Under the pieces are notes generated by a model. It was not told where the DNA came from, did not search any database, and saw only the letters and a program-made list of their open reading frames with translations. A program made the position numbers and the translations under genes. This document shows, piece after piece, positions 1 to 64,000 of a DNA stretch of 64,000 nt. The number at the start of each line of letters is the position of its first letter. Positions within the stretch are counted from its first letter, which is position 1. The DNA is from a phage, in sequence record PZ445443.1; one strand, written 5' to 3'.

Positions 1-486
1 GGAAGATACCTTGACGAAGTTGGTAATCAACTTGGTATTCTTAGGAATGGACTTTCAGATGCTGATTTTCGTGCCACACTAATTATTCAGCAGGCCGCAG
101 CATCAAGGGGCGGGACTCGCGAAGATGTCATCTCCACCTTGCGACAATTGTTCGGAAGAGACAATTTCGATACGTGGAAAGGAGACAACTTCAGGTTTGA
201 CATAAATATTAGAAAAACTTGCTTTGACATATTGCAGTCTATCGATCAGATCTTAGATATGCTACCATTACCTTGTCATTTGCGTCTTACAGAATCGCAA
301 GGGCAAGCTTTTGGTTTTGAAGGGGACTCTACAGCTCTTGGCTTCGGATCAGTGTGGGAAGAAAGCCAATTCGGAGTTGGTGGGCTGGCTACTTTGCTAT
401 ATGTTCCTGACGTAAGACCTGATTGGGACACCACAACCATTTATTGTGAAAGTATTACAGTAAACGCAACTAGACAGGAGGGTTAA
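1..486 (+). CDS. virion structural protein, 5'-truncated at window edge (tail/baseplate module)
   Basis: Frame is open from nt 1 and continuous with ORF 139..486; stop TAA 484-486 overlaps next ATG (TAATG); sits in tail gene block. Confidence 0.45.
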   Translation, partial: GRYLDEVGNQLGILRNGLSDADFRATLIIQQAAASRGGTREDVISTLRQLFGRDNFDTWKGDNFRFDINIRKTCFDILQSIDQILDMLPLPCHLRLTESQGQAFGFEGDSTALGFGSVWEESQFGVGGLATLLYVPDVRPDWDTTTIYCESITVNATRQEG

Positions 487-2558
487 TGGCAACAGCTGTT
501 TTTAAACCTTACCGTGATTACTCTACAATGGCTGCACAGTTTCATTACCGAACAGTTCAGGATACTGCCGTTCCTGGTAGGGATTATAATCATGTTGAGG
601 GCGATGTAACTATCCCAGTTGGGGCAACCAGTATTGAGATCCCAGTGGAAATTGTTGACAAATTACCCAACAGGTTGCCAAGAAGCTTCTTTATGGAGTT
701 TTCATCAAAATCTCAAGGAGTGATGATTGGAACACAAAGGGCGAAATGTACAATAGTTTCAGATGAGAATCTTGACAGGATATCTTGGGATACTGTTGAG
801 GAGAGAATGTTTCACCCAAGATATTGGGTTACAACCACTCAGCAGACTGAAAGTACCTGTATTGTTGCAGATAACAACTGTTGTATTAACCGTTTAGTGT
901 CAAGAACATATGGAGGTATGGCTGGGTGCATTTGGGAAACAGTTGACAAGTATGACCATTTCGGTATTGGGTTTGATGATCACTATGAGATGAGAAACAC
1001 CAAGCTTTGGTTCAGAATGTCAATAACCAACGCCAGCAACTTCTCCACTCCTGAAAAGATGATTATGACTGTAGACCTTGTTGATGGCACAATCATCTAT
1101 GTTCCTTTAGCTCAATATGCTGTCAGCATCTCAGAGGATAAAAATGTTGCAGAAATTCATATTGATTTTGAGGACTGCGTCGGGATGGACCAGAACAACA
1201 ACATGATGGGTGTTGATCCTCGGCAGGTGAGAAGGATTTTAATACCACTTATGCCTAAAGACTGGGTAAGTAATAGCACAGATCCAAGAACGGAAAATGT
1301 AGAGTGTGAGTTGCGCCTAGATCTGCTTCAGCCAGACACAGGCTGGAAAATGATGCAACTTAATAATATCCAGGTGAGAGAGCACGACGTTGGGATCTGC
1401 ACCGCATATGACGATATGTGGAACGTGTCCCCTTTAAGGGTGTTGAACAATATCAAGCGTCTGGGCTATACCGGAACCATAAACCATTATGTTGGTATGA
1501 GTCATTATTATGACTACACATGGTCAGGAACCCAATGGTCTATAAACAGAACAGGAGCGCTAAACGCTGCAGCTTATAAATGGCATGATGATTTTATGTA
1601 CAATGCCAAACGACATAACTTCGACGTTATGCAATCTGTAAGTTTTGAGCTTTTCAGCGATGCCTGCCCGTTGGAATGGACCCAAAGAGACTGGAACGAT
1701 AACTACGCTAAAACAGGGTATACACCTTGTAGCTACCTCCTGTCTCCAACCATTGAAGAGGGTATGAATTTCCTTACTGCAGTATTTAAGAATTTTGCAT
1801 CAGCCGCTATGAGAAACAACCTGCCAGTGATTATGCAGGTTGGTGAACCGTGGTGGTGGTACAATACCGATACTCGTAGACCTTGTATTTATGATTACCC
1901 TACAAAACAGGCGTTTTATGATGAGACAGGCGAGTATGCATTAGATATTGGGACTATTGACGATCCTAAAACTGGCGGTGTTTACGACAAGTATGTAGCA
2001 TTTTGTCGTGGTAAGCTTGGCGCTCGTATTGCGGCTATTTCAAAGGCAATAAAAGCACACGCTGCATCAGCTCAGATGACAGCTTTGCTGTTTTTCCCAA
2101 CCATCATGGAAACCGAGCTTACGCAAAAGCTGAACCTTGCTGACCAATATAAAAAGGAAGCAGGTGCTCTTGATTTCTTCTGCACCGAGTGCTACGATTG
2201 GGTGATGCAGGGAGGTATTGAAAAGGCAAAAGAGTCTGTAAACATACCTATCGTTAAGTTAGGTTGGCAACCGTCTGAAATACAATACCTTGCAGGGTTC
2301 GTTCCTAGTAAAGAGCTTGCTCCGGTATATGGCTACGACCCAACCAGGAATTACCAAGAATTTTTATGGAGATGTATCTGCGGAAACATGGCAACCATAG
2401 AGTATAGATACCCTGAGGTAAAACAGTATGTGTGGGCATACCCGCAAGTAATGTCTGACAGCATCACTGTTACAGCCAGAGATTCTACCGTGCTTCATAT
2501 GGGGCAGGTTGCTCTGAAAGGGTATGTAGAAGATGTTGTCCCTCCAGACTTCTCATAA
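486..2558 (+). CDS. tail/baseplate-associated structural protein (690 aa), function unknown
   Basis: 690-aa ORF; AGGAGG at 474-479; translationally coupled to upstream ORF; immediately upstream of fibre genes. Confidence 0.5.
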   Translation: MATAVFKPYRDYSTMAAQFHYRTVQDTAVPGRDYNHVEGDVTIPVGATSIEIPVEIVDKLPNRLPRSFFMEFSSKSQGVMIGTQRAKCTIVSDENLDRISWDTVEERMFHPRYWVTTTQQTESTCIVADNNCCINRLVSRTYGGMAGCIWETVDKYDHFGIGFDDHYEMRNTKLWFRMSITNASNFSTPEKMIMTVDLVDGTIIYVPLAQYAVSISEDKNVAEIHIDFEDCVGMDQNNNMMGVDPRQVRRILIPLMPKDWVSNSTDPRTENVECELRLDLLQPDTGWKMMQLNNIQVREHDVGICTAYDDMWNVSPLRVLNNIKRLGYTGTINHYVGMSHYYDYTWSGTQWSINRTGALNAAAYKWHDDFMYNAKRHNFDVMQSVSFELFSDACPLEWTQRDWNDNYAKTGYTPCSYLLSPTIEEGMNFLTAVFKNFASAAMRNNLPVIMQVGEPWWWYNTDTRRPCIYDYPTKQAFYDETGEYALDIGTIDDPKTGGVYDKYVAFCRGKLGARIAAISKAIKAHAASAQMTALLFFPTIMETELTQKLNLADQYKKEAGALDFFCTECYDWVMQGGIEKAKESVNIPIVKLGWQPSEIQYLAGFVPSKELAPVYGYDPTRNYQEFLWRCICGNMATIEYRYPEVKQYVWAYPQVMSDSITVTARDSTVLHMGQVALKGYVEDVVPPDFS

Positions 2559-2570
2559 TCAGGAGATAAA

Positions 2571-3611
2571 ATGTCAAAACCTAGTTTTCCATTAGAGATT
2601 TGGGCAGAGGAGGATCAGGTTCTGCCTAACACCCACAGACAGAACAGGCTACGCCCGATTGATGATTTGTGGAGAAAAGGTTGGGATCTTGGTCAAAAGC
2701 CATCCTGTGAAGAACTTAACTATATTTTCAATATGCTCGGAACTTGGGCAAAATACATTGCTGACGAGCAGATCCCCGCTCAAGAAGGCCGTTATCTGGT
2801 ACGTGATAATAACTTGAGCGATCTTTTGAACATCCCTGTTGCCCGTAGAAACCTTGGGATTATCACTAAGGAAGAGGCAGACGCCAGGTATGTAAAAGTT
2901 ACAGGTGATACAATGACAGGCCCCTTGGGGTTGCAACGTATCAACTTTAAAGCTGCCGAGACAGATAAGGCTTGGATAGAGACAACTATTGGCCCAGATA
3001 AGACAACTCTCGACTTTGGGTTAAGTGATAATACCGGGTCGTTTGATGATGGTGGTACATCTACAGTAGATGCGTTTCGTTGGAGATTCCAGCCAACTCA
3101 GCCGGATATTAATCCAGAGTTCACTTTGATGTACCTTAACGCGATCACGGCTAATCGTGCGCTGTTGAAAGTGGTAGGCAATGTTGAAGTTGTCGATAAC
3201 ATGAGGTGCAATAACCTTACTATCAGCAATACAGCAACATTCACCAACTGTAATGTGGCTAGTCAGTTGACGGCTGGGTCAGTATATGTTAATGGTGGTG
3301 CAAGTTGTGACAGTATGGTTGTAAGAAGCCAGCACTGTGTTGTCGGTAACAGAAATGTGGTGCGCTCCGTGAATGGAGTGACGGCTAACGGTAACGGTGA
3401 TGTAACGATCACTATCCCGCAGACAGGTGTGCAAGACATCAGAATCGGTGCAAGACTTGTGGACGGCGTTTCTGAATCTCCAATCCGCAACGGCTACGTT
3501 GTCACAGGCTGGCATTTCGGTGACAAAAAAGAGATGCGTGGTTCAACCTACTGGGCAGGACCTTTACAAAAACTTGTAAATGGTCAATGGATCACTGTTA
3601 ATTATGCATAG
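2571..3611 (+). CDS. tail fibre protein, paralog 1
   Basis: 346 aa; RBS AGGAGA; N-terminal ~200 aa and C-terminal QKLVNGQWITVNYA shared with ORF 4626..5669; followed by Tfa-like gene. Confidence 0.7.
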   Translation: MSKPSFPLEIWAEEDQVLPNTHRQNRLRPIDDLWRKGWDLGQKPSCEELNYIFNMLGTWAKYIADEQIPAQEGRYLVRDNNLSDLLNIPVARRNLGIITKEEADARYVKVTGDTMTGPLGLQRINFKAAETDKAWIETTIGPDKTTLDFGLSDNTGSFDDGGTSTVDAFRWRFQPTQPDINPEFTLMYLNAITANRALLKVVGNVEVVDNMRCNNLTISNTATFTNCNVASQLTAGSVYVNGGASCDSMVVRSQHCVVGNRNVVRSVNGVTANGNGDVTITIPQTGVQDIRIGARLVDGVSESPIRNGYVVTGWHFGDKKEMRGSTYWAGPLQKLVNGQWITVNYA

Positions 3612-3625
3612 ATCGGAGGACTAGC

Positions 3626-4210
3626 ATGAAAATACTTCAAGAGTTTAAACTTTACCAACCGGGATCTGGCGAATACCACTCCAACAAGGAAACCAAGGAG
3701 CTGACCCCTCAAGAGGTCGAGGATTACACCGCATACACTGGGTATTTTTTACGTAATGATGATGGTGATTGGTATGTGCAGTCACGAACATTACGACAAG
3801 AAAATCCAGGGTGTATCTTCCTACTTGTTGACGAGAAGGGAATTCTTAAGACATCTACAGAAGAACCTGATGCCTTATGGCCTGCTCCAGGTCTTCGTGT
3901 GGTTATCGCCAAAAAAGAAGAGGTACCAGAAAACATTATGCTTCACCACGACGCTTTGCGTTTAGTTGGTGATGGATTTGTCACAGACAATGAATTCTTT
4001 GTTCAACAGGCAGAGGGTGTCATAGAGACAGAACTTGCTTGGGCTACTGCTAGAATTGGTGCCTATCAAGACATGATTGACCTTGAATATGATCTTACTG
4101 ATGACCAGAAACGTAACATCAGAGATTTGAAAATGTACAGGGTAAAACTTCTTGAAATAGATACATCTAAAGCCCCTGACATTTTCTTCCCGGAGCGACC
4201 TACCCTCTAA
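3626..4210 (+). CDS. tail fibre assembly chaperone (Tfa/gpG-like)
   Basis: 194 aa; C-terminal LKMYRVKLLEIDTSKAPDIFFPERP fits the conserved Tfa C-terminal signature (YRV-L--ID-S-AP-I-FP--P) as recalled; sits directly 3' of a fibre gene. Confidence 0.7.
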   Translation: MKILQEFKLYQPGSGEYHSNKETKELTPQEVEDYTAYTGYFLRNDDGDWYVQSRTLRQENPGCIFLLVDEKGILKTSTEEPDALWPAPGLRVVIAKKEEVPENIMLHHDALRLVGDGFVTDNEFFVQQAEGVIETELAWATARIGAYQDMIDLEYDLTDDQKRNIRDLKMYRVKLLEIDTSKAPDIFFPERPTL

Positions 4211-4221
4211 GAGGAGGTGTT

Positions 4222-4536
4222 GTGGAGTTGGATTTGGCGGCATTGTACGGTATCTGCATGGGTACCGTTGTCCCGATCTGTGTATGGGCTTTCAACCAGT
4301 GGCACACCAAATGGAAAGGCATTTCCAAGAGGTTGGATGAGCTGGAGAAAGACCTCATCTTAGTGAAAAACAGTATGGTTACAAAAGATAGACTTGATTC
4401 CGTTATCGAGACTCGGTTAAGCAAGCTAGAGGCCGATATTAACGACCTTAAGCAGGATGTCAGGACAGATGTCTCCGGCATCCGAGCTGATGTACAAAAG
4501 ATTTTGCACATGCTCGTAGAGCATAGTAAAAGGTAA
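4222..4536 (+). CDS. small membrane-anchored coiled-coil protein (GTG start)
   Basis: 104 aa; GAGGAGG 4 nt upstream of GTG; N-terminal hydrophobic helix then charged heptad-like region. Confidence 0.4.
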   Translation: MELDLAALYGICMGTVVPICVWAFNQWHTKWKGISKRLDELEKDLILVKNSMVTKDRLDSVIETRLSKLEADINDLKQDVRTDVSGIRADVQKILHMLVEHSKR

Positions 4537-4545
4537 ACAAAGGTC

Positions 4546-4579
4546 AGAACGGAAAGGACTCCGTTCTTGCATTTTGTTC
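4546..4579 (+). terminator. rho-independent terminator
   Basis: Stem AGAACGGA/TCCGTTCT with 6-nt loop followed by TGCATTTTGTTC. Confidence 0.6.
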
Positions 4580-4625
4580 TCTAAAGTGTTAAAATAGTCC
4601 TAAGGAATTTTCTCAGGAGAACGTG

Positions 4626-5669
4626 ATGACTAAACCAGTTATCCCTCTTGATATTTGGGCCAATCAGGATGTTGTGCTTGAAAATACGGGAGAGTTGAAT
4701 AAATCTCAACCAAAAAAAGAAGAGAGATTGAAAGGTTGGGATATGACACAAAGAATGGCATGTGAAGTTGTTAACTTTGAACTTCACATGCTTTCTGCGT
4801 GGTTGAAGCATTTAACAGAAGATGTTGTCCCAGGATGGGATAATAGATTCTTAAGGGTCACTAATAATCTAGCAGACGTTCCAGACAAAGCTGCTGCACG
4901 TCAAGTTCTCAATGTATACTCACCTGAAGAAATGGACGATCTATATGTTGACAAGTCTGGAGACATAATGACTCAGACTCAAACTTTAGGTCTTCAAAGA
5001 ATCGAGTTTGCATCTGCGTCAACAGACAGTGCGGCAATATATACCACCATAACTCCAGACAAGACGACGATGGATTTCTGGATTATGGACAACATCGGTG
5101 GTGCTGACGGCACAGACCTTGATGATCCTTCTCACCAAATAGATGGGTTCCGTTGGAGATTTCAACCTTCTGGTGGGCAGCCTGTGTTTTCAGCTATGAA
5201 GCTCAATGCTATAACTGCCAACCGTGCAAGACTGGCTATCCAAGGAAATCTTGAATGCAACGATGCAAAAAGTTCCTCTGCAAATGCCAATGCGGTCACG
5301 ATACCAAGAGCCACTGTTAATGGACAACAATCCTGCGGAAGCGCTCAAATAGGTGGAAGAGTTGATTGTAACGATGAAACCGTCAGGGGCCAATATGCAA
5401 CAGTTGGTGGAAGAAACGTGGTCCGCAGGGTAAATGGTAACGGCGCAGACAGTAGCGGTAACCTTACTATCCCTATGCCTAGCAGAGGGGTTGATGATGT
5501 AAGGATAGCAAACCGTTTTAAAACCACCTACAGAGAGTCAAGAGTCTACCCTGGACATGTGATGTGCTCTGGTAACTACGCTTATAAACACCCTTATCAA
5601 GGTGATTACTGGACAGGTGCTATCCAAAAACTTGTAAATGGTCAATGGATCACTATATCTTATGCTTAA
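4626..5669 (+). CDS. tail fibre protein, paralog 2
   Basis: 347 aa from ATG 4626 (GTG 4623 also in frame); RBS AGGAGAA; conserved N-terminal domain and C-terminal AIQKLVNGQWITISYA shared with paralog 1, central region divergent. Confidence 0.7.
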   Translation: MTKPVIPLDIWANQDVVLENTGELNKSQPKKEERLKGWDMTQRMACEVVNFELHMLSAWLKHLTEDVVPGWDNRFLRVTNNLADVPDKAAARQVLNVYSPEEMDDLYVDKSGDIMTQTQTLGLQRIEFASASTDSAAIYTTITPDKTTMDFWIMDNIGGADGTDLDDPSHQIDGFRWRFQPSGGQPVFSAMKLNAITANRARLAIQGNLECNDAKSSSANANAVTIPRATVNGQQSCGSAQIGGRVDCNDETVRGQYATVGGRNVVRRVNGNGADSSGNLTIPMPSRGVDDVRIANRFKTTYRESRVYPGHVMCSGNYAYKHPYQGDYWTGAIQKLVNGQWITISYA

Positions 5670-5680
5670 AAAGAGGGTAA

Positions 5681-5947
5681 ATGAAACTAACTCAGTTTTT
5701 ATGGGGACTGGTTGCGGCATCTGATGACCCTACGAAAGTGTCCCAATCTAAGCTATGGTCGAACATAGGCATGGCGGTGATGACTGGGGTGTTTATTCAT
5801 ATGGGGTATAATGATACGCTTCCTGAATGGTATGCGTGGATATACGCGCCTTCAGTAGCTTGCCCCCAGCTTATTAGCAAATTCATCTCGCTCCGGTGGG
5901 GTTGCCAGCACCCTGACCACGTTAAAAACGAAGAGCAAAAAGCTTAA
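5681..5947 (+). CDS. hypothetical protein (88 aa) downstream of fibre paralog 2
   Basis: ORF track; RBS AGAGGG; hydrophobic central segment; no Tfa signature. Confidence 0.45.
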   Translation: MKLTQFLWGLVAASDDPTKVSQSKLWSNIGMAVMTGVFIHMGYNDTLPEWYAWIYAPSVACPQLISKFISLRWGCQHPDHVKNEEQKA

Positions 5948-5956
5948 GGAGAAATC

Positions 5957-7702
5957 ATGGCGCAAGACATGACAAGCTTTGAGCAGGCGGTAGATCAAGT
6001 AATTGTTGATTCTGAACGTTTGCACCTGATTGTCAACGGTAACGCTGTGGATGAAGTTGTCGTAGAGGATGGGACCACCATCCCTACGGTACGAAAAGCC
6101 ATGCTTGACACCCTTTATTTTAAAACGCCACCGATCCCTTGGGCGTATGGTGCATCCACAACAGTTTTTAACCAGCTGTACGAGTTTAAAGGGGACACAG
6201 GCCCTCAGTGGTGGTACGCTCCCGCAGCATCAAAATCTAACCCGGTTAGAATGCCAGCAGATCCTTCACAATCTCCAAACTGGAGATTATATACCGATTC
6301 TGCAGTAATGGCAAAATACTACGCAAAACTTAACAGTCCGAGGTTCGAAGGTGACCCGCGAGTACCTACGCCTCCAATGGACGACAAATCCGAGTCTATA
6401 GCAAACACAGAGTTTGTTGTTGACTATGTGGATAGCATATTTGAAGCCATGGAGGGAATGAAAGTTACTGTAGGGTCTTTGGTGGTAAAAGGTCTTACAG
6501 AACTTGCTAACACTATAGTTGGTGGCACACTCACCTTACATGGGCCTGTTAATGGAGCAGATTCTACTGCACGCTTCAGGAACCTAATCCTCACGGCAAA
6601 TACTTCTACACTTACTTTTGCGTGGAGTGATCCTAAGCATGCAGACTGGAGAAGCACAGAGCTGCAACCTCATGAAGTGTCCACCCACAGGGTTATAGCT
6701 GACACTATAACTTCTGGGAAACCAGTGGCTAATAATAACGATGTGCATTTTGATGGTCTAGGTAATAACTTTTTTGACTACGTGTACATTCGTGGTAATG
6801 CCATGAAGGCAGCAACCGAACCGACATTGCAGGTAGATGGAACCACCAGGGTTAAGAACCTTGAGGTGACAGGCACTGTTACAGGGATAACCTACTCTGT
6901 CGATGGCACCATGATTTACCCTAGCTATATTGAAAGCACTGGGGACGCATTAATAAATGGTGATTTAGAAGTTGGCGGATCTGTAGTTATTCGAGGTACA
7001 GCCTCTATCCAAAACATAGCTCTGAATACCCTAAGAGTCAATGAGCGTGCAACTTTTGAGGGGGAAGGGCTTACAGCCAACAAAGGTGTAATTACCGAGC
7101 TGACAACCACTACTTTAACTGCAACAACTGCAAACTCTGAAAACTGCAACGTTACCAGAAACTTGCAGGTAAATGGAGATGTTAGTTTAAACGCAGCAGG
7201 GACGGGCACCACCTACCTTCACAACCTTGAAATATCCGGCACAGTGACTGGGTGGCTGCCAGACTTCTCTAATGTCAACTTTGTTTGTAATGGCATTAAC
7301 TCCAGTGGCAAGATAACCACCTCTCAAGAAATTGAGGCGGGTAAAACCATTACTGCCCCTACTTTCCACGCAGGAAAGGTAGATTTTGATTTAGAGGAGG
7401 TTGACGCGTCCAGTGGGACATGGACACCTAACGGGCAGGCCAGTATGTATGTTGTCCACGCGAAAGGGGATTTTACAATAGGACAATGGCCTGGTACATC
7501 AGCGGAAGATAAACCTTATCCATTCACTGCGGTTATCTATGTCATTCAGGATGCTGTAGGTCACAACGTGACTTTGCACGATAAGTATGCTATCCTGTCG
7601 GCAACGCCTGTTATTAATAACAAGGCTAATAGTGTTACCTTGCTGCAATTAACATATTGTGGTGTTGGTGATATCGTAGACGTAGTAATTGCACAACGTT
7701 AA
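5957..7702 (+). CDS. tail fibre / tailspike-like protein (581 aa)
   Basis: RBS AAGGAG; Thr/Gly/Asn/Val-rich beta-type repeats typical of fibre shafts; within fibre block. Confidence 0.6.
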   Translation: MAQDMTSFEQAVDQVIVDSERLHLIVNGNAVDEVVVEDGTTIPTVRKAMLDTLYFKTPPIPWAYGASTTVFNQLYEFKGDTGPQWWYAPAASKSNPVRMPADPSQSPNWRLYTDSAVMAKYYAKLNSPRFEGDPRVPTPPMDDKSESIANTEFVVDYVDSIFEAMEGMKVTVGSLVVKGLTELANTIVGGTLTLHGPVNGADSTARFRNLILTANTSTLTFAWSDPKHADWRSTELQPHEVSTHRVIADTITSGKPVANNNDVHFDGLGNNFFDYVYIRGNAMKAATEPTLQVDGTTRVKNLEVTGTVTGITYSVDGTMIYPSYIESTGDALINGDLEVGGSVVIRGTASIQNIALNTLRVNERATFEGEGLTANKGVITELTTTTLTATTANSENCNVTRNLQVNGDVSLNAAGTGTTYLHNLEISGTVTGWLPDFSNVNFVCNGINSSGKITTSQEIEAGKTITAPTFHAGKVDFDLEEVDASSGTWTPNGQASMYVVHAKGDFTIGQWPGTSAEDKPYPFTAVIYVIQDAVGHNVTLHDKYAILSATPVINNKANSVTLLQLTYCGVGDIVDVVIAQR

Positions 7703-7713
7703 TATATATCTAA

Positions 7714-7739
7714 CCGCTCCTGACGGGGCGGTTTTCTTA
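7714..7739 (+). terminator. rho-independent terminator
   Basis: Stem CCGCTCC/GGGGCGG (one GU pair), loop TGAC, then TTTTCTTAT. Confidence 0.5.
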
Positions 7740-7752
7740 TCTGGAGAACACA

Positions 7753-10700
7753 ATGCTTCCAATCCCTTTGCTAAAACTTGGTCGTCATTTCCTCGATAAG
7801 AGGGGTGGAATTAAGGAACTTGCTGTTCTGTCATACCCAATAGACAACAGTGATGGTACAAGCAACACAGTATCCTATGTAAATAGCTTAGCTATACTTT
7901 TTGATGATGGTCAGCTTAATATTACTGGCTATAATAGGTTCGGAGAGTGTCGGACTGGAGATCTTGATACAATAAACTATCCTAATGAGGCAGCTTGGAA
8001 CGTAGACCATGTTTGGAGAGCTGACCGTGCATTTGTAATCCGCACATTCGATAATAAATTTTTCTATATTGGTTGCACAGCTGGTCTTATCGGATCGGAG
8101 GCAGCAGGTGGAAACGATGTTTGTGTCAGAGAGTGGACACCTTTGCCGGAACAGATCGTAACAGGGTTGCATTTGGACACCCATCCTGAGAGACTTGTTG
8201 AAGTAATGGGTGGCGTAAACAATACCGTGTGGGTAATTGCTGCACCAGAGGCTGATGGTATGCTTCACCTGTACGGCTCTGGCAATAATACTTACGGCTC
8301 TCTTCATGTTGACAAAAGTCAACACGCTACTCCAGTTAAGATCGGTGAAACATCTGAAAGTCCAGAGACAGGTCCTTGGAAAAATCCAAGAATTAATTGT
8401 GAAGTTCATGACAACTCGGTTATTTTTGGTGGTCCTAACGGATTCTGGATTGCAGGTTACGACTTTCTGAGAAATAACAGTAGAAACGACCTTGTTTGGC
8501 CTCCTGTGCAGATTACTCGTAACGATTTGAGGGGCATTCCTGCAGATGAGGAGTGGAAAGGGTTTATGTGTGGTCCTAACGGGGCAGTAATTGCTACACA
8601 GAGGATGCATAGACCCGATGACCAGCAGCTTGTTAACGTATTTTATGGTCAAAACATTTGGGGAGATGATACATGGCGGGAACTGAATATCACCTACACC
8701 CATGAGGTAATGATGGCTCGTGGGTACGGCACAAGTGGCATTTTCTTCAATAATGGCACTAAGCAGTATCGTGGGTTCTCTCGCAACTTATGTAATGATA
8801 TTGGTGCACAATCTGCAAACAATAGTCCTAGGGCCGATTTTATCCACTATCAAGCTCTTGCTACAGCTAAATATGTTGAGCAACGCCTGCCAGTCAGCTG
8901 GACAGAGAGTGTTTATTTCCAAGGCATCCACAGAGAAGGTTTCTTAGGTACCTTTACTGTTGTTAATGGTAAACTTTGGTGGTCAGGTATCCCAAGGGGA
9001 AGTTTTACAGGATCTAATAACCTCTTTGGCGGCAGACTTAACAGCCAAGGGTTCACAGAGATTCCGGAGAATTGGTATAAAAATGTCCCGGTAGACAGTT
9101 GGGGTGTTGAGGATATTTTCGACGTTAACGGTGTTAGCAGCGTTAGCAATATTTACATTGGTGACACGGTCAAGATGAAATTGAAGCCTCAGCCAGAGGG
9201 GGCTACGTTCATTATTGACAAGATTGAACTGGTAAATGCTGCAGGCACGGTTGTTACAGATGCAAATTACCAATTCTCCACCAACTGGAACCACGGAGGG
9301 GCCAATGAAGTTGTTGTCACCCAGTATAACAGAAATGTTAACAGACGTGGCCTGTACTCTGTAAAAATAACCTATCATGACAAGCATGGCACAGGCAGAA
9401 CCCATACGACAAGGACTTTGAACTGGAACACCATAGTTCCTGCGTACCCGTCTGATGGTAAATGGCATACTGTCGGTAGAAACAAACAGTTCCATGTTAA
9501 TGATACTGTATACTTTGGGCTGAATGGGACCCAGCCTGCAGTAGAAGGGGATACATCGTATATGGTCAGACTCCACAGAATGGATGCTGGATCAGTCACT
9601 TATGATGTGACCCAAGAGATCTACGATCAAAGACGCGCCACGTATGACAATATTGTGAAAACACAAGCCTTGTGGGAGTTCAATCCTAATGGCAAGGGTG
9701 GTAAAATGTTGCAGGTTAATGAGCAGAACGGAACGTCGTTGACTGTTCACGAACACCCAGACCCTTGGCCTGATCCTGGAAAACCTCACCCAGGAGCTCG
9801 TACACTGAAAATTGTCAGCCATGATGCAGGGTATTTCGGAATACGCTGGGAAGCTACAGTAAGATATGTCGACGGGACAACAAACAACATAGGGATTACA
9901 CTTGGCGGCACTAGTGAAGATAACTCGCTGAAAATTGCCTACACGCCCAGAGGTATCTCTATTGATAATATGGATGTTGTTCGCAATGGTTACGGCGATG
10001 TGAATGTCAAAGTTACTCTTGGCGAACATCTTGGTGGGGAAAGGATCATCATGTATGCCTTTGATCATGATCCACGCACCAATGGAACTTATGCAAATCA
10101 GGCATGGAGTTACCTGATAAATGCACCTGAGCCGAATACTAAAGAGTTCTACTATGGTATGAAGCGAGATGTGTGCAAGAAAACAGGAACACATGACTGG
10201 ATTGCTATCTGCGTTAAAGATGAGCGCACAGCTTGGGATGAGCCTGTTAACAGATGGTTCATAGGTATTCCTACCAGAAGTGATAAGTATGTCGCAGAAT
10301 ATATTGTATGCATGGGCGGTACCAACCTAAACATGTGTTGGAACGAAGATGTAAACAAATACTCTGATTATGACTATATGAGGGATTACTCTTGTAATTT
10401 GTGGTTTAACCAAACTACAGGTTACCCTCCAAGACAGGCGAGAGTAAACCCTGCAATCTTCACAGACACGCAGGTTTTCTTGACAAAACAGGCCAACGAG
10501 GTCCAGACCTTCAAGAACAAATACGACCCTAATAAGTGGTTCTATAACTGCTATGGGGCATTTTTCTGGGGACCTGGAGAATTACCTGGTGGTGGCTCTT
10601 GTTTTGAGGCTGCAACTTACGCCAGTGACAGATTTATGGGCCAGGTCAAGAAATACAAGATAATTCCAGGGCCTGAAACTTTAGGCAACGCTGTCGACCC

Positions 10701-13209
10701 CTATATCATCATGAGTGATCTAAGATCGAACATGGATGGAACATCCATATCTATGCAAGTTCCGGTAACAAACGGATACAAGCGTGTTGTGATGATCATT
10801 AAGTGCGATCTGATAGGTAAGCAAGTTCTTGCAGAGAACGGAACTTCCACCCACCTATTTGAGACTGCTCTGCACTATCAGTTTGCTGATTCACCTTTTG
10901 CAGGGGATAAGAGAATATCTGACACAGACGCTGTGCGATGCAAGAAATTTATGCTAGGTGGTGGGTGGTGGTGGTATGAATTTGACTTAACAGACAAATT
11001 CACCGACACGTCTAAAGTAGTGACGGGGCTTCGTCTAGACCTTGGCGAAAACATGCACAAAAGTGTTTGTGATGGCACCTACGGTGACCCAACAATCTAC
11101 TTAAAGTATGTCTCTTTTGAGCACCCAGAGGATGTTGTTTATGGTCCAAAACTGAGACTGTTTGGCAATTGGATTGCTAAAGACAGGGTAGGTATGGGCA
11201 AGAAGGTAAGAGGCTTCTTAATGGATGCAGGTACAGAGGACATGCTAGTCAATGCAGTGTGGCCTGAATTACCTGGGACTCAGTGGAACAACTCAGCCAA
11301 ATCTATAAACTGGTTCAATATCCACAGGGCTATGTGGACAACCAACTGTTACCTGTGGAAAGAGCTGAATGACGGCGCTTTCGGGTTCACAGGCGGCAGA
11401 AGAATGGCAATCATTTGCTGGACAACGTTGCAAAGATGTTATGACCATGACTACGAGATTGGAGGTAGGGCATGGAAAAATATTAGGGATAGAATCATAA
11501 CCAACTTTGCAGATCCTAACGGTGGTGGAGCGTATGGCTTCGACTGCAGCAGGCTCATCCATTTGAACGGATCCTCTGCCTACAAGAAAGAAGGTTACTC
11601 TGGGTCTATGATAGAATGGGGCCTGGTGAAAGATGCTCGCGTGCTGATGGGTCAACAACTTGCTGCTGCAATAGGTCCTAATGCAGTGCAATCTGTTAAA
11701 CCTGCGTGGTTTGATATCCCATTGTGGTCATCCGGTACACCAGGAACTGCTGCAATCAACCCTACCACGGGGGATCTGGAAATCTCTTGGGAGGACTTGA
11801 AGCAGGTTGGAGGCTGGGATAAAACAGGGTATCAGGTCCAGTGGTGGAGGGCTGACGGATCTTTAGCCGCTGATGAGTTTGTTAAGGACAATTTCTACAC
11901 TATGTCCTCTGCAAAAGCACAGGAATTGTTCGGTCAGGCAACTCCGTCAACGATCACCATGTCTATGTGCTGTAAAGACAACAGGACTGGAGCTTTGGGG
12001 CCAAGGGTTGCTAAAGTTTTCTCAGGTATTAAATGGAATCTACCTGTCCAAAGTATTTCATGGAAGCAAATAGGTGATAACAAGCTGCTGGTTACCCCTG
12101 CCTGTCAGTTCAACGCAACTCTTAACGTTGATCCTGCTGTTGCGGCAAACTCAGCTAAAGCTTCTGACTTCTCTGTGTCTAACACTGCTATGGCAGATGT
12201 TAGGAAGATTGACACGCTGAACGCCAGAATTACCTGTAAAAACACTTATGGCACATTCCAAATCATCAACAACTTCACAGATGCTGATTCTAAGGTAGTG
12301 AGGACAGCAAGCCAGACTCTGAGTTTAGGAACTCTGGCCTATGCGGCCCTGATCACCGAGCAGTCGGCAACACTCCAAGGAGGTGGTGTAGGCAAGTCCA
12401 TTGCAACACCTGTGTGGAAGCCAAATGAGTGGGTTGTGTTTGATTTGACTGTGGACTTCTCCAGCGATAATAACTGGACATGGGTAAGGAATTGTTTGTC
12501 ACAATTGATGGGAGGTCCAAGCTCCGTTAGTGATAGTCACGACTCTACTGACCCGAGTGTGTTCCAGGTAGGTAAAACTCACCCAGAGACTGGAGAAACG
12601 TTGCCTGACAGGAAGTATGCGTTGGTTTGCATCTCTTACGGGAAGGCAGATGTCACCTTCTCAGGGACACACACTTATAACGGAACCTACAATTTCTCAA
12701 GGAAGTATAGTCTCAAAGCAGGGAACATTATAGACGAGGTTGGTGCACTGTATAATCCTGGCAACGGCATAGGGATTGTGGGTGGTCAACTGCAGATGCA
12801 GGAACCTTCTATTACCCCTTCCAACGTATCTGGGATTAGAAAGACTTGGGAAAGTAGCAATACCAACATTGCAACAGTGGATGCTACCACAGGACTGGTA
12901 ACATTTAAAGCTACTGGGAATGTCACCATAAAGTTTGTAGTTACAGATGATGCAGGCCGCAAAACGTCCTCAACATCATTCACTGTCAAACAGATGGCAC
13001 CTCAGTGGTTTATTTGGGAAGGAAATCCTCTTGACGGGGCCTACCCTAGACCTGCAGGAACGTCTAATATGAGGGTCTTTACCGGTCCGGTAATGAACAA
13101 TCCGACCACAACCACCAACCCTACATTTTTGGTGCTTACATACCTGAAATTATTGGCCTACCAAGGAACCAGATACAACTGCTTTTCGGAGCAGGTGTTG
13201 ATGGTCTAG
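7753..13209 (+). CDS. large tail fibre / host-specificity protein (1818 aa) with C-terminal Ig-like (Big_2-type) segment; 3' end probably frameshifted
   Basis: 1818-aa ORF; Big_2-like stretch TWESSNTNIATVDATTGLVTFKATGNVTIKFVVTDDAGRKTSS; a -1 frame continues to 13379. Confidence 0.65.
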   Translation: MLPIPLLKLGRHFLDKRGGIKELAVLSYPIDNSDGTSNTVSYVNSLAILFDDGQLNITGYNRFGECRTGDLDTINYPNEAAWNVDHVWRADRAFVIRTFDNKFFYIGCTAGLIGSEAAGGNDVCVREWTPLPEQIVTGLHLDTHPERLVEVMGGVNNTVWVIAAPEADGMLHLYGSGNNTYGSLHVDKSQHATPVKIGETSESPETGPWKNPRINCEVHDNSVIFGGPNGFWIAGYDFLRNNSRNDLVWPPVQITRNDLRGIPADEEWKGFMCGPNGAVIATQRMHRPDDQQLVNVFYGQNIWGDDTWRELNITYTHEVMMARGYGTSGIFFNNGTKQYRGFSRNLCNDIGAQSANNSPRADFIHYQALATAKYVEQRLPVSWTESVYFQGIHREGFLGTFTVVNGKLWWSGIPRGSFTGSNNLFGGRLNSQGFTEIPENWYKNVPVDSWGVEDIFDVNGVSSVSNIYIGDTVKMKLKPQPEGATFIIDKIELVNAAGTVVTDANYQFSTNWNHGGANEVVVTQYNRNVNRRGLYSVKITYHDKHGTGRTHTTRTLNWNTIVPAYPSDGKWHTVGRNKQFHVNDTVYFGLNGTQPAVEGDTSYMVRLHRMDAGSVTYDVTQEIYDQRRATYDNIVKTQALWEFNPNGKGGKMLQVNEQNGTSLTVHEHPDPWPDPGKPHPGARTLKIVSHDAGYFGIRWEATVRYVDGTTNNIGITLGGTSEDNSLKIAYTPRGISIDNMDVVRNGYGDVNVKVTLGEHLGGERIIMYAFDHDPRTNGTYANQAWSYLINAPEPNTKEFYYGMKRDVCKKTGTHDWIAICVKDERTAWDEPVNRWFIGIPTRSDKYVAEYIVCMGGTNLNMCWNEDVNKYSDYDYMRDYSCNLWFNQTTGYPPRQARVNPAIFTDTQVFLTKQANEVQTFKNKYDPNKWFYNCYGAFFWGPGELPGGGSCFEAATYASDRFMGQVKKYKIIPGPETLGNAVDPYIIMSDLRSNMDGTSISMQVPVTNGYKRVVMIIKCDLIGKQVLAENGTSTHLFETALHYQFADSPFAGDKRISDTDAVRCKKFMLGGGWWWYEFDLTDKFTDTSKVVTGLRLDLGENMHKSVCDGTYGDPTIYLKYVSFEHPEDVVYGPKLRLFGNWIAKDRVGMGKKVRGFLMDAGTEDMLVNAVWPELPGTQWNNSAKSINWFNIHRAMWTTNCYLWKELNDGAFGFTGGRRMAIICWTTLQRCYDHDYEIGGRAWKNIRDRIITNFADPNGGGAYGFDCSRLIHLNGSSAYKKEGYSGSMIEWGLVKDARVLMGQQLAAAIGPNAVQSVKPAWFDIPLWSSGTPGTAAINPTTGDLEISWEDLKQVGGWDKTGYQVQWWRADGSLAADEFVKDNFYTMSSAKAQELFGQATPSTITMSMCCKDNRTGALGPRVAKVFSGIKWNLPVQSISWKQIGDNKLLVTPACQFNATLNVDPAVAANSAKASDFSVSNTAMADVRKIDTLNARITCKNTYGTFQIINNFTDADSKVVRTASQTLSLGTLAYAALITEQSATLQGGGVGKSIATPVWKPNEWVVFDLTVDFSSDNNWTWVRNCLSQLMGGPSSVSDSHDSTDPSVFQVGKTHPETGETLPDRKYALVCISYGKADVTFSGTHTYNGTYNFSRKYSLKAGNIIDEVGALYNPGNGIGIVGGQLQMQEPSITPSNVSGIRKTWESSNTNIATVDATTGLVTFKATGNVTIKFVVTDDAGRKTSSTSFTVKQMAPQWFIWEGNPLDGAYPRPAGTSNMRVFTGPVMNNPTTTTNPTFLVLTYLKLLAYQGTRYNCFSEQVLMV

Positions 13210-13379
13210 CCACTTTTGGGTACAGTGACAACATTGATGCAGCCAGAAGCTCGGGTTGGATTGGATTTAAGTTTCAGTGGAACCCTGGTGGTAGAACATT
13301 AGGTCTTGCAAGCATAGGTGTTATGCTACCTGGTAACCAGCAATACCATCTCGAAGCTTATACAAACTTCCCTAGTTAA
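13068..13379 (+). other. start-less open frame (-1 relative to 7753..13209), likely the true C-terminus of the large fibre protein
   Basis: 103 sense codons with no ATG/GTG/TTG start; TAA at 13377-13379 lies just before terminator; joins the main frame with a one-base change in the T5 run 13126-13130. Confidence 0.4.
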
Positions 13380-13388
13380 CAGGAGGAA

Positions 13389-13425
13389 AATAAAAAGGGG
13401 CCAAACGGCCCCTTTCTTTTTATAA
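13389..13425. terminator. bidirectional rho-independent terminator between convergent transcription units
   Basis: AAAAAGGGGCCaaacGGCCCCTTTCTTTTT: GC stem flanked by A-tract and T-tract; separates + tail genes from - strand genes. Confidence 0.7.
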
Positions 13426-13626
13426 TTAGTAATATTCCCAACACGACCCATCTTCAGACGGCTGGACACGCTTACCTTCATGATCGACATAGGTGTAACC
13501 ACAGCCTTCACAGATAACAGGTGCCGCATAACCTTCCTTCCACTGCTTCTCCGTGATCAATCCTTTCAGATCTCCGCAGTCACGACCAAACAACTCTTCA
13601 GAACAGTCTTTACAAAAATCAGCCAT
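13426..13626 (-). CDS. small zinc-ribbon protein (CxxC...CxxC)
   Basis: 66 aa; CKDC and CEGC cysteine pairs. Confidence 0.5.
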   Translation of the reverse strand: MADFCKDCSEELFGRDCGDLKGLITEKQWKEGYAAPVICEGCGYTYVDHEGKRVQPSEDGSCWEYY

Positions 13627-13692
13627 CTCTATCAGTCTCCATATTTAACCAATCTATATTACATATTGCCGAAGAAACAGTATTTCATTTCA

Positions 13693-13911
13693 TCACAGAT
13701 CTCCAACAACTTCCCAAATACCCCAGTGAGCATCTATATCCTTGATAAAGTATCTTTCTCCACGGTTTGTCCACACACCTACCCCAACTTTACCATCTAT
13801 CCCATTGTATACATCTGCCTCATACTCTTTGCCCGGTGTAAAGTGTACACCCATCATAAGGGCTGTTATTCCGTTAGGATTTTTAAATTTAACAAATTTT
13901 ACTTTGCTCAT
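13693..13911 (-). CDS. hypothetical small protein (72 aa)
   Basis: ORF track; GKEY...IKD pattern resembles the small paralog family seen elsewhere in the window. Confidence 0.5.
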   Translation of the reverse strand: MSKVKFVKFKNPNGITALMMGVHFTPGKEYEADVYNGIDGKVGVGVWTNRGERYFIKDIDAHWGIWEVVGDL

Positions 13912-13912
13912 A

Positions 13913-14242
13913 TTACTTAATCCTTGCAGTTACAGTAGCGCTATACCCCATATAGTTATGAGACATAAAGAATGTAAGCCCTTTAAGTTCAGGATTCTTT
14001 CTAAGAAATCGTTTCAATTTTCGAATGCAATTAACACCATGATCATAGTTTGAGAAATTAAATTTAATACCCTGCTCCATCATAGTGCACACTTCTTCAT
14101 GGGTATGCCATTGTCTATCGTGGTCACAAAACCAGTAACCAATACCTTCTTTTTCTTGGATATGCAACCCCCAAAATACTTTATGCATTGGATATTTTGG
14201 TTTTCTACCATGATAATGTAGTTTAATATTCACATGTGCCAT
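13913..14242 (-). CDS. hypothetical protein (109 aa)
   Basis: ORF track; tightly packed with neighbouring - strand genes; TTGACA-N18-TATTCT promoter-like sequence upstream on - strand. Confidence 0.5.
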   Translation of the reverse strand: MAHVNIKLHYHGRKPKYPMHKVFWGLHIQEKEGIGYWFCDHDRQWHTHEEVCTMMEQGIKFNFSNYDHGVNCIRKLKRFLRKNPELKGLTFFMSHNYMGYSATVTARIK

Positions 14243-14411
14243 TTTTTGTTACTCCGTTCTGTATCTGTGATAATGAGAATAGCAAACTGGGGTGTGTGCT
14301 GTCAACAACATTTTTTAAGCGTTTTGGGGAAGTTTTTTGAAAGGTGGGTGTAATCACAAGAGAGGGTGGAGTTATTGAAGGCACAGGCCTCGTTTGAGGC
14401 CTTAAATTCTA

Positions 14412-14792
14412 TTATGACACTTTGACATAGCGCTCTGACAGGGCTGGAAAGCCAAAAGCAGTACCTATACTACCGTACGCTACCCACCATTGAAGTTCAT
14501 CGTGACACCATTTTCCGATCAGGAAGGTGCTGGGGTAGCGGGTCAGTATTTTGGCATAAGCTTTAGGGTCTGCATCTTCTGGGATAATGATACTTGGAAC
14601 ATCTTTGTTATGACCACAGCAGCAGTTTAGAGTTTTCAATCCTGCCGCCCATAGACTCATGATAGGCTTAACCATGCACTTATCAAGGCACACACGTTTT
14701 TTGCCGTCACGGAGCTTTTTAGGCACATCAACGATAACATTTTGATGCTTGGCACCTTTCACTTTCCAATTATAGGATTTACACTTGCACAT
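14412..14792 (-). CDS. hypothetical Cys-rich protein (126 aa)
   Basis: ORF track; CCCGHN cysteine cluster; no confident family assignment. Confidence 0.45.
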   Translation of the reverse strand: MCKCKSYNWKVKGAKHQNVIVDVPKKLRDGKKRVCLDKCMVKPIMSLWAAGLKTLNCCCGHNKDVPSIIIPEDADPKAYAKILTRYPSTFLIGKWCHDELQWWVAYGSIGTAFGFPALSERYVKVS

Positions 14793-14819
14793 TTAATCAG
14801 TCTCCATCTAGAAAGCAAT

Positions 14820-14993
14820 ACTTTACTTAAAATCTTTGTCACCTATTACGATTGCACGAATCCACTCATTGTGATGTTCAATGGCGGCAAGGCGTAACAT
14901 AATGCAGTGATTGTCATTACTAAACACGGTGCGGTAAGCTTTAGCAGCACCATGATATAACTTCCACATCAGGTAATGATATCTTCGCCTCAT
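14820..14993 (-). CDS. hypothetical small protein (57 aa, below ORF-track cutoff)
   Basis: ATG with GGAG 9 nt upstream; fills gap between flanking - strand genes. Confidence 0.3.
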
Positions 14994-14998
14994 GGCTC

Positions 14999-15469
14999 TT
15001 ACTCCGGTTCAGGATCTGGGTAATCTTCAATAATAAAAGGCCATCCGTTCCGCTTAGCCTCAGACTTATACTCGATCTCCTTCATTGCAAACTCTAACTG
15101 ATTTTTAGCCGGAATACATGCCGGAGAATCATCAATCCAAATATCTGGGTAGATATCAAACTGCGCCAGATAGGCTGCCTTCTGAACACCTCCAGTATAA
15201 AACACACCAACATCAAGCTCCTTGCGCCAATACTCAATGTCTACATTGTCTTGAGTAATGAATCGGAAAGTCACAAGGTAGACTGTCCACCCCTCCTTCT
15301 TCAGATCCCTGATCAGGCGGGAGAAGATGAAAGGGCTCGCATTAAATGTTCCATCAAAGTCAATGGCAATGATGTGTGTGCCGTGGCGTGTCTCATATGG
15401 ATTGCTTGTGGTAAGATTGCTGTAGTTAAAAGGGACCTCTTCCCCGCAGTAGCTGTAGTCCATATTCAC
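14999..15469 (-). CDS. HAD-superfamily phosphatase (nucleotidase-like)
   Basis: 156 aa; IAIDFDGT matches HAD motif I (DxDGT). Confidence 0.6.
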   Translation of the reverse strand: MNMDYSYCGEEVPFNYSNLTTSNPYETRHGTHIIAIDFDGTFNASPFIFSRLIRDLKKEGWTVYLVTFRFITQDNVDIEYWRKELDVGVFYTGGVQKAAYLAQFDIYPDIWIDDSPACIPAKNQLEFAMKEIEYKSEAKRNGWPFIIEDYPDPEPE

Positions 15470-15741
15470 ACCTTCTCGTTGATAAATTTACGGGCGGTTT
15501 GGTGAGTTGTTTCTGCTGTCTTCAGAATGATATTAATTTTATCGTCAAGATCATTCATCTCAGCAGTTAATTCAGGAATCTCTCCGGCATGCATGGTGAA
15601 ATCATACATAGACATGCCCAGAATCTCATTGATTCGGCGGTTGCATTCTGCAGCACGCTGGTTCATTTTCCAAGCCAACACCAGAGCCTCTTGCGTAGCC
15701 TCCAGTGCAAAGTCTAATACGTCAGCTTCTTCTTTCGTCAT
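15466..15741 (-). CDS. hypothetical protein (91 aa)
   Basis: ORF track; overlaps downstream gene start by 4 nt. Confidence 0.45.
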   Translation of the reverse strand: MTKEEADVLDFALEATQEALVLAWKMNQRAAECNRRINEILGMSMYDFTMHAGEIPELTAEMNDLDDKINIILKTAETTHQTARKFINEKV

Positions 15742-15796
15742 CTCAGTCTCTCTTGTTGTATTGTTAGTAGGTGCATGAACACCTTATATCTCACTT

Positions 15797-16363
15797 TTAT
15801 TCAAACTGCAATAGCAAGTCCACCACCGCGCTAGGTCTGTCAACAAATTCCCCAGGTCCACATGCCCACAGAGGGTATCCGTCCACATACCGCCAAATCC
15901 AACCTGCAGTGTGGAGTTCGAGCAGGGCAGTACCGTCCTTACTGTCAACCACTCTTTCCCACAGTGTTGGGCAGCGAAGCTTGAGAATCGGATCACCTCC
16001 CTTATACCCGTCCATGTAGATACCCATTGCAAAGTTCAGCATCATCTTTTTGTGCACTGATCTCTTACTGAGGGTGCTCATCACTTCCTCTTTGTGAATG
16101 TTTGTAAGCTTCTCTTTGGCTACCCACAGATCGTTGCAACCATTGTTCAGCAGATCTTCCAGACACTTGATCCGGAGGTCGTGAATGTCTTTGTCGTGTA
16201 CCGTTGGCACAGGGTCGTAGCGGTATAGCACTGTTGATACAAGGTTGCTCGGGTGTGGGTCTGACAGCAACCCATAACCCCAATACTCTTCTGTATCTGA
16301 AAGGACAAGACACCCAATGTCTCTGTCAAGCTTTCCTGTGTTGTAAGCCACATTGACCGCCAT
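15797..16363 (-). CDS. hypothetical protein (188 aa)
   Basis: ORF track; no recognisable motif. Confidence 0.5.
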   Translation of the reverse strand: MAVNVAYNTGKLDRDIGCLVLSDTEEYWGYGLLSDPHPSNLVSTVLYRYDPVPTVHDKDIHDLRIKCLEDLLNNGCNDLWVAKEKLTNIHKEEVMSTLSKRSVHKKMMLNFAMGIYMDGYKGGDPILKLRCPTLWERVVDSKDGTALLELHTAGWIWRYVDGYPLWACGPGEFVDRPSAVVDLLLQFE

Positions 16364-16365
16364 GA

Positions 16366-16611
16366 CTATAGCTCCACTAGCAAAGTGCTTTCAAAGTGCC
16401 GTTCATGCAGACCGTTGTAAGGGACCACTTCCACAACACCATCACGGACATACGGGGCCATCATAGTGGTATAATCTCCAAACGGGTTGGTATTGTCACT
16501 AACCACAACCACCTTCTGCCCTTCCTTGGCAGAGTGCCAAATAGATCTACACTTCATCAGGTGTTCGAGAGCTCCAGGTAAAATTTTGTTACGTTCTTTA
16601 CGGGTCTTCAT
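16366..16611 (-). CDS. hypothetical small protein (81 aa), possible member of tandem paralog array
   Basis: ORF track; GQKVVVV segment resembles G-x-VV motif of downstream paralogs. Confidence 0.45.
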   Translation of the reverse strand: MKTRKERNKILPGALEHLMKCRSIWHSAKEGQKVVVVSDNTNPFGDYTTMMAPYVRDGVVEVVPYNGLHERHFESTLLVEL

Positions 16612-17057
16612 AACAGATATAGCTCCTTATGAAAGTGGTCTTTTAATTTCTCACTGAGAAACTTCTTGATACCTTCCTCTAAAGTGTTTTCGATGTAGTC
16701 CAGCTTAACTGCTTCGATGGACATATCATAGATTGCCAGCTCTAAGCTGTCAAGTCCCATCATAGCATGAACCATAAGATTTTCATCTTCAGATACATTC
16801 AGGGGACTTCCTATAACATCTGGAGGCAGAATAGTTTCCCAATTATTCTGGGTGGTAGTTCTCCCGCCATCTACTTTACGGCGCAGTTCGAATGTGTTCT
16901 TAGTGTAGAACACTTCATAAGAAACGATACGACTGTCACTCTCATAATAAACGAAGTTCAGGTAGGAGCCTAGCCGCAGTCGGCAAACTTCCACCCCAAA
17001 CCATTGTTTCTTATAAGAATTCAGGCTAATGCTGTCGCATTCACGTTTGCTCAACAC
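16608..17057 (-). CDS. hypothetical protein (149 aa)
   Basis: ORF track; start overlaps upstream stop. Confidence 0.5.
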   Translation of the reverse strand: MLSKRECDSISLNSYKKQWFGVEVCRLRLGSYLNFVYYESDSRIVSYEVFYTKNTFELRRKVDGGRTTTQNNWETILPPDVIGSPLNVSEDENLMVHAMMGLDSLELAIYDMSIEAVKLDYIENTLEEGIKKFLSEKLKDHFHKELYLL

Positions 17058-17073
17058 GGCTATCTCCTTTTTG

Positions 17074-17307
17074 TTAATCTTCGTAAATCAGGATTTCTGC
17101 TTTAGGTTTTCGTGCTTTCAGGTCCAGCTCTATCCAGTGCACCATAGCTGTTTCAAGAAAAACAGCTTGGATGCATCCGTCCTCAGCGTGCCCCACCAAC
17201 ATAACGAGATCTTCACCTTCGTCATCTGCATCACGAACATAAAGAATCTCTCCAGATTCGAAGTCTTTCACAACCTGATTGCTAGATAATTTTCGAATTT
17301 TTGCCAT
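17074..17307 (-). CDS. small paralog family protein (77 aa)
   Basis: ORF track; same length class and hydrophobic/acidic pattern as the three 87-aa paralogs. Confidence 0.5.
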   Translation of the reverse strand: MAKIRKLSSNQVVKDFESGEILYVRDADDEGEDLVMLVGHAEDGCIQAVFLETAMVHWIELDLKARKPKAEILIYED

Positions 17308-17308
17308 A

Positions 17309-17572
17309 TCAGAAACCCTCTAAAAAGCTCTTGTAGAAAACAATCTCAGTATCCACACCAGTCACAATCTTGTCGTTCCTGATTTCATCGGTAAGATAGG
17401 TGTCAAAACGCAGAACCTGTGTGGTGTTGTCACACATCCACTCAGCTGTGACCATTGCGAAAATCTTAGCATCTTCATTATCTGGTGTGAATGTTACCAC
17501 CTCACCGCACTTAAACTTTTCGATAGGCTGAGTGTTAGCTTTCGGTTCTGCGATAGTGATTTTTGTGGTCAT
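17309..17572 (-). CDS. small paralog family protein (87 aa)
   Basis: ORF track; CGEVV motif shared with neighbour; ATGA start/stop overlap. Confidence 0.55.
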   Translation of the reverse strand: MTTKITIAEPKANTQPIEKFKCGEVVTFTPDNEDAKIFAMVTAEWMCDNTTQVLRFDTYLTDEIRNDKIVTGVDTEIVFYKSFLEGF

Positions 17573-17835
17573 TATTCTCCTCCTTCTTTTGAATAGCTTG
17601 TCTCTCCAAGGATGGTAATTTTGGTGTCAAGCTCTGTAACTTTCATGTTTGGCGGCAGATCGTACAACTCATTATTTTCTAAATCGAACCCCCACACACA
17701 ATGTTCTCCTGTTTTGACAATCATAACTATGTTTTGAATACCGTCTCCGTCGCAACTTACCACGGTCCCACACGGAAAACTGTCTGCACGCTTTTTGTTC
17801 TTCACCTTAGAATTGAATACAATGCTAGTAGCCAT
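17572..17835 (-). CDS. small paralog family protein (87 aa)
   Basis: ORF track; MAT...KK...CGTVV...VK...FDL...LP...V-E-D...ILGE aligns with neighbour. Confidence 0.55.
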   Translation of the reverse strand: MATSIVFNSKVKNKKRADSFPCGTVVSCDGDGIQNIVMIVKTGEHCVWGFDLENNELYDLPPNMKVTELDTKITILGETSYSKEGGE

Positions 17836-18098
17836 TATTGTTCCTCCACCATAACTTCGCCAAGAATTTCTATGCAGGCATCCATTTCTGTAACAACCAA
17901 ACTGTGAGGTAGTTCTACAAACACCTTTCTGAACAGGTCAAATACCCCAACATATATGTTTGCAGGATGTGATTTTACAACAAGTGCTGTATTCACATCC
18001 CCAAGTTCATCAACAAACATCACCACAGCGCCTGGAGCTACTGAGGACAGATACTTCTTAGTTTTACGGTTTGATGCAAATTTTAACTCTGTTGCCAT
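17835..18098 (-). CDS. small paralog family protein (87 aa)
   Basis: ORF track; MAT...KK...GAVV...VK...FDL...LP...V-E-D...ILGE aligns with neighbour. Confidence 0.55.
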   Translation of the reverse strand: MATELKFASNRKTKKYLSSVAPGAVVMFVDELGDVNTALVVKSHPANIYVGVFDLFRKVFVELPHSLVVTEMDACIEILGEVMVEEQ

Positions 18099-18113
18099 AA
18101 ATAACCTCCTCTC

Positions 18114-19574
18114 TTACTTAGCGTACTCGATTAATTCCACAGTTTTCCCAAAGCTCGGGATATAATTTTTATTATACCCTTCAGTGAGGACCCATAGAGT
18201 ATCGTACTTTTTCCACTTGTTGTCAACAGCCTTTTGTTCAAAGTTATGCTCAAAGTATAGGTCGGTCAGGACGATGACATCTTTTGCATTCGGTATGTTG
18301 GCATCCAGATACTCGAACACGCAAGCAGCTGTTGTGCCCCATGTTGAGTGGACCTCATAGTTGATCATCTCGTCTATGTTGCCGCGAGTGTATACTTTAA
18401 CCTCTCCAACCTCAGTTGACCAACAGAACATTGTAACCTTAAACTCTTTATACAGATTGCACAATCCGGTGATTTCATTGAACATTTTCTTTAAAGTTCT
18501 CTGAGAGATCGAGCCAGAAACGTCTAAAGCCACCACAATATCTATAGTGTTTTCCGGATTACGACCAGGAACAATAACGTGCTGGTTCTTGTTTATAGCC
18601 CCAACTTTTCGCATTGTGCTGGTCAAAGACCCAGATCGGCGACCAGGTTTTCTGTAGGTCAGTTCGGCCTTTCTTTTAGACAACATGCGTTGCTTAATGA
18701 TGTCTATATAGTTGATTACAGGCTTACCTCTGTTCTTGACAAACTCACGCACCGCCTCAGGGCAACGGCCTCCGGACGCTTGCATTGCTGCCTCCAGCAT
18801 ATCGCCAGAGTCCTGCATGGCCTGATCTTTATCAGATTGGCTGATTACAGGTTGTGGCTGATCATACCCCATAGCCTTTCCAAGATTATCACTGGTGCCA
18901 CCATTCCCACTCATGTGATCATCGGTTTGTCGCTTATCACCTTGAGAGTTCTCACCTTTACCGCTCTTACTTTTACCGTTATTCTGATCTCTTTGCTTAT
19001 CAAGAACTGCATAAACGTTCTCAGCAATCCATCCATGAAACTTCATGTCGCAGTAGCAGCTGGCTAAGAAGCCAAAAGGCTTACCTTTCACGAACGTAGT
19101 GCTTTTCCCCTTCGGGAAGAAAACACAAGGAGGTTTGCTAAAGTCAACCACAAGGCCTGTGTTGATAACGTGATCACAAGCAATATTGAACAGTTCCGGC
19201 TCAAAGCTTTTACCACGGACCAGGTGATCACAGATAATATGCCCCACCTCATGTGACAGAAGGAAGGCCACCTCTTTCACAGATTTTGGGGAATAGAAAA
19301 CTTCAGCCATCTCAAACTGCTCGTCAGTTAGAGAAGCCTTAAGAATAGCCTTGCGTTCATCAGCCAATCCCATAATGAACTCAGGACTGTAATAGATGCG
19401 TTTATGGTCGGTTGCCATGGTGGAGCACCATGTGTGGTTTTCTACGAACTGCAACCCTGACAGTAGTGTGCCATAAAACGGCAGCTTTTCAAGGAGATAC
19501 ATACGTGCAGCCTGCAACATTCTCAGGGCATCATCTTTCTGTGAGGTAATGATTTCTGAACTTCTGCTATCCAT
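18114..19574 (-). CDS. VWA-domain protein with N-terminal metallopeptidase-like domain (HExxH)
   Basis: HEVGHIICDH zinc-binding motif; VVALDVSGSI MIDAS-type motif; ATG at 19574 with GGAG 5 nt upstream (ORF track starts at TTG 19595). Confidence 0.7.
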   Translation of the reverse strand: MDSRSSEIITSQKDDALRMLQAARMYLLEKLPFYGTLLSGLQFVENHTWCSTMATDHKRIYYSPEFIMGLADERKAILKASLTDEQFEMAEVFYSPKSVKEVAFLLSHEVGHIICDHLVRGKSFEPELFNIACDHVINTGLVVDFSKPPCVFFPKGKSTTFVKGKPFGFLASCYCDMKFHGWIAENVYAVLDKQRDQNNGKSKSGKGENSQGDKRQTDDHMSGNGGTSDNLGKAMGYDQPQPVISQSDKDQAMQDSGDMLEAAMQASGGRCPEAVREFVKNRGKPVINYIDIIKQRMLSKRKAELTYRKPGRRSGSLTSTMRKVGAINKNQHVIVPGRNPENTIDIVVALDVSGSISQRTLKKMFNEITGLCNLYKEFKVTMFCWSTEVGEVKVYTRGNIDEMINYEVHSTWGTTAACVFEYLDANIPNAKDVIVLTDLYFEHNFEQKAVDNKWKKYDTLWVLTEGYNKNYIPSFGKTVELIEYAK

Positions 19575-19584
19575 TAAAACTCCA

Positions 19585-19605
19585 GAAGGGGCCAATGGCC
19601 CCTGT
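19585..19605 (-). terminator. intergenic GC hairpin (terminator/attenuator or processing site)
   Basis: AGGGGCCAaTGGCCCCT palindrome between two - strand genes. Confidence 0.35.
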
Positions 19606-19607
19606 CA

Positions 19608-20648
19608 TTATTTAACGTGTTTGAAAATACCTGCCAACTCGGTCATTGTCATGCGGGTGGTCTTCATAAGATCTGTCATAGCTTTCTCCATAATTGGAGA
19701 TACTACCATAAAGTTTCCTTTAGTGAAACCTTTATTCCAGTCGGTCACCAACAGTGGTTTAAGTCCAGCTCCGAGACGTTCACCAGTTAAAGCACAGCAT
19801 TTGCGAATATACGAACTCTTAAATTGGCTGAACGACAGATCAACTTTCATACCTGCATCGTAGAACGTTTGACAATAGAAAGTGTAAGCCTTAGCAATCT
19901 CAACATCATCAGGCAGTGCAGGAACCTCTTCTGCAATCCCCTCTTCGACCTCCTGAGGCTCTTTTTCCTCTTCAGAGTTCTGTTCTTCAACTTCTTCTGT
20001 CACAGTCTCGTTCACGATGTCTGAAATGTGTTTGTTGGCTGCACGATCAGCCATGAAATTTTTAAAGTCCTGCATTGGTGACATATCTTCTTCCTCTTCG
20101 TCAAATAGTGCTAGTTTATCTTCTTCTGTCCCGTATTGCAAGATGAAATCTTCAAAAGTATAATCACCTTTCAATTTCTCCATACGCTCTTCGCTCAGGT
20201 GGAGCATCATCTGCTGGACAATTTTTCGATCAGTTTTGTCTTTAATCAGGATTGCAGTCTTTTTATCTACCAGACAGTCTTTCAGAGCATTGCACCTCAA
20301 CCCTACCACACAACAATTGTCAATTGCGTAAGGGCCTTCATCATCTATACGCTCCAAAGATGGGTAGAAAGGATTCCCCAGCCCGTTTTCATCTGTGTGC
20401 ATGTCAAAAGGTATAAGGGTATAGTCGCATACTCCATCTCCTAAAAGTTTTTTACCAAATAGGAGGTATTCTTCCCATGACAGGTCGAACTCTATATCTC
20501 GTTTCCGTGCGTTATTCTGTTTGCGTCTATATTTTTTGAGCAAGCGCTCTAACTCTTCTGGTGTATAATATTTTTCAAGATTCATGAGTCGTCTCTCGTG
20601 CTCTGTAAGTGAAGAAATCGTATCAATTGTCTCAACAGATGTCAACAT
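19608..20648 (-). CDS. hypothetical protein with acidic central region (346 aa)
   Basis: ORF track; ATG at 20648 (track uses TTG 20651); Glu-rich low-complexity segment. Confidence 0.5.
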   Translation of the reverse strand: MLTSVETIDTISSLTEHERRLMNLEKYYTPEELERLLKKYRRKQNNARKRDIEFDLSWEEYLLFGKKLLGDGVCDYTLIPFDMHTDENGLGNPFYPSLERIDDEGPYAIDNCCVVGLRCNALKDCLVDKKTAILIKDKTDRKIVQQMMLHLSEERMEKLKGDYTFEDFILQYGTEEDKLALFDEEEEDMSPMQDFKNFMADRAANKHISDIVNETVTEEVEEQNSEEEKEPQEVEEGIAEEVPALPDDVEIAKAYTFYCQTFYDAGMKVDLSFSQFKSSYIRKCCALTGERLGAGLKPLLVTDWNKGFTKGNFMVVSPIMEKAMTDLMKTTRMTMTELAGIFKHVK

Positions 20649-20658
20649 CAAAAACGTG

Positions 20659-20687
20659 TTGACTTTACTCTAACTCTACAATATAGT
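20659..20687 (+). promoter_or_regulatory. sigma70-type promoter for the + strand replication module
   Basis: TTGACT (20659-20664), 17-nt spacer, TATAGT (20682-20687); in divergent intergenic region 41 nt before ATG 20728. Confidence 0.6.
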
Positions 20688-20727
20688 GCACCCATTCGAA
20701 AGAAAACTAACATAGGAGCACTTACTT

Positions 20728-21627
20728 ATGGCAAATCTTAACAGTTTTAGTACGCGGTGGAAACAGGACATAACAACCAATCTTTCAGCTGGGGACATCC
20801 TTTCTGCAATTTACGAGGCTTTAGATGATAAAGCTACTTCAAAAGCGGTTTGTACCAACCCGCTAATTCCTGTAGTGATGAAGGTTATTGAGCGTAGATT
20901 GGTATCTGGGTCTGATAAGTGGACATATTTAGATAATGAAGGACACACCTATTCCAATGGGTACGTCGATATAAAAGTAGAATACGCGGTATCATACCGC
21001 CGGAGCGGTTCTGTAACTTTCAACTTCTCTGGAGGTTTTCGATCTCTGGCTACCTCACCTTTTGTTTCCTCAGAGGAGAAGTATGAGCTGCCATTTCTTT
21101 GGATGATGGCTAACGCGACAGGAAAAACCCCCGTTAGCATCCGAGTAAAATACAACTACAACGGATCTAGTAAGATCTATGCCGAAAGTGTCTCAGCAAG
21201 TTTTTATTTTGTGATGGGGGATGGAATCCTCAAACATATAAAGATGTGCGATATGCATGATGTTATAAATGAAGTGACTGATAAGAATGTTCTAGTGAAA
21301 GACCTCAACAATTTTTATACACCCGGAGACTATTACGTCAGCCGTCCACTGTGCATCTTTAATGCCGCACACCCTCTAGGTGAGTATTTGATCGCCAATA
21401 GCGATATTGCCAATAACCGCTTCGAGGTAGCAAGAGTTCAGAATGAGGTATTGACATCTTGCAAGAGCGGTGATAAGTTTACCGAAGAAGAGATGGGTGT
21501 TTTAGAAATGATGGGATATAAGTGCAGCCTTTGGGTAGATGAGGTGTTTAATGATTGCATCTGTGGACAGGATATTTACCCATTAAAGAAGTATACTGAT
21601 ACAAGTTTAATTTATGCGAGGGTTTGA
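20728..21627 (+). CDS. hypothetical protein (299 aa)
   Basis: ORF track; AGGAG RBS. Confidence 0.55.
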   Translation: MANLNSFSTRWKQDITTNLSAGDILSAIYEALDDKATSKAVCTNPLIPVVMKVIERRLVSGSDKWTYLDNEGHTYSNGYVDIKVEYAVSYRRSGSVTFNFSGGFRSLATSPFVSSEEKYELPFLWMMANATGKTPVSIRVKYNYNGSSKIYAESVSASFYFVMGDGILKHIKMCDMHDVINEVTDKNVLVKDLNNFYTPGDYYVSRPLCIFNAAHPLGEYLIANSDIANNRFEVARVQNEVLTSCKSGDKFTEEEMGVLEMMGYKCSLWVDEVFNDCICGQDIYPLKKYTDTSLIYARV

Positions 21628-21923
21628 CTATGATGAAGGCATGTGGTAATGTATATTACGTCGGTGAACATGTTCAGGCAGACAGTGTGTGGAAATCTAT
21701 TAAGTCCACCACTGACGATGCCTTTCTGAGTGGACTATGTTTCCCCAATCCGGGAGACATCCTCCCTCATCCTGGAGATTTTGTTGTCAACAAGATGGAC
21801 GGTTATACCGTGTGCCTGATGGTTGAAAAAATCTTTTTAGACACTAGACACAATCACCGTCTTGTGTTAAAATTTCAAGAATGTAAAATGACAATTGCCA
21901 AAGGAGACCTTACCGATGTCTAA
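21624..21923 (+). CDS. hypothetical protein (99 aa)
   Basis: ORF track; ATGA overlap with upstream gene. Confidence 0.5.
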   Translation: MTMMKACGNVYYVGEHVQADSVWKSIKSTTDDAFLSGLCFPNPGDILPHPGDFVVNKMDGYTVCLMVEKIFLDTRHNHRLVLKFQECKMTIAKGDLTDV

Positions 21924-22272
21924 AGTTACTTATCGTGCAGCTATTTACTGCAATGAACACCCAATCAACAATGATGGTCACTGCCTTTTTAAAGAAAATC
22001 AGTTGGGATGTATTGTCCTCCCTGATGAAGGGAAAGGTTATCTGATTGCATTGACAGGGTTTGAACCTGAAGCTCTGGAAGCCAATCTGGACTACCTGGT
22101 AGAAGAGGGTGCTGCAGACCTGGTTGCCAATGGCTTCTCCATAAGCCTTGACGAAGTGGAGCGCTTCATGGGCAATTACCGTGTAGTGCGTGAGTTTACT
22201 ATCGAGGTGGAAACTCCAGAGTGGGGTAGCCATGAAACTAATGCCGAAGAAAAAGAAGAGGAGGTAGAATAA
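21916..22272 (+). CDS. hypothetical acidic protein (118 aa)
   Basis: ATG 21916 with AAGGAG 9 nt upstream; acidic C-terminus. Confidence 0.45.
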   Translation: MSKVTYRAAIYCNEHPINNDGHCLFKENQLGCIVLPDEGKGYLIALTGFEPEALEANLDYLVEEGAADLVANGFSISLDEVERFMGNYRVVREFTIEVETPEWGSHETNAEEKEEEVE

Positions 22273-22529
22273 TGAAAGTGCAGATCTTGACTAATGCCGA
22301 GAAGATGTTTATTGAAGATACACCTTTTGAAGCTGGTGAGCTCCAGTTCATTTATTTTGTTGACTTAGATAAGGTGTTCCCTGCACTGAATCTTGGTCTG
22401 GATGAAGTTCCTCATAAGGTTTTGTGCCAAGTTGTTCGTGCATTAGCGGCAGATGGGGAGTTCCACACCCTTGAAGATGTCCAGACCTACGGGTATCTTG
22501 AACTACAACGAGAAGAAGAGGTGGACTGA
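22272..22529 (+). CDS. hypothetical protein (85 aa)
   Basis: ORF track; TAATG coupling. Confidence 0.5.
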   Translation: MKVQILTNAEKMFIEDTPFEAGELQFIYFVDLDKVFPALNLGLDEVPHKVLCQVVRALAADGEFHTLEDVQTYGYLELQREEEVD

Positions 22530-22531
22530 TA

Positions 22532-22912
22532 ATGGCCCGGTGGAAGACAACAGTTGACCTTCATGATCAGTGGTTAGGACGCATCACTGAAGACGGGAAG
22601 CTAGTGGAGTGGGACAATAAGCATGTTAGCGAGTTGGCAAGTATTGTGGCTGGCAAGTTACGCTCCAAGTTCCCTGAACAACTGGATCCTGATAGTTCAA
22701 AGTTCGATCCTGAGTTGGAGGATGTTGTATACTACTTCGACACCGTTGATGACTACGACGCGTGGTTTGCAGCACGGGAGCTTTACCCACAAGGCTCTGC
22801 TATGCGTCAGATGGAAGAAGATTATCCTCCGTGTGAGCAATTCAATAGTGCAATGACTTGCCTCTATGATTGGGCAGATAAGAACCTTGTCTGGATTCGG
22901 ACTGCATTTTAG
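22532..22912 (+). CDS. hypothetical protein (126 aa)
   Basis: ORF track. Confidence 0.5.
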   Translation: MARWKTTVDLHDQWLGRITEDGKLVEWDNKHVSELASIVAGKLRSKFPEQLDPDSSKFDPELEDVVYYFDTVDDYDAWFAARELYPQGSAMRQMEEDYPPCEQFNSAMTCLYDWADKNLVWIRTAF

Positions 22913-22956
22913 TGGGCAGGAATGGCGGCAAGGATGCTGCTTAAGGAGTAGTAGAG

Positions 22957-23226
22957 ATGTTATACCAGCAATATGAACTTCGTGCAGAAAAAGAGTTAAA
23001 TTTTGACAAAGATATTCACAGATATTATTATGGGAAAGTTAGAGGGCAAGCAAGAAAGTGTACTCCAACACTCTTTTATGCCAGCAGACGACTAGCGCCA
23101 GAAGAGGCAACAGCAGAAAGGGTTGCGTACAACTGGAGAGTCACGTATGATATTGACAGATCCGATGTGATATCTGTTTTGGAAAACTTTGAAAACACTT
23201 ACACACAAGTAGAGGACTTTTACTAA
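22957..23226 (+). CDS. hypothetical protein (89 aa)
   Basis: ORF track; RBS AAGGAG. Confidence 0.5.
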   Translation: MLYQQYELRAEKELNFDKDIHRYYYGKVRGQARKCTPTLFYASRRLAPEEATAERVAYNWRVTYDIDRSDVISVLENFENTYTQVEDFY

Positions 23227-24410
23227 TGTCAAGAAACGTATTCGAAAGTGGTCAAATCACTGTCCGTGAGTTGCCAGCTATTATTCAGTTTGCCCAACGT
23301 CATAGCCGATCTGTCCTAATTTTGGGACCAATGGGTGTGGGTAAAAGCCAGGTGATGAAGCAGATCGCTGATAATATGTTCGGTGAGCGAGATGACAACC
23401 TTGTTGACGTGCGACTGTCAGATAAAGATCCTGCCGACTTATCTGGGCTACCTATCCCTGTAGAGGCGGATGGAACTACACGTACAGTGTTTGCAATTCC
23501 AGAATTTTGGCCTGCGGATCCTGACTGGAGCGGAATTATCTTTCTGGATGAGCTCACTCATGCAGATAACTACCTGCAAAAGGTTGCAATGCAAATTATG
23601 CTTGACCACAAGTGCGGTACCTATGCATTCCCTAAGGGTTCTGTTTTTGTGGCTGCTGGTAACCGTTCTACAGATGGTGCGGTTCTTTCGGCGCTCGAAG
23701 CCCCTCTGGCTAACCGTTTTATCATTGTAGAGGTTACAAGCAATGCAGAGGTGTTTATTGAGGACTACGCATTCCTTAATGGGGTGCACTCCTCTGTAAT
23801 TGGATATCTGAAAAGAGTTCCATCAGCTATCGATAATTATGAGGCCATGGCTGAGATTAATTGTCCATCTTTTGCCACACCGCGATCTTGGGTTGCTGCA
23901 TCTGATATCTTGCACGATTTTGACAGCGGTATTATTTCTGACGCTATGGCCCGTGTTCTTCTGCAAGGTGCTATTGGTCACACTGCAGCGGTAGAGATCT
24001 GGACATACCACACCAAGAAACGCAATTTACCTGAAATCGGTCGGATTATGGCAGGTGGTTGCAAAGAATACGTAGGTCCTAAGCAGCCAGACATTTTGTG
24101 GATTCTTGGATCTGAAGGTTGTATCGCTATTCGTAATATGATGGAAAATGCAAGTATCTCAGACGAAGATCTTGTCAGCTGCGTGGCAAACTTCCTCGAT
24201 TTCCTTTGGGAAAACTTCAAGGACGAGAACCGAGATTTTGTATTCTCAGTCTTTATGGCGATGATGAAACCTAATGCCTTAGGAAATGCCTTGCTTATCG
24301 GCAAAGGGCGTGACAAGATTGTTGCTCAGCTGATCAAAGCATACCCAAACCTGATGAAGATTGTAAAAGAGTTTGGTGAAGAGTTTAGCGCCATTTTGGC
24401 TAAAGCTTAA
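23226..24410 (+). CDS. AAA+ ATPase (MoxR/CobS-like)
   Basis: Walker A GPMGVGKS; Walker B-like IIFLDELTHAD; size and organisation typical of MoxR-type ATPases that pair with VWA proteins. Confidence 0.7.
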   Translation: MSRNVFESGQITVRELPAIIQFAQRHSRSVLILGPMGVGKSQVMKQIADNMFGERDDNLVDVRLSDKDPADLSGLPIPVEADGTTRTVFAIPEFWPADPDWSGIIFLDELTHADNYLQKVAMQIMLDHKCGTYAFPKGSVFVAAGNRSTDGAVLSALEAPLANRFIIVEVTSNAEVFIEDYAFLNGVHSSVIGYLKRVPSAIDNYEAMAEINCPSFATPRSWVAASDILHDFDSGIISDAMARVLLQGAIGHTAAVEIWTYHTKKRNLPEIGRIMAGGCKEYVGPKQPDILWILGSEGCIAIRNMMENASISDEDLVSCVANFLDFLWENFKDENRDFVFSVFMAMMKPNALGNALLIGKGRDKIVAQLIKAYPNLMKIVKEFGEEFSAILAKA

Positions 24411-24419
24411 GGGGGTTGT

Positions 24420-24800
24420 ATGGCTAAAGTAGGTAAGCGGGGAAACTACCTGGTGGTATTGACCGAGGAGCCGGAGAAGGAGTACGAATGCAGCTCCACT
24501 TGCGTGATCGATATCCGAGAAAAAGATGTAGATGAAATCTGGTTTAAAATATTGGACGCTTGCGACAGCAGTGATTATTTCTTCATCTATGTCAACGATA
24601 AGGCTGGGTTCTTCCATGACGACGGAGAGTTGCCGTATGAAATCTATGAACTTGTAGAGGCTTGCCATCGTGGAGATGCGGAGTTGTTTGGCTTACGGCT
24701 GAAAAGCGGTAAATTCTTCTATCAAGATGAGTGCATGAATCTTCATAACTTTGTAGAGGGAACTTGCAACGATGGAGAGATTTTGGCACACTACGATTAA
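24420..24800 (+). CDS. hypothetical protein (126 aa)
   Basis: ORF track; RBS AAGGGGG. Confidence 0.5.
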   Translation: MAKVGKRGNYLVVLTEEPEKEYECSSTCVIDIREKDVDEIWFKILDACDSSDYFFIYVNDKAGFFHDDGELPYEIYELVEACHRGDAELFGLRLKSGKFFYQDECMNLHNFVEGTCNDGEILAHYD

Positions 24801-24812
24801 TTTCTAAGACCT

Positions 24813-24841
24813 CCCCCGCTTCGGCGGGGATTTTCTATTTG
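24813..24841 (+). terminator. rho-independent terminator
   Basis: CCCCCGC-TTCG-GCGGGGG stem-loop followed by ATTTTCTATTT. Confidence 0.65.
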
Positions 24842-24849
24842 GAGTTATT

Positions 24850-25350
24850 GTGAAAATTAAGATCTTTGCTATTATTTTGAGCGCATTTTTATCGCTGCCT
24901 GTTGTTGCAGCACCAAAACAAAAAGTATACCATACTTGCAAGCCATCAGATACTAAGGAAAACATTCTAGCATGCAATATCTACAGGGAAGCTAGAGGGG
25001 ATGGCACGATGGGTATGCTGGCATCTGGGTTTGCCACCCTAAACAGGAAATCTCACCCCAAATACCCAGACACCATAAGAAAGATTGTCTACCAACCTAA
25101 CCAGTTTTCGTGGACAAACCACGGCAAAACTTTTAAGGTGACAGAAAAAGATTCATGGGATCACGCTAAAAGTCTTGCAAAGATGCTTCTAAAGGTCTAT
25201 AATAACAACCATGTTGCATACATGGCTATGGATATAACAGGTGGAGCAACACACTACCATACAACCAAAGTACGACCGAAATGGGCAAAAAAGATGCAGA
25301 GGACAGCTCAATTCGGGAGCCATATCTACTACAAGGAGCGCAATAAATGA
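24850..25350 (+). CDS. secreted cell-wall hydrolase, SleB/CwlJ-like (GTG start)
   Basis: N-terminal signal peptide MKIKIFAIILSAFLSLPVVAAP; NIYREARGDG...LNR...QPNQFSW matches SleB-type hydrolase pattern; GGAG 6 nt upstream of GTG. Confidence 0.65.
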   Translation: MKIKIFAIILSAFLSLPVVAAPKQKVYHTCKPSDTKENILACNIYREARGDGTMGMLASGFATLNRKSHPKYPDTIRKIVYQPNQFSWTNHGKTFKVTEKDSWDHAKSLAKMLLKVYNNNHVAYMAMDITGGATHYHTTKVRPKWAKKMQRTAQFGSHIYYKERNK

Positions 25351-27329
25351 TTGTAAACAGTAATGAAACTAAAGCAGTGCTAACCGGAAATATGGAGGTC
25401 ACCAGGGGCTCAATTTCTCTGAACAAAGAGACTTTTGGGCTAATCATTAAAGGGATTTACGAAGATAAGGTGCTGGCAAGCTGCCGTGAACCAATCTTCA
25501 ACGCTGTAGACTCCCATGTTGAGTCTGGACGGGGTGATGTACCGATCATCATTCACTCTCCTACAGACCTTGAACCATACTTCTTTGTGCAGGACGTTGG
25601 ATTGGGCATGTCAGAAGAGATGGTCCGCAACACGTTCATGAACCTTGGAGAGTCAACCAAGCGCAACAGTAACGCTCTGGTAGGTAATAAAGGTGTTGGT
25701 TCAAAGGCTCCGTTCAGCATGGTGGACACTTTCGATGTTATCAGTGTGCACAATGGTGTTGAAAGCACATATCTATTGTTCTTGGATCAGGGTATCCCAA
25801 ACGTTACCAAGATCCGCGAGCGGAAGACTGAAGAGCACAACGGGGTAAAAGTTCAGTTTCATGTTAAGAAAGAGCATGTCCTGAAATATCGCACTGCTAT
25901 TGCATCGTGCTTACGCTATGCGAAGTTTCCGTTCACCGTCACCGATCCCATGACCAGTAAGATGTTAGAAGGTGACAAGGTTGAGGCACAGTATCATTAC
26001 GAGAAGGATGGCTGGAAAATGACCATCCTGAAAGGTTATACCAGTTCTGATGAGAGCCGTGTTGTGATGGGTCACCAACCTTACCGCTCTAAGTTCCTGG
26101 AGACATTGACCGATTACCCTGCAATCTGCGTGGAAATTCCTATCGGGGATTGCAATATTAACCCTGGGCGTGAATGGACCATTGAGGGCCATGACGACGG
26201 TGGATTCCAGGATCGCCTGGAGGCCTTTGTTAAAGAAGGTATACGTCTTCGCGGGGCAGAAGTTGTTGCAGAACTGGAGACGGCAAAAACCTCAGCAGAA
26301 GCACGTGAAATGATGAAGAATAGTGGGGTGTTCGGACACATCTTCGGCAAAAACTTTATGTGGAACCGTTGGGAAGAAACAGGGCTTGGCGACTTAGGCG
26401 ATTGTGAAATTTTCGCTGGCGGCTTAAATAAAGGCCGCATAGGCTATGCTCGTTACGGAAAGTCGGAGTTCTTACGAGGTGTATACCTTGTATTTAACGA
26501 CGGAGACGGCAAATATAACCGAAATAAGTGTAACTACTTAAGCGAGATCACCGGACGCAACGTTTTCTATTGCCGTAACACGGATCTGGTGGAAGAGTTT
26601 AAAGAAGCGGCACACCACCCGTTCTTTGCAGATACGGTCAAATTGTTATCAGAGCTCCCTCGCCGACCTGCGAAGAAAGGTGAAACAAAAACTCATTACG
26701 AGCCAGGTTATTGGGTTAAAAAGCTTGAGAAGGATGGTTACTTCCGTCGTGAACGTATTACTAAGGCAGAGTTCAAGAAGATTAAGCACTGCATTCCTTA
26801 TGAGGGTGATATCCAACGTGGAAGTTGTTGGCTGGGACAGCTGAGTAACATCTACCAGCAAAATTATGACCGTGTGCGTGCGGCACTCCAGATTCCTGAA
26901 GGGGAAGACCTGTACCTGGTATCAGAATCCCGTCTGCTTTGGACTAATCCTGATTGCCAGTATGTTACAGAGAAAAATGTGGAACATTTGTTGAAAGAGG
27001 ACGCCTGGAAATTCTTACTGACTCGCGCAGCAAATGAAACTTCATATGACAGCCTGTATAGACAATTAGGGAAAATTATCCCCATGCAGGATTTTGGAAA
27101 TTATCGGCCACATTTCCACAAGTGGGAAGGTAACACCGCGTGGAAGCACAGTGAGCTAAATCATCGTGCCAAAATCTTAATCGCCAACCGGGTTAAGTGC
27201 GGGAAGGCCTATATTGCAAGATTGGAAAAGAAATATCCACTTTTGAAGCATGTGGGCTTGAAATATTGGGACACTCCTGCTATGATTGAATACCGTGAAC
27301 TGATCGATACAAAGAATAACATCAAATAA
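25347..27329 (+). CDS. rIIA: rIIA-like protein (GHKL-type ATPase fold)
   Basis: 660 aa; N-terminal NAVDSH...QDVGLGMS...GNKGVGSKAPF resembles T4 rIIA as recalled; adjacent to rIIB-like gene. Confidence 0.65.
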   Translation: MIVNSNETKAVLTGNMEVTRGSISLNKETFGLIIKGIYEDKVLASCREPIFNAVDSHVESGRGDVPIIIHSPTDLEPYFFVQDVGLGMSEEMVRNTFMNLGESTKRNSNALVGNKGVGSKAPFSMVDTFDVISVHNGVESTYLLFLDQGIPNVTKIRERKTEEHNGVKVQFHVKKEHVLKYRTAIASCLRYAKFPFTVTDPMTSKMLEGDKVEAQYHYEKDGWKMTILKGYTSSDESRVVMGHQPYRSKFLETLTDYPAICVEIPIGDCNINPGREWTIEGHDDGGFQDRLEAFVKEGIRLRGAEVVAELETAKTSAEAREMMKNSGVFGHIFGKNFMWNRWEETGLGDLGDCEIFAGGLNKGRIGYARYGKSEFLRGVYLVFNDGDGKYNRNKCNYLSEITGRNVFYCRNTDLVEEFKEAAHHPFFADTVKLLSELPRRPAKKGETKTHYEPGYWVKKLEKDGYFRRERITKAEFKKIKHCIPYEGDIQRGSCWLGQLSNIYQQNYDRVRAALQIPEGEDLYLVSESRLLWTNPDCQYVTEKNVEHLLKEDAWKFLLTRAANETSYDSLYRQLGKIIPMQDFGNYRPHFHKWEGNTAWKHSELNHRAKILIANRVKCGKAYIARLEKKYPLLKHVGLKYWDTPAMIEYRELIDTKNNIK

Positions 27330-27339
27330 GGAGACCAAG

Positions 27340-28545
27340 ATGATTTTCATCTACGAACATTTCAAAACTCGTAAAGAAGCACGTGACCGCCGTGCAGAAC
27401 TTGAGAAGAAGGGTTTCACATGTGCCATTGAGAAAGGCGACACAACCTGGACACTGGCAGTTGGTGCCCCAGAGTTGTTCGATCCTGACCGTGACAGCGT
27501 CTGCTACACCCGTGAGGATTTTGAAACCCGTGAAGAGGCCCGTTTATTTAGATATGGGCTGGAAGATAACGGTAAGTACGCCATGATCTTAGACTTAGGC
27601 GAAGGTTCCGTTAAACGTTGGGGCGTGGTATACCCACTGTGTGTTGTTCACGGTGTGGGGTTTACTGGGGTAGCAATCAAGTCAGAAGAACCTTTAGTAG
27701 AAGTCAAAGATCCGGTGCTGGAAGTGGTGAGCAGTGTGTCTCAGCAACAGACTCGAAGCATCGAGCCTTTGGTAGTTATTTGCGGGGAACTCCTCCAGAT
27801 CACCTGCAACGAAGGAATTTTTGAAATTCGCCGCAGCGAAAGTGAGGAAGTTTACCAGAAAGTCTTCGACCATATCTCTGTTCAGGAATATGATGAGGCA
27901 ATTGGTGAAATCCTTGTCTGGCTGGAACGCAAGAATGAGTTCACCACACTTGCAGACAACCTGATCATGAAAGATGGTAAGCTCTACTACTACGGTGTAG
28001 AGATGCGATCCACCATTGCAAAGAAAATTGAGAAAGATTATGCAGACGGAACGCTGGATGACCGCTATGTGAAATTCCTCGTTCGCCTGCTACGCAATCC
28101 TTCTGCAAAATCTGTAAACATGCTCTACGATTTTATGCAGGCCAATGATATTCAGATTGCAGAAGATGGTCGAATCATTTGCTACAAAGGGGTTCAGTTT
28201 AACGGCAGCAAGTGGGTGGATTGGCACAGTGGTAAAGTCCCACAATACCAAGGTGCTTTTGTATCCATGCCTCGTAACTTTGTAGAGGATGATCCTGAAG
28301 CTGCGTGCTCCTATGGCTTACACTGCGCCAGCAAAGAGTATGCAAAGAGCTACGGCACTGTAATGACTGTCATGGTTGACCCTGCAGATGTAGTTAGTGT
28401 GCCATATCAACACAATAGCGCTAAGTGCCGTGCATGCCGCTATGAGATTGTGGTAGCTCCGGAAGCACGCAAAGATGGAGACCCTATTGAATATGTAGTT
28501 GATCGTGACGGTAACACTATCGACATTCTTTACGAGGAGGCGTAA
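27340..28545 (+). CDS. rIIB: rIIB-like protein
   Basis: 401 aa; FLVRLLRNPSAKSVNMLYDFMQANDIQIAEDG and GLHCASKEYAKSYG...VDPADVVSVP...NSAKCRACRYEIV resemble conserved rIIB blocks as recalled; follows rIIA. Confidence 0.6.
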   Translation: MIFIYEHFKTRKEARDRRAELEKKGFTCAIEKGDTTWTLAVGAPELFDPDRDSVCYTREDFETREEARLFRYGLEDNGKYAMILDLGEGSVKRWGVVYPLCVVHGVGFTGVAIKSEEPLVEVKDPVLEVVSSVSQQQTRSIEPLVVICGELLQITCNEGIFEIRRSESEEVYQKVFDHISVQEYDEAIGEILVWLERKNEFTTLADNLIMKDGKLYYYGVEMRSTIAKKIEKDYADGTLDDRYVKFLVRLLRNPSAKSVNMLYDFMQANDIQIAEDGRIICYKGVQFNGSKWVDWHSGKVPQYQGAFVSMPRNFVEDDPEAACSYGLHCASKEYAKSYGTVMTVMVDPADVVSVPYQHNSAKCRACRYEIVVAPEARKDGDPIEYVVDRDGNTIDILYEEA

Positions 28546-29915
28546 TGGAAAAAGGGCAGTATGATGTAGGCACAGATGCTGCCCTCGTTGCAATCATGAG
28601 CGGTGAGAATGTCTTCGTTTCAGGACCTGCAGGTTGTGGGAAGACGTATCTCATCAACATGATCCAGTCAATGTATGGAGACTCTTGCATAACGGTTGCC
28701 CCGACAGGGGTAGCCGCTTTAAACGTTAATGGAGCAACAGCACACCGAACCTTCGATCTTGCAGCAGGTGTGAGCATGGAGTCAGACTGGACCGCAATAA
28801 GGGCAAAAACAGCAAAGCCTTTGAAAAGCAAGGCATTTACCATCCTAATTATCGATGAAATCTCTATGATCCGTGCTGATAAGTTTATAGAGATGGATAG
28901 GAAACTTCGCTTCCTTCGAAAAAATGACAAACCTTTCGGAGGCATACAGGTCATATTGTTTGGCGACTTTTACCAGGCACCTCCTGTTGTCTCTTCTATG
29001 GAGAAGGAAGCCTACTTCAACTTCTACCATACGGACCTGTGTTGCTATACCGAATCTTGGAAAGAGCTTGACCTCCACAACATAGCCCTAGTAGATCAGT
29101 TCCGACAGGAGTCTATTCGATTTGCCACAATGCTCAACTGTGTTCGTGAAGGTCGCCGCATAAAAGAGGTTGTAGCAGAACTTAATGCTCGCTGTTACAA
29201 AGGTGGTGTACCAACAGATGCTCTCACAATTTGCGCCACCAACAAACAAGCAGAGGAAGTGAACAGAAGGTTCTATGATGCCATCAACGCCCCAGAGAAG
29301 GTATACACTGGGGAAATGAAGGGTAAGTTTCCCTCCACCCTGCCAGTTGAGCAGGAGATGAAGTTGAAAATTGGCATGAAAGTTATGATAACCGCCAACG
29401 ATGTTGACCCGACGCACAAAGTACCTTATTATGTTAACGGAACACGTGCCACAATTGTTAAATTTAAGAACAAGGCGGTGGTGGTAGAGCTTGAAGATGG
29501 AACACAGGTTGACATAGAGCAGAGGTTGTGGGAGAATAACGAGTATAAGCCCTCTCAGAGATACAACATTGCAGAAAGGAAGATGGAGAAGTTTATAGAG
29601 AGGGTGGTGATTGGGTCATACAAGCAACTTCCTCTAAAATCTGGGTACGCCGTAACATCTCATAAAAGTCAAGGACTTACGCTAGATTGTTACAACCTAG
29701 ACCTTGGAAAGAACGGAGCTTTCTCTCCTGGGATGACGTATGTTGCTTTGAGTCGAGTTAAGACAATACAAGGAATAAACTTGTTGCGTCCACTAAGAGA
29801 AGTTGACATTATTGTTGACCCGCGAGTCGTAGAGTTTTACAATACAACATTCCCTGACTTAGACAAAATTGTCAGGAAAGATTTTGAAACCAGAGCTGAA
29901 GAGGGGGACGTATGA
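28545..29915 (+). CDS. Pif1/RecD-family DNA helicase
   Basis: Walker A GPAGCGKTY; IIDEISM; FGGIQVILFGDFYQAPPV matches the Pif1 signature. Confidence 0.75.
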   Translation: MEKGQYDVGTDAALVAIMSGENVFVSGPAGCGKTYLINMIQSMYGDSCITVAPTGVAALNVNGATAHRTFDLAAGVSMESDWTAIRAKTAKPLKSKAFTILIIDEISMIRADKFIEMDRKLRFLRKNDKPFGGIQVILFGDFYQAPPVVSSMEKEAYFNFYHTDLCCYTESWKELDLHNIALVDQFRQESIRFATMLNCVREGRRIKEVVAELNARCYKGGVPTDALTICATNKQAEEVNRRFYDAINAPEKVYTGEMKGKFPSTLPVEQEMKLKIGMKVMITANDVDPTHKVPYYVNGTRATIVKFKNKAVVVELEDGTQVDIEQRLWENNEYKPSQRYNIAERKMEKFIERVVIGSYKQLPLKSGYAVTSHKSQGLTLDCYNLDLGKNGAFSPGMTYVALSRVKTIQGINLLRPLREVDIIVDPRVVEFYNTTFPDLDKIVRKDFETRAEEGDV

Positions 29916-30253
29916 GTTTGTGGAGAAATATAGTTAACTACGTGTGTGGCAATCCAACTCCTGAAGAGAAGGATGTTGTGATTCACGATTTTACTAAAAG
30001 ATCTCGTGAAAAAGATCTACTGCTAACAAAGGTGACTGATAAAGATCCTGCAGTAGGGGACTGGGCAGGTTTTGCGTTCACATCGGACAAATACACCTTT
30101 AACAAAGGTGACTATCTTGTTGTGGATTTTAACGAGGACATCGAGGGTGCTGAACCTTACTATCAGACCCTTATTGTTGCAGGGTGTGTTGATCTCTCTG
30201 CAGGCATGCACAGTTTGATTCTTTTTGAGCTTGACTCTGAAGACCTTCAGTAG
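29912..30253 (+). CDS. hypothetical protein (113 aa)
   Basis: ORF track; ATGA coupling to helicase gene. Confidence 0.5.
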   Translation: MSLWRNIVNYVCGNPTPEEKDVVIHDFTKRSREKDLLLTKVTDKDPAVGDWAGFAFTSDKYTFNKGDYLVVDFNEDIEGAEPYYQTLIVAGCVDLSAGMHSLILFELDSEDLQ

Positions 30254-30270
30254 TAAGATGTGAGTCTAAA

Positions 30271-30288
30271 GGGGAGGCACTCCTCCCC
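30271..30288 (+). promoter_or_regulatory. intergenic GC stem-loop (no U-tract)
   Basis: GGGGAGG-cact-CCTCCCC between two + strand genes. Confidence 0.3.
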
Positions 30289-30315
30289 ACAAAAAACTAG
30301 GGAGAGCACCAAACG

Positions 30316-31641
30316 ATGAGCAAAACCAAATTAGAACTAACCTGGATAGGTAAAAACGAGCGCAAAAAGTTAGAGCCGCACATTTTGTTAGAAGATTCTA
30401 GCAAGTCTTACCACAGCCAGAAAGTGACCGAAAACGATATTTTTGATAATAAACTGATTTTTGGAGATAACTTATTAGCATTGAAGGCGCTAGAGCAAGA
30501 GTATGCAGGCAAAGTGAAGTGTGTTTACATAGACCCACCATTCAATACTGGAAGGGCTTTTGAGCACTACGATGATAGCCTAGAGCATTCCATTTGGCTG
30601 GGCTTAATGAGGGATAGGTTAGAAATAATTCGTAATCTTCTAAGTGATGATGGGGTAATATTCGTTCACTTAGATGATTGCGAAATGGCGTATTTAAAAG
30701 TTTTGATGGACGAGATTTTTGGTCGTGCAAATCAGTTAAATACCATATCGATGACCACAAATTCCCCTTCGGGATTTAAGGCAACAGGAGCCACAGTTTT
30801 CTCCACAGCAAACTTTTTGCTTGTATATGCAAAAGATCGCACCCAGAAACCGCTTAACAAAATCTATATACCTAAAGGGTATGATACAGGATATAACAAA
30901 TACCTATTAAACCCGGATGACCATTATAAAAATTGGACGTGGTGCGGTATTGCCGATGCGTTTGCAAAGGCCAATGGCTATAAAGATGCAAAAGAAGCCA
31001 AGAAAAAACTTCCTGACACATTCGATGATGAATTAGCACAATTCGCAATTGATAATGCAGAACGTGTATTTCAATCTGTTGCAATTGGTGGTGGTGCTAA
31101 AATAAAGAGAAAAGAAACTATCGAGAAGTCAAAGAAAGATAGGGATAAGGTCTATGTACATCCAAATGAGGATATTGAAGGATTTTATATCGCAAATGGT
31201 AGGCAAATGGTCTTTTACTCCAATAGGCTTTTGGAAATTGACGGGAAAATGCAACCTGCGGAACTAATAACTGATGTTTGGACAGACATTAGTTGGAATG
31301 GAATAGCAAATGAAGGCGGCGTTAGTTTCAAAAATGGGAAAAAACCAGAAGCGCTTTTGAAGCGGATTTTCGAAATGTGTACGCGAGAAGGTGATTTGGT
31401 ATTGGATTCATTTGGTGGTTCGGGAACTACTGCTGCTGTAGCTCACAAGATGAAAAGACGTTGGATCTCAATCGAGCTAGGTGATCATTGTCATACCCAT
31501 ATTATTCCGCGCTTGGAAAAAGTGATCGATGGTGAAGATCAAGGTGGTATTTCTGAGTCTGTAAACTGGCAAGGTGGTGGTGGTTTCCGTTATTACAAAC
31601 TTACCCCGACCTTAATTGCGAAAGATAAGTCTGATCAATAA
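30316..31641 (+). CDS. DNA methyltransferase (N6-adenine or N4-cytosine, beta-class)
   Basis: Motif IV VYIDPPFN precedes motif I LDSFGGSGTT. Confidence 0.8.
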   Translation: MSKTKLELTWIGKNERKKLEPHILLEDSSKSYHSQKVTENDIFDNKLIFGDNLLALKALEQEYAGKVKCVYIDPPFNTGRAFEHYDDSLEHSIWLGLMRDRLEIIRNLLSDDGVIFVHLDDCEMAYLKVLMDEIFGRANQLNTISMTTNSPSGFKATGATVFSTANFLLVYAKDRTQKPLNKIYIPKGYDTGYNKYLLNPDDHYKNWTWCGIADAFAKANGYKDAKEAKKKLPDTFDDELAQFAIDNAERVFQSVAIGGGAKIKRKETIEKSKKDRDKVYVHPNEDIEGFYIANGRQMVFYSNRLLEIDGKMQPAELITDVWTDISWNGIANEGGVSFKNGKKPEALLKRIFEMCTREGDLVLDSFGGSGTTAAVAHKMKRRWISIELGDHCHTHIIPRLEKVIDGEDQGGISESVNWQGGGGFRYYKLTPTLIAKDKSDQ

Positions 31642-31654
31642 AGAGTACAATCAA

Positions 31655-31960
31655 ATGATGAAACGTTATAAACCATACACTTTTGAAATCGATTTCGAAC
31701 TTGACGATATGTTCACTGTGGAAGCTCAGGCAGTTGTCCAGTTGCCAGACCCAGAGTGCCGTGATTCTGATGTTGACTATTATGGATTTAGACAGATCAC
31801 TGATGTGCATGTTTACCACAACGGCGAAGAGATTGACTTCCACCAACTGCCAAACGCTGTGCGCCACTCAATTTACAAACGTGCAGCCCGTGAACTAGAG
31901 TCCTATCTGGATGCAGCTACAACAGCGGCTGCATTTGCTGAAGAAGTAGGAGGTTTCTGA
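31655..31960 (+). CDS. hypothetical protein (101 aa)
   Basis: In-frame ATG downstream of methyltransferase stop; ORF-track start 31616 would overlap the methyltransferase gene. Confidence 0.4.
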   Translation: MMKRYKPYTFEIDFELDDMFTVEAQAVVQLPDPECRDSDVDYYGFRQITDVHVYHNGEEIDFHQLPNAVRHSIYKRAARELESYLDAATTAAAFAEEVGGF

Positions 31961-32355
31961 TGATTACAGGTGTGAAGGTTATCCAATACCACTTAACCAA
32001 ATTGGAAGATGCTGAAAAAGAGCTTGCAGAAGTTCTGAACAGCGGGTATACTTTTCTATCATGCGCCTGCTCAGACACCTACGTTGTGTGGACACTTATC
32101 CGGAAGGAAGATCCTGCAGGGATCTTGGTGCCAAATCCTAAGATTATTAGTGAGGTGGATGACTACTCTCAGGACGGCCTGCCAGAAGGTTGGGAAGTAT
32201 GGGAAGGTGGTGAAAACCCTGCACCAGGTAAGTGGGTAAAATACAAACTACGTAGCGGTGCACAGTACGCTGACTACTCTGATGACCTAGACTGGAGTCA
32301 TTCTTCACCAGGATCATCTGCAAGTTCATATGATATCGTAGCTTTTCAGGAATAA
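31960..32355 (+). CDS. hypothetical protein (131 aa)
   Basis: ORF track; TGATG coupling. Confidence 0.5.
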   Translation: MITGVKVIQYHLTKLEDAEKELAEVLNSGYTFLSCACSDTYVVWTLIRKEDPAGILVPNPKIISEVDDYSQDGLPEGWEVWEGGENPAPGKWVKYKLRSGAQYADYSDDLDWSHSSPGSSASSYDIVAFQE

Positions 32356-32367
32356 GGAGAAGAAGGT

Positions 32368-32850
32368 ATGTCAGATTTTATGTGGAAAGTAGGTTACGCA
32401 ACCCCTGAAATGTGTGAGGCTTGCTTTGTTAAAATAGGCCGCGAGGATATCGACAAAGTGATCCTTAAGTTTCGTGATGTGGCTGTGATCGGCAACCGAG
32501 TGCTTAAGCACTTAAAGAATCTGAAGCTCACCAAAAAGAAGTTCTTCGGACTTTTCGAAGAGAAGGTTGATGCTTGGACTCATTGCATTCAGGAAGCCAA
32601 ATCTCACTACAGTGCCATCGTTACTCCAGAACGGGTAGCAAAGATGGAAGGATTCATCAACAGCACAGAATTTGAGTGCCTAAAGGCTGCCCTTGATAGC
32701 TATCCAAAGTGCCTCAAACACCTTGACAAGTATGCAGAAAAGGATGGTGAAATGTATCTCACCCTGGACGCATATTATGAGATGCAAGAAATTTTAAATT
32801 TAGATTTGACATTGGTATCCACCGAGTATACAATAGGTATCCGGGTTTAA
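32368..32850 (+). CDS. hypothetical protein (160 aa)
   Basis: ORF track; RBS AAGGAG. Confidence 0.5.
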   Translation: MSDFMWKVGYATPEMCEACFVKIGREDIDKVILKFRDVAVIGNRVLKHLKNLKLTKKKFFGLFEEKVDAWTHCIQEAKSHYSAIVTPERVAKMEGFINSTEFECLKAALDSYPKCLKHLDKYAEKDGEMYLTLDAYYEMQEILNLDLTLVSTEYTIGIRV

Positions 32851-32856
32851 CACTAG

Positions 32857-32884
32857 GCCCTGCCCGAAAGGGTGGGGCTTTTTG
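32857..32884 (+). terminator. rho-independent terminator (copy 1 of a repeated hairpin)
   Basis: GCCCTGCCC-GAAA-GGGTGGGGC followed by TTTTT; same hairpin recurs at 43631. Confidence 0.65.
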
Positions 32885-32901
32885 CATTAGGAGACAGCAA
32901 A

Positions 32902-33666
32902 TTGAAATTTATCTACAAAGAACACTACCACAAAGGTGTTGTGTGGAGTCTATTTGACGGGTCTGGTGGTGCAGTCATTGACTGGGCAAAAGCTGGGTAC
33001 CTGTGCCTGTGCTTTAATGCAGAAGGTGCTGATCACGGCAGTTATGCAGAGGTTATAACCGATCATCCCAACATTCACTATGTGGATTATTGGATTGACC
33101 CATGGTTCCCTCAGGAAACTTTTTGCATGTACCCAGCTCCAGACTTTATTCTTGCATTTCCTCCGTGCACGCATTTAGCGGTATCAGGTGCTGCACATTT
33201 TAAGAAAAAGCTGGCTAAGGACCCCATGATCCAAATTAATGCTGTAAAGGATGCTCGGGTTGCGGAAGAGCTGGGAGAGATTTACGATTGCCCGTGGCAT
33301 GTAGAGAATCCTGTGGGTGTTATGTCCACACTGTGGCGTAAACCTGATTACCGTTTTCATCCTTCTGACTATGGTGGGTATTTACCGGAGGATGATGTAA
33401 ACCCTTGGTTTCCTGAATTTATAGCTCCACGTGATGCCTATCCAAAAATAACTTGCGGCTGGATAGGTAATGGATTTATAATCCCGCCCACAAAACCTGT
33501 CCCGCAAATAGTTGACGCGGTTAGCGGGTATTCCATGCAACACGCCAAGCTGGGTGGAAAGAGTGCAAGAACGAAGATGATTCGAAGCCTCACACCACGT
33601 GGCTGGGCAAAAGCCGTATTCCTGGCAAACGAGCCTGTAGTAAGGAGCAGAATTAATGGGAAGTAA
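32902..33666 (+). CDS. DNA (cytosine-5) methyltransferase-like protein, short form (TTG start)
   Basis: LFDGSGG (motif I-like), FPPCTHLAVSG (PC motif IV-like), HVENPVG (ENV motif VI-like); AGGAGA 7 nt before TTG 32902; track GTG 32872 lies inside terminator hairpin. Confidence 0.5.
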   Translation: MKFIYKEHYHKGVVWSLFDGSGGAVIDWAKAGYLCLCFNAEGADHGSYAEVITDHPNIHYVDYWIDPWFPQETFCMYPAPDFILAFPPCTHLAVSGAAHFKKKLAKDPMIQINAVKDARVAEELGEIYDCPWHVENPVGVMSTLWRKPDYRFHPSDYGGYLPEDDVNPWFPEFIAPRDAYPKITCGWIGNGFIIPPTKPVPQIVDAVSGYSMQHAKLGGKSARTKMIRSLTPRGWAKAVFLANEPVVRSRINGK

Positions 33667-35734
33667 ATTTATGGCATCTGCATACAACCGTTTCGGTGAG
33701 CCAAACCCGAAAGCAACTAAGTATAAAAGTGGGGGAAGTGTGAAACGAGACTATCGTGATGAAAAAGAAGTTGAAACTGTAGAGACTGTTTTAGAAAATA
33801 CTAAAATTGTCCCTGTCCCACAACAAAATATCGGTCTGATGGCTGCACAATATTTTGGTGTGCGATCAGCATTGTCACAAGAAGACGGTGTGACAGTCAC
33901 TGCAACATATTTCCCATATTACGACCGCTACGGAAATCTGTCCGGTTTCAAAAAGCGTGACTGGACGATTCCTAAAGAGCAAAGGGGCCATTTCTCAGTT
34001 GTTGGCATAGTAAAGGCTAACTCTCAGATGTTTGGGCAAAAGCTGTGTGCATCTTCCAACAACCGTAAGCAAATTAACGTTTGTGAGGGGGAAGGTGATG
34101 TTATTGCAGCATGGCAGGCTGCATATCAGATACAAGTAAAAGGGATTCTCACCAACGCTAAAGCCCCGGCAAAGGTGAAGCAGTGGGCTAAAGAGGTCCA
34201 GGACGGGATCGACGCAGTTATCAACGGTGGTGATCTGGCAGGAAAACCCTGCCTGCCTTTTGTTGGAATTAACTGTGGATGTGCAAACGCAGTAGATACT
34301 TTTGCAAACAATGAGAAGTTTATCCGTAGCTATGGAACAGTTGTGCTGGCAATGGATAACGATGCAGCTAACGAGGTAGAGAAGCAAAAACACGTCATTA
34401 AAGGTGTTGAGGCCACGCACAATATCGCAGCATTTTTGATGGCCGATAACGTTTACCACGTAGAATACCCTGGTGAAGTAAACGACCCTGACGGTGTAAA
34501 AGATATCCGAGACATGCTGAAGGCTAAAAAGCTGGAAGATATTGTCAACATGTTCCGGCACCCTGTTAAATATGTGCCTGATGCTGTGTCGGATTTAGAA
34601 GACTTCTCTATCGAGTCTTTGCGGAAAAAGACTTCCAACGGGGTAGATATCAGCGCAGAGTTCCCAAAACTGCAAAAAATGCTAAAAGGCTTGCACAAAG
34701 GGACACTCGTAATGCTTACAGGTCCGTCAGGTGGCGGTAAAACAACCGTAGCTAAAAAACTGGAACACTGTATTGCAAGATACCTAATGGACCCGACATG
34801 TCCGAAGGCCGATGACTACGAAGAGGATGATCGTCTATGCATGATCCATCTTGAGGAGGACCCAGAGGAAGCAATTAACTCCTTGTATGCAAACCAGTTA
34901 GGGTTTGATGTTAAAGAGTTTGTTGAAGATCCTAGCCAGTTTTTAACTGATCAAGAACACGCAGAGATTCACCAATCATGGGCAAAAGCTGGAAAAATCA
35001 AAGTGTTCAAACATTTCGGATCTATTCCGGTGGACGAGTTGATTACTAAGCTTAAGCAAATGGTTTGCCTGTACCATTGTCGTTATATTGTACTGGATCA
35101 CCTGTCCATGGTAATTTCAGGGCTTAATGTTAAGGATGAGCGAAAAGAACTGGACATGGCTATGACCCAACTGGCTGCGTTTTGTAAGCAGTTTAACGTG
35201 TTTATCTTGGTGATCGCTCACCTCAAACGTACAGAGATTGTGCCTCCTAAGGACAAGGATGGTAACCCGTTACCTTTCTGGTATCCTGTGCGAAAAGAGA
35301 ATTTGCGAGGATCGGCGGGGCTTGAACAGTTGAGTTGGGTAGTCATAGGTGTCGAGGCCGAAGAAATGGTGGATCGTTCTCGTGGACGTGTCCGTCTGGT
35401 AGGTCTTAAAAACCGTCCAGCAAAAGCTCTAGGTATTGCTGACACTTTGGTTATGGACCCGCACACAGGTAAGTTCCATGATGCCAGTAATTGGTACTGG
35501 GACAAAGAAATGCAAATGTTTACAGATGGAGAAGGTGGGGAGGTTGTTTGGAGACCTCAGGCTATGTTTGAGGATCAGGAGCATGCAGTTGTAGAAACAC
35601 CTATGGGCAAGGTTGTGGCTGATAAGGTTGTAACTCCTACTGTTAAGCCTGTTGACACGCAGGAAGAACTCCAGTACGATGATCCGTCCTCTGACCATGT
35701 TCCTGGTTTTGAGGATGATGAAACACCTTTTTAA
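33656..35734 (+). CDS. primase-helicase (Toprim primase fused to DnaB/gp4-like helicase)
   Basis: Toprim-like CEGEGD and AMDNDAAN; Walker A GPSGGGKTT; RBS AAGGAG. Confidence 0.8.
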   Translation: MGSKFMASAYNRFGEPNPKATKYKSGGSVKRDYRDEKEVETVETVLENTKIVPVPQQNIGLMAAQYFGVRSALSQEDGVTVTATYFPYYDRYGNLSGFKKRDWTIPKEQRGHFSVVGIVKANSQMFGQKLCASSNNRKQINVCEGEGDVIAAWQAAYQIQVKGILTNAKAPAKVKQWAKEVQDGIDAVINGGDLAGKPCLPFVGINCGCANAVDTFANNEKFIRSYGTVVLAMDNDAANEVEKQKHVIKGVEATHNIAAFLMADNVYHVEYPGEVNDPDGVKDIRDMLKAKKLEDIVNMFRHPVKYVPDAVSDLEDFSIESLRKKTSNGVDISAEFPKLQKMLKGLHKGTLVMLTGPSGGGKTTVAKKLEHCIARYLMDPTCPKADDYEEDDRLCMIHLEEDPEEAINSLYANQLGFDVKEFVEDPSQFLTDQEHAEIHQSWAKAGKIKVFKHFGSIPVDELITKLKQMVCLYHCRYIVLDHLSMVISGLNVKDERKELDMAMTQLAAFCKQFNVFILVIAHLKRTEIVPPKDKDGNPLPFWYPVRKENLRGSAGLEQLSWVVIGVEAEEMVDRSRGRVRLVGLKNRPAKALGIADTLVMDPHTGKFHDASNWYWDKEMQMFTDGEGGEVVWRPQAMFEDQEHAVVETPMGKVVADKVVTPTVKPVDTQEELQYDDPSSDHVPGFEDDETPF

Positions 35735-35792
35735 TGTTTAACAAAGAGTGGGAGGGGTAGTACAACCGCCTCCCCTTTAAGGAGAACTGTAT

Positions 35793-38570
35793 ATGAGCAT
35801 GTGGTCTTTCGATTTTGAGTCATCCGGTTTGCTGGAAGACCCAGATCTTTATTATCACTGCGGCCTGTTTAAAGAGCTGAATAAGAACCGTTTTATGCTG
35901 TTCCTTCCTCTAAATGACCGCACACACTACTCCGAGGAGGATATAGAGAAGGCTAAGAACTTTATTCTGGCAAAGAAAACTCTTTATAAAGATTTTGAAG
36001 TTCGCATAGCAGATTTTTCGGAGTTAGAAGGTTGGCTTACAGGCAATTCCGACTGGTCACCAACAGCTTTGAACTGCCATAACTGCTACAGTTATGACTT
36101 TATGCTGATGGAAAGATTATCCGGTATTCATTTTGATATGTTCCGTGATCCTAAATGCATGGGGACTATCAACGACCACCAGGTCAACCTGTTTGATACG
36201 TTGGCGATGAGCCGAATCTTATGGCCTGATCGCCCTTTACCAAAAGGTTGTCCGGACTCTGTATTCAACCCGGTTACTAAGAAAATGCAGCCTGTCGGTC
36301 CTCACGGCCTTATGGCATGGGGCTACGCCCTTGGTAACCAGAAAGTTCAAATTGATGACTGGCGCGATCTTCCGTTGTGGAAGTATGTGGATCGTGTATT
36401 CGAGGACGTTATCATCCAGGAGCTGCTCTGGAAAGAGCTGGTAGCGGAATCAAAAGGTGTATTCTACGGCAAATCTGACATGCAGAACTTTATGTACGAT
36501 CCTGCCAAAGAGAAGCCGAAAGGGTTCAAGAAGATCACCTGGAAGAACGCATTACGCCGAGGCATGCTGCAGCACTTCCTGATGGAGCTGCAGGCCCGTC
36601 AGGGTGTGTATTTTGACATAGATGGGGCTATTGCTTTACGTGACCGTTGCGATGCGTGGATGAAAGAAATCGCTGATCGTGTTGAACCGCAACTACCTTT
36701 AAAAGAGCTGTCAATGTCTCAGCGGCCCAAGTTCCCTGAAAAGCCGTTTAACCAAGATGGGACAATCTCCAATAATGGTTGGAAATGGTTAAAAGATAAG
36801 CTTGGCTATCCTGTAGATATGAGCGCTTTAGAGTTCAAAGCCCCGCCTAAGCGAGCATTTACCTCTACAGGAGATGTCAGTAAGATGGGGATAAAATGGT
36901 GTGAAGAGATGGGCTGCAAAGACCCCGATAAGATGGCTGATTTCTTGAGAGGCTATATTAAGGGCACCTCCACACCACAACCTTTACCTAAAGAGCTAAT
37001 GGATCAGGCAATAAGTGATCTACAGCAGAAGCGAATGCCGGACTGCAAGATACCTATGAAAATCAGCAACCAGGACGACATTAAGCGATACCTGATCAGT
37101 GCTGGTTGGCTTCCGACAATGTGGAGAACTAAGGATGTAACTAAAGACAGCAAGAAGAAAGCTCTACCTGATGCAGATGTTGATGCACGAGTATATGCAT
37201 ATATGGACGAGCTTTTAGAGTCAGAGTATTGTGACCTGATTATCAACTTCTGGAACAAAACTGATGCTAAGTTCCAGACAACCGTGCACAAGTTCCGAAG
37301 CTTTCCTAACTCCGAAAGGATTAAAAAGGAAGTATTCGGGAAAATACGTAGAAAAGCTAGGGCACTTATTACTTCTCCGCAACTGAAAGATACGTTTGGA
37401 CACCTATGCCCTAATCTTGAAAAATTGAACGGAGAGATGGCTAAAGATATCGTCTTGTGGTTATCATTGCGAAACCGCAGATCGGTACTTGATCCAATCA
37501 AGGAGGATAAGGTTGATACTGGTCTTCTTAATCACCCACGTTTGAAGATTGACCATAAGCTTCCTGCTAAAAGTTCTGGGTTAACAAACACTTCCCGACA
37601 GAAACACAGTATTTGTGCAAACATGCCTAAACCATCTCCTAAAGTGGTTATGGGTAAAGAGATGCGTAGTCTGTGGGGTGTTCCTCCAGGATACTTTGAG
37701 ATCGGTATTGACGGGTCCAACTTAGAGCAGCTTATCGGGGCTTGGGGTGCCTTTGAGTTCGACAACGGCCTGTATTACGATGTTGTAAGTAACGGGGACG
37801 CACACCAAAACAATGCTGAGGCATATACAAAAGTAGCAGGTAGAGAGGTGTCTCGTAACGACGGTAAACCTATCACGTATGGGGTTATGTATGGGGCACA
37901 AAAAGATAAAGTTGCAGATATGCTGGACATCTCTCCAGAGTTGGGACAAAGGGTAATCGATGCACTCTGGGATGCCAACCCTGGTCTTAAGGGGCGTAAA
38001 GAAGATCTGGAGAAATTCTGGGAAGCAACGGGTAAGAAGTTTATCTACTCTTTTGATGGTCATGCTATCTGGACCCGATCTAAACACTCTTTACTTAATG
38101 CATACCAACAAAATGGCGGCGCATCGTTGTGTGACTTAGTTGGGATACTCATGCACCATCAAATGGTGAAGCGTGGGTGGTACGATGAAGGTGTTCGTCG
38201 TATTATCTATTACCATGACGAATATCAGCTTCAAGTCCCTGACACACCGAAGTATAAGACTGTGTACACCTTCGACACAATCGAAGAACTGGAAGCATTT
38301 AAGGCAGAGCAGGAGGCCAAACTTCATGTGTTCGACGGTCATAAGTACAAAAAGGCACGCAAGGATGAGGACGGAAACGAAGTGGTTGACAGAGACGGAA
38401 ACACGGTGTACGATCCTATCCTGAACGATGACGGAAAGCTTGAACTTATCTGGAGCCCTGTGGGTGAAATGGTGGTGCATTGCTTCTGGCAAGCTTCTAA
38501 AATGATGGGCGTCCCGTTCCAGATCACAGGTGAATACCTGTGTGGTCGTAATTGGGGTGATTGTCACTAA
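35793..38570 (+). CDS. DNA polymerase, family A, with 3'-5' exonuclease domain
   Basis: 925 aa; Exo I-like FDFES; motif B-like KPITYGVMYG; motif C-like YHDEYQ; RBS AAGGAGA. Confidence 0.85.
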   Translation: MSMWSFDFESSGLLEDPDLYYHCGLFKELNKNRFMLFLPLNDRTHYSEEDIEKAKNFILAKKTLYKDFEVRIADFSELEGWLTGNSDWSPTALNCHNCYSYDFMLMERLSGIHFDMFRDPKCMGTINDHQVNLFDTLAMSRILWPDRPLPKGCPDSVFNPVTKKMQPVGPHGLMAWGYALGNQKVQIDDWRDLPLWKYVDRVFEDVIIQELLWKELVAESKGVFYGKSDMQNFMYDPAKEKPKGFKKITWKNALRRGMLQHFLMELQARQGVYFDIDGAIALRDRCDAWMKEIADRVEPQLPLKELSMSQRPKFPEKPFNQDGTISNNGWKWLKDKLGYPVDMSALEFKAPPKRAFTSTGDVSKMGIKWCEEMGCKDPDKMADFLRGYIKGTSTPQPLPKELMDQAISDLQQKRMPDCKIPMKISNQDDIKRYLISAGWLPTMWRTKDVTKDSKKKALPDADVDARVYAYMDELLESEYCDLIINFWNKTDAKFQTTVHKFRSFPNSERIKKEVFGKIRRKARALITSPQLKDTFGHLCPNLEKLNGEMAKDIVLWLSLRNRRSVLDPIKEDKVDTGLLNHPRLKIDHKLPAKSSGLTNTSRQKHSICANMPKPSPKVVMGKEMRSLWGVPPGYFEIGIDGSNLEQLIGAWGAFEFDNGLYYDVVSNGDAHQNNAEAYTKVAGREVSRNDGKPITYGVMYGAQKDKVADMLDISPELGQRVIDALWDANPGLKGRKEDLEKFWEATGKKFIYSFDGHAIWTRSKHSLLNAYQQNGGASLCDLVGILMHHQMVKRGWYDEGVRRIIYYHDEYQLQVPDTPKYKTVYTFDTIEELEAFKAEQEAKLHVFDGHKYKKARKDEDGNEVVDRDGNTVYDPILNDDGKLELIWSPVGEMVVHCFWQASKMMGVPFQITGEYLCGRNWGDCH

Positions 38571-38586
38571 TGTAAACTATCAACAC

Positions 38587-38904
38587 ATGGAAGTGTTGTT
38601 GAGCAAAGAGGAGACTTTTATGGTAGTAGAACCAACAAAAACATTTACATCCATGACTATCCCTGTTATTATGCAGGTGGAGTGTGTTCAGGTATCTCAA
38701 GTGTGGCCAGGCACTAAAATCCCAACAGGGCCTGATTTCTTTCAGGTTGGGAAAGTGTACAATGTCTGGAAGGCACCAGATTGTCACCCTTTCATTAAAG
38801 ATGACCGTGGAATGCTGTGGTATCTTGGAAATGATTTGACACTGCACCTTGGGAATGCTATTATTGCAGTATTCAGACTTAACAAGAAGGAGACTGATCA
38901 ATGA
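38587..38904 (+). CDS. small paralog family protein (105 aa)
   Basis: FFQVGKVYNV...IKDDRGMLWYL aligns with the two downstream paralogs; start uncertain (GTG 38530 also possible). Confidence 0.45.
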   Translation: MEVLLSKEETFMVVEPTKTFTSMTIPVIMQVECVQVSQVWPGTKIPTGPDFFQVGKVYNVWKAPDCHPFIKDDRGMLWYLGNDLTLHLGNAIIAVFRLNKKETDQ

Positions 38905-39128
38905 CGACTTTGGTTAAAGCTACCTTTGTAGAAGAAAAGATGACAGACCTGTCATTCTTTAAAGAAGGAAAGACCTACGAGGTTTATTACGATAAAGCTC
39001 GTGCAAACAAGATGATTAAAGACGAGGAAGGGATTGCCTGGTTTATCTCCCATCTGGCAAACGGTGAGTATCATATCTACGGAACCACCCTGCTTGCCAA
39101 GTTTGTAGCTGTTGAAGAGGACCTATGA
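38901..39128 (+). CDS. small paralog family protein (75 aa)
   Basis: FFKEGKTYEV...IKDEEGIAWFI; RBS AAGGAG; ATGA coupling. Confidence 0.55.
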   Translation: MTTLVKATFVEEKMTDLSFFKEGKTYEVYYDKARANKMIKDEEGIAWFISHLANGEYHIYGTTLLAKFVAVEEDL

Positions 39129-39319
39129 AAGTAAAGTATCTGGCTGAGGGCATGAGTAGGTATTTCACCCTTGGTGAAGAATATTGGCCCTTTACAAGCA
39201 ACGGCGATGTCTACGTGAAAGATAATTTCGGCACGCCGTGGTTTCTGCACTCTAATGGGCTGGGATACTCCATTTACTGCGGTGCAGTGAACAACACAAC
39301 TCTTGCAGAGTTCGTTTAG
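39125..39319 (+). CDS. small paralog family protein (64 aa)
   Basis: YFTLGEEYWPF...VKDNFGTPWFL; ATGA coupling. Confidence 0.55.
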   Translation: MKVKYLAEGMSRYFTLGEEYWPFTSNGDVYVKDNFGTPWFLHSNGLGYSIYCGAVNNTTLAEFV

Positions 39320-39329
39320 AGGAGGTAGG

Positions 39330-39701
39330 ATGTTAGTAAAAGGTACCCACACAGTCAAACAACGTATTGAAGTTGAGATTGATGATTGTGAGCTGAAGCA
39401 TATTTTACGGTCATGCTCCAACGTTTTGCTCCTTAGTATTCTTCAGGAGCGAGCGGAGAACGAGTTCTTAAATGCATTGGCAGGCCGTCCCGGTGACTTC
39501 TGTGTGCGTAAGCGTGGTGACAACAAGTCATGGTTGTGGGAAATCGATGCCGACTGGGATTACCACAAAAATGAGGGTATAGATGAGCCTATTCGTGAAC
39601 TGACTGACAAAGAGATTCAGATGTACAATGAAGTTTGTCATTGGGCAACACGCCAACAAATTTACCTAGACCCTGTGTGGCTGATTGAAAATAGCCATTG
39701 A
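39330..39701 (+). CDS. hypothetical protein (123 aa)
   Basis: ATG 39330 with GAGGAGG upstream. Confidence 0.5.
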   Translation: MLVKGTHTVKQRIEVEIDDCELKHILRSCSNVLLLSILQERAENEFLNALAGRPGDFCVRKRGDNKSWLWEIDADWDYHKNEGIDEPIRELTDKEIQMYNEVCHWATRQQIYLDPVWLIENSH

Positions 39702-39777
39702 CAAGAAGTAAGATTAGATATAAGATGCTTCGCACAAACAGAGTGTTGATTTTTAAATAACTAAGGAGACTGCTAAG

Positions 39778-40032
39778 ATGAAAATTACTTTGAAGTCAGA
39801 ATGCGTTGCAAATGACCGAGCTTTTAAAGATTGCACAGTCGGTGCAATTTATGAAGCAGAGTTTTGTGAGAACCCTCTGGTAAAAGCCCTCCTGGAAGAA
39901 GGGGCCCCTTTATCACAAGAAGAGATCGATGAGCTGGAAAACTCAGCACAGTGCCTTACCTTTAAAGATGATGAAGGAGACTCTGTATGGTGCACTGTTA
40001 ATGAAGTAGTTTTTGTAAAACCTGAACATTAA
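39778..40032 (+). CDS. small paralog family protein (84 aa)
   Basis: FKDCTVGAIYEAE...FKDDEGDSVWCTV; RBS AAGGAGA. Confidence 0.55.
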   Translation: MKITLKSECVANDRAFKDCTVGAIYEAEFCENPLVKALLEEGAPLSQEEIDELENSAQCLTFKDDEGDSVWCTVNEVVFVKPEH

Positions 40033-40035
40033 TAC

Positions 40036-40064
40036 TTGACAACAGTGATGGGGCCTAATATAAT
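40036..40064 (+). promoter_or_regulatory. sigma70-type promoter with -10 flanked by GGGCC/GGCCC inverted repeat
   Basis: TTGACA (40036-40041), 17-nt spacer, TATAAT (40059-40064); inverted repeat GGGCC...GGCCC brackets the -10. Confidence 0.5.
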
Positions 40065-40095
40065 GGCCCTATCAAAACGAAAGGGGACCACAGCA

Positions 40096-40356
40096 ATGAC
40101 CAAACAATACCAACGAATTAAAGCCAAGGTTAAGCCAGACTATCTGGAGAAAGACTTTGCTTTTCGGGACTGCACAGCCGACAAAGTTTACACAGGGGCT
40201 GTCCTGTTGAACGATAAACTTGAAGTAGATGTGCTGGGTAAAGAGGCCGTTATCGAGGATGACAACGGTGACTGTGTTTTCTGCACCACACGGGAGCTAG
40301 AAGTCTTAGAATACTTCGGTGAAATCTTCAACTCTTTAGACGACGAGGAAGCGTGA
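40096..40356 (+). CDS. small paralog family protein (86 aa)
   Basis: FRDCTADKVYTGA...EDDNGDCVFCTT parallels ORF 39778..40032; ATG 40096 downstream of promoter (track start 40036 lies in promoter). Confidence 0.5.
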   Translation: MTKQYQRIKAKVKPDYLEKDFAFRDCTADKVYTGAVLLNDKLEVDVLGKEAVIEDDNGDCVFCTTRELEVLEYFGEIFNSLDDEEA

Positions 40357-40745
40357 TGAAAAATATTTGGGATATTGATATCTTTGAAGCCTCTAAGCTT
40401 GACGGTGCTGATGGAGTTATTATGGTGTCTGATGGCAAGGCAACACTAACTTCCGGAGATATCATCTATGCCTTGGACGAGCTGGCGCTTCTGAAATCTA
40501 CCGGTAACACTTTAGAGGAGCGTCTTCAAGGCTTCGCCTTCAAAGAAGGCACAAATACAGCCATGATGTGCACCACACGGACAGTTCAGGTGGGTAACGG
40601 TGTCTATATGATCATTGCTGTGTGTCCTAAATTCAGCAACGTCAACAAAGATGATGCTGACGCTGTCAACGATGTGGTTGTTCTCTTCGTGGGTGACGCT
40701 ATGGCAGACCTGATGAATGCAGGAGAAGCGGCAAATGAAGACTGA
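40353..40745 (+). CDS. hypothetical protein (130 aa)
   Basis: ORF track; ATGA coupling. Confidence 0.5.
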   Translation: MMKNIWDIDIFEASKLDGADGVIMVSDGKATLTSGDIIYALDELALLKSTGNTLEERLQGFAFKEGTNTAMMCTTRTVQVGNGVYMIIAVCPKFSNVNKDDADAVNDVVVLFVGDAMADLMNAGEAANED

Positions 40746-41037
40746 AAACATTACCCCAGCAGGGTTCTTAAAAGTATACCGTGAACTGCTATATACTACA
40801 GAGGACAGTGTTCTAGAGTATCCAGAATATCTTTTGCTGTATAAGTATCTACAGGAAGCTGGTGAAAATCTGCCAGTTAGTGCAGAAGGCGGTCCGAACT
40901 GGGTATACAGCGCATGGAGAAAGGTTGACATTCTCCCAGATCCAGGTAAAGATATGGTAGTTTGGCAGCTTATCAACAACATCGGGATTCCAATCTTTGA
41001 TGAAGCTGTTAAAATCTATTTTGAACTTGACGATTAA
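40735..41037 (+). CDS. hypothetical protein (100 aa)
   Basis: ATG 40735 with AGGAGAA upstream, overlapping upstream stop. Confidence 0.45.
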   Translation: MKTENITPAGFLKVYRELLYTTEDSVLEYPEYLLLYKYLQEAGENLPVSAEGGPNWVYSAWRKVDILPDPGKDMVVWQLINNIGIPIFDEAVKIYFELDD

Positions 41038-41054
41038 TATCAGGAGACCTTAAG

Positions 41055-41300
41055 ATGACTGAAGTAGTTGCTCGCGCAGGACAGAAAGTACGTTGTGTTG
41101 AAGTAGGTTTTGGTGGCAAAGGGTGTCAAAACTTGACTCAAGGTAAGGAATACGCTGTTATTTCTGGTGGTGGCGACGAAAGTATTGTGTTCGAGGGCCA
41201 CATCCTGGATGCTGAAAACTTTGAAATCTTTGACGACGATGGGGATCCAATCACCTGCCTGCTGGACGGGAATTGGGGAACTTTCGAAGTGATTGGCTAA
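41055..41300 (+). CDS. small paralog family protein (81 aa)
   Basis: GKEYAV...FDDDGDPITCLL; RBS AGGAGA. Confidence 0.55.
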   Translation: MTEVVARAGQKVRCVEVGFGGKGCQNLTQGKEYAVISGGGDESIVFEGHILDAENFEIFDDDGDPITCLLDGNWGTFEVIG

Positions 41301-41383
41301 CAAATACCTATTGTAATTTGCAGAAGGGGATGCTAAAATAGTGTCTCCTTCTATGTTGTTCAAATAAAATCGGAGATTCCATA

Positions 41384-41749
41384 ATGGAACAAATGAACGA
41401 TCAAGCGTCGGTTGCGATGAACGAGCAAGAACAACCTCAAGAATTTTTCTTAGGGTTAAGTAAAGATCAAGTGTCTCTTCTACTAGTGCTTTCTTCTTTC
41501 ATGGGAAGACTTCAGGAGCTCACACAACAACCAGAGGCTGAACAATTATTTCAAGCTCTGCGTGAAGAAGAAAAATATCGTCGTTTGGACTATGCCTTAG
41601 GTTGGGTAGCTCAACAACGAGATATGCTGATGGCCCTCTCTGGGACCACAAGTTTTGCAATGGGGCTGTTGGCTCAAGTTCAGGACAAATTAATTCAAGC
41701 AGGGTTTGCACACACGGCAAACACTAACGAAGAACAAGGAGACAAATAA
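41384..41749 (+). CDS. hypothetical protein (121 aa)
   Basis: ORF track; RBS GGAGA. Confidence 0.5.
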   Translation: MEQMNDQASVAMNEQEQPQEFFLGLSKDQVSLLLVLSSFMGRLQELTQQPEAEQLFQALREEEKYRRLDYALGWVAQQRDMLMALSGTTSFAMGLLAQVQDKLIQAGFAHTANTNEEQGDK

Positions 41750-43020
41750 TGAGCGTTATTCAACAATTCGCTAACCCGATGAATCCGCGTGAAACTGTTT
41801 TACTGGCTCACGGCATGATTAAACGTGTCAGCATCAAGCCTATCAAAGGTGCTGATCCTACAACAGGTATTAAAACCACTGTGTGGCAAGGTAAGAAAAT
41901 TGAATCCAGCCACACCATCTCTTTACTGATTTCTGAACTGGATTCCTCTGATAACCTGCTTCAAGGTGGTGAAGAAGTCTGGATCAGTATGGGTGATAAA
42001 CTGCTTAAACCGGGTCATCAAGACTCTGTCTCTGTTAAAATTGATGACAAGTGGGAAACCGTAACACCGGGATGGATCGTAAATATCCCTTTGAAGGCAA
42101 ACGAGCATAACGGTAAGACCTATTACAAAGGCTCACTGGCTAAGATGGTCAAGCTGGGTGCAGGAGAGGCTCCAGCAGCGACTCAGCAGCAAAAACAGCA
42201 ACAAGGTGCACAATCACAAGGCCAGAAGCAGAAACCTCAGCAGAATGCCAATCAGGACGTTTTACGCATCTATGGTGATGTGACTCAGATTGTTGGCAAC
42301 GTGGTTACTGTTAATGACCACAAGATTGGCGAAGGTGCTATGGTTGTCACTGATGAGCAGCTTAAAGACCTGGTGGTAGGTGGTCGTGTTGCAGCCATTG
42401 TTGACAAAGACACCGGAAACATTATCAGTGGTTTCAAAGCCTATCCACCTAAGGCAGAGAACGGCACCCAAGGCTCTGGTGGCAAGCGTAAATCCTCTTA
42501 CGACCCTATTGGTGTGGAGACGGGACATAGCATCAATGCGTTGCAAATCATCCTAGATCGCGGGTTTAAGGTGGACGACCCACTAAGCGTGGCTAAAACA
42601 CTGCACGTAGTCACCATTGAGCTTAAGAAAGAGTATGCTCAAGCCACCAACCGAACTGAAGATGAAGTAGGTGCCAGTGTCGGTAATGCGGTGTTGAACG
42701 CTTGTCGCCGTATTGACAAGAAAACGAAAGTTGATGATTTTGCAGCGGCAATTACTGCAGAAGCAAAAGATGTCTTGACTAATCTGGCTGAGCCGTTGTA
42801 CGATTGGATCAAGAACGGTGCTGGGTCCACTGACCATCAAGAACCTCAAGCTGCCAAACAGGAAGCTGCTTCACAGCAAAATACTGTAGACGCTCCTCCT
42901 GTAAATGACGAGGAAGATGACCCGATGGGTCAGAATCCGGCGCAGTATGACTTCTGTGATGACATACCTTTCGCTCCGGTAGGTTTGCAATATGGCAAAA
43001 GTAGAATCCACGCATTGTAA
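41749..43020 (+). CDS. putative ssDNA-binding/replication protein with SSB-like acidic DDIPF motif near C-terminus
   Basis: 423 aa; Gln-rich linker; ...DFCDDIPF resembles the E. coli SSB C-terminal tip but is followed by 15 more residues; in replication module. Confidence 0.4.
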
Positions 43021-43615
43021 GAGGTGCATCAAGTGCGGAGAGGTGAAAGACCTCTCCGAGTTCTACAAACACCAAAAGATGTCTGACGGTCATCTTAATA
43101 AGTGCAAAGAGTGTTGCAAGAAGGCCAGTAGGGAGGCTGACCAATTTTCCTACGACTCTTCAGAAAAAGGTGTAATACGCGTGCTGTACAAGGCTCAAAA
43201 GTGCAACAGCAAGCAAAGAGGTCACCCGCCTCCGACTTACACCAAAAAAGAGTTTAAGGAGTGGCTATACCTAAACGGTTACAAAGAGTTGTATGATCAA
43301 TGGGTAGCCAGCGGATACGACAAAAGGAAAAAGCCTTCTTGTGACAGGATAGATGATTTCAAAGGGTACTCTTTTGATAATATCCGTTTAACGACTTGGG
43401 GAGAAAATAAAGACAAGCAGACAGAGGATATTCTGTTGCATAGAAGCACCAGCGGTAGACGGTGTAAAAATGTAAGGAGGCTGGACATGAATGGCAACGT
43501 TCTTAAAGAATGGGTGTCCCACAACTCTTGTAGAAGAGAAACCGGAATATGTGTTGATTACTACATTCATGAAAAAATTCCAGCCCCAGATGGATACCTC
43601 TATGAATACTTTTAG
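42992..43615 (+). CDS. HNH-like (homing-type) endonuclease
   Basis: N-terminal Cys/His cluster CKRCIKCGE...KH...[10 protein letters not shown]; basic C-terminal region; overlaps 3' end of upstream gene. Confidence 0.45.
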
Positions 43616-43630
43616 CACCTAACTAACATA

Positions 43631-43659
43631 GCCCTGCCCGAAAGGGTGGGGCATTTTTG
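43631..43659 (+). terminator. rho-independent terminator (copy 2 of repeated hairpin)
   Basis: GCCCTGCCC-GAAA-GGGTGGGGC then ATTTTTGT; matches hairpin at 32857. Confidence 0.65.
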
Positions 43660-43677
43660 TATAAGGAGATCTGAAAA

Positions 43678-44094
43678 ATGACATTAGAAGATATCATTGT
43701 TAAGCCTGAGAACTATGACCAATACAACCTGTCAACTCAATCTGTAGACCTTGGATGCGCCACGGTCAGTGCGTGGCTGGTTAACGGAAAAGAGCTGGAT
43801 AAATGCTTAGAAGCTCACATGTCTATTAACAAGTTTCTGGATGAAAATACTCACTGGCTTGATGGTGCAGGCGTATATGCTTCATGGTTGGAGAGTATGG
43901 GATTCGACTACCAATCTGAAGAGGGGTGGTGGAGCTATTTAGCTATCTGTCCAGAGACGCTACAATGCTTCATGAAATATTCTGAAGATTTGGAGTACCG
44001 GGCGGTGGTTGATAGTGCTATTGCCCGTTATAGCCGTAAACCTTTTTCCCACGACATTAAAACTGTGGAAGAATTTGTTGAAGTTTTCTGTTGA
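43678..44094 (+). CDS. hypothetical protein (138 aa)
   Basis: ORF track; RBS AAGGAGA. Confidence 0.5.
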   Translation: MTLEDIIVKPENYDQYNLSTQSVDLGCATVSAWLVNGKELDKCLEAHMSINKFLDENTHWLDGAGVYASWLESMGFDYQSEEGWWSYLAICPETLQCFMKYSEDLEYRAVVDSAIARYSRKPFSHDIKTVEEFVEVFC

Positions 44095-44190
44095 CATAGA
44101 TTGAAAGGTGTGCAATTATAACTTCATAGAACGGGAGGACGTGATGAACGAAGAAAACTGGGATGTATAACTAACAGGAGGCCACTGCCC

Positions 44191-44388
44191 ATGATTTATC
44201 GAATCCGTGTAAGAGAAGATGCACCAGGCTGTTACTTTGACTGGCGTGGGTGGTGGTTTCTCCACCCAATGGATGGACTCACAGATAGAATGCTGGATGC
44301 TGCCCTTTACACAGATACCGACATAGAATATAATCTCTATCTGAAGGACGGTATAGATAACGGCCTGTTTGAAGCAATTCCTGCGTAA
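44191..44388 (+). CDS. hypothetical protein (65 aa)
   Basis: ORF track; RBS AGGAGG. Confidence 0.45.
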   Translation: MIYRIRVREDAPGCYFDWRGWWFLHPMDGLTDRMLDAALYTDTDIEYNLYLKDGIDNGLFEAIPA

Positions 44389-44456
44389 GAGACTGTGATA
44401 GCTATGTTTTATGATCTTCCTGTAGCGCCACCACCTGTTGAACCCGGAGAACTAAG

Positions 44457-44882
44457 ATGATCTATGAAATGCCAAAACTGATTCGTGACGATGCCCAAAA
44501 CGCTCACACCATTATTATGGGCAAACGCATGGATATTATTTGTCATAAAGATTTCTGGGAAGGAAGTTACTTCACAGAGTATTTTGGTAAACTGGACAAT
44601 GGTCTGCTGATCCAGTTCTACACCGATGCGGAAAACAACATTACCTGGGAGTTCGAAACTGAAGATGTCCATAAACTTTTCACCTTCCTCGGTATTAAGG
44701 TTAAGGCCAAGTTTGAAGAAGGTGAGTGCGACGATTGTGGATTTTATGAGGTAACAGATTTCTACCTTCCTAGCGGTAAGAACCTTTACTATGAAAGCCA
44801 CTTCGGTAACTCCAATATGCCACAGTGCTGGACTGAGTTTTTTGAAATTGCGGAAGAGGAGCTGGCTTACCGTGATTATTGA
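44457..44882 (+). CDS. hypothetical protein (141 aa)
   Basis: ORF track; RBS GGAGAA. Confidence 0.5.
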   Translation: MIYEMPKLIRDDAQNAHTIIMGKRMDIICHKDFWEGSYFTEYFGKLDNGLLIQFYTDAENNITWEFETEDVHKLFTFLGIKVKAKFEEGECDDCGFYEVTDFYLPSGKNLYYESHFGNSNMPQCWTEFFEIAEEELAYRDY

Positions 44883-45330
44883 TACTGTGGAGGGAGATTT
44901 AATCTCCCTTTTTAAGATCGGTGCTGGTCACCTGATCCACGGTTGTAACTGCTTCCACACAATGGGCAAGGGTATAGCAAAACAGATTGCCCGTGAGTTT
45001 CCTCAAGCACTGTCAGCCGACAAAGAGACTAGATACGGTTGCCTAAGTAAACTGGGTGCGTTCTCCCGATGGGAGCACTTATCTCCGATAGGTATTGTCT
45101 ACGGAATCAATCTATATACCCAGTTCTACCCAGGACCTAATGCTGAGTATTTCTCAATCCTGAAAGGCTTTGAGCTAGTCAATGAAGTATTCAGCGGATC
45201 GACTTTACCATTCTACATCCCTAAGATCGGGTGCGGCATAGGCGGTTTGAAGTGGGAACACGTAGAGGACGTTATCAACCTTGCCACTTTCGACATAGAT
45301 ATTGTCGTGGTGGAGTACAAAAAGTGTTGA
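44872..45330 (+). CDS. macro-domain protein (ADP-ribose binding/processing)
   Basis: HGCNCFHTMGKGIA and IPKIGCGIGGL resemble macro-domain glycine-rich motifs; GTG 44872 with GAGGAG upstream (track start 44791 overlaps upstream gene). Confidence 0.55.
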   Translation: MIIDTVEGDLISLFKIGAGHLIHGCNCFHTMGKGIAKQIAREFPQALSADKETRYGCLSKLGAFSRWEHLSPIGIVYGINLYTQFYPGPNAEYFSILKGFELVNEVFSGSTLPFYIPKIGCGIGGLKWEHVEDVINLATFDIDIVVVEYKKC

Positions 45331-45384
45331 CGACCATCTTCTGAGGTGATATAGTTTCCACGACAACTAAGAGAGGAGAGCACT

Positions 45385-45555
45385 GTGGAGACTAAAATCT
45401 TAATTCTTGCTGTGGTAGATACAACCGAAGGAGCTATATTCGAATCTGCAGGAGGGTATTTCTACCTACCATACGGAAAAAGAACTTCCGAGCCAAGTAA
45501 AGATTCAATCCTCAAAGTGTTCCCGTGTGCTTTCTGGCTGGAGATTTTGGTATAA
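45385..45555 (+). CDS. hypothetical small protein (56 aa, below ORF-track cutoff)
   Basis: GTG with strong AGAGAGGAGAG upstream; fills a 250-nt gap. Confidence 0.3.
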   Translation: METKILILAVVDTTEGAIFESAGGYFYLPYGKRTSEPSKDSILKVFPCAFWLEILV

Positions 45556-45581
45556 GATTGCAGAGGATTTGGGAGAGAATT

Positions 45582-45776
45582 ATGAGAAACAAGAAAGAAC
45601 TTTACTCTGGTGAGTGGATCAACGATCAACAGGTGGGAGAGGTAACCTGCTTCCGATGTTTTACCAGGTACAATCTTAAAACTGCACCAAAAAGTGTTCC
45701 AAAGACTGACGGTTACTACATAAAAGAACCTCATTGCCCAAAATGTAAATGCCGATTGTACTGGAGCAATCTGTAA
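45582..45776 (+). CDS. small zinc-ribbon protein (64 aa)
   Basis: CFRC...CPKCKC cysteine pairs; ATG 45582 with GGGAGAG upstream. Confidence 0.45.
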   Translation: MRNKKELYSGEWINDQQVGEVTCFRCFTRYNLKTAPKSVPKTDGYYIKEPHCPKCKCRLYWSNL

Positions 45777-45780
45777 GAGG

Positions 45781-45808
45781 TTGACATCTGAAAACTGCAG
45801 TGTATAAT
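45781..45808 (+). promoter_or_regulatory. sigma70-type promoter
   Basis: TTGACA (45781-45786), 16-nt spacer, TATAAT (45803-45808). Confidence 0.6.
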
Positions 45809-45839
45809 ATACGCATAAACTAACAGAGGGCGATGTATT

Positions 45840-46031
45840 ATGGTAATTTTTAACCGGGATGGTATCATAGTTAGACAGCACCCGTTCCTTGAATACTATC
45901 AAATTGAGCAATGGTGCTACGGGGATTGCAGTCACTCCTATGGGCAAAGTTGGGGATATCGTACAGTTTTTGAATCCACAGACCTTGACAAAGTAAAACA
46001 GAAAGTTTTAGAACTTCTTAACAACAAGTGA
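45840..46031 (+). CDS. hypothetical protein (63 aa)
   Basis: ORF track; 30 nt downstream of promoter. Confidence 0.5.
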   Translation: MVIFNRDGIIVRQHPFLEYYQIEQWCYGDCSHSYGQSWGYRTVFESTDLDKVKQKVLELLNNK

Positions 46032-46041
46032 GTATCGTGCC

Positions 46042-46374
46042 ATGGTAACATTGGAAAGACGTAAAGCTATTGCCGCCACACTGGCAGACATCTTTTGGGA
46101 TTGTAATTTAAAATCTACCCGAAATTGTGGTGCATCTGTAGATGTATTATTCCCACGGCCTACTATTGTTGCAATGGGCAACCTGCTCGATGTGGTATAT
46201 GGAGCATGGGACAAGGAAGGTGGATTCTATATCTGGCAACCTGACTACGGGACTTGGAAAGAGGTTAGTGGTTCTTCGGACTTCACTCCTGCAGTGGCTA
46301 AAATGGATGGCTGGAAAATCTATGTCGGTAACGACATGGAACTGAAAGGCGAAATTGTTTACTGGTTACCTTAA
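46042..46374 (+). CDS. hypothetical protein (110 aa)
   Basis: ORF track. Confidence 0.5.
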   Translation: MVTLERRKAIAATLADIFWDCNLKSTRNCGASVDVLFPRPTIVAMGNLLDVVYGAWDKEGGFYIWQPDYGTWKEVSGSSDFTPAVAKMDGWKIYVGNDMELKGEIVYWLP

Positions 46375-46395
46375 GAAAGTCCAGGAGATAAAGTT

Positions 46396-46641
46396 ATGAA
46401 CAAAGGGTGGACATTTGTAGACGGCGTTAAAAACATGCCTCTAGGAAAGTATATTGTAGCCATGGCAGATGAGAATGGCAAGGTGGATTTCGGAGTTTGC
46501 GAGGTTGTTCTTGCAGGATCTGGTGACTATGCTCACAAAACTGGGATAATTAACGGTCATTTCTACTTTGATTACAACCCTGTTGTGGCGTATATGGCTA
46601 TGCCAGAGTTAGAGCTCCCAAAGGAGGGTGCAGATGTTTAA
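46396..46641 (+). CDS. hypothetical small protein (81 aa)
   Basis: ORF track; RBS AGGAGA. Confidence 0.5.
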   Translation: MNKGWTFVDGVKNMPLGKYIVAMADENGKVDFGVCEVVLAGSGDYAHKTGIINGHFYFDYNPVVAYMAMPELELPKEGADV

Positions 46642-46831
46642 GCTTAAATCTGCATGGAACATCGCTGTAGGGGACGAGATCCGCATCCCAGGTGGAAAGA
46701 CCATTATGAAGATATCACGTATCGAGTATGAAGGTGATCGTGTATTTCATATCTTTGCAGAAGATGGTCGAGAAATTTATATACAGGCAGGCTCTCACAT
46801 CTATATCCGTAAGAAAGGGGACGACAAATGA
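46634..46831 (+). CDS. hypothetical small protein (65 aa)
   Basis: ATG 46634 with AAGGAGGG 5 nt upstream. Confidence 0.5.
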   Translation: MFKLKSAWNIAVGDEIRIPGGKTIMKISRIEYEGDRVFHIFAEDGREIYIQAGSHIYIRKKGDDK

Positions 46832-47160
46832 CAGAGATCATCGTTTCAACTGCAGGGTATGTATTCCTGACAATCATTGCGCTGGCTATTCTGGTGGCGG
46901 TGTATGGATTTGTTATCCTGCCTATTCTTGAGACATTTAGTTTGTGTCGGTGTTGGAGAAAAGCTTACGGACCACAACCGTGGAAAGACTGGTTCCATTT
47001 GGTGCGTATAGCGTTCTCTTATGCCTATGACCACTCCAGCAGTGCATGCGTAACCGGGTACCATGCCTACAACTGGAACTGGGAAGGTGTGGGAAGGTGG
47101 ACTGTTACAAAAACTATACCCTTGCGTTTATATAAAGGAAAGAACAAACTGGGCACCTGA
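46828..47160 (+). CDS. predicted membrane protein (110 aa)
   Basis: ORF track; hydrophobic segment VFLTIIALAILVAVYGFVILPIL; ATGA coupling. Confidence 0.5.
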   Translation: MTEIIVSTAGYVFLTIIALAILVAVYGFVILPILETFSLCRCWRKAYGPQPWKDWFHLVRIAFSYAYDHSSSACVTGYHAYNWNWEGVGRWTVTKTIPLRLYKGKNKLGT

Positions 47161-47164
47161 TATT

Positions 47165-47700
47165 TTTAAATTGCCAAGTTGCCAGAAATCAGGAGAATTT
47201 CTAAAATGGATTTTCTCCTGATATTTTGAACACATAGATATTTTAAAATTCTTAGAAAATCAGAAAATGGATCGAAAACTAAAATGGATTTTTTCAACAC
47301 AGGCGCGGAAAATTGTGCCAATCTATCTAGCCGTTTGCACCATATTCGAGATCACCGTTCCAGATTTCCTACACATACACACCTCTCCACCATACCTTTC
47401 TCCACTCACTCTTAGTGATTTATGACGGAAAACCCATCACTATCTTGAAGTTGCGGTGCAGTTTTCCAAGTACTCGATCTGTTTTTCGTTTCAAAGATTG
47501 AATTTTCTGAAAATTTTTCTCGATAAATTTCTCAGTACTCGATCTGTTTTTCGTTTTCTGAATCGGATTTTCTGGAAATCGTTCCGGCTCTCGACCTGAA
47601 ATTTTTGGGGACGAAATCGATTTTTCGTTTTCAGAAATGGATTTTTAAAATTTCTATATAGGAATATTTTAGTGGATACTATTTTATAGGAAATTGTTAC
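47165..47700. repeat. AT-rich non-coding region with inverted and direct repeats (origin-like)
   Basis: Inverted repeat TCAGGAGAA/TTCTCCTGA (47189-47221); 23-bp direct repeat AGTACTCGATCTGTTTTTCGTTT at 47469 and 47534; recurring AAAATGGAT and TTTCGTTTTC motifs; no ORF. Confidence 0.45.
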
Positions 47701-47759
47701 GGAGGGTAATTAGCGTGCTAATTAAATTTATTAAATGTGAGGAGTTCTCATTTAGAATT

Positions 47760-48110
47760 TTGAATGATAATCATTCTCGTTTGCAGAATAACGGGCAGGC
47801 CCGGTGATTGTCTCCCGGCCCCTGTTGCCCCGGCTTGTTATTATAGTATCACACAGGACAAAGAAAGCAAGGATTTTTTGCATAAATTTTTAAATGATAA
47901 TGATAACCGTTCTCATTTTATGCAGCGCCCATCCCCGGTGGTTGTCTCCCCCGTCACCGGTGCCTGCCGTCCTTTCGATAGGTATATTGTGCTACCTGGC
48001 GGGGCCGCTGTCAACACCTTTCAAAAAAAAAATTATAACCAGGTGCGCCCACTGCCAGTACCTGGCGGGGCCAACCTGGCAGGTCCGCGCTATAAAGTGA
48101 ACAGATGAAG
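47760..48110. repeat. two related GC-rich structured elements in an AT-rich intergenic region
   Basis: Both units share AATGATAAT...TTCTC-TTT-GCAG...CCGGTG-TTGTCTCCC; further TGGCGGGGCC repeats at ~47998 and ~48062; track ORF 47764..48108 is Pro/Gly-rich and coincides with the repeats. Confidence 0.35.
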
Positions 48111-48302
48111 AAGAGGTACATAAATGAAAGGTAATATGATCCCCTGGAAAATGTAGCTATTAATGACGCTGAGGCTATCGCCCTGGTTGAAAAGGCTATG
48201 GCGGGAGCGTTGGAACATAAAGAAGAGTACGAAAAAATGATGGTTAACCTGGCAGGGGCGGCGGCTGGAGAATTCTGCCCAAAAAATAATTTTAACTAAT
48301 GG

Positions 48303-48331
48303 TTGACAGCTCGGACAGTTCTTGTTATTCT
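48303..48331 (+). promoter_or_regulatory. sigma70-like promoter (weak -10)
   Basis: TTGACA (48303-48308), 17-nt spacer, TATTCT. Confidence 0.35.
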
Positions 48332-48383
48332 TATCCTCGCAAGGTGAACAACACCACACTAATTAACAGAGAGGATAAAAATC

Positions 48384-48581
48384 ATGAACGCCTACGGAAT
48401 CAAAGTACGTCGCAGCACTCGCCAGGTGGTCACCGATCAAATGGTTTGCCGGGTGGATGTAACCATCAACAACGGGCAAGGCCTTTATAAATTTCGTCGC
48501 GGTCATAGCTATACCCTGCAACAGCTTAACCGTTGCTCCCTGACAAAAGGTCAGATCAACCACTGGTTTAATAAAAAATAA
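48384..48581 (+). CDS. early small protein (65 aa)
   Basis: ORF track; RBS GAGGA. Confidence 0.5.
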   Translation: MNAYGIKVRRSTRQVVTDQMVCRVDVTINNGQGLYKFRRGHSYTLQQLNRCSLTKGQINHWFNKK

Positions 48582-48584
48582 ATA

Positions 48585-48613
48585 TTGACATGTGGTCTGA
48601 CACAAAATATACT
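48585..48613 (+). promoter_or_regulatory. sigma70-type promoter
   Basis: TTGACA (48585-48590), 17-nt spacer, TATACT (48608-48613). Confidence 0.6.
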
Positions 48614-48645
48614 GAAATCACAAAAGACACTAAGAGGATAAAATC

Positions 48646-49044
48646 ATGAAAACCACAACCTTTAATTTTGATAATGCCGACTTCTCTTTTTCTGATGTTA
48701 AAAGCTGCCGCCGTGATCGCGGATTCTACAAGGCCTATAATCTGGTGGGCCTGGACGATGACAATAATTTGCACGAAGTAGCTGAGATCCGGTATTATGC
48801 CGCCGCCAGCGGTAACACTCATTACTGTGTATTTTGGATTCACGACAACAAGAACAATAAGTACGGTTATACTGGCGGCAAGGCGAGCGGTCACGGTTAT
48901 GATAAAGCCAACGCTGCACTTGAAAGCGCATTAAGTGCCATGGGAATCACTGCCGACGGCTGGATCTATGAAGAAGAGTTTTTGGCGGCACTTGCTAACC
49001 ACTTGGGCTATAAAAAGCACATTGTAACATGCGCCCACGAATAA
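48646..49044 (+). CDS. early protein (132 aa)
   Basis: ORF track; RBS AAGAGGA. Confidence 0.55.
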   Translation: MKTTTFNFDNADFSFSDVKSCRRDRGFYKAYNLVGLDDDNNLHEVAEIRYYAAASGNTHYCVFWIHDNKNNKYGYTGGKASGHGYDKANAALESALSAMGITADGWIYEEEFLAALANHLGYKKHIVTCAHE

Positions 49045-49058
49045 AAAAAAAAAAATTA

Positions 49059-49086
49059 TTGACACGCTGCAAAATTCAAGTAAACT
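49059..49086 (+). promoter_or_regulatory. sigma70-type promoter
   Basis: TTGACA (49059-49064), 16-nt spacer, TAAACT (49081-49086); preceded by A-tract. Confidence 0.55.
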
Positions 49087-49096
49087 AGGCACAAAA

Positions 49097-49114
49097 GGCG
49101 GGAAACATCCCGCC
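49097..49114 (+). promoter_or_regulatory. conserved 5' leader hairpin (GGCGGG-loop-CCCGCC)
   Basis: GGCGGGaaacatCCCGCC ~11 nt after the -10 and before the SD; related copies at 49770, 51619, 55721. Confidence 0.45.
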
Positions 49115-49131
49115 AACACAGAGGAAAAGCT

Positions 49132-49527
49132 ATGAATAAGAACGTACGCCGCATCATGAACGAACTGGCAAACGATGAAAAAATTATTGACATGCATTTG
49201 GTCAACATTTGCCGCCGTTGTGTAACATATAACAACCGCGCCGCAAAAGCGCGTGAGATGAACGCAAAAGGCACCTTAAAGCCCTTTCAGGTGGTTGTAA
49301 AATCTATAACTAATGCAGCAGGCCAGGCGCATGATCACAACAACGAGAGCACTAATATTGATCCGTCTTACGTAATGAAACGGATCCGGACTTGCAAGAA
49401 TAAAGAGCAGGTGTATAACGTCATAGATTGGCTTGATTCCATGGGCGACGTGGTTTATAATAGGTTTTCTGCAGCTATCGAGATCCAGCTTGACAGGTTG
49501 GACGGGAAAGTACTAAAAACTTATTAA
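49132..49527 (+). CDS. early protein (131 aa)
   Basis: ORF track; RBS AGAGGAAAAG. Confidence 0.55.
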   Translation: MNKNVRRIMNELANDEKIIDMHLVNICRRCVTYNNRAAKAREMNAKGTLKPFQVVVKSITNAAGQAHDHNNESTNIDPSYVMKRIRTCKNKEQVYNVIDWLDSMGDVVYNRFSAAIEIQLDRLDGKVLKTY

Positions 49528-49530
49528 GCT

Positions 49531-49575
49531 TATTTTTAGATGGCCTTGACTCCAGGGCCATCAATAAAGTAAACT
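49531..49575 (+). promoter_or_regulatory. repeated 45-bp hairpin/promoter element, copy 1
   Basis: TATTTTTAGATGGCCTTGACTCCAGGGCCATCAATAAAGTAAACT; inverted repeat GATGGCC/GGCCATC encloses TTGACT; TAAACT 18 nt downstream as candidate -10. Confidence 0.5.
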
Positions 49576-49608
49576 AACCACAGTTAAGCGGAAAAGGGGG
49601 GCTTGAAG

Positions 49609-49728
49609 ATGAGTACTACACGCCAACACACAAAGGTAACTATTATCGTTTGCATCATTGGTTACATCCTGGCGCAAATGTTGATGGGTAGCGCCAATGA
49701 TTTCGCAAAATTTTTCTTAAACTTTTAA
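49609..49728 (+). CDS. small hydrophobic protein (39 aa, below ORF-track cutoff)
   Basis: ATG 49609 with AAAAGGGGGG upstream; MSTTRQHTKVTIIVCIIGYILAQMLMGSANDFAKFFLNF; downstream of element copy 1. Confidence 0.4.
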   Translation: MSTTRQHTKVTIIVCIIGYILAQMLMGSANDFAKFFLNF

Positions 49729-49756
49729 TTGACAAGCTAACTTAAATCAGTATAAT
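49729..49756 (+). promoter_or_regulatory. sigma70 consensus promoter
   Basis: TTGACA (49729-49734), 16-nt spacer, TATAAT (49751-49756). Confidence 0.65.
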
Positions 49757-49809
49757 ACTAAGCACATAAACGGGAAAACTTCCCAGAACACACAAAAGGA
49801 GAAAACATT

Positions 49810-50160
49810 ATGAATACTTCCATCACTATGACCACCGAAGAAAAAGCCCTGCAGATCGCCGCTCTGAAAAAACAGATTGCAGAACTGGAAGACAAGATCG
49901 ACAATTTTGAAATCGACGAAGACAAATACGATGATAAATATGATGAATGGTTGGACGAGATCCACGGCGAAATTATGATCGGTTGTATCTCTTTCCTCCC
50001 TTCACGTATCCTTAGGGAGCTGGATCCTATCGCTTACCGTTGCGGCTTTAGCGATTATATTGATAGCCTAGATATTGAAGATGACGAAGAATACCAGGAA
50101 TTGCAGACAGAGCTTGAAGAAGCAAAAGAAGAGCTTGCAGAACTGGAAGAAAACGAGTAA
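49810..50160 (+). CDS. early acidic coiled-coil protein (116 aa)
   Basis: ORF track; RBS AAAGGAGAA; Glu/Asp-rich heptad-like sequence. Confidence 0.55.
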   Translation: MNTSITMTTEEKALQIAALKKQIAELEDKIDNFEIDEDKYDDKYDEWLDEIHGEIMIGCISFLPSRILRELDPIAYRCGFSDYIDSLDIEDDEEYQELQTELEEAKEELAELEENE

Positions 50161-50163
50161 ATT

Positions 50164-50208
50164 TATTTTTAGATGGCCTTGACTCCAGGGCCATCAATAA
50201 AGTAAACT
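50164..50208 (+). promoter_or_regulatory. repeated 45-bp hairpin/promoter element, copy 2
   Basis: Near-identical to copy 1; TTGACT 50179-50184, TAAACT 50203-50208; starts right after upstream stop codon. Confidence 0.5.
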
Positions 50209-50249
50209 TTACACTGTTAACACTGAACTAATACAGAGGAGTTAAAACC

Positions 50250-50495
50250 ATGGCAGCACTAATCACCAAATATTATGCCCCTACCAACACCAAAAGCGCC
50301 CGTATCATGGTAAAAGGCTTCGGACGTAAAAAGGTTTACACCTGGGATTATTCCCTAGACATGGAAGACAACTACACCAACGCAATGACCGATTTTATTA
50401 ATGAACTAAATAAGCAGATCTTGACAAGTTATAAAGTGACAGATATTGCTTATATAGGTGAAGGCGGGATCTGTTTTGTGGGCATTGTGAAATAG
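50250..50495 (+). CDS. early small protein (81 aa)
   Basis: ORF track; RBS AGAGGAG. Confidence 0.55.
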   Translation: MAALITKYYAPTNTKSARIMVKGFGRKKVYTWDYSLDMEDNYTNAMTDFINELNKQILTSYKVTDIAYIGEGGICFVGIVK

Positions 50496-50496
50496 T

Positions 50497-50540
50497 TATT
50501 TTTTCGGTGGTCCTGGCTGCAGGGCCATCTATAAAGATAA
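50497..50540 (+). promoter_or_regulatory. degenerate copy of the hairpin/promoter element
   Basis: TTTTCGGTGGTCCTGGCTGCAGGGCCATCTATAAAG: keeps the GGGCCATC arm and A/T-rich 3' part but lacks TTGACT. Confidence 0.3.
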
Positions 50541-50569
50541 TTTATTAACACCATGAAAGGAGAAAGTAC

Positions 50570-50923
50570 ATGATCAGCGGGGCTAGTTTTATTATTGGCG
50601 CTATTGCTACGGCTTTAATTGTAAACAAGATCCAGGATAAAAAGGAAAGAGGAAGTACCGCCCTTGCAGAATATCCATTTTGGACATTTAACGATAACGA
50701 AGATTATATTATAAAGTATAAAAATAAAGAGGGTGACCAAGTAACACCGCGACCGATCCCAGCTTACAAGATGCAGGAAACACTATACCGCCTGGAGGCG
50801 GGGGGCGCAAAAATTGTAGACTTTTGGGGATACGACCACACAGATCAGGAAGTTATAAAGCGCCGTATCCGGGCTATTCAGGCCAATATTGAAGTTAGCA
50901 AGGGGGGAATATATGAAAATTAA
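50570..50923 (+). CDS. early membrane-anchored protein (117 aa)
   Basis: ORF track; RBS AAAGGAGAAAG; N-terminal hydrophobic helix ISGASFIIGAIATALIV. Confidence 0.5.
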   Translation: MISGASFIIGAIATALIVNKIQDKKERGSTALAEYPFWTFNDNEDYIIKYKNKEGDQVTPRPIPAYKMQETLYRLEAGGAKIVDFWGYDHTDQEVIKRRIRAIQANIEVSKGGIYEN

Positions 50924-51110
50924 TTTCGAGAAAATTGTAAAGCGCCCTCATGATTCCGAAGAGCTGCCAGAACGCCGCCAGCGTAACAATAAACTGAATA
51001 AGCCAAAAAGGTTTGGGAAGATCTGGCGTAATCATTATGATCGTAAATTGCCCGGCCTACTTTTGGAGCGTGAACGACAGGCAGAACGATACCGCCATAA
51101 AGACAAATAA
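50913..51110 (+). CDS. early basic small protein (65 aa)
   Basis: ATG 50913 with AAGGGGGG upstream; Arg/Lys-rich. Confidence 0.45.
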   Translation: MKINFEKIVKRPHDSEELPERRQRNNKLNKPKRFGKIWRNHYDRKLPGLLLERERQAERYRHKDK

Positions 51111-51116
51111 CAACCA

Positions 51117-51146
51117 ACGCCCAGCCATTGTGCGGGGCTTTTTATT
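51117..51146 (+). terminator. putative terminator (short stem + T-tract)
   Basis: GCCC...GGGC short stem followed by TTTTTATTTC. Confidence 0.35.
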
Positions 51147-51268
51147 TCTATCCTACGAATAGCGCCCCTGGTTGGCCCTGTAAGCGCCAAAAAGGCCCCC
51201 ACCTATGCAATCGCCCCCTTTAACCTGAAAACATCGCCCAGGGCCGTTTCATGGCGTTAAAAATATCA

Positions 51269-51296
51269 TTGACATCGTCAACAGGTTAGCTATACT
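51269..51296 (+). promoter_or_regulatory. sigma70-type promoter
   Basis: TTGACA (51269-51274), 16-nt spacer, TATACT (51291-51296). Confidence 0.6.
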
Positions 51297-51328
51297 AACC
51301 ACATCAAAGAGAGAAAGGAGTAAACGCC

Positions 51329-51601
51329 ATGCGTAAATTAAAAAATTTTGATAAAGTTGATGTTATCCTGAATAATTTTTACTACTGCAACAACAAGGCT
51401 ATTTGGTGGCGTGATAGTTCCACCGATAAAGTCAGGGCGCGCTTTCTTCAGGGGCACTGGCAAGGCCGCCCGGTGATTAAAATCATGGGGCAATTGGTAG
51501 CGTTTAAAAATTGCCGCCGTGTTGATGACGTTGAGGAGATTTTAAACATTTTGCGCCACAATAATTTAAAAAAAATAGTGTTGACAAGTAAGCCTCAATA
51601 A
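51329..51601 (+). CDS. early protein (90 aa)
   Basis: ORF track; RBS AAAGGAG. Confidence 0.5.
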   Translation: MRKLKNFDKVDVILNNFYYCNNKAIWWRDSSTDKVRARFLQGHWQGRPVIKIMGQLVAFKNCRRVDDVEEILNILRHNNLKKIVLTSKPQ

Positions 51602-51609
51602 GTATACTT
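51581..51609 (+). promoter_or_regulatory. sigma70-type promoter (overlaps 3' end of upstream gene)
   Basis: TTGACA (51581-51586), 17-nt spacer, TATACT (51604-51609); followed by leader hairpin GGCGGGaaaactTCCCGCC (51619-51637). Confidence 0.6.
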
Positions 51610-51665
51610 AAACACACAGGCGGGAAAACTTCCCGCCACTAACAAAGAAAATAGGAGAAAATATC

Positions 51666-52289
51666 ATGACCACCGTTAACATTACCGCAGGTTACAATTT
51701 ATCTTTCGACGTGCTGACCGACGAACAAAAAGAAAAAGCCGTTGAAATGGTCCGCGAAAGAGAAGAACACAGCGGGGATAACTTTTTTGCAGAAAGTGTA
51801 ATTGAATACTATAAAGAATATGTTTTTCCAGAGTATGGCCTTGAAGATACCGAAGTACATTGGTCAGGCTTTTGGTGCCAGGGTGACGGCGCGTCAATCA
51901 GTGCTGAAAACGTGGATTTAGAAAAATTTTTGCGTAAAGTAAAGGCCCTGACCAAGTTCCGATCAATTCGTCACTTGTTCGGCACAATGCACGATGGCGA
52001 GTTATCAGCCAGTGTTGAACGCGACAAGTACAGCCATTACAGCCATGAAAACACTGTAAGCGGGTACATTGATACCACTTGGCTAGATCTGACCGCCAAA
52101 CAAGAAAACAAAGTTGAAGAGCTGGAAGAGCTGATCACCGAGACGGTACGGGAGCTATCCCGCAAGGTTTACGTAGACCTGGAGGAGGCCTATCTTGAAC
52201 AGTTTACTACCGAAAACCTGATCGGCCTTATTGAAGCCAATGATTGGCGGTTTGATGTGGATGAATATGGGGAGATGAGTTTTTCATAA
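51666..52289 (+). CDS. early protein (207 aa)
   Basis: ORF track; RBS AGGAGAA. Confidence 0.55.
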   Translation: MTTVNITAGYNLSFDVLTDEQKEKAVEMVREREEHSGDNFFAESVIEYYKEYVFPEYGLEDTEVHWSGFWCQGDGASISAENVDLEKFLRKVKALTKFRSIRHLFGTMHDGELSASVERDKYSHYSHENTVSGYIDTTWLDLTAKQENKVEELEELITETVRELSRKVYVDLEEAYLEQFTTENLIGLIEANDWRFDVDEYGEMSFS

Positions 52290-52297
52290 ATAAAGTG

Positions 52298-52325
52298 TTG
52301 CAATAATCTAAAAACCTGCTATATT
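52298..52325 (+). promoter_or_regulatory. sigma70-like promoter
   Basis: TTGCAA (52298-52303), 16-nt spacer, TATATT (52320-52325). Confidence 0.45.
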
Positions 52326-52378
52326 AAAACTCAAGGGGCGAGATGACTTGCCCCACACAAAACAAAGAGGATAACATC

Positions 52379-52759
52379 ATGAAAAACACCACCAAGGCCA
52401 TTGACACCGTTATGTTTAACCTGGTTACATTCCGTGAAGATATGAAAGATCTTCCACGTGAAACAGTGTGCGACCATATCGAAAACTATCGCAAACTTAT
52501 TAAAGAATTGCCATTGAAACGAGATCAGTACGCGGCTAACGCCATGCTTAACGCCATGATCAAAAAGATGATTCAGTGTGATTTAACTCTGGCCTATGAT
52601 TATGCAGGTGGTCGTTTTGCAGTATACAATCAGCCCGTGCCTGGTATGAGCACCACCGAAGAATTGCACGCGCTCAATCTAAAACAAGATGTGTGGGATA
52701 GTATGCCCCGCGTGGTGGTATGGGTAGAAAGCGGAAAGATTTACGGCGATAATTTTTAA
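52379..52759 (+). CDS. early protein (126 aa)
   Basis: ATG 52379 with AAGAGGA upstream (track start 52343 lacks RBS). Confidence 0.5.
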   Translation: MKNTTKAIDTVMFNLVTFREDMKDLPRETVCDHIENYRKLIKELPLKRDQYAANAMLNAMIKKMIQCDLTLAYDYAGGRFAVYNQPVPGMSTTEELHALNLKQDVWDSMPRVVVWVESGKIYGDNF

Positions 52760-52770
52760 TCAGGTAACAG

Positions 52771-52798
52771 GCGGCGGCATATTTGCCGCCTTATTGTT
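52771..52798 (+). terminator. rho-independent terminator
   Basis: GGCGGC-atattt-GCCGCC followed by TTATTGTT. Confidence 0.55.
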
Positions 52799-52826
52799 AA
52801 TCAGAACTGTAAAAGAGGTACATAGA

Positions 52827-53198
52827 ATGGAATTTATCATTTTGGCTATATTAGTTGCCTTGTTTAACGCCTGGATCGCTGGCAAGATGGGTAGATCCGC
52901 CTTTTTATGGTTTATTATATCTATCTTCCTGGGAGTGGTTGCAACTATTGTATTGGTTATCCTTGCAATTGTTGACAAGGGGAATAATAGAAAGGGTAAA
53001 GTATTTTCAGACCTGTACGACGCTCAAACGTTTGTCAACGCCTATTATAGTGATCTTCCAGTCTCCCTACGTTGCAGCCTTGCACAACAGGTTTTCGATG
53101 AAGCTAAAACCAGAGATCACGCCCATGAGATTTGTTTAACTGAGGCGGATCGCCTATTTGAGAGGAATAGAAAATATGTGGACCAGCCGTTTAAATAA
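52827..53198 (+). CDS. early membrane protein (123 aa, two predicted TM helices)
   Basis: ATG 52827 with AAGAGG upstream; MEFIILAILVALFNAWIAG...FLWFIISIFLGVVATIVLVILAIV. Confidence 0.5.
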   Translation: MEFIILAILVALFNAWIAGKMGRSAFLWFIISIFLGVVATIVLVILAIVDKGNNRKGKVFSDLYDAQTFVNAYYSDLPVSLRCSLAQQVFDEAKTRDHAHEICLTEADRLFERNRKYVDQPFK

Positions 53199-53397
53199 TG
53201 CCACGTTAATTAACCCCTTTAGTGAAGATTTGAAGCCAGCCGCCTGGCGTGATGGATTCAATAACGAAAGCTTTATTTTCAGGCCTGATCTTAAGGAATT
53301 TTATAACAATGGATCGAACAACGACAGAGATAATTTTTCTTGTAATGTGCGTGGTGATAATACTCCTGGGGGCCATTGCAAACCACGTCACTGCTAA
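53176..53397 (+). CDS. hypothetical small protein (73 aa); frame choice uncertain
   Basis: ATG 53176 with GAGAGGAA upstream; competes with overlapping ORF 53249..53434 in another frame. Confidence 0.3.
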   Translation: MWTSRLNNATLINPFSEDLKPAAWRDGFNNESFIFRPDLKEFYNNGSNNDRDNFSCNVRGDNTPGGHCKPRHC

Positions 53398-53417
53398 CAG
53401 GAGGGAAGGGGGAGACG

Positions 53418-53537
53418 ATGACACCCAAGGATAAGCCCCGCACCGATAAGGCGCGCCGTGTTATGGTATGGCTTGAGATCATCGCCCTTGAAATATTGTT
53501 AGGCGTAGGGATGTATTTTATCGCTGTAAGTAACTGA
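53418..53537 (+). CDS. small hydrophobic protein (39 aa, below ORF-track cutoff)
   Basis: ATG 53418 with GGAGGGAAGGGGGAG upstream; MTPKDKPRTDKARRVMVWLEIIALEILLGVGMYFIAVSN; followed by terminator. Confidence 0.4.
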   Translation: MTPKDKPRTDKARRVMVWLEIIALEILLGVGMYFIAVSN

Positions 53538-53541
53538 TAAC

Positions 53542-53581
53542 GGCCCCCGATCCCTGGGGGCCTAACTTTTTAATTTTTTTT
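53542..53581 (+). terminator. rho-independent terminator
   Basis: GGCCCCC-gatccct-GGGGGCC followed by TAACTTTTTAATTTTTTTT. Confidence 0.6.
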
Positions 53582-53679
53582 CTCCCTGGGTGTTGCAATC
53601 CGATCCAGAATATGGATAATAACAATCAACGGGGAGACACTCCCCACCGCACAGACAAAGTTCCAAAAGGAGAAACAAA

Positions 53680-53880
53680 ATGAGCAATAATATCCGCGTT
53701 ATTAACTTCAAAAAAGAAGAAAAAATTGCTGTACTGGTTGATGGTCAAGAAATCTTCAAGGGCGATTATGAAGATCATCAAACGGCGATTAGTATCACTC
53801 GCGTGATTGGTTACCATAATTTCTACCCCCAAGGCGCTGAGGCAGCAGTTAAACGAATCAAAGAGATTGTAGGCCTGTAA
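53680..53880 (+). CDS. early small protein (66 aa)
   Basis: ORF track; RBS AAAAGGAGAAA. Confidence 0.55.
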   Translation: MSNNIRVINFKKEEKIAVLVDGQEIFKGDYEDHQTAISITRVIGYHNFYPQGAEAAVKRIKEIVGL

Positions 53881-53884
53881 AATT

Positions 53885-53929
53885 TATTTTTAGATGGCCT
53901 TGACTCCAGGGCCATCAATAAAGTAAATT
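53885..53929 (+). promoter_or_regulatory. repeated 45-bp hairpin/promoter element, copy 3
   Basis: TATTTTTAGATGGCCTTGACTCCAGGGCCATCAATAAAGTAAATT; TTGACT 53900-53905, TAAATT 53924-53929; starts right after upstream stop. Confidence 0.5.
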
Positions 53930-53964
53930 TAAACCCTGTTAAAATACCACGCAGTTAACAAGGA

Positions 53965-54273
53965 GTGATAGACATGTTTATCCAGGCTAATAATCTTTAT
54001 TTCTTTGATGGTCAGATCGTAGATGGTGTGGAAGTGGAGATCACCGGGTGCCCTGGCGGTCAGGCTATGACTTTCCGGAATAATGCCTTTGATGATTCTC
54101 ATATCGTTATGAAAATGGAAGTTACGAAGCTGGACGACAAGAAAGCACTCATTGACTATTCTGTGAAAGATCATCCAGACTACCACATGATCTATGGTGA
54201 TTTGTGCATTGTTGACCGTGACAAGGTAGGCGGCATTGTGATCGCTATTGTGAACGATGTTTTCTCAAACTAA
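53965..54273 (+). CDS. early protein (102 aa)
   Basis: ORF track; RBS AAGGAG. Confidence 0.55.
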   Translation: MIDMFIQANNLYFFDGQIVDGVEVEITGCPGGQAMTFRNNAFDDSHIVMKMEVTKLDDKKALIDYSVKDHPDYHMIYGDLCIVDRDKVGGIVIAIVNDVFSN

Positions 54274-54290
54274 TTTCAGCAGGTGATTTT

Positions 54291-54641
54291 ATGAAAGTCA
54301 AACTATATTACCTTAATGAGCTTAACCCCCTTGCCCAGGTCCGCGCCCTGGCTAATACCTTGATTTGTGAGAAATCTGTATATTGTGTTGAGCTTAACGC
54401 CATGCGTGAACGTCTCAAAGGTGGTTACTTTGACATCCATGCTGCAATCAACGGCCTGAATATGGAATTTATACGCCTACGTAACAGCCGCCGGAATCTG
54501 GCAAGAATGGAACAAGATCCGGCCCACCTTCGTAAACTGGTTATTGAAAATCATCTGATGTTCAATGCCGAGGGTGATTATTACCATTTTAACCGCAAAC
54601 GTTGGTACCGTGGCGGCAATACAGACAAGGATGCAAAATAA
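54291..54641 (+). CDS. early protein (116 aa)
   Basis: ORF track; weak RBS. Confidence 0.5.
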   Translation: MKVKLYYLNELNPLAQVRALANTLICEKSVYCVELNAMRERLKGGYFDIHAAINGLNMEFIRLRNSRRNLARMEQDPAHLRKLVIENHLMFNAEGDYYHFNRKRWYRGGNTDKDAK

Positions 54642-54677
54642 GGCCCCTAGCAGGGCCTGCAGCGATATAATCACATA

Positions 54678-54711
54678 AAGGCCATGCAACCGCATGGCCT
54701 TTATTATTTTG
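54678..54711 (+). terminator. rho-independent terminator
   Basis: GGCCATGC-aacc-GCATGGCC followed by TTTATTATTTT; a second hairpin AGGCCC...GGGCCT lies just upstream. Confidence 0.6.
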
Positions 54712-54758
54712 GCGTTACAACGGCATACGGAGCGCTTAAAAATTTTTTAAATAAGTAC

Positions 54759-54787
54759 TTGCATCATGTCCGACAATATGGATAATA
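54759..54787 (+). promoter_or_regulatory. sigma70-like promoter
   Basis: TTGCAT, 17-nt spacer, ATAATA. Confidence 0.4.
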
Positions 54788-54845
54788 AGAGTTGTCGAAG
54801 GGGCTATGCCTCCAATCATTAACCGGATAGATAGGAGTTAAAATC

Positions 54846-55130
54846 ATGGCTATTGTTACCGCTGGTGATGTAGTAGAAATGGAAGCAAAATACTTAAAAA
54901 CTGGTATGCATATCCTACGCAACGATCTTGAACTGGTCCTGACAATGGTTGACTATAACCCAGGGCAAGATTATCCAAGTGTTGACTACTTTTTTGAGTA
55001 TGTCGATGAAGAGCTAAAAGAGGATGAGGCCTACTGCGGAGAATTCTGCAACTACTTTTGCCCTGACGAGGTTGTAAAAGTTATCTACCAACCTGGCGTA
55101 CCTTTCCCGCTACACGCTATCAATAAATAA
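54846..55130 (+). CDS. early protein (94 aa)
   Basis: ORF track; RBS TAGGAG. Confidence 0.55.
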   Translation: MAIVTAGDVVEMEAKYLKTGMHILRNDLELVLTMVDYNPGQDYPSVDYFFEYVDEELKEDEAYCGEFCNYFCPDEVVKVIYQPGVPFPLHAINK

Positions 55131-55185
55131 ACCTGGCGGGGCCGAAAAGGCCCCCAATTATGAAAATAAAGAGAGGCAAATCATC

Positions 55186-55419
55186 ATGATGGAACAAATT
55201 AAACGCGCCGAGGCTATTAATGGCAACGTGATCTATTTTGTCAGCAAAAACGAAAAAGGCGTACCCTATGCGGCGGTAATAGTACAGCCTGACGGCGATT
55301 ATTGGTGCACTGTGTACGGCGCTTATTCTTTTGGGCGTCCAGTGCATGATAAAATTTTGAAAGTAGCGAACCCTACCGGGAAAAATATCACAGCAGAAAA
55401 ATTTTTTGAAAATAGTTGA
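55186..55419 (+). CDS. early small protein (77 aa)
   Basis: ORF track; RBS AGAGAGG. Confidence 0.5.
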   Translation: MMEQIKRAEAINGNVIYFVSKNEKGVPYAAVIVQPDGDYWCTVYGAYSFGRPVHDKILKVANPTGKNITAEKFFENS

Positions 55420-55443
55420 CACGACCATATAAGACTGTAGTAT
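55416..55443 (+). promoter_or_regulatory. sigma70-like promoter
   Basis: TTGACA (55416-55421), 16-nt spacer, TAGTAT. Confidence 0.5.
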
Positions 55444-55496
55444 ATAAATCAAAGGGGGGCAACAAGCCCCACCAACCACAAAGAGGATAAAAAATC

Positions 55497-55676
55497 ATGG
55501 CTATTATTGCAAAGACTGAGATCGTAGGCTTAGATTCTATTCTTCTCGCATATGAGGAAGCTATAGAAATGTATGTGGTTTCCTATGGTGAATATATCCG
55601 TGAATATAAATCTATTGATCTAGCTTTTGAATGTTATATTCGCCAGGTCAATAAAGCATATGATGATTATCGTTAA
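55497..55676 (+). CDS. early small protein (59 aa, below ORF-track cutoff)
   Basis: ATG 55497 with AAGAGGA upstream; promoter and GC hairpin in leader. Confidence 0.45.
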   Translation: MAIIAKTEIVGLDSILLAYEEAIEMYVVSYGEYIREYKSIDLAFECYIRQVNKAYDDYR

Positions 55677-55682
55677 AATAGT

Positions 55683-55710
55683 TTGACAACAGTCAACAAT
55701 CTGGTAAAGT
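55683..55710 (+). promoter_or_regulatory. sigma70-like promoter
   Basis: TTGACA (55683-55688), 16-nt spacer, TAAAGT; followed by leader hairpin GCGGGAatactTCCCGC (55721-55740). Confidence 0.45.
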
Positions 55711-55758
55711 GTACTACATAGCGCGGGAATACTTCCCGCCATTAATGAGGATAATTTA

Positions 55759-55896
55759 ATGAAAACTTTCAACGCAACAGTCTCGACAATTGGTTATATT
55801 ATTACAGTACAAGCCGTGGATCTGGTAGCAGCAGCAAACAAGATTAAAAAGATGATTCCGCCAGGCAGTGAATTTTCCGTTTGGAAAGTAAAATAA
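55759..55896 (+). CDS. early small protein (45 aa, below ORF-track cutoff)
   Basis: ATG 55759 with GAGGA upstream; MKTFNATVSTIGYIITVQAVDLVAAANKIKKMIPPGSEFSVWKVK. Confidence 0.4.
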   Translation: MKTFNATVSTIGYIITVQAVDLVAAANKIKKMIPPGSEFSVWKVK

Positions 55897-55899
55897 ATC

Positions 55900-55927
55900 T
55901 TGACAATAGTTTATTACTTGATAGACT
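55900..55927 (+). promoter_or_regulatory. sigma70-like promoter
   Basis: TTGACA (55900-55905), 16-nt spacer, TAGACT. Confidence 0.5.
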
Positions 55928-56094
55928 GTATTTCGTAGGGCGGGGCAATAAGGCAACGCCCATTAATGATGGTAGAATCATGTTAGATAAAATTTTCACG
56001 GTTGTAGTAGTTGGCCTGGCATTATAGGTTGGAGTGGTTGCAACTATGGCTAACATGATCCTATCTTCCCATGGTATCGGTTAAGGTGAATCAA

Positions 56095-56310
56095 ATGATC
56101 ACGAATAAGACAGGTAAAACGGAATTCTTGCGCGGCTTGCAGATCGGCAAGCCAGAGATCTGGTATTGCACTAAAACACCACGTGACGAAATGAAAGACT
56201 TCACCGCCACGCTGCAACGGGTAAAGATATCCATCACGCAGAAAAAGGCCTTGATAGTGGTGGAAGGTGAGATCCCTCAAACCGTTGTTATAGTTGAGCG
56301 TACAGCATAG
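56095..56310 (+). CDS. early small protein (71 aa)
   Basis: ATG 56095 with AAGGTG upstream (track start 56071 lacks RBS). Confidence 0.45.
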   Translation: MITNKTGKTEFLRGLQIGKPEIWYCTKTPRDEMKDFTATLQRVKISITQKKALIVVEGEIPQTVVIVERTA

Positions 56311-56401
56311 TTTAATTTATAGCGATACCTGAAAATTAACCAATAAATCATAAACAGGCGGTTACCGCCGCCTTAAACGTAGCAGAAAGAGGCTAGACAC
56401 A

Positions 56402-56686
56402 ATGAAAAAGATGATCGCAGTAGTTGCCCTGGTTGTTGGACTTAATGCACCTGTAATGGCTAAAGAGCTGGCAAAAGAGGTTAATCTAACGGATATCCAT
56501 GCCGTCAATCAAATCGGGGTTACTTATCGCTTATGCCTTGCCGCTAAAACTTTTAATGACGGTACAACAGAGTACTACGGATTCGAAGGTATCCGGTGCG
56601 GTGAGCTTGCTCGCGACCTTAAGGAAGATCCAGACCTGGAAGATCTGCCCATCACCGTAAACGGTAAAGCTTACGTAAACCGTTAA
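56402..56686 (+). CDS. early secreted/periplasmic protein (94 aa) with cleavable signal peptide
   Basis: MKKMIAVVALVVGLNAPVMA-KE signal peptide without lipobox Cys; RBS AAGAGG. Confidence 0.6.
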   Translation: MKKMIAVVALVVGLNAPVMAKELAKEVNLTDIHAVNQIGVTYRLCLAAKTFNDGTTEYYGFEGIRCGELARDLKEDPDLEDLPITVNGKAYVNR

Positions 56687-56688
56687 CC

Positions 56689-56823
56689 ATGAGAAAGATA
56701 ATCATCACCTTGGGGATTGTGGCGGGATCGCTGGCGCTCTTTCCCCTTATGGTTAGGTATGTGCTGATCAGTATTGTCCTGGTAGTCAGTGATCTATTGG
56801 AAACGGTTGGCACCTTGTTTTAA
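56689..56823 (+). CDS. small hydrophobic protein (44 aa, below ORF-track cutoff)
   Basis: ATG 56689 2 nt after upstream stop (coupling); MRKIIITLGIVAGSLALFPLMVRYVLISIVLVVSDLLETVGTLF. Confidence 0.35.
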   Translation: MRKIIITLGIVAGSLALFPLMVRYVLISIVLVVSDLLETVGTLF

Positions 56824-56835
56824 AGAGCGGTAAAA

Positions 56836-57027
56836 ATGAATATCGAACAAGTTAGAAAAGTATTAGCGGTACTGCGTTATCATAATCATAGAAAGGTCAT
56901 AGACGATCCTGATTATGTTGATTCAAGCCTGGAAGGGGATACACTACAAGCTATAAGTAACATGCAAGAATTGCTAAAGCGCATGACAGAGAAAAACCGA
57001 CCGGACTACATAGGCGAAAAAATATAA
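56836..57027 (+). CDS. early small protein (63 aa)
   Basis: ORF track. Confidence 0.5.
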   Translation: MNIEQVRKVLAVLRYHNHRKVIDDPDYVDSSLEGDTLQAISNMQELLKRMTEKNRPDYIGEKI

Positions 57028-57043
57028 TATTTATAAACTACAA

Positions 57044-57080
57044 AACAGGGCTTGCAATGGTCCTGTTTTTTGTTATACTT
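57044..57080 (+). terminator. putative terminator
   Basis: ACAGG...CCTGT stem followed by TTTTTTGTT. Confidence 0.45.
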
Positions 57081-57155
57081 GTTTCACGGCAGGCACCTGG
57101 CGACGGGTGGAGACAATCACCGGGCCTGCCTGTCATATAAGAACTATAAAAACCG

Positions 57156-57184
57156 TTGACATCTGCCATGGGGTGGGGTAACAT
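57156..57184 (+). promoter_or_regulatory. sigma70-like promoter
   Basis: TTGACA (57156-57161), 17-nt spacer, TAACAT. Confidence 0.5.
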
Positions 57185-57238
57185 TTATCTTGAAGGGGCA
57201 AAAGTGCCCACACAACAACCAGGAGAGAGGAAAACACT

Positions 57239-57511
57239 ATGTCAAGCTGGATTAATCAAGAAGTCGAATCACGTTTTAATGCTATTTGGGATCTCATCGA
57301 AAAAGAGGACGGAACATCAAGCCCCTACCTCAACAATTTGGAATTCCATTTTGTGGAAGCGATGAACGCAGAACATGATCACGAAGGTGGCGCGGATGAG
57401 TTCGCTAAAGGTTATGGCTTTAACAATGCCAACGAAATGATCGAGGCGGTAGTACTCCAGGCTGAGGAAGATTATCAATTAAAAACGCTTGAATTCTGCC
57501 GCCATAAGTAA
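57239..57511 (+). CDS. early protein (90 aa)
   Basis: ORF track; RBS GGAGAGAGG. Confidence 0.55.
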   Translation: MSSWINQEVESRFNAIWDLIEKEDGTSSPYLNNLEFHFVEAMNAEHDHEGGADEFAKGYGFNNANEMIEAVVLQAEEDYQLKTLEFCRHK

Positions 57512-57571
57512 TAAGATAATGACACGGGCCAAAAGGCCCACTAATCAGAACCGCACAAAGAGGTAAACATC

Positions 57572-57835
57572 ATGAAACGTCTTGACCAGCTCAAACTAGT
57601 TCAATATATGGCTTATCGTGTTCTTGAAGTCCAGAAAGGTAGCAAAAAAGAGGTTTGCGAGAAAGCTTATAAGATCTTTACCCGCAAAAAAGATGACTGG
57701 ATGCTACGCCAGACCAAAAAAGCCGATATACTGGGGTACCTGGAAGAAGAGATCCGCCTTGAAGAACAAGAAGAGATCCGCCGTAGTGAGGCAGATTATC
57801 AGGCAGCTTGGGAAAACTGGATGAGCAACAAATAA
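57572..57835 (+). CDS. early basic protein (87 aa)
   Basis: ORF track; RBS AAGAGG. Confidence 0.5.
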   Translation: MKRLDQLKLVQYMAYRVLEVQKGSKKEVCEKAYKIFTRKKDDWMLRQTKKADILGYLEEEIRLEEQEEIRRSEADYQAAWENWMSNK

Positions 57836-57902
57836 TACAACAAGTTACATGGTCAGGGGGGCAATAAAGCCCCTTGATCGCATGAAAATTATGCTATCTC
57901 TG

Positions 57903-57931
57903 GTTGACAGGGATCGGCAGTTTTGCTATAT
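57903..57931 (+). promoter_or_regulatory. sigma70-type promoter
   Basis: TTGACA (57903-57908), 17-nt spacer, TATATT (57926-57931). Confidence 0.55.
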
Positions 57932-57981
57932 TCTTTTTTAAAGGGAAGTTGTAAGAAAATTAACTAAGAGGTAAAAACACC

Positions 57982-58401
57982 ATGAATATTAAATCTGATA
58001 ATCCGGCATATAGCTTTGATAACGCTTTTTGTCACGGTCCGGCGGCGAAAGGTTTTGAAATTGATGGTAAACTAGTTATTGTCAATGTTGACGGGGAAGA
58101 GGTTGCAGTGTATCCGGTGGCAGACGTTAAAAGCCGTTTACAATGCCGCATCGATGTTACCGCATATCAGCTTGATCCGGTCCGCGTAGTCTCCCTGGTC
58201 CTGGAGGAAGAAATCAAAGCAATGCACCACAGCAATAAGTTTATCGGTGACGCGCAAGATAATATGAAGGTATGCCGCTATAAAGTTAATGAAGTGCTTA
58301 AAGAATATGGATTTAAGGATCTGATGATCAAACGTGATGAAAAATTTCGTTATCGTAACGACCTGGCAAATCGAATCTATGAAATATACGAATCATTATA
58401 A
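57982..58401 (+). CDS. early protein (139 aa)
   Basis: ORF track; RBS AAGAGG. Confidence 0.55.
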   Translation: MNIKSDNPAYSFDNAFCHGPAAKGFEIDGKLVIVNVDGEEVAVYPVADVKSRLQCRIDVTAYQLDPVRVVSLVLEEEIKAMHHSNKFIGDAQDNMKVCRYKVNEVLKEYGFKDLMIKRDEKFRYRNDLANRIYEIYESL

Positions 58402-58420
58402 TTTTTTAACTGAATTATCA

Positions 58421-58445
58421 AGGGGCTTAGGCCCCTTTCTTTTTG
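58421..58445 (+). terminator. rho-independent terminator closing the early cluster
   Basis: AGGGGC-ttag-GCCCCT followed by TTCTTTTT. Confidence 0.65.
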
Positions 58446-59039
58446 TCTGCTCTTCCCCTACCATAAACGGCCATACATGGCAAGTGGAATAATTGACGAG
58501 CCATCAATCCCACACACTGTACAAATATACATGTAAAATAACTATTGCATAACTTTTCATTGTGTGGTAGCAGGGCCATTTTTACACGTTTTTCCTTCCA
58601 AAATTGCACGTAATGCAGCATTTGCACAAAATTTAACCTGATGCATATCTTCAATAGCTTGTCAACAACTAAAAATCTTTATAAGTCATACACTTACATA
58701 ACTACAAAAGCGTTTTCTACGTGAAAAATCGAGTATAACTATAGCCGCCAGACCTCAGAATTTACGTACGCTCGACATTCTATAGCCTGCTAAGCATTTA
58801 TTCCAACCATAGAATAACGGAATAGTCAATACCTGCATAAAATAATTATTCGTGTAAACTGCATAACATAAATCGGCCCAGGTGTCAACATTTTTCGTAA
58901 ACAGTCCGAAATTATCACTATGAGTTATCATAAACAGGGAAATCTTTAGTCGTCTAATGTTTACTGTACATTACTATACTGACTGGAATCATTAGATGAC
59001 TAAGAGAAAGATAAGAAATAATTAACAATACAATTATTT

Positions 59040-59345
59040 TATCTGTAACAATAAGGCAACTATGCAAACGAATGGCATGGCGCGACGGAGTCGCGACATA
59101 ATATAAAAGCAGTAACCATCACCCCCGTGATAGTTTGTCTGCAAACTATTAATCAGATCATAGTTGCCTTGTATTTAGTTAATCATGACATAACAAGCAA
59201 GGCAACTATAGATCTGCTAATAGTTGCCCTGCTTTTATATTATGTCATAGAAACACCCGAAGGGGTGACCAAAGGTCACCTGGCATGGCCAGTGAAAGAT
59301 TATTAACTTGCTAATAGTTATCATGCAAACGAATGGCATGGCTGA
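59040..59345. repeat. palindrome-rich segment bounded by a 20-bp direct repeat
   Basis: ATGCAAACGAATGGCATGGC at 59062-59081 and 59323-59342; palindromes CGCGACggaGTCGCG, GATAGTTTGtctgCAAACTATT, GGCAACTAT...ATAGTTGCC, GGTGACCaaaGGTCACC; long-range inverted repeat GACATAATATAAAAGCAG / CTGCTTTTATATTATGTC. Confidence 0.45.
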
Positions 59346-59350
59346 TTATC

Positions 59351-59490
59351 GGTGTGTAAACAGTCAATCATGTAAATGGTTAGCATGTGAACAATCAGGA
59401 ATGTAAACAATCCAGTGTGTAAACTAATAGGTGTGTAAAAGTGTCATGTTGTGTCAGTTAGGTCACATTATGTCATATTGTGTCAGACAA
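59351..59490. repeat. iteron-like array of TGTAAAC / TGTCA(G/T) short repeats
   Basis: GTGTGTAAACAG, CATGTAAATGG, CATGTGAACAA, AATGTAAACAA, GTGTGTAAACTA, GTGTGTAAAAG at ~16-bp spacing, then TGTCAT/TGTCAG repeats. Confidence 0.45.
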
Positions 59491-60012
59491 GTTTTTCTCC
59501 TCTTTGTCAAGTGCTGCATGAAAAATTTACAATCTGGTATGGTAGCATTTTTGCGGCCCTGTTTACATTCAGGGGTGTATGTATAATCCTTGTTGTGTGG
59601 GCGTTTAGACGTCTGGACGGTCAGAAGTCTGCAGGTTAATATCTAATCTATTGGCTGCTAACTATATCCCACACAAATAGTAAGAAATATGATTGTTATA
59701 TGCGTAAACTGTAACTCATGTTATCAATCCCTGTATGTATCGCCAGTGGTGCGCATAATGGGTATTATGTTAAATTGCCCGTAATGATAAAGGTTCTCAC
59801 AATGATAGGTATTCTCATTCACCCCCACAAAATAGATTGCAAATGTTGTGCCACTGTGTGAACGGCCTAGCCTATTAATTTGCCTCACTGCCTCGATATT
59901 TGAGAATTGTTATAAGAATGAGAAGTATTCCCATTTCGTCCGCCTGGCAGCACTCCTGTAGGTCAGGTCAAAATCGTGGTAGAACTGGACCTGTTCAGAT
60001 ATTTCTGGCTGA

Positions 60013-61202
60013 CTCTTCAGGTCTGTGTGGGAAAAGCCAACCTCTCCGGCGGGGCAGGGGATAGGTCAATTAAAAAATTTACGTGGTGTATGAAGCGCTC
60101 TTCAGGTAAGGCAGGTATTATGGGATGAAACCCTCTTCAGGCAATGATATTTGTGGGTGTGATATTTGCTGGAAAGCCAGATATGACGGGACTCCCGGCG
60201 GGGCAGGGGTGGTACAGACAGGGAAAATATGAAGGATGTGGTTGGGTAGATTGATCAGACAGGTAGAGTATGGAATATGTTACAAGTATGTTAAATATGG
60301 AGGTTGAATATCTGTAGGATTTGTGTGTAAAATCAAAGACTTAAGTGGTGTTGTGGTATTTTCTATAAATAATTCAAGTTTAATAGGTGATATTTGTCTC
60401 TATCCGCTTTGTGTGGTAAACAGATTCAGATGAGATTGGTTTACAAGTGTATACATAATATACAAATTAAAGATACAAGAAACCCCCCTCCCCCTTCGGC
60501 TACCATTCACCTTTTCCTCTGACTGGTACTTAAACACTTATTCAGACTCTTCAGGTTATCACCTATATATCATATGGCAGTGACTGGTGTCCTCCGGCCC
60601 CTCTTTCGTCACCCGTCCGCTTCGCCATGCTAATGCCATAGCCAATGGTTCGGTTGTTCACCCTGTTCACTCAGGTGTATCTCCATACCCCTTCAAACCG
60701 AAGAGAACAGAAAACCCGAATTACTCGGTAAAAGAAAAGAGAAGAACTTAATTTTATCAGGATAGGCAAGAATGTCAAGGCATGACTGCTCACTAAACAA
60801 GCAAACAGTCATGTGTGGGAGGTAAGTGATTGTGGTGGTAGGAAATTTAGTTGAAAGATGTGTTATAGGTGCTTCCAGCACTTTAGCCGGGCAGCTAATT
60901 GTGTGTCAGTCCAGCGGTTCATCCTCTACTTCACTGAAATCAATGTTCATGGTCTCCTCCCAACCATCGATCTCAGCACAAGAGTGGAGTTCTTTAGGGT
61001 TTACTCCCAAAGCCTCAGCAACAGAGTCTATATTTAACACCTCTGGCAGGTATGATTCATCAAATTCAAGGTAAATCAGGCCACGAGTGTTGTCAGCCCC
61101 ACCAAATATTTCTATCTTCATGAAATCTCCTCTGGAAATGAGAGTGTGAACAGGGTTTTATGCGTTCCAATACGCTGGAATTATACACGTTTGCCTCTTC
61201 AG
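60013..61202. repeat. dispersed CTCTTCAGG 9-mers (5 copies) and two copies of CTC(C)CGGCGGGGCAGGGG
   Basis: CTCTTCAGG at 60013, 60098, 60133, 60547, 61194; CCGGCGGGGCAGGGG at 60046-60060 and 60195-60209. Confidence 0.4.
60906..61121 (-). CDS. hypothetical acidic small protein (71 aa)
   Basis: ORF track; ATG 61121 with GAGGAG 6 nt upstream. Confidence 0.5.
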   Translation of the reverse strand: MKIEIFGGADNTRGLIYLEFDESYLPEVLNIDSVAEALGVNPKELHSCAEIDGWEETMNIDFSEVEDEPLD

Positions 61203-61242
61203 GCCATGCTTTAGCATGAGGAACCTGTGTGGGCTCGGTGCT

Positions 61243-61656
61243 TCATAGTCTACCACCTCTGAACTCTTCGTGCTCAGGCATAATAGAGAACCAGATATCT
61301 ACGATGTCTCCCCACGTTAGGTCATCAGCCTCAGGATCTACCTGGAGCGAAGATGGAGAATCTTCAGAATCGAAGTTTTCCTCTTTCACTGGCTCAGCCA
61401 AGGGACATATAGCCACTCCTTTGGATGTCTCTTCAGATGCATGTGTGTTTATCATGTTCCACCCGTGAGTATTCCGGCAACAGCCACTATGGACGTAATG
61501 ATCATCAGAATCACCACCAAAACCTCTGACAATGTTTTCATTGTGTATCCCATATTCTCCAAACGATGTGTGGATACTATCACTGGAGCGACAATGTGTC
61601 AACAGAAACGCCGCGAGGGTTTGGTTAAAATCCGAGCGTATGGTGATTTGGGTCAA
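61243..61656 (-). CDS. hypothetical protein (137 aa); start uncertain
   Basis: ORF track; TTG start without clear RBS; competing + strand ORFs are Ser-rich and less plausible. Confidence 0.35.
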   Translation of the reverse strand: MTQITIRSDFNQTLAAFLLTHCRSSDSIHTSFGEYGIHNENIVRGFGGDSDDHYVHSGCCRNTHGWNMINTHASEETSKGVAICPLAEPVKEENFDSEDSPSSLQVDPEADDLTWGDIVDIWFSIMPEHEEFRGGRL

Positions 61657-61759
61657 AACGGACGTGCGTTCTCGCTACGCTCGAAATATAGAGTTGTTTG
61701 CAGGAAGCTCTTAAACGCTCTGTAATGAGATTAACTACCCAAGGTATGCAATCGTGCAC

Positions 61760-61790
61760 CAGATAAAGAAAAGGACGCCACAGAGCGTCC
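61760..61790 (-). terminator. rho-independent terminator (- strand)
   Basis: GGACGC-cacaga-GCGTCC with T-rich run on - strand. Confidence 0.5.
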
Positions 61791-61815
61791 TAGGTGTCTT
61801 AAATTTGATATTTTG

Positions 61816-62115
61816 CTATACCCACGAGGGCTTATCAAGATTGGAGTAGCTGAAAGGTGTCAAAAGGTGACTGTCAAAATCTCTCAAACTATCCAAATCT
61901 TTTTCCTCGTCCTGACACCATCTGTGCCTACATTTATTGTTGTAGTGCATGGAATGCATAGCGTTCTGCAACTTAACAGGCACAAGTGATTCAGGAGTAG
62001 ATAGTATTGTAGGGTATGCCAGAACCACCTCAAACAGTGGAAACACATCGAAACTAAAGTCTACCTCTGCAGAGGTTGATGGCATATAGGAGTATTTAGC
62101 CGCCTTTGTAGACAT
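61816..62115 (-). CDS. hypothetical protein (99 aa)
   Basis: ATG 62115 with GAGGTGG upstream (track start GTG 62127). Confidence 0.45.
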   Translation of the reverse strand: MSTKAAKYSYMPSTSAEVDFSFDVFPLFEVVLAYPTILSTPESLVPVKLQNAMHSMHYNNKCRHRWCQDEEKDLDSLRDFDSHLLTPFSYSNLDKPSWV

Positions 62116-62123
62116 AATCCACC

Positions 62124-62450
62124 TCACACAGGTTTGATAATACCTTCACCGAATAACTCTTCATATCTAATCTTATCCGGATCCCACTCCTGGATAATTT
62201 CGAAGACAATATCCAACCCAGGAATAATCACTTCTCCAGTGTCAAGTTTGGCAAGAACAAAACCAGAAGGCTGAATGGTTTCCCAGTTGCGACGATTGGA
62301 ATAGAAGACCTCGAAAATATCACCGACCTTGATCTGTTGATCAAGATGTTCAAGATTCTCTTTCATATAGACGCAGCGGATTTTTCGTGCAGGCCATAGA
62401 CCACCTGCATCACGTTCATTTAGCTCTTTCACAGTGATTGGCATTCTCAT
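62124..62450 (-). CDS. hypothetical protein (108 aa)
   Basis: ATG 62450; track start 62501 would put a perfect GC hairpin in codons 2-8. Confidence 0.45.
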   Translation of the reverse strand: MRMPITVKELNERDAGGLWPARKIRCVYMKENLEHLDQQIKVGDIFEVFYSNRRNWETIQPSGFVLAKLDTGEVIIPGLDIVFEIIQEWDPDKIRYEELFGEGIIKPV

Positions 62451-62475
62451 AGCTGGTTCCTTTTGCAAATAGTGA

Positions 62476-62500
62476 AAGAGGGGCCGTAGCCCCTCTGCCA
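62476..62500 (-). terminator. GC hairpin, putative terminator/attenuator (- strand)
   Basis: AGAGGGGC-cgta-GCCCCTCT just downstream of - strand gene 62503..62808. Confidence 0.4.
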
Positions 62501-62502
62501 TA

Positions 62503-62808
62503 TTATTCTACAGAGCGTTTGAACAGAATGTCTGCCTCAGACATGTGCTCAACCTCTTCTTCAATCTTAGCGCGACGTTTTTCAGCTTCGTAGCGGATAT
62601 CAAACTCTGTAGCCACCAAAGATTTGATGAATTTAGGAGAATACAGATGATCCTGCTTCTCAACAAGAATGATATCCTTGATGGCATCTTTCAAATCTTT
62701 AATCTGAAGCTGGAGTTCCACCAGTTCTTCAATTGTTTTGCGAAGGCGATCACGTTCTGCAGTGTCAGAAGGAAGAGAGGTGAACAGTTCAACTTTAGAT
62801 TTAGCCAT
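62503..62808 (-). CDS. hypothetical coiled-coil protein (101 aa)
   Basis: ORF track; ATG 62808 with AAGGAG upstream; charged heptad-like sequence. Confidence 0.55.
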   Translation of the reverse strand: MAKSKVELFTSLPSDTAERDRLRKTIEELVELQLQIKDLKDAIKDIILVEKQDHLYSPKFIKSLVATEFDIRYEAEKRRAKIEEEVEHMSEADILFKRSVE

Positions 62809-62836
62809 AGTAAGAGTCTCCTTATGTTGTTTTAAA

Positions 62837-63088
62837 TTAACGTTCTACAAAAATACCGTTCAGTTCAATAACCAGGAATTTCTGGTCTTCACTATCGTCT
62901 CGTGCCAACACCTCACAGACGTATCGGTCATCCCCATCATCATCGCAGTCAAATACAAGACTGAGGACTTTATCATGATAAACCTTCGCCACTATCGCCT
63001 CGTAAGTATTGCCGATTGTGAATCCAAGATAATCTCCAATGCATTTGACAACAACATGATCGCCAGCATTCAAGTCAATCTTCGTCAT
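62837..63088 (-). CDS. small paralog family protein (83 aa)
   Basis: ATG 63088 with AAGGGG upstream; GNTYEAIV...FDCDDDGDDRYVCEV matches the G-x-x-Y ... DDDGD ... C pattern of the + strand paralogs. Confidence 0.5.
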   Translation of the reverse strand: MTKIDLNAGDHVVVKCIGDYLGFTIGNTYEAIVAKVYHDKVLSLVFDCDDDGDDRYVCEVLARDDSEDQKFLVIELNGIFVER

Positions 63089-63243
63089 TACTGCGCCCCT
63101 TGGGTAATAATACTGTATGTAAAACTTTAACCAGAGATGTGAATAACGCCCCAAAACACACCGATAGCGCTAAAACAGACAAGGCCATCATTAAAGCTTC
63201 AGTAAAATCAGTCACCCCTCACCTCTTGTTAGTCACTATACTG

Positions 63244-63507
63244 TCATTTATCCTTGCCGTCAAGAACTTTTTTAAATCTTTCAGGGATATCGCCTGTTCT
63301 TAGATAGCTCATGACCTCACAAGGTTCCCACTTAAATTTCTTACAAAGCAGGGCGGCTGAGATTGTTTCATTGCGAAAAGAAAGGATATTAATATCCCAT
63401 TCTGAGAACCCCAACTTCCGAAGGGTAGCTACAGAAATCCTCACCGCAACCCAGCAGCAAAAACATGCAACAAACGCCACTGCTATAACCCACATCAGGA
63501 TGTTCAT
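63244..63507 (-). CDS. small membrane protein (87 aa)
   Basis: ATG 63507 with GAGGTG upstream; N-terminal hydrophobic helix WVIAVAFVACFCCWVAV. Confidence 0.5.
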   Translation of the reverse strand: MNILMWVIAVAFVACFCCWVAVRISVATLRKLGFSEWDINILSFRNETISAALLCKKFKWEPCEVMSYLRTGDIPERFKKVLDGKDK

Positions 63508-63596
63508 ACAAGCACCTCACTGAAATACAAGACACAGTGTTAAGGTTACTGACCAGCAAATAATTAACAGTGCCGTTGCAACCTTGGCAAGATTTA

Positions 63597-63884
63597 TCAT
63601 AGTGCCTCTAAGATTTCATATCCTTCGGGTCGGAATACAAGCCACTCCGTGGCTCCGTTTGGTCGATACGCTTTATACAGAACAACCTGATCTCGGCACA
63701 TGCACATAGCTACATAGTTTTCATCCACACCTGCAGCCTGCATTGCAGCTTCTTCTCCGGCAACTGCTTTGCTTACAACCTCCTTGGTAGGCAGGTGTGC
63801 GATCAGCTCGTCACCATCATTAATTCCAAAATGACTGAGTTCTCCATTGGTATCTTTAATCTTAATCTTAACCAGATCTTTCAT
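63597..63884 (-). CDS. hypothetical protein (95 aa)
   Basis: ATG 63884 with GGAGGA upstream. Confidence 0.5.
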   Translation of the reverse strand: MKDLVKIKIKDTNGELSHFGINDGDELIAHLPTKEVVSKAVAGEEAAMQAAGVDENYVAMCMCRDQVVLYKAYRPNGATEWLVFRPEGYEILEAL

Positions 63885-64000
63885 TAGTCTTCCTCCAGGT
63901 TCAAAGGCCCTAAGATTTCATATGCCAGATTAGAAGTTACCAGAGGGTCTTCTGCATCTTTAGTATTGTACCACCCGTGAATAACCAGAGTCCCACTTTG
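63884..64000 (-). CDS. hypothetical protein, 5'-truncated at window edge; C-terminus resembles ORF 63597..63884
   Basis: Open - strand frame ending TAA at 63884-63886 (TAATG overlap with next gene); C-terminal ...LAYEILGPL parallels ...EGYEILEAL. Confidence 0.4.
   Translation of the reverse strand, partial: QSGTLVIHGWYNTKDAEDPLVTSNLAYEILGPLNLEED

Follow-up and report, generated by a model that had tools for sequence, protein, structure and literature searches.

The 64,000-nt stretch of DNA analysed here (the window) belongs to an rV5-like coliphage of the genus Vequintavirus and contains, at 47160-48125, a gap of ~1 kb without any credible open reading frame (ORF). All convincing genes on either side of this gap, which correspond to rV5 ORFs 199-196, are small, of early type and encoded on the plus strand. 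Two paralogous units of ~135 bp lie in tandem within the non-coding gap (47731-48014). The ~1-kb stretch around the paired units is 93-94% identical to slur16 and Mangalyan and 88% identical to rV5, and the 381-bp region of the finding itself shares 97.6% identity with slur16 and 94.0% with Mangalyan. The features of the locus, and those of a third copy found elsewhere in the window, are the following:

47731-47755, no strand assigned: box 0, degenerate Fur-like site TTAAATGTGAGGAGTTCTCATTTAG, 9.5 bits with the A. baumannii Fur matrix
47760-47778, no strand assigned: putative Fur box 1, TTGAATGATAATCATTCTC, palindrome GAATGAT-A-ATCATTC, 15/19 matches to GATAATGATAATCATTATC
47784-47797, plus strand: candidate weak rightward promoter, −10 CAGAAT at 47784-47789, CA at 47796-47797 as possible +1
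47790-47838, minus strand: GC-rich element 1, core GGAGACAATCACCGG at 47801-47815 (repeat D8; alignments A1 and A4)
47843-47870, minus strand: predicted σ70 promoter P1, TTGCTT 47870-47865, 16-nt spacer, TACTAT 47848-47843 preceded by TG
47890-47914, no strand assigned: putative Fur box 2, overlapping sites TTAAATGATAATGATAACC and GATAATGATAACCGTTCTC, 16/19 matches to consensus
47921-47978, minus strand: GC-rich element 2, core GGAGACAACCACCGG at 47935-47949 (repeat D8)
47986-48014, minus strand: predicted σ70 promoter P2, TTGACA 48014-48009, 17-nt spacer, CACAAT 47991-47986
47993-48006, 48059-48072, 48073-48086 and 48246-48259, no strand assigned: TACCTGGCGGGGCC repeats (repeat family D3)
57052-57133, plus strand: copy 3, predicted promoter plus GC-rich element (57086-57133) with core GGAGACAATCACCGG (exact 14-mer, promoter scan)
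57052-57079, plus strand: predicted promoter of copy 3, TTGCAA 57052-57057, 16-nt spacer, TATACT 57074-57079 (promoter scan)

The initial annotation had described a pair of related GC-rich units followed by short repeats in AT-rich surroundings, and this description holds. A repeat search recovered both a head common to the two units (47750-47782 vs 47886-47918, 73% identity, repeat D5) and a 17-nt core (CCCGGTGATTGTCTCCC at 47800-47816 vs CCCGGTGGTTGTCTCCC at 47934-47950, 94% identity, spacing 134, repeat D8), and the GC content of the elements reaches 69% compared to 34% in the 570 bp of non-coding DNA to their left. The repeats that follow are four 14-mer copies of the TACCTGGCGGGGCC family, starting at 47993, 48059, 48073 and 48246. 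The first copy constitutes the GC-rich spacer of P2, GC-rich spacers of like kind also occurring in the orthologous promoters; the other copies look like decayed duplicates. Allowing up to 3 mismatches, the head motif AATGAKAATCATTCTC occurs 10 times in the window compared to 1.58 expected occurrences (0 of 100 shuffles reached 10), and the core CGGTGATTGTCTCC occurs 11 times compared to 4.09 expected. The extent of the family had been understated: an extra degenerate box lies at 47731-47755, the units reach as far as the predicted promoters at 47843-47870 and 47986-48014, and a third family member is located ~9.3 kb away.

A 114-aa ORF overlapping both units (47764-48108) had been judged probably spurious, and the relatives bear this out. 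In-frame stops interrupt it in two related loci (L033 and L039), frameshifting indels occur in relatives, and substitutions sorted by codon position (5/8/8, 2/6/6, 7/12/5 and 3/10/5) show no concentration at third positions; we thus rejected it as a gene. A 29-codon ORF at 47716-47805 with a GGAGGG ribosome-binding site was likewise discarded: its start or stop is lost in L039 and L033, and a reading of the aligned pile-up showed that it is absent in other genera. By manual reading, a mini-ORF starting from a GTG inside the core varies in length between 7 and 57 codons and has no ribosome-binding site.

No sites in the 64-kb window match the Fur box better than the two AATGATAAT heads. To score them, we used the enterobacterial Fur consensus GATAATGATAATCATTATC and two matrices built from the sites printed in a list of Gram-negative iron boxes (PMC10665472) and in a table of A. 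baumannii Fur sites (PMC3055841). Box 1 is the top match of the 25-mer matrix (23.9 bits, compared to 19.6-31.4 bits for the training sites), and box 2 is the window's best match of the 19-mer matrix (21.5 bits); the Fur sites of the window score 18.3-23.9 bits, within the range of the training sites. Within box 2, GATAATGATAACCGTTCTC starts at 47896 and matches 16 of the 19 consensus positions. Sites with at least 15/19 matches are expected 0.17 times per window, and only one further such site was found in the 64 kb. The Gram-negative list (PMC10665472) includes an iron box, GATAATGAGAATCATTATT, that contains AATGAGAATCATT, the box variant prevalent in other genera. Sixteen consecutive nucleotides of box 1, ATAATCATTCTCGTTT, are identical to the E. 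coli fhuA promoter (sequence from MG1655). We take the iron box GATAATGAGAATCATTATT to be the iucA site. Overlapping matches occur 6 bp apart (47760/47766 and 47890/47896/47902), as they do in every related locus, and these offsets fit the hexamer-array behaviour of Fur sites; an array of at least three GATAAT-like hexamers, by which Fur operators are recognised, is present. Box 0 lies 29 bp upstream of box 1, and boxes in other genera are spaced likewise. Across all 137,947 bp of rV5 the two boxes are again the best Fur-matrix matches, the orthologue of box 2 being the best match of the whole genome (23.1 bits), and strong matches cluster beside the core in 17 related loci and the whole rV5 genome. 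Judged from this resemblance, the heads are likely to be able to bind Fur. Of the two options offered by the initial annotation, structured RNAs or protein-binding sites, the second is supported for the heads by consensus, matrices and fhuA identity alike.

Box 1 is kept in all genera examined, including those whose neighbouring genes differ. The module adjoins an HTH-like gene in CB7 and ESCO13 and a DUF7170 gene in Mydovirus and Seunavirus, and it has no such neighbour in the window or in rV5. That the box persists next to different genes argues for a common host factor. A phage-encoded Fur was searched for by tblastn and dismissed: none of the 34 phage records with a Fur-like match comes from the subfamilies concerned, hence the binder would be a host protein.

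The other common part, which the initial annotation had noted as CCGGTG-TTGTCTCCC, is a near-invariant core that reads GGAGACAAnCACCGG on the other strand and lies at the centre of a conserved GC-rich block of ~35 nt. The cores of units 1 and 2, which differ by one mismatch, point leftward, against the surrounding genes and into non-coding DNA. A search of the window for the core returned an exact copy of the 14-mer on the other strand (57109-57122), in a short gap between genes. This copy 3 shares 22 consecutive identical nucleotides with element 1 and 12 consecutive bases, ACGGCAGGCACC, with unit 2; despite its opposite strand it again lies directly downstream of a predicted promoter. The layout is therefore that of a promoter, then 27-37 nt, then GGAGACAAnCACCGG and a conserved tail, with a −10-to-core distance of 27-30 nt in most copies and 37 nt in unit 2. 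Exactly three copies of the module exist in rV5. Both Phapecoctavirus and Certrevirus have kept copy 3, and a Fur-like box follows it in phage DU_PP_IV. There is no box at copy 3 of the window, and in the relative L039 unit 1 is kept without its box, which indicates that box and core can be uncoupled. A GGCC/GGGGG polymorphism that seemed to co-vary between unit 1 and copy 3 was true of the window and rV5 but failed in Mangalyan, and it was discarded.

The predicted leftward promoters carry the hallmarks of early σ70 promoters, namely hexamers separated by 16-18 nt, an upstream A/T tract and conservation in relatives. Read from the sequence, the start of P1 would lie near 47836. P2 matches the consensus at 10 of 12 positions in the promoter scan, has a T-run just upstream on the minus strand (48024-48033) and is conserved in rV5, L002, L027 and L033. 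It resembles the early-promoter consensus of Certrevirus, AAAA(N4)TGTTGAC(N17)TATAAT (PMC7344957). A good predicted σ70 promoter occupies this place on the minus strand in every copy and every genus, with sequences such as TTGCAA-17-TATATT, TTGACC-17-GATAAT, TTGATC-16-TATTAT and TTGACA-16-TATTAT, and in at least 20 copies the TTG and TAnnnT hexamers hold their position while the spacers diverge. We therefore consider it likely that the leftward promoters are real. With conserved promoters directly adjoining the core, transcription of the region is very probable, which leaves room for a role as an unstructured or linear-motif RNA. The Fur box lies ~45-70 nt downstream of the predicted start of the strong leftward promoter and does not overlap this promoter, which is not the classical position of a repressor.

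A candidate weak rightward promoter can also be discerned on the plus strand, with a −35 hexamer TTGAAT (47760-47765), an 18-nt spacer and a −10 hexamer CAGAAT, for a total match of 8/12. Box 1 covers this −35 hexamer and extends 13 nt into the 18-nt spacer. The −35-like GTTGAAT resembles the early −35 element TGTTGAC (PMC7344957), and the −11 position of the −10 hexamer varies among relatives (CAGAAT, CGGAAT, CTGAAT). The CA that lies 7 nt after CAGAAT, C40 and A41 of the alignment, is invariant in 18 aligned sequences, and no indels interrupt the conserved interval from box to core.

The paired-unit region is matched by ~250 phage records, and conservation of box, core and promoter extends over six genera from two subfamilies. 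Besides Vequintavirus, the module occurs in Mydovirus, Seunavirus, Certrevirus and Henunavirus of the Vequintavirinae and in Phapecoctavirus of the Stephanstirmvirinae; the matching phages of other genera infect Klebsiella, Proteus, Salmonella, Enterobacter, Cronobacter, Pectobacterium and Erwinia. Outside Vequintavirus only the box plus core of unit 1 (~60-75 nt) is kept, at 81-90% identity, which is also the range for GC-rich element 1 across genera, and the flanks are not alignable. Genomes of the other genera carry one to five boxes, commonly 29 bp apart, and the last box is separated from the core by 43 nt in every orthologue of the first locus. No similar sequence was found in 5,426 E. 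coli genomes, and among 185,579 bacterial and archaeal genomes only one MAG contig has box plus core. On these grounds we rejected a host origin; the module is phage-specific.

The proposal of structured RNAs, the other half of the alternative in the initial annotation, was not borne out. The units have no Rfam match at E values up to 10, nor do seven related loci at E values up to 1. RNAalifold predicted no pairs in the GC-rich part of 18 aligned orthologues and paralogues (alignment A1), the only 4 invariant pairs falling inside the box, and no pairs in 20 copies aligned on the core strand (alignment A4). Folding energies correspond to z-scores of −0.6 and −2.0 for the two strands of unit 1 (−2.0 being that of the core strand) and of −0.8 and −2.0 for those of unit 2; the means over 27 copies are −1.2 and −0.8, and folding looks little more stable than expected from base composition. 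A conserved hairpin formed by the inverted repeat ATAGCGGG...CCCGCTAT was considered and set aside: its outer stem is significant in Certrevirus only and borderline in unit 1 of Vequintavirus, without covariation, and it is not significant in unit 2, Seunavirus, Phapecoctavirus, Henunavirus or POP18. For a Certrevirus hairpin specified by hand, 71.4% of the cells were paired compared to 71.1% in shuffled alignments, 244 of 500 shuffles being as good. No covariation supporting any hairpin was found in the aligned copies, and no stable secondary structure conserved across related phages emerged. Given the lack of an Rfam match, of conserved structure and of covariation, the description as structured RNAs is unsupported and the units do not look like folded small RNAs; the conserved feature is linear sequence, not a fold.

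Several resemblances to known elements were also followed up and abandoned. The record OY978796 of a Klebsiella phage annotates a tRNA-Met/Ile at the orthologous place, the annotated stretch being the Fur-box region; ARAGORN finds no tRNA or remnant in the window or in loci L001-L005, and this annotation is an error. Resemblances to σ54, σ32, OxyR, MntR, Zur and RfaH-ops sites were dropped after a check by eye. The repeat of the module shows no evident resemblance to the ToxI sequence. Its period is 29 nt, and the locus corresponds to phiTE_078/079, not to the pseudo-ToxI escape locus of phiTE, located at 106,714-106,772 (PMC3475682), so that a pseudo-ToxI mimic was rejected as well.

We propose, with a probability of about 0.5, that the locus is a Fur-gated, antisense-oriented non-coding module, possibly including a face-to-face promoter pair. 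Each unit would combine a Fur binding site, the GC-rich block of ~35 nt around GGAGACAAnCACCGG and an early σ70 promoter on the minus strand, from which the core strand would be transcribed with a start ~20-30 nt upstream of the core. Because the flanking genes are all on the plus strand, the two promoters would fire antisense to the surrounding early transcription unit, and their non-coding RNA would run across the Fur boxes into the 34% GC non-coding stretch. When iron is plentiful, Fur-Fe2+ would occupy the box or boxes, with one of two consequences. Fur could repress the weak rightward TTGAAT-18-CAGAAT promoter, which would start at the invariant CA and face the leftward one with a transcript overlap of ~40 nt, like pIN/pOUT of IS10; the box would then mask the −35 hexamer together with most of the spacer, where a repressor classically sits. 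We put this face-to-face arrangement forward only tentatively. Otherwise Fur could sit 45-130 nt beyond the leftward start and block or truncate the antisense transcripts. Either way, how sense and antisense transcription are balanced at this junction of the early region would depend on the iron status of the host. It is possible, if rather doubtful, that virulent Vequintavirinae and Stephanstirmvirinae sense host iron via the Fur protein of their hosts, the boxes gating a family of three GGAGACAAnCACCGG transcription units. If so, a shortage of iron such as occurs in the gut or in the course of an infection would switch sense/antisense transcription of the early region and thereby alter the lytic course.

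The same parts could be read without Fur. The arrays of one to five palindromes might be repressor sites for a phage protein and the core a second operator, their likeness to Fur boxes being coincidental. Arrays of 19-bp AT-rich palindromes are also typical of phage repressor operators, and here the palindromes stand 29 bp apart beside opposed predicted promoters; an invariant linear core without conserved structure is what a protein site would look like, and an HTH-like gene adjoins the module in CB7 and ESCO13. However, the similarity to Fur sites extends over 19-25 nt and includes the 16-nt identity with fhuA, the box stays while the neighbouring genes vary between genera (HTH-like, DUF7170 or none), and no candidate binder common to all genera was found. 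We consider this reading unlikely. Nor is it probable that the three copies are primarily genes for small or antisense RNAs, with GGAGACAAnCACCGG as a pairing seed or protein-binding RNA motif and the Fur boxes secondary. Such RNAs could pair with the rightward early transcript across units 1 and 2, with processing by RNase III, or with host targets. The predicted promoter directly upstream of every copy, the three paralogues per genome, the apical location of the core in the predicted hairpin of most copies and the slightly better folding on the core strand (z of −2.0 vs −0.6 for unit 1; means of −1.2 and −0.8) would all be in keeping with this. Against it stand the failure to find conserved structure or covariation, the absence of an intrinsic terminator after any of the three copies of the window, the lack of an Rfam family and the lack of a complementary site elsewhere in the rV5 genome.

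Two further explanations concern DNA replication and the host's iron supply rather than local transcription. An origin activated by transcription, in the manner of the primary origin of T7 or of T4 oriF/oriG, would use the GC-rich transcript to prime replication or open the DNA. The predicted promoters do point away from genes into ~570 bp of repetitive non-coding DNA of 34% GC, and rV5-like phages have genes for a T7-type polymerase and a primase-helicase. Cumulative GC skew, however, has no inflection at 47-48 kb, no DnaA boxes occur here (the only non-coding DnaA-box matches, at 59432 and 60324, belong to another non-coding region), and copy 3 sits in a short intergenic gap. In addition, the elements contain nearly as much G as C, so that any R-loop bias would be weak. 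We consider an origin improbable. Multicopy Fur boxes titrate Fur, as exploited in the FURTA assay, and hundreds of phage genome copies with 2-5 boxes each might likewise act as a Fur decoy that derepresses iron uptake and could feed the iron-dependent ribonucleotide reductases of the phage. The boxes are multiple and strong, and rV5 does encode class I and class III ribonucleotide reductases, but a decoy needs neither a fixed spacing between box and core nor conserved flanks, rV5-like genomes have only two strong boxes, and host transcription would probably be curtailed by the time copy number is high. We regard this last explanation as very improbable.

Fur boxes are textbook operators. What is new here is the setting of a known type of operator and its coupling to an undescribed conserved element: in the literature searched we found no report of Fur boxes or of the core element in rV5-like or other virulent phages and nothing relevant on transcriptomes of rV5-type phages, and the rV5 and CB7 genome papers mention neither the boxes nor the core. 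The rV5-like and phAPEC8-like phages are among the coliphages with the broadest host range and serve in cocktails for phage therapy and biocontrol. Were host Fur to control their early transcription, how efficiently they infect would depend on the iron available, and iron is scarce in the gut, urine and inflamed tissue, where these phages are intended to work. Fur gating, if true, would provide a clear case of a strictly lytic phage that uses a global regulator of its host as an environmental sensor, and it would supply the function of a conserved non-coding element now annotated as hypothetical proteins or even as a tRNA.

Short invariant motifs at a near-fixed distance downstream of special promoters are also known from the RfaH ops site and the put RNA of HK022. 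In a manual comparison, only 4 of 12 positions of the ops consensus are matched by the core, and no two-stem put-like folds occur here; the likeness is one of analogy. PrrF1 and PrrF2 of Pseudomonas lie in tandem and, like RyhB, are small RNAs repressed by Fur. PrrF1 and PrrF2 are, as here, tandem paralogous non-coding units, each with a Fur box. In the PrrF and RyhB genes, however, the Fur box overlaps the promoter of the small RNA and the transcripts end in intrinsic terminators, whereas the phage boxes lie downstream of the strong predicted promoter and the units have neither terminator nor Rfam match. In IS10/Tn10, the promoters pIN and pOUT face each other, and the 5′ end of one of their transcripts, RNA-IN and RNA-OUT, is complementary to the apical part of the hairpin of the other. 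If the rightward promoter is real, the two starts here would face each other ~40 nt apart, an arrangement resembling pIN-pOUT and the face-to-face pR-pL of coliphage 186, and one RNA would have a 5′ end complementary to the apical hairpin region of the other. It would differ in that there is no sequence relationship and the overlap holds no gene start, one promoter is only a weak match to consensus and an operator for a host repressor is added. With the Fur boxes of Enterobacterales such as those of fhuA and iucA, the phage boxes share the 19-bp AT-rich palindrome of GATAAT-like hexamers. Unlike the bacterial boxes, they belong to a virulent phage, lie clear of any strong promoter and form arrays with a 29-bp period beside a phage-specific GC-rich core; their binding by Fur is predicted. 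Fur regulation is known from temperate phages: stx1 on Shiga-toxin phages is regulated by Fur. So is sitABCD, a cargo of lambdoid coliphages (PMC6969025). In these phages, as proposed here, a host Fur box within phage DNA ties a phage transcription unit to host iron. There, however, the regulated genes are lysogenic-conversion cargo with the box in the classical promoter position, whereas here a strictly lytic phage carries a non-coding unit, and the module belongs to the early region of two whole subfamilies.

Box and core are uncoupled in an rV5-like metagenomic contig (L039, 985-1080), in which the Fur box of unit 1 has been lost, with CGCCATGTTATTACC in its place. Despite this loss, unit 1 retains its core and promoter, and we therefore consider the box and the core to be separable. 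The unit 2 box of the same contig is very strong (23.3 bits). The third promoter-plus-core module of the window has the following surroundings:

57042-57069: terminator-like hairpin, immediately preceding copy 3
57052-57133, + strand: promoter-plus-core module (copy 3), flanked by two + strand genes
57156-57184: second promoter, TTGACA-17-TAACAT, about 70 nt beyond copy 3

In other genera, the position of unit 2 is occupied by a highly conserved block of about 100 nt, ACCGGCGATCCACCTTCC...TAGCCCCGCCTTTTCGCCGTGGGGTGGCG (1340-1440 in L011, Cronobacter phage CR8, with orthologues in the related loci L003-L013), which carries a leftward promoter of its own. Its hairpin and pseudoknot-like pairings show compensatory changes (CCCC:GGGG to CCAA:TTGG; ACCAGG:CCTGGT), and Rfam gave no match for it; we regard the block as a candidate structured RNA. 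Directly to the right of the module, other genera also have a leftward gene that is absent from the window and from rV5. Examples in related phage loci, all on the - strand, are:

L012, 1476-1898
L006, 1498-1764
L009, 1508-1693
L005, 572-763

In Mydovirus and Seunavirus this gene encodes a DUF7170 protein, while the leftward genes of CB7 and ESCO13 have in common a LGWQGGTVHQVA..TGL motif that looks like a helix-turn-helix.

About 35 bp leftward of box 0, the window contains a palindrome, TAATTAGC-GT-GCTAATTA (47707-47724), that is conserved in rV5 and L039 with 1-2 changes and whose counterpart in the related contig L033 is a perfect 18 bp (TAATTAGCATGCTAATTA). This palindrome may represent an additional operator. 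Farther left, the AT-rich, non-coding stretch 47160-47650 bears direct repeats of 65-78 bp (AGTACTCGATCTGTTTTTCGTTT..GGATTTTCTG) and could be a non-coding transcription unit of its own. It includes:

47179-47207, + strand: promoter-like site
47601-47638, + strand: terminator-like hairpin

On the other side, each 14-nt GC-rich repeat of 47995-48252 encloses a CCWGG (Dcm) site:

47995, 48061, 48075 and 48248: CCTGG
48040: CCAGG

A second and larger non-coding region (59300-61200), close to a flip in gene orientation, is apparently the counterpart of the 'non-coding' box on the rV5 map. It contains repeats of the GTGTGTAAAC type, two DnaA-box matches (59432 and 60324), two occurrences of CTCCGGCGGGGCAGGGG and weak Fur-like boxes at 59780-59935.

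Some database records are questionable. The annotation of OY978796.1 places tRNA-Met and tRNA-Ile over the Fur-box and core region (L004, 1493-1646); this assignment was rejected and looks misplaced, since ARAGORN detects no tRNA there. BLAST also matched this region of the E. coli phage, at an identity of about 90% or higher, to 17-18 unannotated GenBank records titled 'Campylobacter phage', which are probably mislabelled or contaminant assemblies.

Finally, Certrevirus, Seunavirus, Mydovirus and Phapecoctavirus have CTTTACA-N3-CTTTACA direct repeats that immediately precede promoter -35 elements and are absent from the window at the orthologous locus. Examples in related loci are:

L011, 1310-1330
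L042, about 650-680
L044, about 640-665

Read on the opposite strand, they become GTAAA-N5-GTAAA, which we take to be the pattern of the CpxR box.

What the first reader, a model, noticed from the sequence alone, without database searches (positions are those of the whole stretch)
48300..58450. Dense early-type cluster of ~27 small genes, most with their own host-type promoter
Between two repeat-rich non-coding regions lie about 27 short ORFs (39-207 aa). Nearly every one has a strong SD, and most have a near-consensus TTGACA-N16/17-TATAAT-like promoter; many are followed by GC-hairpin/T-tract terminators. That is the signature of a phage early or host-takeover region read by host RNAP. None of the proteins shows a recognisable enzymatic motif; several are membrane, secreted, acidic coiled-coil or highly basic. 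Anti-defence, host-shutoff and superinfection-exclusion functions usually sit in such clusters, so this is the most likely home of undescribed biology in the window.
Basis: partly seen in the sequence, partly recalled or inferred. Interest (0 to 1): 0.65.

Follow-up and report, generated by a model that had tools for sequence, protein, structure and literature searches.

The report
Early small-gene cluster of rV5-like phage
This is the already-sequenced block of about 28 small genes of unknown function in an rV5-like E. coli phage; it is real, conserved and carries many strong host-type promoters, which makes it an ordinary phage early or accessory region.

Summary
The window is a Vequintavirus (rV5-like coliphage). 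Region 48300-58450 is 92-95% identical to well over 100 GenBank phages, where the same genes are annotated as hypothetical.

- There are 28 same-strand ORFs of 39-207 aa, under purifying selection (pN/pS 0.10).
- About 26 have an SD-like sequence.
- There are 14 near-consensus sigma-70 promoters on the + strand, against 1.95±1.39 in shuffles and 0 on the - strand.
- The -35 and -10 boxes and the hairpin stems are conserved better than the surrounding DNA.

Two corrections:
- Only 16-17 of the 28 genes have their own promoter.
- Only 6 hairpins are hairpin-plus-T-tract terminators. About 10 others start 9-14 nt after a -10 box, so they are 5'-UTR stem-loops.

No protein has a known function. 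All 28 fall in PHROGs of unknown function. The only Pfam hit is g8, which matches T7 gp1.1. A confident model of g10 has no PDB match.

Gene content varies by whole cassettes between relatives, and one junction carries a chimeric hairpin. Single genes are shared with phi92 and phAPEC8. This resembles the T4 PeSL hyperplastic regions.

Early timing and host-takeover roles are plausible but untested. The region is already known and of modest interest.

The parts
48303..48383 (+). Regulatory cassette of g1: TTGACA-N17-TATTCT (10/12), leader, SD GAGG
   Evidence: A/T-rich upstream
48384..48581 (+). g1, 65 aa, basic (pI 10.7)
   Evidence: PHROG 7119, unknown function. pN/pS 0.35. The longer versions annotated in relatives start inside the -35 box.
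48585..48645 (+). Cassette of g2: TTGACA-N17-TATACT (11/12), SD
48646..49044 (+). g2, 132 aa, restricted to the genus
   Evidence: PHROG 7028. Only 4 homologue clusters. No PDB hit. pN/pS 0.06.
49059..49131 (+). Cassette of g3: TTGACA-N16-TAAACT, 10 nt, hairpin GGCGGGAAACATCCCGCC (49097-49114), CA-rich leader, SD
49132..49527 (+). g3, 131 aa, basic
   Evidence: PHROG 13245; pN/pS 0.15
49539..49602 (+). Repeated cassette, copy 1 (before g4): hairpin GATGGCCTTGACTCCAGGGCCATC with the -35-like TTGACT in its loop, then TAAACT
   Evidence: 3 copies against 0 expected
49603..49728 (+). g4, 41 aa (39 aa from the ATG), membrane peptide
   Evidence: PHROG 16391; maximum 19-aa Kyte-Doolittle hydropathy 2.08; absent in ECP32
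49729..49809 (+). Cassette of g5: TTGACA-N16-TATAAT (12/12), 14 nt, hairpin CGGGAAAACTTCCCAG (49771-49785), CA leader, SD
49810..50160 (+). g5, 116 aa, very acidic (net charge -27), coiled-coil ends
   Evidence: PHROG 9294; only sub-threshold coiled-coil Pfam hits; absent in ECP32
50172..50249 (+). Repeated cassette, copy 2 (before g6)
50250..50495 (+). g6, 81 aa
   Evidence: PHROG 3199; pN/pS 0.11
50506..50569 (+). Degenerate copy of the repeated hairpin cassette (before g7); no promoter of 9/12 or better
50570..50923 (+). g7, 117 aa, N-terminal membrane anchor
   Evidence: PHROG 12734
50913..51110 (+). g8, 65 aa, very basic; homologue of T7 gene 1.1 protein; overlaps g7 by 11 nt
   Evidence: Pfam PF08200 Phage_1_1, E 2.6e-11, 44.2 bits against a cutoff of 21
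51119..51147 (+). Intrinsic terminator after g8 (GCCCAGC..GCGGGGC followed by TTTTTATTT)
   Evidence: read; annotated as a terminator in EdH4
51269..51328 (+). Cassette of g9: TTGACA-N16-TATACT (11/12), SD
51329..51601 (+). g9, 90 aa, basic
   Evidence: PHROG 11241
51581..51665 (+). Cassette of g10: TTGACA-N16-TATACT (11/12), 10 nt, hairpin GGCGGGAAAACTTCCCGCC (51619-51637), leader, SD
   Evidence: almost invariant in 9 relatives
51666..52289 (+). g10, 207 aa, acidic. Member of a very large uncharacterised family of phage proteins with the invariant motifs SGFxxQGDGA, YxHE, R and YxxLE.
   Evidence: Alignment. 7,737 representative clusters. AF2 model pLDDT 87. No PDB or BFVD functional match. 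No Pfam hit.
52298..52378 (+). Cassette of g11: TTGCAA-N16-TATATT (9/12), 9 nt, hairpin (52335-52354), CA leader, SD
52379..52759 (+). g11, 126 aa (= rV5 gp179; 71% identical to phi92 gp227)
52769..52800 (+). Intrinsic terminator after g11
52827..53198 (+). g12, 123 aa, two N-terminal transmembrane helices
   Evidence: PHROG 13090; maximum 19-aa Kyte-Doolittle hydropathy 3.14
53176..53397 (+). g13, 73 aa; overlaps g12
   Evidence: PHROG 12060; pN/pS 0.48
53418..53537 (+). g14, 39 aa, membrane peptide
   Evidence: PHROG 13629
53542..53572 (+). Intrinsic terminator after g14
53593..53679 (+). Cassette of g15: TTGCAA-N16-GATAAT (9/12), 10 nt, hairpin GGGGAGACACTCCCC (53631-53645), leader, SD
53680..53880 (+). 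g15, 66 aa
   Evidence: PHROG 12347; pN/pS 0.04
53893..53973 (+). Repeated cassette, copy 3 (before g16)
53974..54273 (+). g16, 99 aa, acidic
   Evidence: PHROG 7366
54291..54641 (+). g17, 116 aa, basic
   Evidence: PHROG 8549
54675..54712 (+). Intrinsic terminator after g17 (13-bp stem followed by TATTTTGG)
54759..54845 (+). Cassette of g18: A/T-rich upstream stretch, TTGCAT-N16-GATAAT (8/12), 13 nt, hairpin (54800-54812), SD
54846..55130 (+). g18, 94 aa, acidic
   Evidence: PHROG 12610
55138..55154 (+). Hairpin GGGGCCGAAAAGGCCCC in the g18-g19 spacer, with neither a promoter nor a T-tract
55186..55419 (+). g19, 77 aa (= rV5 gp170; 90% nucleotide identity to phi92 gp247)
55416..55496 (+). Cassette of g20: TTGACA-N16-TAGTAT, 10-12 nt, hairpin GGGGGGCAACAAGCCCC, CA leader, SD
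55497..55676 (+). g20, 59 aa
   Evidence: PHROG 9374; absent in NHEP1 and ECP32
55683..55758 (+). Cassette of g21: TTGACA-N16-TAAAGT, 11-12 nt, hairpin GCGGGAATACTTCCCGC. An indel breakpoint against nom, JLBYU08 and WalterGehring falls at 55720-55726.
55759..55896 (+). g21, 45 aa; variable cassette, present only in EdH4 and PMBT16 among 9 relatives
55900..55979 (+). Promoter TTGACA-N16-TAGACT, 11 nt, imperfect hairpin (55939-55961)
55980..56084 (+). 34-codon membrane-peptide ORF with an in-frame TAG at codon 16 (TCG in PMBT16 and EdH4)
56095..56310 (+). g22, 71 aa (85% nucleotide identity to phAPEC8)
56356..56373 (+). Hairpin in the g22-g23 spacer, with neither a promoter nor a T-tract
56402..56686 (+). 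g23, 94 aa, signal-peptide-like N-terminus (predicted secreted or periplasmic)
56689..56823 (+). g24, 44 aa, membrane peptide; absent in JLBYU08
56836..57027 (+). g25, 63 aa
   Evidence: PHROG 9599
57042..57077 (+). Intrinsic terminator after g25. It is also the site of a 356-nt gene insertion in JLBYU08.
57088..57134 (-). Inverted copy of a ~50-nt element also present twice in the upstream non-coding region (47796, 47930)
57156..57238 (+). Cassette of g26: TTGACA-N17-TAACAT, 10-11 nt, hairpin GGGCAAAAGTGCCC, CA leader, SD
57239..57511 (+). g26, 90 aa, acidic
   Evidence: PHROG 7287
57526..57539 (+). Hairpin GGGCCAAAAGGCCC in the g26-g27 spacer
57572..57835 (+). g27, 87 aa. The 'DNA translocase FtsK' label used in some records is not supported.
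57856..57873 (+). Hairpin GGGGGGCAATAAAGCCCC; left boundary of the g28 cassette
57904..57981 (+). Promoter of g28: TTGACA-N17-TATATT (11/12, with TG extension), SD
57982..58401 (+). g28, 139 aa; absent in EdH4 and PMBT16; 86% nucleotide identity to phAPEC8_0017
   Evidence: AF2 model pLDDT only 71
58420..58446 (+). Intrinsic terminator after g28; right boundary of the g28 cassette and end of the cluster

Best explanation
This is the accessory, presumed early gene block of a Vequintavirus. It corresponds to about rV5 genes 164-190 and forms the tail of the long + strand transcription unit that also carries rIIA/rIIB, helicase, primase, DNA polymerase and SSB.

Proposed mechanism: after DNA entry, unmodified host sigma-70 RNA polymerase starts at 16-17 closely spaced strong promoters. 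Each promoter has an A/T-rich UP-like stretch followed by TTGACA-N16/17-TAnAnT. About 10 of the resulting mRNAs begin within a few nucleotides of a short G+C stem-loop, which is followed by a CA-rich leader and a Shine-Dalgarno site. I infer that this 5'-terminal hairpin protects the short transcripts from 5'-end-dependent decay. Six hairpin-plus-T-tract terminators divide the block into mono- to tri-cistronic units.

The products are small proteins: membrane or secreted, very acidic, or very basic. None belongs to a family of known function. I infer that they act by binding host components (envelope, nucleic-acid machinery) early in infection.

The conserved regulatory sequences also serve as recombination points, so single gene cassettes are gained, lost and exchanged between related phages.

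What is shown: the genes are real, the promoters and hairpin stems are conserved, cassettes are polymorphic, and one junction carries a chimeric hairpin.

What is inferred: early timing, mRNA stabilisation and host-directed function.
For: Identity: 92-95% nucleotide identity to more than 140 Vequintavirus records.

Genes are real: pN/pS is 0.10, and every ORF hits a PHROG.

Promoters:
- 14 on the + strand, against 1.95±1.39 in shuffles and 0 on the - strand.
- Upstream AT content is 79%, against 60% for promoter-like sites elsewhere in the window (p = 3e-5).
- A 16-nt spacer occurs in 10/17 cluster promoters against 1/20 elsewhere.
- Mismatch rates among 9 relatives: -35 box 1.4%, -10 box 4.2%, hairpin stems 3.8%; against 8.8-8.9% for neutral intergenic DNA, 18.5% for hairpin loops and 13% for third codon positions.

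Hairpins: under a strict definition, a hairpin within 6-18 nt of the -10 box occurs at 5/14 cluster promoters, 0/24 promoter-like sites elsewhere and 2.5% of random positions (binomial p = 1.5e-5). The gap from the -10 box is 9-14 nt. Variation between relatives falls in the loops.

Cassette turnover:
- g4, g5, g19-g24 and g28 are each missing in some relatives.
- The g28 cassette is bounded by two similar hairpins, and EdH4 and PMBT16 carry one chimeric hairpin in its place.
- Single genes are shared at 75-92% nucleotide identity with phi92 and phAPEC8, which belong to another subfamily.

Context: the replication module lies upstream on the same strand.

Literature: rV5 lacks its own RNA polymerase and has predicted sigma-70 promoters (PMC3606486). 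In Certrevirus the sigma-70-like promoters concentrate in the block of short hypothetical genes, called the 'likely early gene region' (PMC7344957).
Against: - There are no transcript data for any Vequintavirus, so early timing is by analogy only.
- Kropinski et al. note sigma-70-like promoters all over the rV5 genome, so the promoter type alone does not prove an early class.
- No protein matches a known takeover, anti-defence or exclusion family.
- Vequintavirinae are unusually sensitive to restriction-modification systems (PMC8594841).
- The hairpin stems are conserved but show almost no compensatory changes, so an RNA-level role is not proven.
- Other annotators call the same hairpins terminators.
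- Cassette breakpoints at gene borders are also what selection for intact ORFs would leave behind.
Confidence: 0.7

Rival explanations
1. The GC hairpins are transcription attenuators or terminators, as annotated in EdH4, Murica and phAPEC8, and are not 5' mRNA stabilisers. Each one damps read-through from upstream promoters so that every cassette is expressed mainly from its own promoter. This is the role proposed for the stem-loops of T4-type PeSLs.
For: Other groups' terminator predictors flagged them. PeSL stem-loops terminated transcription in reporter assays (PMC2839356). Promoter-less spacers (g19, g23, g27) carry the same kind of hairpin.
Against: About 13 of them have no T-tract and are followed by CA-rich sequence. 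Ten lie downstream of the -10 box of the very promoter they would have to spare, at a fixed 9-14 nt, so they would also attenuate their own transcript.
Confidence: 0.25
2. The block is mainly a hyperplastic nursery of dispensable orphan genes (ORFans), kept by cassette shuffling and only loosely tied to infection timing. Most of the genes have host-strain-specific or no measurable function, and there is no coordinated host-takeover programme.
For: 10 of 28 genes are polymorphic among only 9 relatives. g2 and g28 are restricted to the genus. One peptide gene carries a nonsense codon in this phage. pN/pS is higher for g1, g13, g17 and g24.
Against: 18 genes are present in all 9 relatives and most are under strong purifying selection, with pN/pS of 0.01-0.15. 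The g10 family is very widespread in phages. The regulatory signals are conserved.
Confidence: 0.3
3. The cluster is expressed at middle or late times or constitutively. The sigma-70-like sites would then be used throughout infection, because rV5-like phages may not reprogramme the host RNA polymerase.
For: Kropinski et al. found sigma-70-like promoters spread over the rV5 genome and no T4-type late transcription factors (PMC3606486). Promoter-like sites are also common at 20-47 kb in this window.
Against: The cluster promoters form a distinct, stronger class, with an UP-like A/T tract, a 16-nt spacer and a following hairpin. rV5 encodes an Srd-like anti-sigma factor, which suggests a switch away from sigma-70 (PMC3606486; annotated). 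The late-type motif is not enriched here.
Confidence: 0.15

Closest known systems
The same locus in phage rV5 and other Vequintavirus genomes (rV5 genes ~164-190; Kropinski et al. 2013, PMC3606486)
   Same: 92-95% nucleotide identity, with the same gene order and hypothetical proteins. Sigma-70-type promoters and rho-independent terminators were already predicted genome-wide for rV5.
   Different: This window has its own cassette complement: it has g21 and g28, lacks the extra gene seen in JLBYU08, and carries a TAG in the 34-aa peptide ORF. The published descriptions do not separate 5'-UTR hairpins from terminators and do not describe cassette exchange.
PeSL (promoter-early stem-loop) cassettes in the hyperplastic regions of T4-type phages (Arbiol et al. 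2010, PMC2839356; Comeau et al. 2014, PMC4122927)
   Same: An A/T-rich stretch, a consensus sigma-70 promoter, a G+C stem-loop, then SD and ATG in front of small ORFan genes. Indels of whole ORF cassettes occur between close relatives, with a chimeric element left at the junction. In four cassettes the stem-loop overlaps the -35 box, as in PeSLs.
   Different: The phage lineage is different (Vequintavirinae, not T4-like). In most cassettes the stem-loop lies 9-14 nt downstream of the -10 box rather than between or over the hexamers, which points to a 5'-UTR role. Mini-circle formation was not tested.
Putative early region of Certrevirus phages (CB7, CR3; Buttimer et al. 2020, PMC7344957)
   Same: Same subfamily. 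A sigma-70-like promoter with an UP element is concentrated in a block of short hypothetical genes, which the authors call the likely early region.
   Different: The consensus differs: AAAA(N3)TGTTGAC(N19)TATAAT there, against TTGACA-N16/17-TAnAnT here. No hairpin module was reported.
Classical early or pre-early host-takeover regions (T7 class I/II, T5 pre-early, T4 early)
   Same: Clusters of small, mostly non-essential genes read by host RNA polymerase from strong promoters. g8 is a homologue of T7 gene 1.1 protein.
   Different: None of the characterised takeover proteins (Ocr, Gp2, A1, Alc and others) has a detectable homologue here. The timing is unknown. The cluster is transcribed towards the adjacent non-coding region, not inward from a known leading end.

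Membership tests
Phage early / hyperplastic accessory gene region read by host RNA polymerase | Dense array of small same-strand genes that are real coding sequences | tested here: met
   28 ORFs in 10.1 kb; pN/pS 0.10
Phage early / hyperplastic accessory gene region read by host RNA polymerase | Excess of sigma-70 consensus promoters in the coding direction | tested here: met
   14 against 1.95±1.39 in shuffles, 0 on the opposite strand; hexamers conserved
Phage early / hyperplastic accessory gene region read by host RNA polymerase | Transcription in the first minutes of infection | not testable with these tools
   No Vequintavirus transcriptome in the library
Phage early / hyperplastic accessory gene region read by host RNA polymerase | Gene content varies between close relatives | tested here: met
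   10 of 28 genes absent in at least one of 9 relatives
PeSL mobile regulatory cassettes (T4-type phages) | Composite motif: A/T-rich stretch + sigma-70 promoter + G+C stem-loop + SD/ATG | tested here: met
PeSL mobile regulatory cassettes (T4-type phages) | Stem-loop placed between the -35 and -10 boxes, or over the -10 box | tested here: not met
   True only for the 3-4 copies of the GATGGCCTTGACTCCAGGGCCATC cassette. In about 10 cassettes the hairpin starts 9-14 nt after the -10 box.
PeSL mobile regulatory cassettes (T4-type phages) | Indels between relatives bounded by the motifs, leaving a chimeric motif | tested here: met
   g28 cassette: two flanking hairpins in the window, one chimeric hairpin in EdH4 and PMBT16. 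The g21 breakpoint lies inside the promoter-hairpin cassette.
PeSL mobile regulatory cassettes (T4-type phages) | Excised mini-circles and promoter/terminator activity in reporters | not testable with these tools
   Requires inverse PCR and lacZ fusions
Intrinsic (rho-independent) terminators | G+C hairpin immediately followed by a T-run | tested here: inconclusive
   Met for 6 sites (51119, 52769, 53542, 54675, 57042, 58420). Not met for about 13 other GC hairpins.
T7 gene 1.1 protein family (Pfam PF08200), for g8 | Score above the Pfam gathering threshold | tested here: met
   44.2 bits against 21; E 2.6e-11
YeeU/CbeA-like antitoxin (GenBank label on g10 in JLBYU08) | Sequence or fold similarity to YeeU/CbeA | tested here: not met
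FtsK-type DNA translocase (GenBank label on g27 in nom, S127 and others) | FtsK/SpoIIIE ATPase domain | tested here: not met
   87 aa, with no Pfam or NCBIfam hit
Known anti-phage-defence or defence proteins | Match to PADLOC, Pfam or NCBIfam models | tested here: not met
   Only chance-level hits. A dedicated anti-defence library was not available.

The most novel reading that the evidence does not exclude
The cluster promoters form a distinct mobile regulatory module: an UP-like A/T tract, TTGACA-N16-TAnAnT, then a G+C hairpin starting at about +3..+7 of the transcript, a CA-rich leader and an SD. This would be a Vequintavirus counterpart of T4 PeSLs in which the stem-loop has moved into the 5' UTR. 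The module would both stabilise early mRNAs and act as the homology patch through which single-gene cassettes move between Vequintavirinae and Stephanstirmvirinae.

Within the cluster, g10 represents a very large phage protein family. It has at least 7,700 clusters at 50% identity, an invariant QGDG...YxHE motif, no Pfam model and no solved fold. It could be an undescribed enzyme or host-factor binder.
Probability: 0.35. Interest if true: 0.45.

Novelty: already known. Interest (0 to 1): 0.27.

Why it matters
rV5-like phages are among the most often isolated coliphages and are candidates for therapy, yet about a fifth of their genes, including this whole block, have no known function.

This work gives a clean gene and signal map: the true start codons, 16-17 promoters, 6 terminators, and the 5'-UTR hairpins told apart from terminators. 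It also identifies which genes are core and which are swappable cassettes. That gives a defined target list for transcript mapping and for single-gene toxicity or anti-defence screens.

It does not reveal a new kind of system. The most reusable points are the PeSL-like cassette logic outside the T4 group and the very large uncharacterised g10 family.

Tried and rejected
- Pfam, NCBIfam, PADLOC and PHROGs on all 28 proteins gave nothing functional apart from g8 = T7 gp1.1.
- PDB sequence searches for g2, g5, g10 (as a profile), g11 and g28 gave nothing.
- The one informative g10 fusion partner is a Fic domain in a 1479-aa protein. A single case is too thin to infer function.
- The genomic context of two distant g10 homologues is again arrays of small ORFs, which says nothing about function.
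- The g28 AF2 model was too poor to search (pLDDT 71). g2 and g28 have too few diverse homologues for a useful alignment.
- Rfam found no family anywhere in the window, and there are no tRNAs.
- The rV5 'late' motif TGGTAAAATA was uninformative.
- Hairpin covariation is too sparse to prove an RNA structure: the stems are simply conserved.
- The ~50-nt repeated element at 47.8, 47.9 and 57.1 kb has no consistent fold across its copies.
- I rejected the GenBank labels YeeU-like antitoxin, FtsK translocase, acetyltransferase, phosphonoacetaldehyde hydrolase and holin for lack of any support.
- Literature searches found no Vequintavirus transcriptome and no anti-defence gene from this block.

Full report
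IDENTITY. The 10.15-kb region matches 255 phage records. Of these, 145 are at least 90% identical, and nearly all are Vequintavirus (rV5-like) coliphages such as A51.2, nom, FFH2, PMBT16, EdH4 and rV5 variants. In every record the genes are annotated 'hypothetical protein', apart from a few unsupported labels. Cross-references in the phi92 annotation equate g11 with rV5 gp179 and g19 with rV5 gp170. The block is therefore about rV5 genes 164-190, the tail of the transcription unit '10-1-238-164' defined by Kropinski et al. (PMC3606486). Upstream on the same strand lie a MoxR-type ATPase, rIIA/rIIB, helicase, methyltransferases, primase, DNA polymerase, SSB and a macro-domain protein. Downstream is a 2.5-kb non-coding stretch facing convergent genes.

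OBSERVATION: GENES. I find 28 + strand ORFs of 39-207 aa.
- Summed over nine relatives, synonymous divergence is 0.203 and non-synonymous divergence is 0.021, a ratio of 0.10. Only g1, g13, g17 and g24 are above 0.3, and g21 has too few differences to judge.
- Twenty-four ORFs have at least a 4-nt Shine-Dalgarno core. g4 and g8 have G-rich equivalents. g24 and g25 follow the previous stop codon by 2 and 12 nt.

OBSERVATION: PROMOTERS. The tool's scan at 9/12 or better gave 51 sites against 31.8±5.5 in shuffles. My stricter count at 10/12 or better gives 14 on the + strand, against 1.95±1.39 in 200 dinucleotide shuffles (maximum 7), and none on the - strand. Sixteen genes have a site of 9/12 or better in their upstream spacer, and g18 has one at 8/12. 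'Most with their own promoter' therefore means 16-17 of 28, and the remaining genes form short operons.

The sites behave as functional elements. Across nine relatives the -35 hexamers show 1.4% mismatches and the -10 hexamers 4.2%. This compares with 8.9% in the promoter spacers, 8.8% in other intergenic DNA and 13% at third codon positions.

They also form a class of their own:
- The 22 nt upstream of the -35 box are 79% A+T, against 60% for promoter-like sites elsewhere in the window (p = 3e-5).
- Ten of 17 have a 16-nt spacer, against 1 of 20 elsewhere.

OBSERVATION: HAIRPINS. Only six + strand hairpins are followed by a T-run. They lie after g8, g11, g14, g17, g25 and g28. The others are different.
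- About ten start 9-14 nt (usually 10) after a -10 box and are followed by a CA-rich leader, an SD and an ATG. The start codon lies 17-34 nt downstream.
- Under a strict definition such a hairpin follows 5 of 14 cluster promoters, 0 of 24 promoter-like sites elsewhere and 2.5% of random positions (binomial p = 1.5e-5).
- With a transcription start about 7 nt after the -10 box (established knowledge), these stems would sit within a few nucleotides of the mRNA 5' end.
- That is the arrangement known to protect E. coli mRNAs from 5'-end-dependent decay. This point rests on my recollection of the Belasco laboratory's work on 5' stem-loops and was not checked here.
- The stems are conserved (3.8% mismatches) while the loops vary (18.5%). 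There is almost no compensatory change, so the RNA-level role is an inference.
- The '- strand terminators' are these hairpins read backwards.
- A separate 37-45-nt cassette, GATGGCCTTGACTCCAGGGCCATCAATAAAGTAAAYT, occurs three times against 0 expected, before g4, g6 and g16, with a degenerate copy before g7. A -35-like TTGACT sits in the hairpin loop.

PROTEINS. All 28 match PHROGs of unknown function. NCBIfam and PADLOC give nothing.

The only Pfam match above threshold is g8, which matches Phage_1_1, the T7 gene 1.1 protein. That protein is itself of unknown function.

g10 is the largest protein.
- It has 48 homologue clusters in the word-indexed search. Copies of about 60% identity lie on ~356-kb contigs.
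- A profile search finds 7,737 representative clusters.
- The family has the invariant motifs SGFxxQGDGA, YxHE, R and YxxLE.
- The 'YeeU-like antitoxin' label is therefore unsupported.
- One 1479-aa relative carries an N-terminal Fic domain.
- Two distant homologues also lie in arrays of small phage ORFs.

g2 and g28 are restricted to the genus. The g28 model was too weak to use.

VARIATION. Among nine Vequintavirus relatives, g4, g5, g19, g20, g21, g22, g23, g24 and g28 are each missing somewhere. g21 is present in only two of them. The breakpoints fall in regulatory spacers.
- The g28 cassette (57876-58420) is flanked by two similar hairpins. EdH4 and PMBT16 have one chimeric hairpin in its place.
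- The g21 replacement starts inside the promoter-hairpin cassette at 55720-55726.
- JLBYU08 has an extra gene inserted at the terminator after g25.
- In phi92 and phAPEC8, which belong to a different subfamily (Stephanstirmvirinae), isolated genes are 75-92% identical at the DNA level: g11, g19, g22, g23-g24 and g28. The matches end at the ORF borders.

This is the behaviour described for PeSL cassettes in the hyperplastic regions of T4-type phages (PMC2839356 and PMC4122927). In those phages the stem-loop usually lies between or over the promoter hexamers, and it terminated transcription in reporter assays.

INTERPRETATION. The best-supported reading is an accessory and probably early gene block, driven by host RNA polymerase from many strong promoters and evolving by cassette exchange.

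Early timing, mRNA stabilisation by the 5' hairpins and host-directed functions are inferences. No transcriptome exists in the searched literature. The reported high sensitivity of Vequintavirinae to restriction-modification systems (PMC8594841) argues against an efficient anti-restriction protein among the acidic products.

The architecture was already noted for rV5, with 33 promoters and 20 terminators predicted genome-wide. It was also noted for Certrevirus, where sigma-70-like promoters are concentrated in the short-hypothetical-gene 'likely early' region.

VERDICT. The feature is real, conserved and correctly located, but it is an already-sequenced and already-described kind of region. 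Its value lies in a target list, not in a new system. The additions are the distinct promoter-hairpin module, the cassette turnover with a chimeric junction, and the size of the g10 family.

Noticed in passing
window 55980-56084: A 34-codon membrane-peptide ORF carries an in-frame TAG at codon 16 in this phage (TCG to TAG). It is intact in PMBT16 and EdH4, where it reads MLDKIFTVVVVGLALSVGVVATMANMILSSHGIG. nom and JLBYU08 have a different N-terminal half fused to the same C-terminal half.
   Followed up: partly
window 47796-47850, 47930-47985 (+ strand) and 57088-57134 (- strand): A ~50-nt element, GGCAGGCCCGGTGATTGTCTCC..CCCGTC.CC.GGTGCCTGCCGT, occurs twice in the upstream non-coding region and once inverted inside the g25-g26 spacer. 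Only the 57.1-kb copy folds clearly better than shuffles (z = -3).
   Followed up: partly
window 47994, 48060, 48074, 48247, 55131, 59278: The 13-mer ACCTGGCGGGGCC (up to 2 mismatches) occurs 6 times against 0.6 expected. All copies are on the + strand. Most lie in the two non-coding regions, and one lies in the g18-g19 spacer.
   Followed up: no
window 47160-48300 and 58450-60900: Two long non-coding stretches flank the cluster. The first has three ~65-nt direct repeats (47460-47645). The second has several inverted repeats around 59050-59250. Several GenBank records (EdH4, ECP2303, isim, bov25_3) begin inside the second stretch, and in phi92 the homologous gene block abuts the right terminal repeat. 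This region may therefore hold a genome end or an origin.
   Followed up: partly
window 20000-47000, + strand: Promoter-like sites in the replication-gene part of the same transcription unit all have a 17-nt spacer, no A/T-rich upstream tract and no following hairpin. They are a different class from those in the cluster.
   Followed up: partly
window 51666-52289 (g10) and P0085: The g10 family is very large: 7,737 clusters at 50% identity with E <= 1e-3. It has no Pfam model and no solved fold. One 1479-aa member has an N-terminal Fic domain.
   Followed up: partly
GenBank records MG065656-MG065666 ('Campylobacter phage' C3, C5, C9, A12a): Twenty-three records named Campylobacter phage carry rV5-like or phi92-like coliphage sequence about 92% identical to this window. 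The host assignment looks doubtful.
   Followed up: no
window 48300-48383 (g1 start): Relatives annotate g1 as 85-94 aa starting at ATGGTTGACA, which is inside the -35 box. In this window that extension is out of frame, so the true start is MNAYGIK at 48384.
   Followed up: yes

What the first reader, a model, noticed from the sequence alone, without database searches (positions are those of the whole stretch)
49097..55740. Conserved 5' leader hairpin shared by several early transcripts
At least four early genes carry the same leader layout: promoter -10, then ~10 nt later a GC hairpin GGCGGG-(aaaact/aaacat/atact)-CCCGCC (49097-49114, 49770-49786, 51619-51637, 55721-55740), then an A/C-rich linker, SD and ATG. 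A related hairpin GGGGC...GCCCC lies at 52335-52354. A stem-loop at the extreme 5' end of several mRNAs suggests a shared post-transcriptional control, such as stabilisation against 5' decay or binding by one regulator.
Basis: seen in the sequence. Interest (0 to 1): 0.6.

Follow-up and report, generated by a model that had tools for sequence, protein, structure and literature searches.

The report
Early-promoter cassettes with transcribed leader hairpin
In this rV5-like coliphage, at least twelve host-type promoters are each followed about 10 bases later by a short G-then-C hairpin and an A/C-rich leader; the same repeated cassette occurs in three coliphage lineages, resembles the 'PeSL' promoter/stem-loop cassettes of T4-like phages, and its function is still untested.

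Summary
The window is an rV5-like coliphage (Vequintavirus). I found 12 sigma70-type promoters, not 4-5, with a GC hairpin starting 8-12 nt after the -10 hexamer. After the hairpin come a T-poor A/C-rich linker, an SD and an ATG.

- **Not chance:** 10 such promoter-hairpin pairs were found against 0.66 expected (P about 2e-9).
- **Not terminators:** the hairpins have 0-3 T in the next 8 nt, against 4-7 for the true terminators here.
- **Structure is kept, sequence is not:** stems differ between copies but pairing holds. Loops vary and even flip. All stems run G-rich arm first.
- **Wider distribution:** the same layout occurs in phi92-like, phAPEC8-like and jumbo Asteriusvirus phages.
- **Recombination:** the cassettes are recombination points. 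One gene is deleted in two relatives by cassette-to-cassette crossover.

The closest known kind is the PeSL cassette of T4-like phages. In RB49 those stem-loops sit inside the promoter, whereas here the whole hairpin is transcribed.

Function is inferred only. I favour an RNA-level 5'-proximal stabiliser/insulator, with modest confidence. The predicted 3-5 nt unpaired 5' end is longer than the classical protection rule allows. Rivals are read-through attenuation, a purine-rich initial transcribed sequence, and regulator binding.

The parts
30231..30288 (+). Cassette K: TTGACT-17-TAAGAT promoter, 11 nt, hairpin 30271-30288 (GGGGAGG-cact-CCTCCCC), then ACAAAAAAC linker, SD and ATG at 30316 (DNA methyltransferase, 441 aa). 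This is the only copy outside the small-gene block.
   Evidence: PHROG DNA methyltransferase
49059..49131 (+). Cassette A: TTGACA-16-TAAACT, 10 nt, hairpin 49097-49114 (GGCGGGA-aaca-TCCCGCC, -14.3 kcal/mol), AACACAGAGG linker/SD, ATG at 49132.
49729..49809 (+). Cassette B: TTGACA-16-TATAAT, 15 nt, weak hairpin 49772-49784 (GGGAA-aac-TTCCC, -5.5 kcal/mol), AGAACACACAAAAGGAG, ATG at 49810.
   Evidence: families D3, D9
51581..51665 (+). Cassette C: TTGACA-16-TATACT, 10 nt, hairpin 51619-51637 (GGCGGGAA-aac-TTCCCGCC, -14.6), ACTAACAAAG... SD, ATG at 51666.
   Evidence: best covariance-model hit in the window, 38.7 bits
52298..52378 (+). Cassette D: TTGCAA-16-TATATT, 9 nt, hairpin 52335-52354 (GGGGCGAG-atga-CTTGCCCC with one G.U, -15.1), ACACAAAACAAAGAGG, ATG at 52379.
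53593..53679 (+). Cassette E: TTGCAA-16-GATAAT, 10 nt, hairpin 53631-53645 (GGGGAG-aca-CTCCCC, -10.5), ACCGCACAGACAAAG..., ATG at 53680. A canonical terminator (53542-53562) lies just upstream.
54759..54845 (+). Cassette F: TTGCAT-16-GATAAT, 13 nt, hairpin 54800-54812 (GGGGC-tat-GCCTC with one G.U). The stem sequence differs in almost every relative while pairing is kept. ATG at 54846. Terminators at 54641-54704 lie just upstream.
55416..55496 (+). Cassette G: TTGACA-16-TAGTAT, 10-12 nt, hairpin 55456-55470 (GGGGC-aacaa-GCCCC, two extra G 5'), ACCAACCACAAAGAGG, ATG at 55497.
55683..55758 (+). Cassette H: TTGACA-16-TAAAGT, 12 nt, hairpin 55723-55739 (GCGGGAA-tac-TTCCCGC), CATTAATGAGG, ATG at 55759. 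It is a recombination breakpoint in six relatives.
55900..55979 (+). Cassette I: TTGACA-16-TAGACT, 10 nt, interrupted hairpin 55938-55961 (GGGCG...CGCCC, -14.9), ATTAATGATGG, ATG at 55980 (very short ORF in this window).
57156..57238 (+). Cassette J: TTGACA-17-TAACAT, 11 nt, hairpin 57196-57209 (GGGCA-aaag-TGCCC), ACACAACAACCAGGAG, ATG at 57239. The terminator at 57042-57069 lies just upstream.
57489..57571 (+). Cassette N: weak promoter TTGAAT-17-TAAGAT overlapping the end of the upstream gene, 8 nt, hairpin 57526-57539 (GGGCC-aaaa-GGCCC), ACTAATCAGAACCGCACAAAGAGG, ATG at 57572.
49525..49587 (+). Second cassette type, 63-nt repeat family D1 (also at 50158-50220, 53879-53941, and a diverged copy at 50492-50554). 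It has a T-rich tract, then hairpin GATGGCC-ttgactccag-GGCCATC whose loop carries a -35 TTGACT, then -10 TAAACT. The stem-loop overlaps the promoter, as in the common RB49 PeSL types.
   Evidence: (three hairpin starts at -37)
51119..51139 (+). Contrast class: canonical intrinsic terminators lying downstream of a gene's stop codon (the promoters of E, F and J follow three of them), each with a T-run. Examples: 51119-51139, 52773-52790, 53542-53562, 54675-54704, 57042-57069, 58420-58437.

Best explanation
Each hairpin is one module of a repeated early-gene expression cassette. In order, the cassette holds an A-rich upstream tract, a near-consensus sigma70 promoter (mostly with a 16-bp spacer), about 10 nt, a G-first GC stem-loop, a U-poor and G-poor A/C-rich linker, an SD and an ATG.

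SHOWN:
- The cassette is repeated at least 12 times in the window and dozens of times in related genomes.
- The hairpin lies wholly downstream of the -10, so it should be transcribed from its own promoter.
- Its pairing is kept while its sequence drifts.
- It lacks a terminator U-tract.
- The cassettes are crossover points for gene gain and loss.

INFERRED (my preferred mechanism): the element acts in the RNA. It folds within the first ~25 nt of each early mRNA into a stable 5'-proximal stem-loop.
- Together with the U-poor single-stranded linker, this makes the leader a poor substrate for 5'-end-dependent RNase E decay.
- It also locks the G-rich, SD-like initial segment away from the ribosome-binding region, which stays open.
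- The effect would be strong, context-independent expression of whatever small gene sits behind the cassette.

The 0.4 confidence is for this mechanism. Confidence that this is a structurally selected, PeSL-like promoter/leader cassette is about 0.85.
For: - **Position and enrichment:** hairpin starts cluster 9-12 nt after the -10 (53 of 78 unique cassettes; mode 10). Enrichment is about 15-fold, P about 2e-9.
- **Structure rather than sequence:** folding energies are -7 to -16 kcal/mol, with z of -3 to -6 against mononucleotide shuffles.
  - There are at least 20 different stem sequences: GGCGGGAA/TTCCCGCC, GGGGAG/CTCCCC, GGGGC/GCCCC, GGGCA/TGCCC, GGGGAGAA/TTCTCCCC, GGTGGGGAA/TTCCCCACT and others.
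  - In an 11-sequence seed alignment, 98.9% of cells pair and 4 of 8 pairs change on both sides. The seeds were chosen as hairpins, so this test is biased.
  - In orthologs, stems diverge as fast as other non-coding sites (0.098 per site, against 0.103 for the promoter spacer and 0.126 for third codon positions). Differences are equal in the two arms (45 and 45), and most of the distinct alleles examined keep a hairpin; eight alleles in five leaders (C, G, H, I and L015's F) are mismatched, shortened, weakened or lost.
- **Not terminators:** 0-3 T (median 0) in the 8 nt after the stem, against 4-7 for terminators. Cassettes E, F and J keep the hairpin although a canonical terminator lies immediately upstream.
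- **Linker composition:** A 55%, C 20%, G 15%, T 12%, against 30/20/23/27 for the window. RNase E cuts AU-rich single strands (PMC9943677).
- **Context:** the window encodes the homolog of rV5 gp11, called Srd-like (PMC3606486). The match to PHROG 'Srd anti-sigma factor' is E = 5e-9, although the best hit is an HNH family. T4 Srd raises RNase E activity on host mRNA (PMC4980113).
- **Same layout in other genera:** Justusliebigvirus, Phapecoctavirus and Asteriusvirus.
Against: - No transcription start site or expression timing is known for any of these phages. No paper in the searched library maps them.
- With the usual start rule the 5' end has 2-6, mostly 3-5, unpaired nt. RppH and RNase E need only 2 or more and prefer 3 or more. 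RNase E bypasses simple stem-loops when scanning. The classical protective geometry is therefore probably not met.
- About half of the consensus promoters in the same phages lack the hairpin (48585, 51269, 57904, 38836-45781).
- The fixed position could be partly inherited, because the cassettes are homologous copies.
- In RB49 the equivalent G-first stem-loops sit inside the promoter. If the function is shared with those, it cannot depend on being at the 5' end of the cassette's own transcript.
- The test for RNA-specific G.U over A.C mismatches was inconclusive (6 against 3).
Confidence: 0.4

Rival explanations
1. PeSL-type function. The stem-loop acts on transcripts arriving from upstream promoters, as an attenuator, pause site or 3'-end barrier that insulates each gene cassette. 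As repeated DNA, it also supplies homology for modular gene shuffling. Being at the 5' end of its own transcript would be incidental.
For: - PeSLs of RB49/phi1 are sigma70 promoters plus GGGG...CCCC stem-loops upstream of small ORFans. One such stem-loop cut lacZ read-through about as well as rrnB T1, and PeSLs recombine to excise genes (PMC2839356).
- Here most cassettes (A, C, D, G, H, I) have no terminator between the upstream stop codon and the promoter.
- Gene 55759-55896 is deleted in L002 and L013 by H x I cassette crossovers at two different points. Many other indel ends fall in cassettes or terminator hairpins.
- Loop reverse-complement flips show hairpin-mediated DNA events.
- G-first stems also occur in RB49.
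Against: - There is no U-tract: 0-3 T in the 8 nt after the stem.
- The cassette's own transcript would contain the same hairpin and be attenuated equally.
- E, F and J keep the hairpin directly after canonical terminators.
- In RB49 the stem-loops sit at -24 or -16/-14 relative to the end of the -10, and only 1 of about 20 lies downstream. Here the downstream position is the rule.
- Recombination explains how the cassettes spread. It does not explain why pairing is kept while stems diverge.
Confidence: 0.2
2. Initial-transcribed-sequence model. The G/A-rich 5' arm occupies about +4 to +12 and is selected in the DNA and nascent RNA to speed escape of RNA polymerase from near-consensus, escape-limited promoters. 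The C-rich 3' arm is selected secondarily, to fold this G-rich, SD-like RNA away.
For: - Predicted +4 to +9 is 56-81% G, and the 5' arm is 86% purine. 52 of 54 unique stems are G-first and none is C-first, whereas terminators in the window are mixed.
- GG/GA near +6 favour escape, and ITS purine content correlates with productive yield (PMC5961368).
- The promoters are near consensus.
Against: - Hairpin-less promoters of equal strength exist in the same genomes.
- The model does not require a perfectly complementary arm 3-5 nt later.
- The start site is only predicted.
- RB49's G-first stems lie upstream of +1.
Confidence: 0.15
3. A common binding site for one regulator. This could be an RNA hairpin bound by a phage protein (boxB/N-like antitermination or a translational repressor), or a palindromic DNA operator at about +4 to +22 used to shut off early promoters.
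For: - A hairpin or palindrome lies just downstream of many early promoters.
- The GGCGGGAA/TTCCCGCC version recurs in three phage lineages.
Against: - Stems differ in sequence and length. The outer G-to-C distance varies from about 13 to 24 bp and loops from 3 to 10 nt.
- Loops evolve fastest (0.22 per site) and are reverse-complemented between relatives: aca/tgt in A, aac/gtt in C.
- No boxA-like element lies next to the hairpins; matches are at chance level.
- No Rfam family matches.
Confidence: 0.08
4. Terminators for antisense (minus-strand) transcription entering the early block.
For: The pattern scan flags six of the hairpins as terminator-like on the minus strand, because the A-rich start region and the -10 read as T-rich there. 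EdH4's annotators labelled two of them 'terminator'.
Against: - The T-tracts are interrupted and inconsistent (TGTGTGTTTA, ATTGTTATTA).
- No minus-strand genes or promoters lie in the block.
- The jumbo-phage copies lack such tracts.
Confidence: 0.03

Closest known systems
PeSL (promoter-early stem-loop) cassettes of T4-like phages RB49/phi1, PST and nt-1 (Arbiol et al. 2010, PMC2839356; Comeau et al. 2014, PMC4122927)
   Same: - Composite motif: an AT-rich tract, a sigma70-consensus early promoter, a G-run...C-run stem-loop, an A/C-rich leader, an SD and a start codon.
- Repeated in front of small genes of unknown function in a variable region.
- Cassette-to-cassette recombination deletes or swaps genes.
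- The window's second repeat family (49525-49587 and its copies) has the stem-loop over the -35, like the common PeSL types.
   Different: - In RB49 I found the stem-loops between -35 and -10 (start at -24) or over the -10 (-16/-14). Only about 1 in 20 lay downstream. Here and in phi92-like, phAPEC8-like and Asteriusvirus phages, the downstream, fully transcribed position is the rule.
- There is no U-rich tail.
- The phage lineages are unrelated: Vequintavirinae, Stephanstirmvirinae and Asteriusvirus, against Straboviridae.
- PeSL stem-loops were interpreted as terminators/attenuators. That reading fits poorly here.
5'-terminal stabilising stem-loops of E. coli mRNAs (ompA-type; the rule that RppH and RNase E need unpaired 5' nucleotides)
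   Same: A GC stem-loop close to the 5' end of the mRNA, followed by a single-stranded segment and the SD. The leader is U-poor, so it offers few RNase E sites.
   Different: The predicted unpaired 5' segment is 2-6 nt, mostly 3-5. Protection requires fewer than 2. No half-life data exist. I recall ompA itself from general knowledge and did not test it.
Intrinsic (Rho-independent) terminators
   Same: A GC-rich stem of 5-9 bp with a 3-5 nt loop. Annotators of phage EdH4 labelled two of these hairpins as terminators.
   Different: No U-tract on the sense strand. The hairpins lie after a promoter, not after a stop codon. True terminators with T-runs occur separately in the same region.
Lambdoid nut boxB hairpins
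   Same: A short hairpin, often with an A-rich loop, transcribed soon after early promoters.
   Different: Loop sequence and length are not conserved, and loops flip. There is no boxA. There is one hairpin per gene rather than one per operon. No N-like protein was identified.

Membership tests
PeSL cassette | Sigma70-consensus early promoter with an AT-rich tract upstream of the -35 | tested here: met
   TTGACA/TTGCAA-16/17-TAnnnT preceded by AAAATAGT-like tracts at all 12 cassettes.
PeSL cassette | Adjacent stable stem-loop, typically a G-tract followed by a C-tract | tested here: met
   52 of 54 unique stems are G-first; energies are -7 to -16 kcal/mol.
PeSL cassette | Repeated in a variable region in front of small genes of unknown function, ending in an SD and start codon | tested here: met
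   Eleven copies lie in 49.0-57.6 kb before genes of 15-207 aa that are all annotated as hypothetical. Leader, SD and ATG segments are themselves repeat families.
PeSL cassette | Recombination between cassettes produces gene insertions, deletions or replacements | tested here: met
   Gene 55759-55896 was lost by an H x I crossover in L002 and L013, at different points. Further breakpoints fall at H, I, N and the 51269 promoter.
PeSL cassette | Stem-loop position: five subclasses are described, most commonly between -35 and -10 or over the -10 | tested here: inconclusive
   Here the stem starts 8-12 nt after the -10. That subclass is described but rare: 1 of about 20 in my RB49 scan. The window's D1 repeat family fits the common type.
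PeSL cassette | Stem-loop works as a transcription terminator/attenuator | not testable with these tools
   Sequence argues against it: no T-run.
5'-terminal mRNA stabiliser | [quoted passage not shown] | tested here: inconclusive
   The start site is unknown. The rule-based prediction is 2-6 unpaired nt, against a requirement of fewer than 2.
5'-terminal mRNA stabiliser | Removing the stem shortens mRNA half-life | not testable with these tools
   This needs an experiment.
Intrinsic terminator | GC stem-loop immediately followed by a U-tract on the transcribed strand | tested here: not met
   0-3 T in 8 nt (median 0), against 4-7 for the terminators of the window.
boxB/nut antitermination site | Conserved loop recognised by an N protein, with boxA nearby | tested here: not met
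   Loops vary and flip. boxA-like matches are at chance level and none is adjacent.
Palindromic operator of a dimeric repressor | Constant half-site sequence and constant spacing | tested here: not met
   There are at least 20 different arm sequences. Loops are 3-10 nt and stems 5-9 bp.
Any Rfam family | Match at the gathering score | tested here: not met
   No hit in the whole window. Only sub-threshold chance hits appear in 47.9-58.5 kb.

The most novel reading that the evidence does not exclude
The G-first leader hairpin would be a general self/non-self mark of early mRNAs in several large virulent coliphages, doing two jobs:
- Its purine-rich 5' arm speeds escape from near-consensus promoters.
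- The folded hairpin plus the U-poor leader spares phage messages from the RNase E activity that the phage itself stimulates through its Srd-like protein, while host mRNAs are destroyed.

The cassette would then be a portable 'express early and survive host-mRNA shut-off' module, exchanged between unrelated phage families.
Probability: 0.15. Interest if true: 0.7.

Novelty: new variant of a known kind. Interest (0 to 1): 0.45.

Why it matters
rV5-like, phi92/phAPEC8-like and PBECO4-like phages are common in therapy and reference collections, including BASEL. Their early regions are walls of unannotated small genes.

Recognising a standard promoter-hairpin-leader cassette has several uses:
- It gives a simple rule for delimiting early transcription units.
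- It corrects 'terminator' labels placed on leader hairpins.
- It explains where gene gain and loss happens.
- It offers a compact natural expression module for synthetic biology.

If the hairpin proves to protect phage mRNAs during host-mRNA shut-off, or to tune promoter escape, it would be a new and easily testable layer of early-gene control shared by unrelated phages.

Tried and rejected
- **Protein-seeded search of IMG/VR:** gave only two close loci.
- **Exact-pattern scan of IMG/VR for promoter + GGCGGGAA:** gave about 130 hits, of which only 7 had the complementary arm. The rest are at the level I estimate for chance matches, so it was not used for distribution claims.
- **G.U against A.C mismatches as a test for RNA-level selection:** 6 against 3, too few to decide.
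- **'G-first' as a strand asymmetry:** rejected, because a palindrome reads G-first on both strands. It still separates these hairpins from C-first hairpins and from the mixed terminators.
- **MAFFT alignment of 38 diverse hairpins (A1):** not structurally consistent, so not used for pair counts.
- **Covariance-model alignment A3:** mixes both strands of the same palindromes, so it was used only as a copy finder.
- **ORF 20728-21627 as the Srd homolog:** my guess was wrong; relatives annotate it as a fucosyltransferase. The Srd-like ORF is 19611-20585 on the minus strand, and its best family is HNH.
- **Rfam at gathering and at E-value thresholds:** nothing.
- **Literature searches for start-site maps or leader hairpins in Vequintavirinae/phi92:** nothing.

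Full report
**What the window is.** Bases 49000-56000 are 93-95% identical to about 100 rV5-like coliphages of the genus Vequintavirus, including EdH4, slur16, Murica and BASEL phages. In total 225 records match. The stretch 48.1-58.4 kb is a one-directional array of small genes that are all annotated as hypothetical. Non-coding repeat regions flank it. The rV5 genome paper lists 33 sigma70-type promoters and 20 terminators and says nothing about leader hairpins (PMC3606486). No Rfam family matches anywhere in the window.

**Checking the observation.**
- One correction: the copy at 49770-49786 is only GGGAA-aac-TTCCC (49772-49784).
- My own promoter scan, folding and hairpin enumeration found twelve promoters of this type. 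Their hairpins are at 30271, 49097, 49772, 51619, 52335, 53631, 54800, 55456, 55723, 55938, 57196 and 57526.
- Each hairpin starts 8-12 nt after a -10 hexamer; copy B (49772) is the exception at about 15 nt. Each is followed by an A/C-rich stretch, an SD and an ATG.
- The window holds 93 perfect GC hairpins. Ten of 76 promoter-like sites have one starting 8-13 nt after the -10, against 0.66 expected (P about 2e-9). Within the early block the count is 7 against 0.47 (P about 7e-7).
It also shows that linker, SD and ATG segments are repeat families too: D6, D7, D8 and D10.

**Anatomy.** I pooled 78-85 unique cassettes from the window and relatives.
- The stem starts 10 nt after the -10 in 32 cassettes and 9-12 nt in 53.
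- Stems have 5-9 pairs, loops are mostly 3-5 nt, and energies run from -7 to -16 kcal/mol.
- The 5' arm is 61% G, 25% A and 1% T. The 3' arm is its mirror image. 52 of 54 unique stems are G-first and none is C-first.
- The 12 nt after the stem are A 55%, C 20%, G 15%, T 12%.
- 41 of 54 hairpin-bearing promoters have a 16-bp spacer.
- About half of the good promoters in the same genomes have no hairpin, for example 48585, 51269 and 57904.

**Not terminators.** Leader hairpins have 0-3 T (median 0) in the next 8 nt. The eleven true terminators I compared have 4-7, and they sit after stop codons. Cassettes E, F and J keep their hairpins although a canonical terminator lies just upstream. The pattern scan flags six leader hairpins only on the opposite strand, where the A-rich start region reads as T-rich. 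That probably explains why EdH4's annotators labelled two of them 'terminator'.

**Conservation.** In ten Vequintavirus relatives nearly every ortholog keeps a hairpin.
- Per-site divergence is 0.000 for the -35, 0.042 for the -10 and 0.098 for each stem arm, with 45 differences in each arm. It is 0.22 for loops, 0.115 for the linker and 0.126 for third codon positions.
- So stems change about as fast as unconstrained sites while pairing persists.
- Leader F has a different stem in almost every genome: GGGGC/GCCTC, GGAGGT/GCCTCC and GGGGG/CCCCC.
- D and E change stem length and loop. C shows a C-G to U.G change.
- Eight alleles in five leaders (C, G, H, I and L015's F) are mismatched, shortened, weakened or lost.
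- Loops are reverse-complemented between relatives: aca against tgt in A, and aac against gtt in C. These are minute inversions at palindromes, and they show that loop identity is not under selection.
- A seed alignment of 11 diverse copies is 98.9% paired, with double-sided changes in 4 of 8 pairs. The seeds were picked as hairpins, so this test is biased.

**Distribution.** The same layout occurs well beyond Vequintavirus.
- It appears in Justusliebigvirus KKE7M (10 of 17 promoters), Phapecoctavirus ESCO5 (at least 9 of about 12 promoters) and the 350-kb jumbo phage Sharanji, an Asteriusvirus.
- In Sharanji it reads TTGCAA-16-TATAAT-gttTTACATAG-GGGGAGAA..TTCTCCCC.
- A covariance model built from 11 seeds finds dozens of copies per genome. 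The sense strand always scores higher than the antisense strand.
- Some of the small genes are shared with the jumbo phages at about 68% DNA identity.

**Recombination.** Gene 55759-55896 is missing in L002 and L013.
- L002 joins the H promoter and hairpin to the I gene's SD and ATG, within the shared CCATTAATGA.
- L013 joins the H -35 to the I spacer and hairpin.
- Other breakpoints fall in cassettes H, I and N, in the 51269 promoter, and between two similar terminator hairpins.

**Comparison with known systems.** The closest described kind is the PeSL cassette of T4-like phages: a sigma70 early promoter plus a GGGG...CCCC stem-loop before small ORFans, mediating modular shuffling. Five positional subclasses are described (PMC2839356).
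- I scanned 50 kb of RB49. Its stem-loops start at -24 (between the -35 and -10) or at -16/-14 (over the -10). Only one lay downstream.
- The window's 63-nt D1 repeats have the hairpin over the -35, the same kind of promoter-overlapping placement as the common RB49 types.
- The finding itself is the downstream, fully transcribed variant, which is the rule in these three lineages.

**Mechanism.** Nothing here is measured. I prefer an RNA-level role: a stable 5'-proximal hairpin plus a U-poor leader that together stabilise and insulate early messages.
- Context: the window encodes an Srd-like ORF at 19611-20585 on the minus strand. Its PHROG Srd match is E = 5e-9, and its best hit is an HNH family. 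rV5 gp11 is called Srd-like. T4 Srd stimulates RNase E on host mRNA.
- The main weakness: standard start-site rules predict 3-5 unpaired 5' nt. RppH and RNase E accept 2 or more, and RNase E steps over simple stem-loops.
- First rival: PeSL-style attenuation of read-through. It is disfavoured by the missing U-tract and by cassettes E, F and J.
- Second rival: a purine-rich initial transcribed sequence that aids promoter escape. GG/GA near +6 favour escape (PMC5961368), and predicted +4 to +9 is 56-81% G.
- Third rival: regulator binding. It is disfavoured by the variable stems and loops and by the absence of boxA.

**Verdict.** This is a real, structurally selected and widely shared promoter-leader cassette. 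It is a new positional variant of a known kind (PeSL), and it has not been described for these phages in the literature I could search.

Noticed in passing
window 49525-49587, 50158-50220, 53879-53941 (diverged copy at 50492-50554): A 63-nt repeat with a T-rich tract, then hairpin GATGGCC-ttgactccag-GGCCATC whose loop holds a -35 TTGACT, then -10 TAAACT and a leader. This is a second cassette type with the stem-loop overlapping the promoter, as in the classical RB49 PeSLs. No U-tract follows it on either strand.
   Followed up: partly
window 49097-49114 and 51619-51637, compared with L001/L003/L013: Hairpin loops are exact reverse complements between relatives (aca/tgt; aac/gtt). These are minute inversions at perfect palindromes and imply hairpin- or cruciform-mediated DNA events in these genomes.
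   Followed up: partly
window 55683-55980, compared with L002 5439-5550 and L013 9188-9300: The 45-aa gene 55759-55896 is deleted in two relatives by recombination between the adjacent H and I cassettes, at two different crossover points. In L012, L014, L015 and L016 the H promoter is joined to a different downstream gene.
   Followed up: yes
window 47150-48100 and 58440-60900: Two non-coding regions flank the small-gene block. The first has three tandem-like copies of about 65 nt (47460-47645, TACTCGATCTGTTTTTCGTTT...) and GC-rich inverted segments. The second has many short repeats (GTGTAAAC-type at 59340-59440; ATGCAAACGAATGGCATGGC twice). They could be origin, packaging or terminal-repeat signals.
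   Followed up: no
window 55138-55154 and 56357-56369: These are G-first hairpins without a T-run and without a recognisable promoter, lying between genes (GGGGCC-gaaaa-GGCCCC; GGCGG-tta-CCGCC). They may be intercistronic RNA stabilisers or relics of cassettes.
   Followed up: no
window 19611-20585 (minus strand): The first gene leftward of the bidirectional promoter region at about 20.6 kb matches PHROG HNH endonuclease (E = 2.6e-110). It also matches 'decoy of host sigma70' (2e-12) and 'Srd anti-sigma factor' (5e-9) more weakly. This is the rV5 gp11 homolog.
   Followed up: partly
L139/L140 (Escherichia phage Sharanji, Asteriusvirus): The jumbo phage has two distinct promoter cassette families. 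One is TTGCAA-16-TATAAT-gttTTACATAG plus a hairpin. The other is TTGACA-17-CATAAT-...ATCAACTACTGAA without a hairpin. It also shares several small early genes with rV5-like phages at about 68% DNA identity, which points to cross-family exchange of early modules.
   Followed up: partly
public records MG0656xx ('Campylobacter phage C12', A147 and others): About 20 records labelled as Campylobacter jejuni phages are 93-95% identical to this coliphage region. The host label looks doubtful.
   Followed up: no
L001 (EdH4, MK327930) 3090-3108 and 9441-9455: Two leader hairpins, orthologs of 49097 and 55456, are annotated as transcription terminators although they lie between a promoter and its gene and have no T-run.
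   Followed up: yes
window 49044-49057; L015 around 7860: An A13 homopolymer lies right after the stop codon of gene 48646-49044, in front of cassette A. In V18 (L015) the F hairpin is replaced by a run of about 17 G, which could be slippage or an assembly artefact.
   Followed up: no
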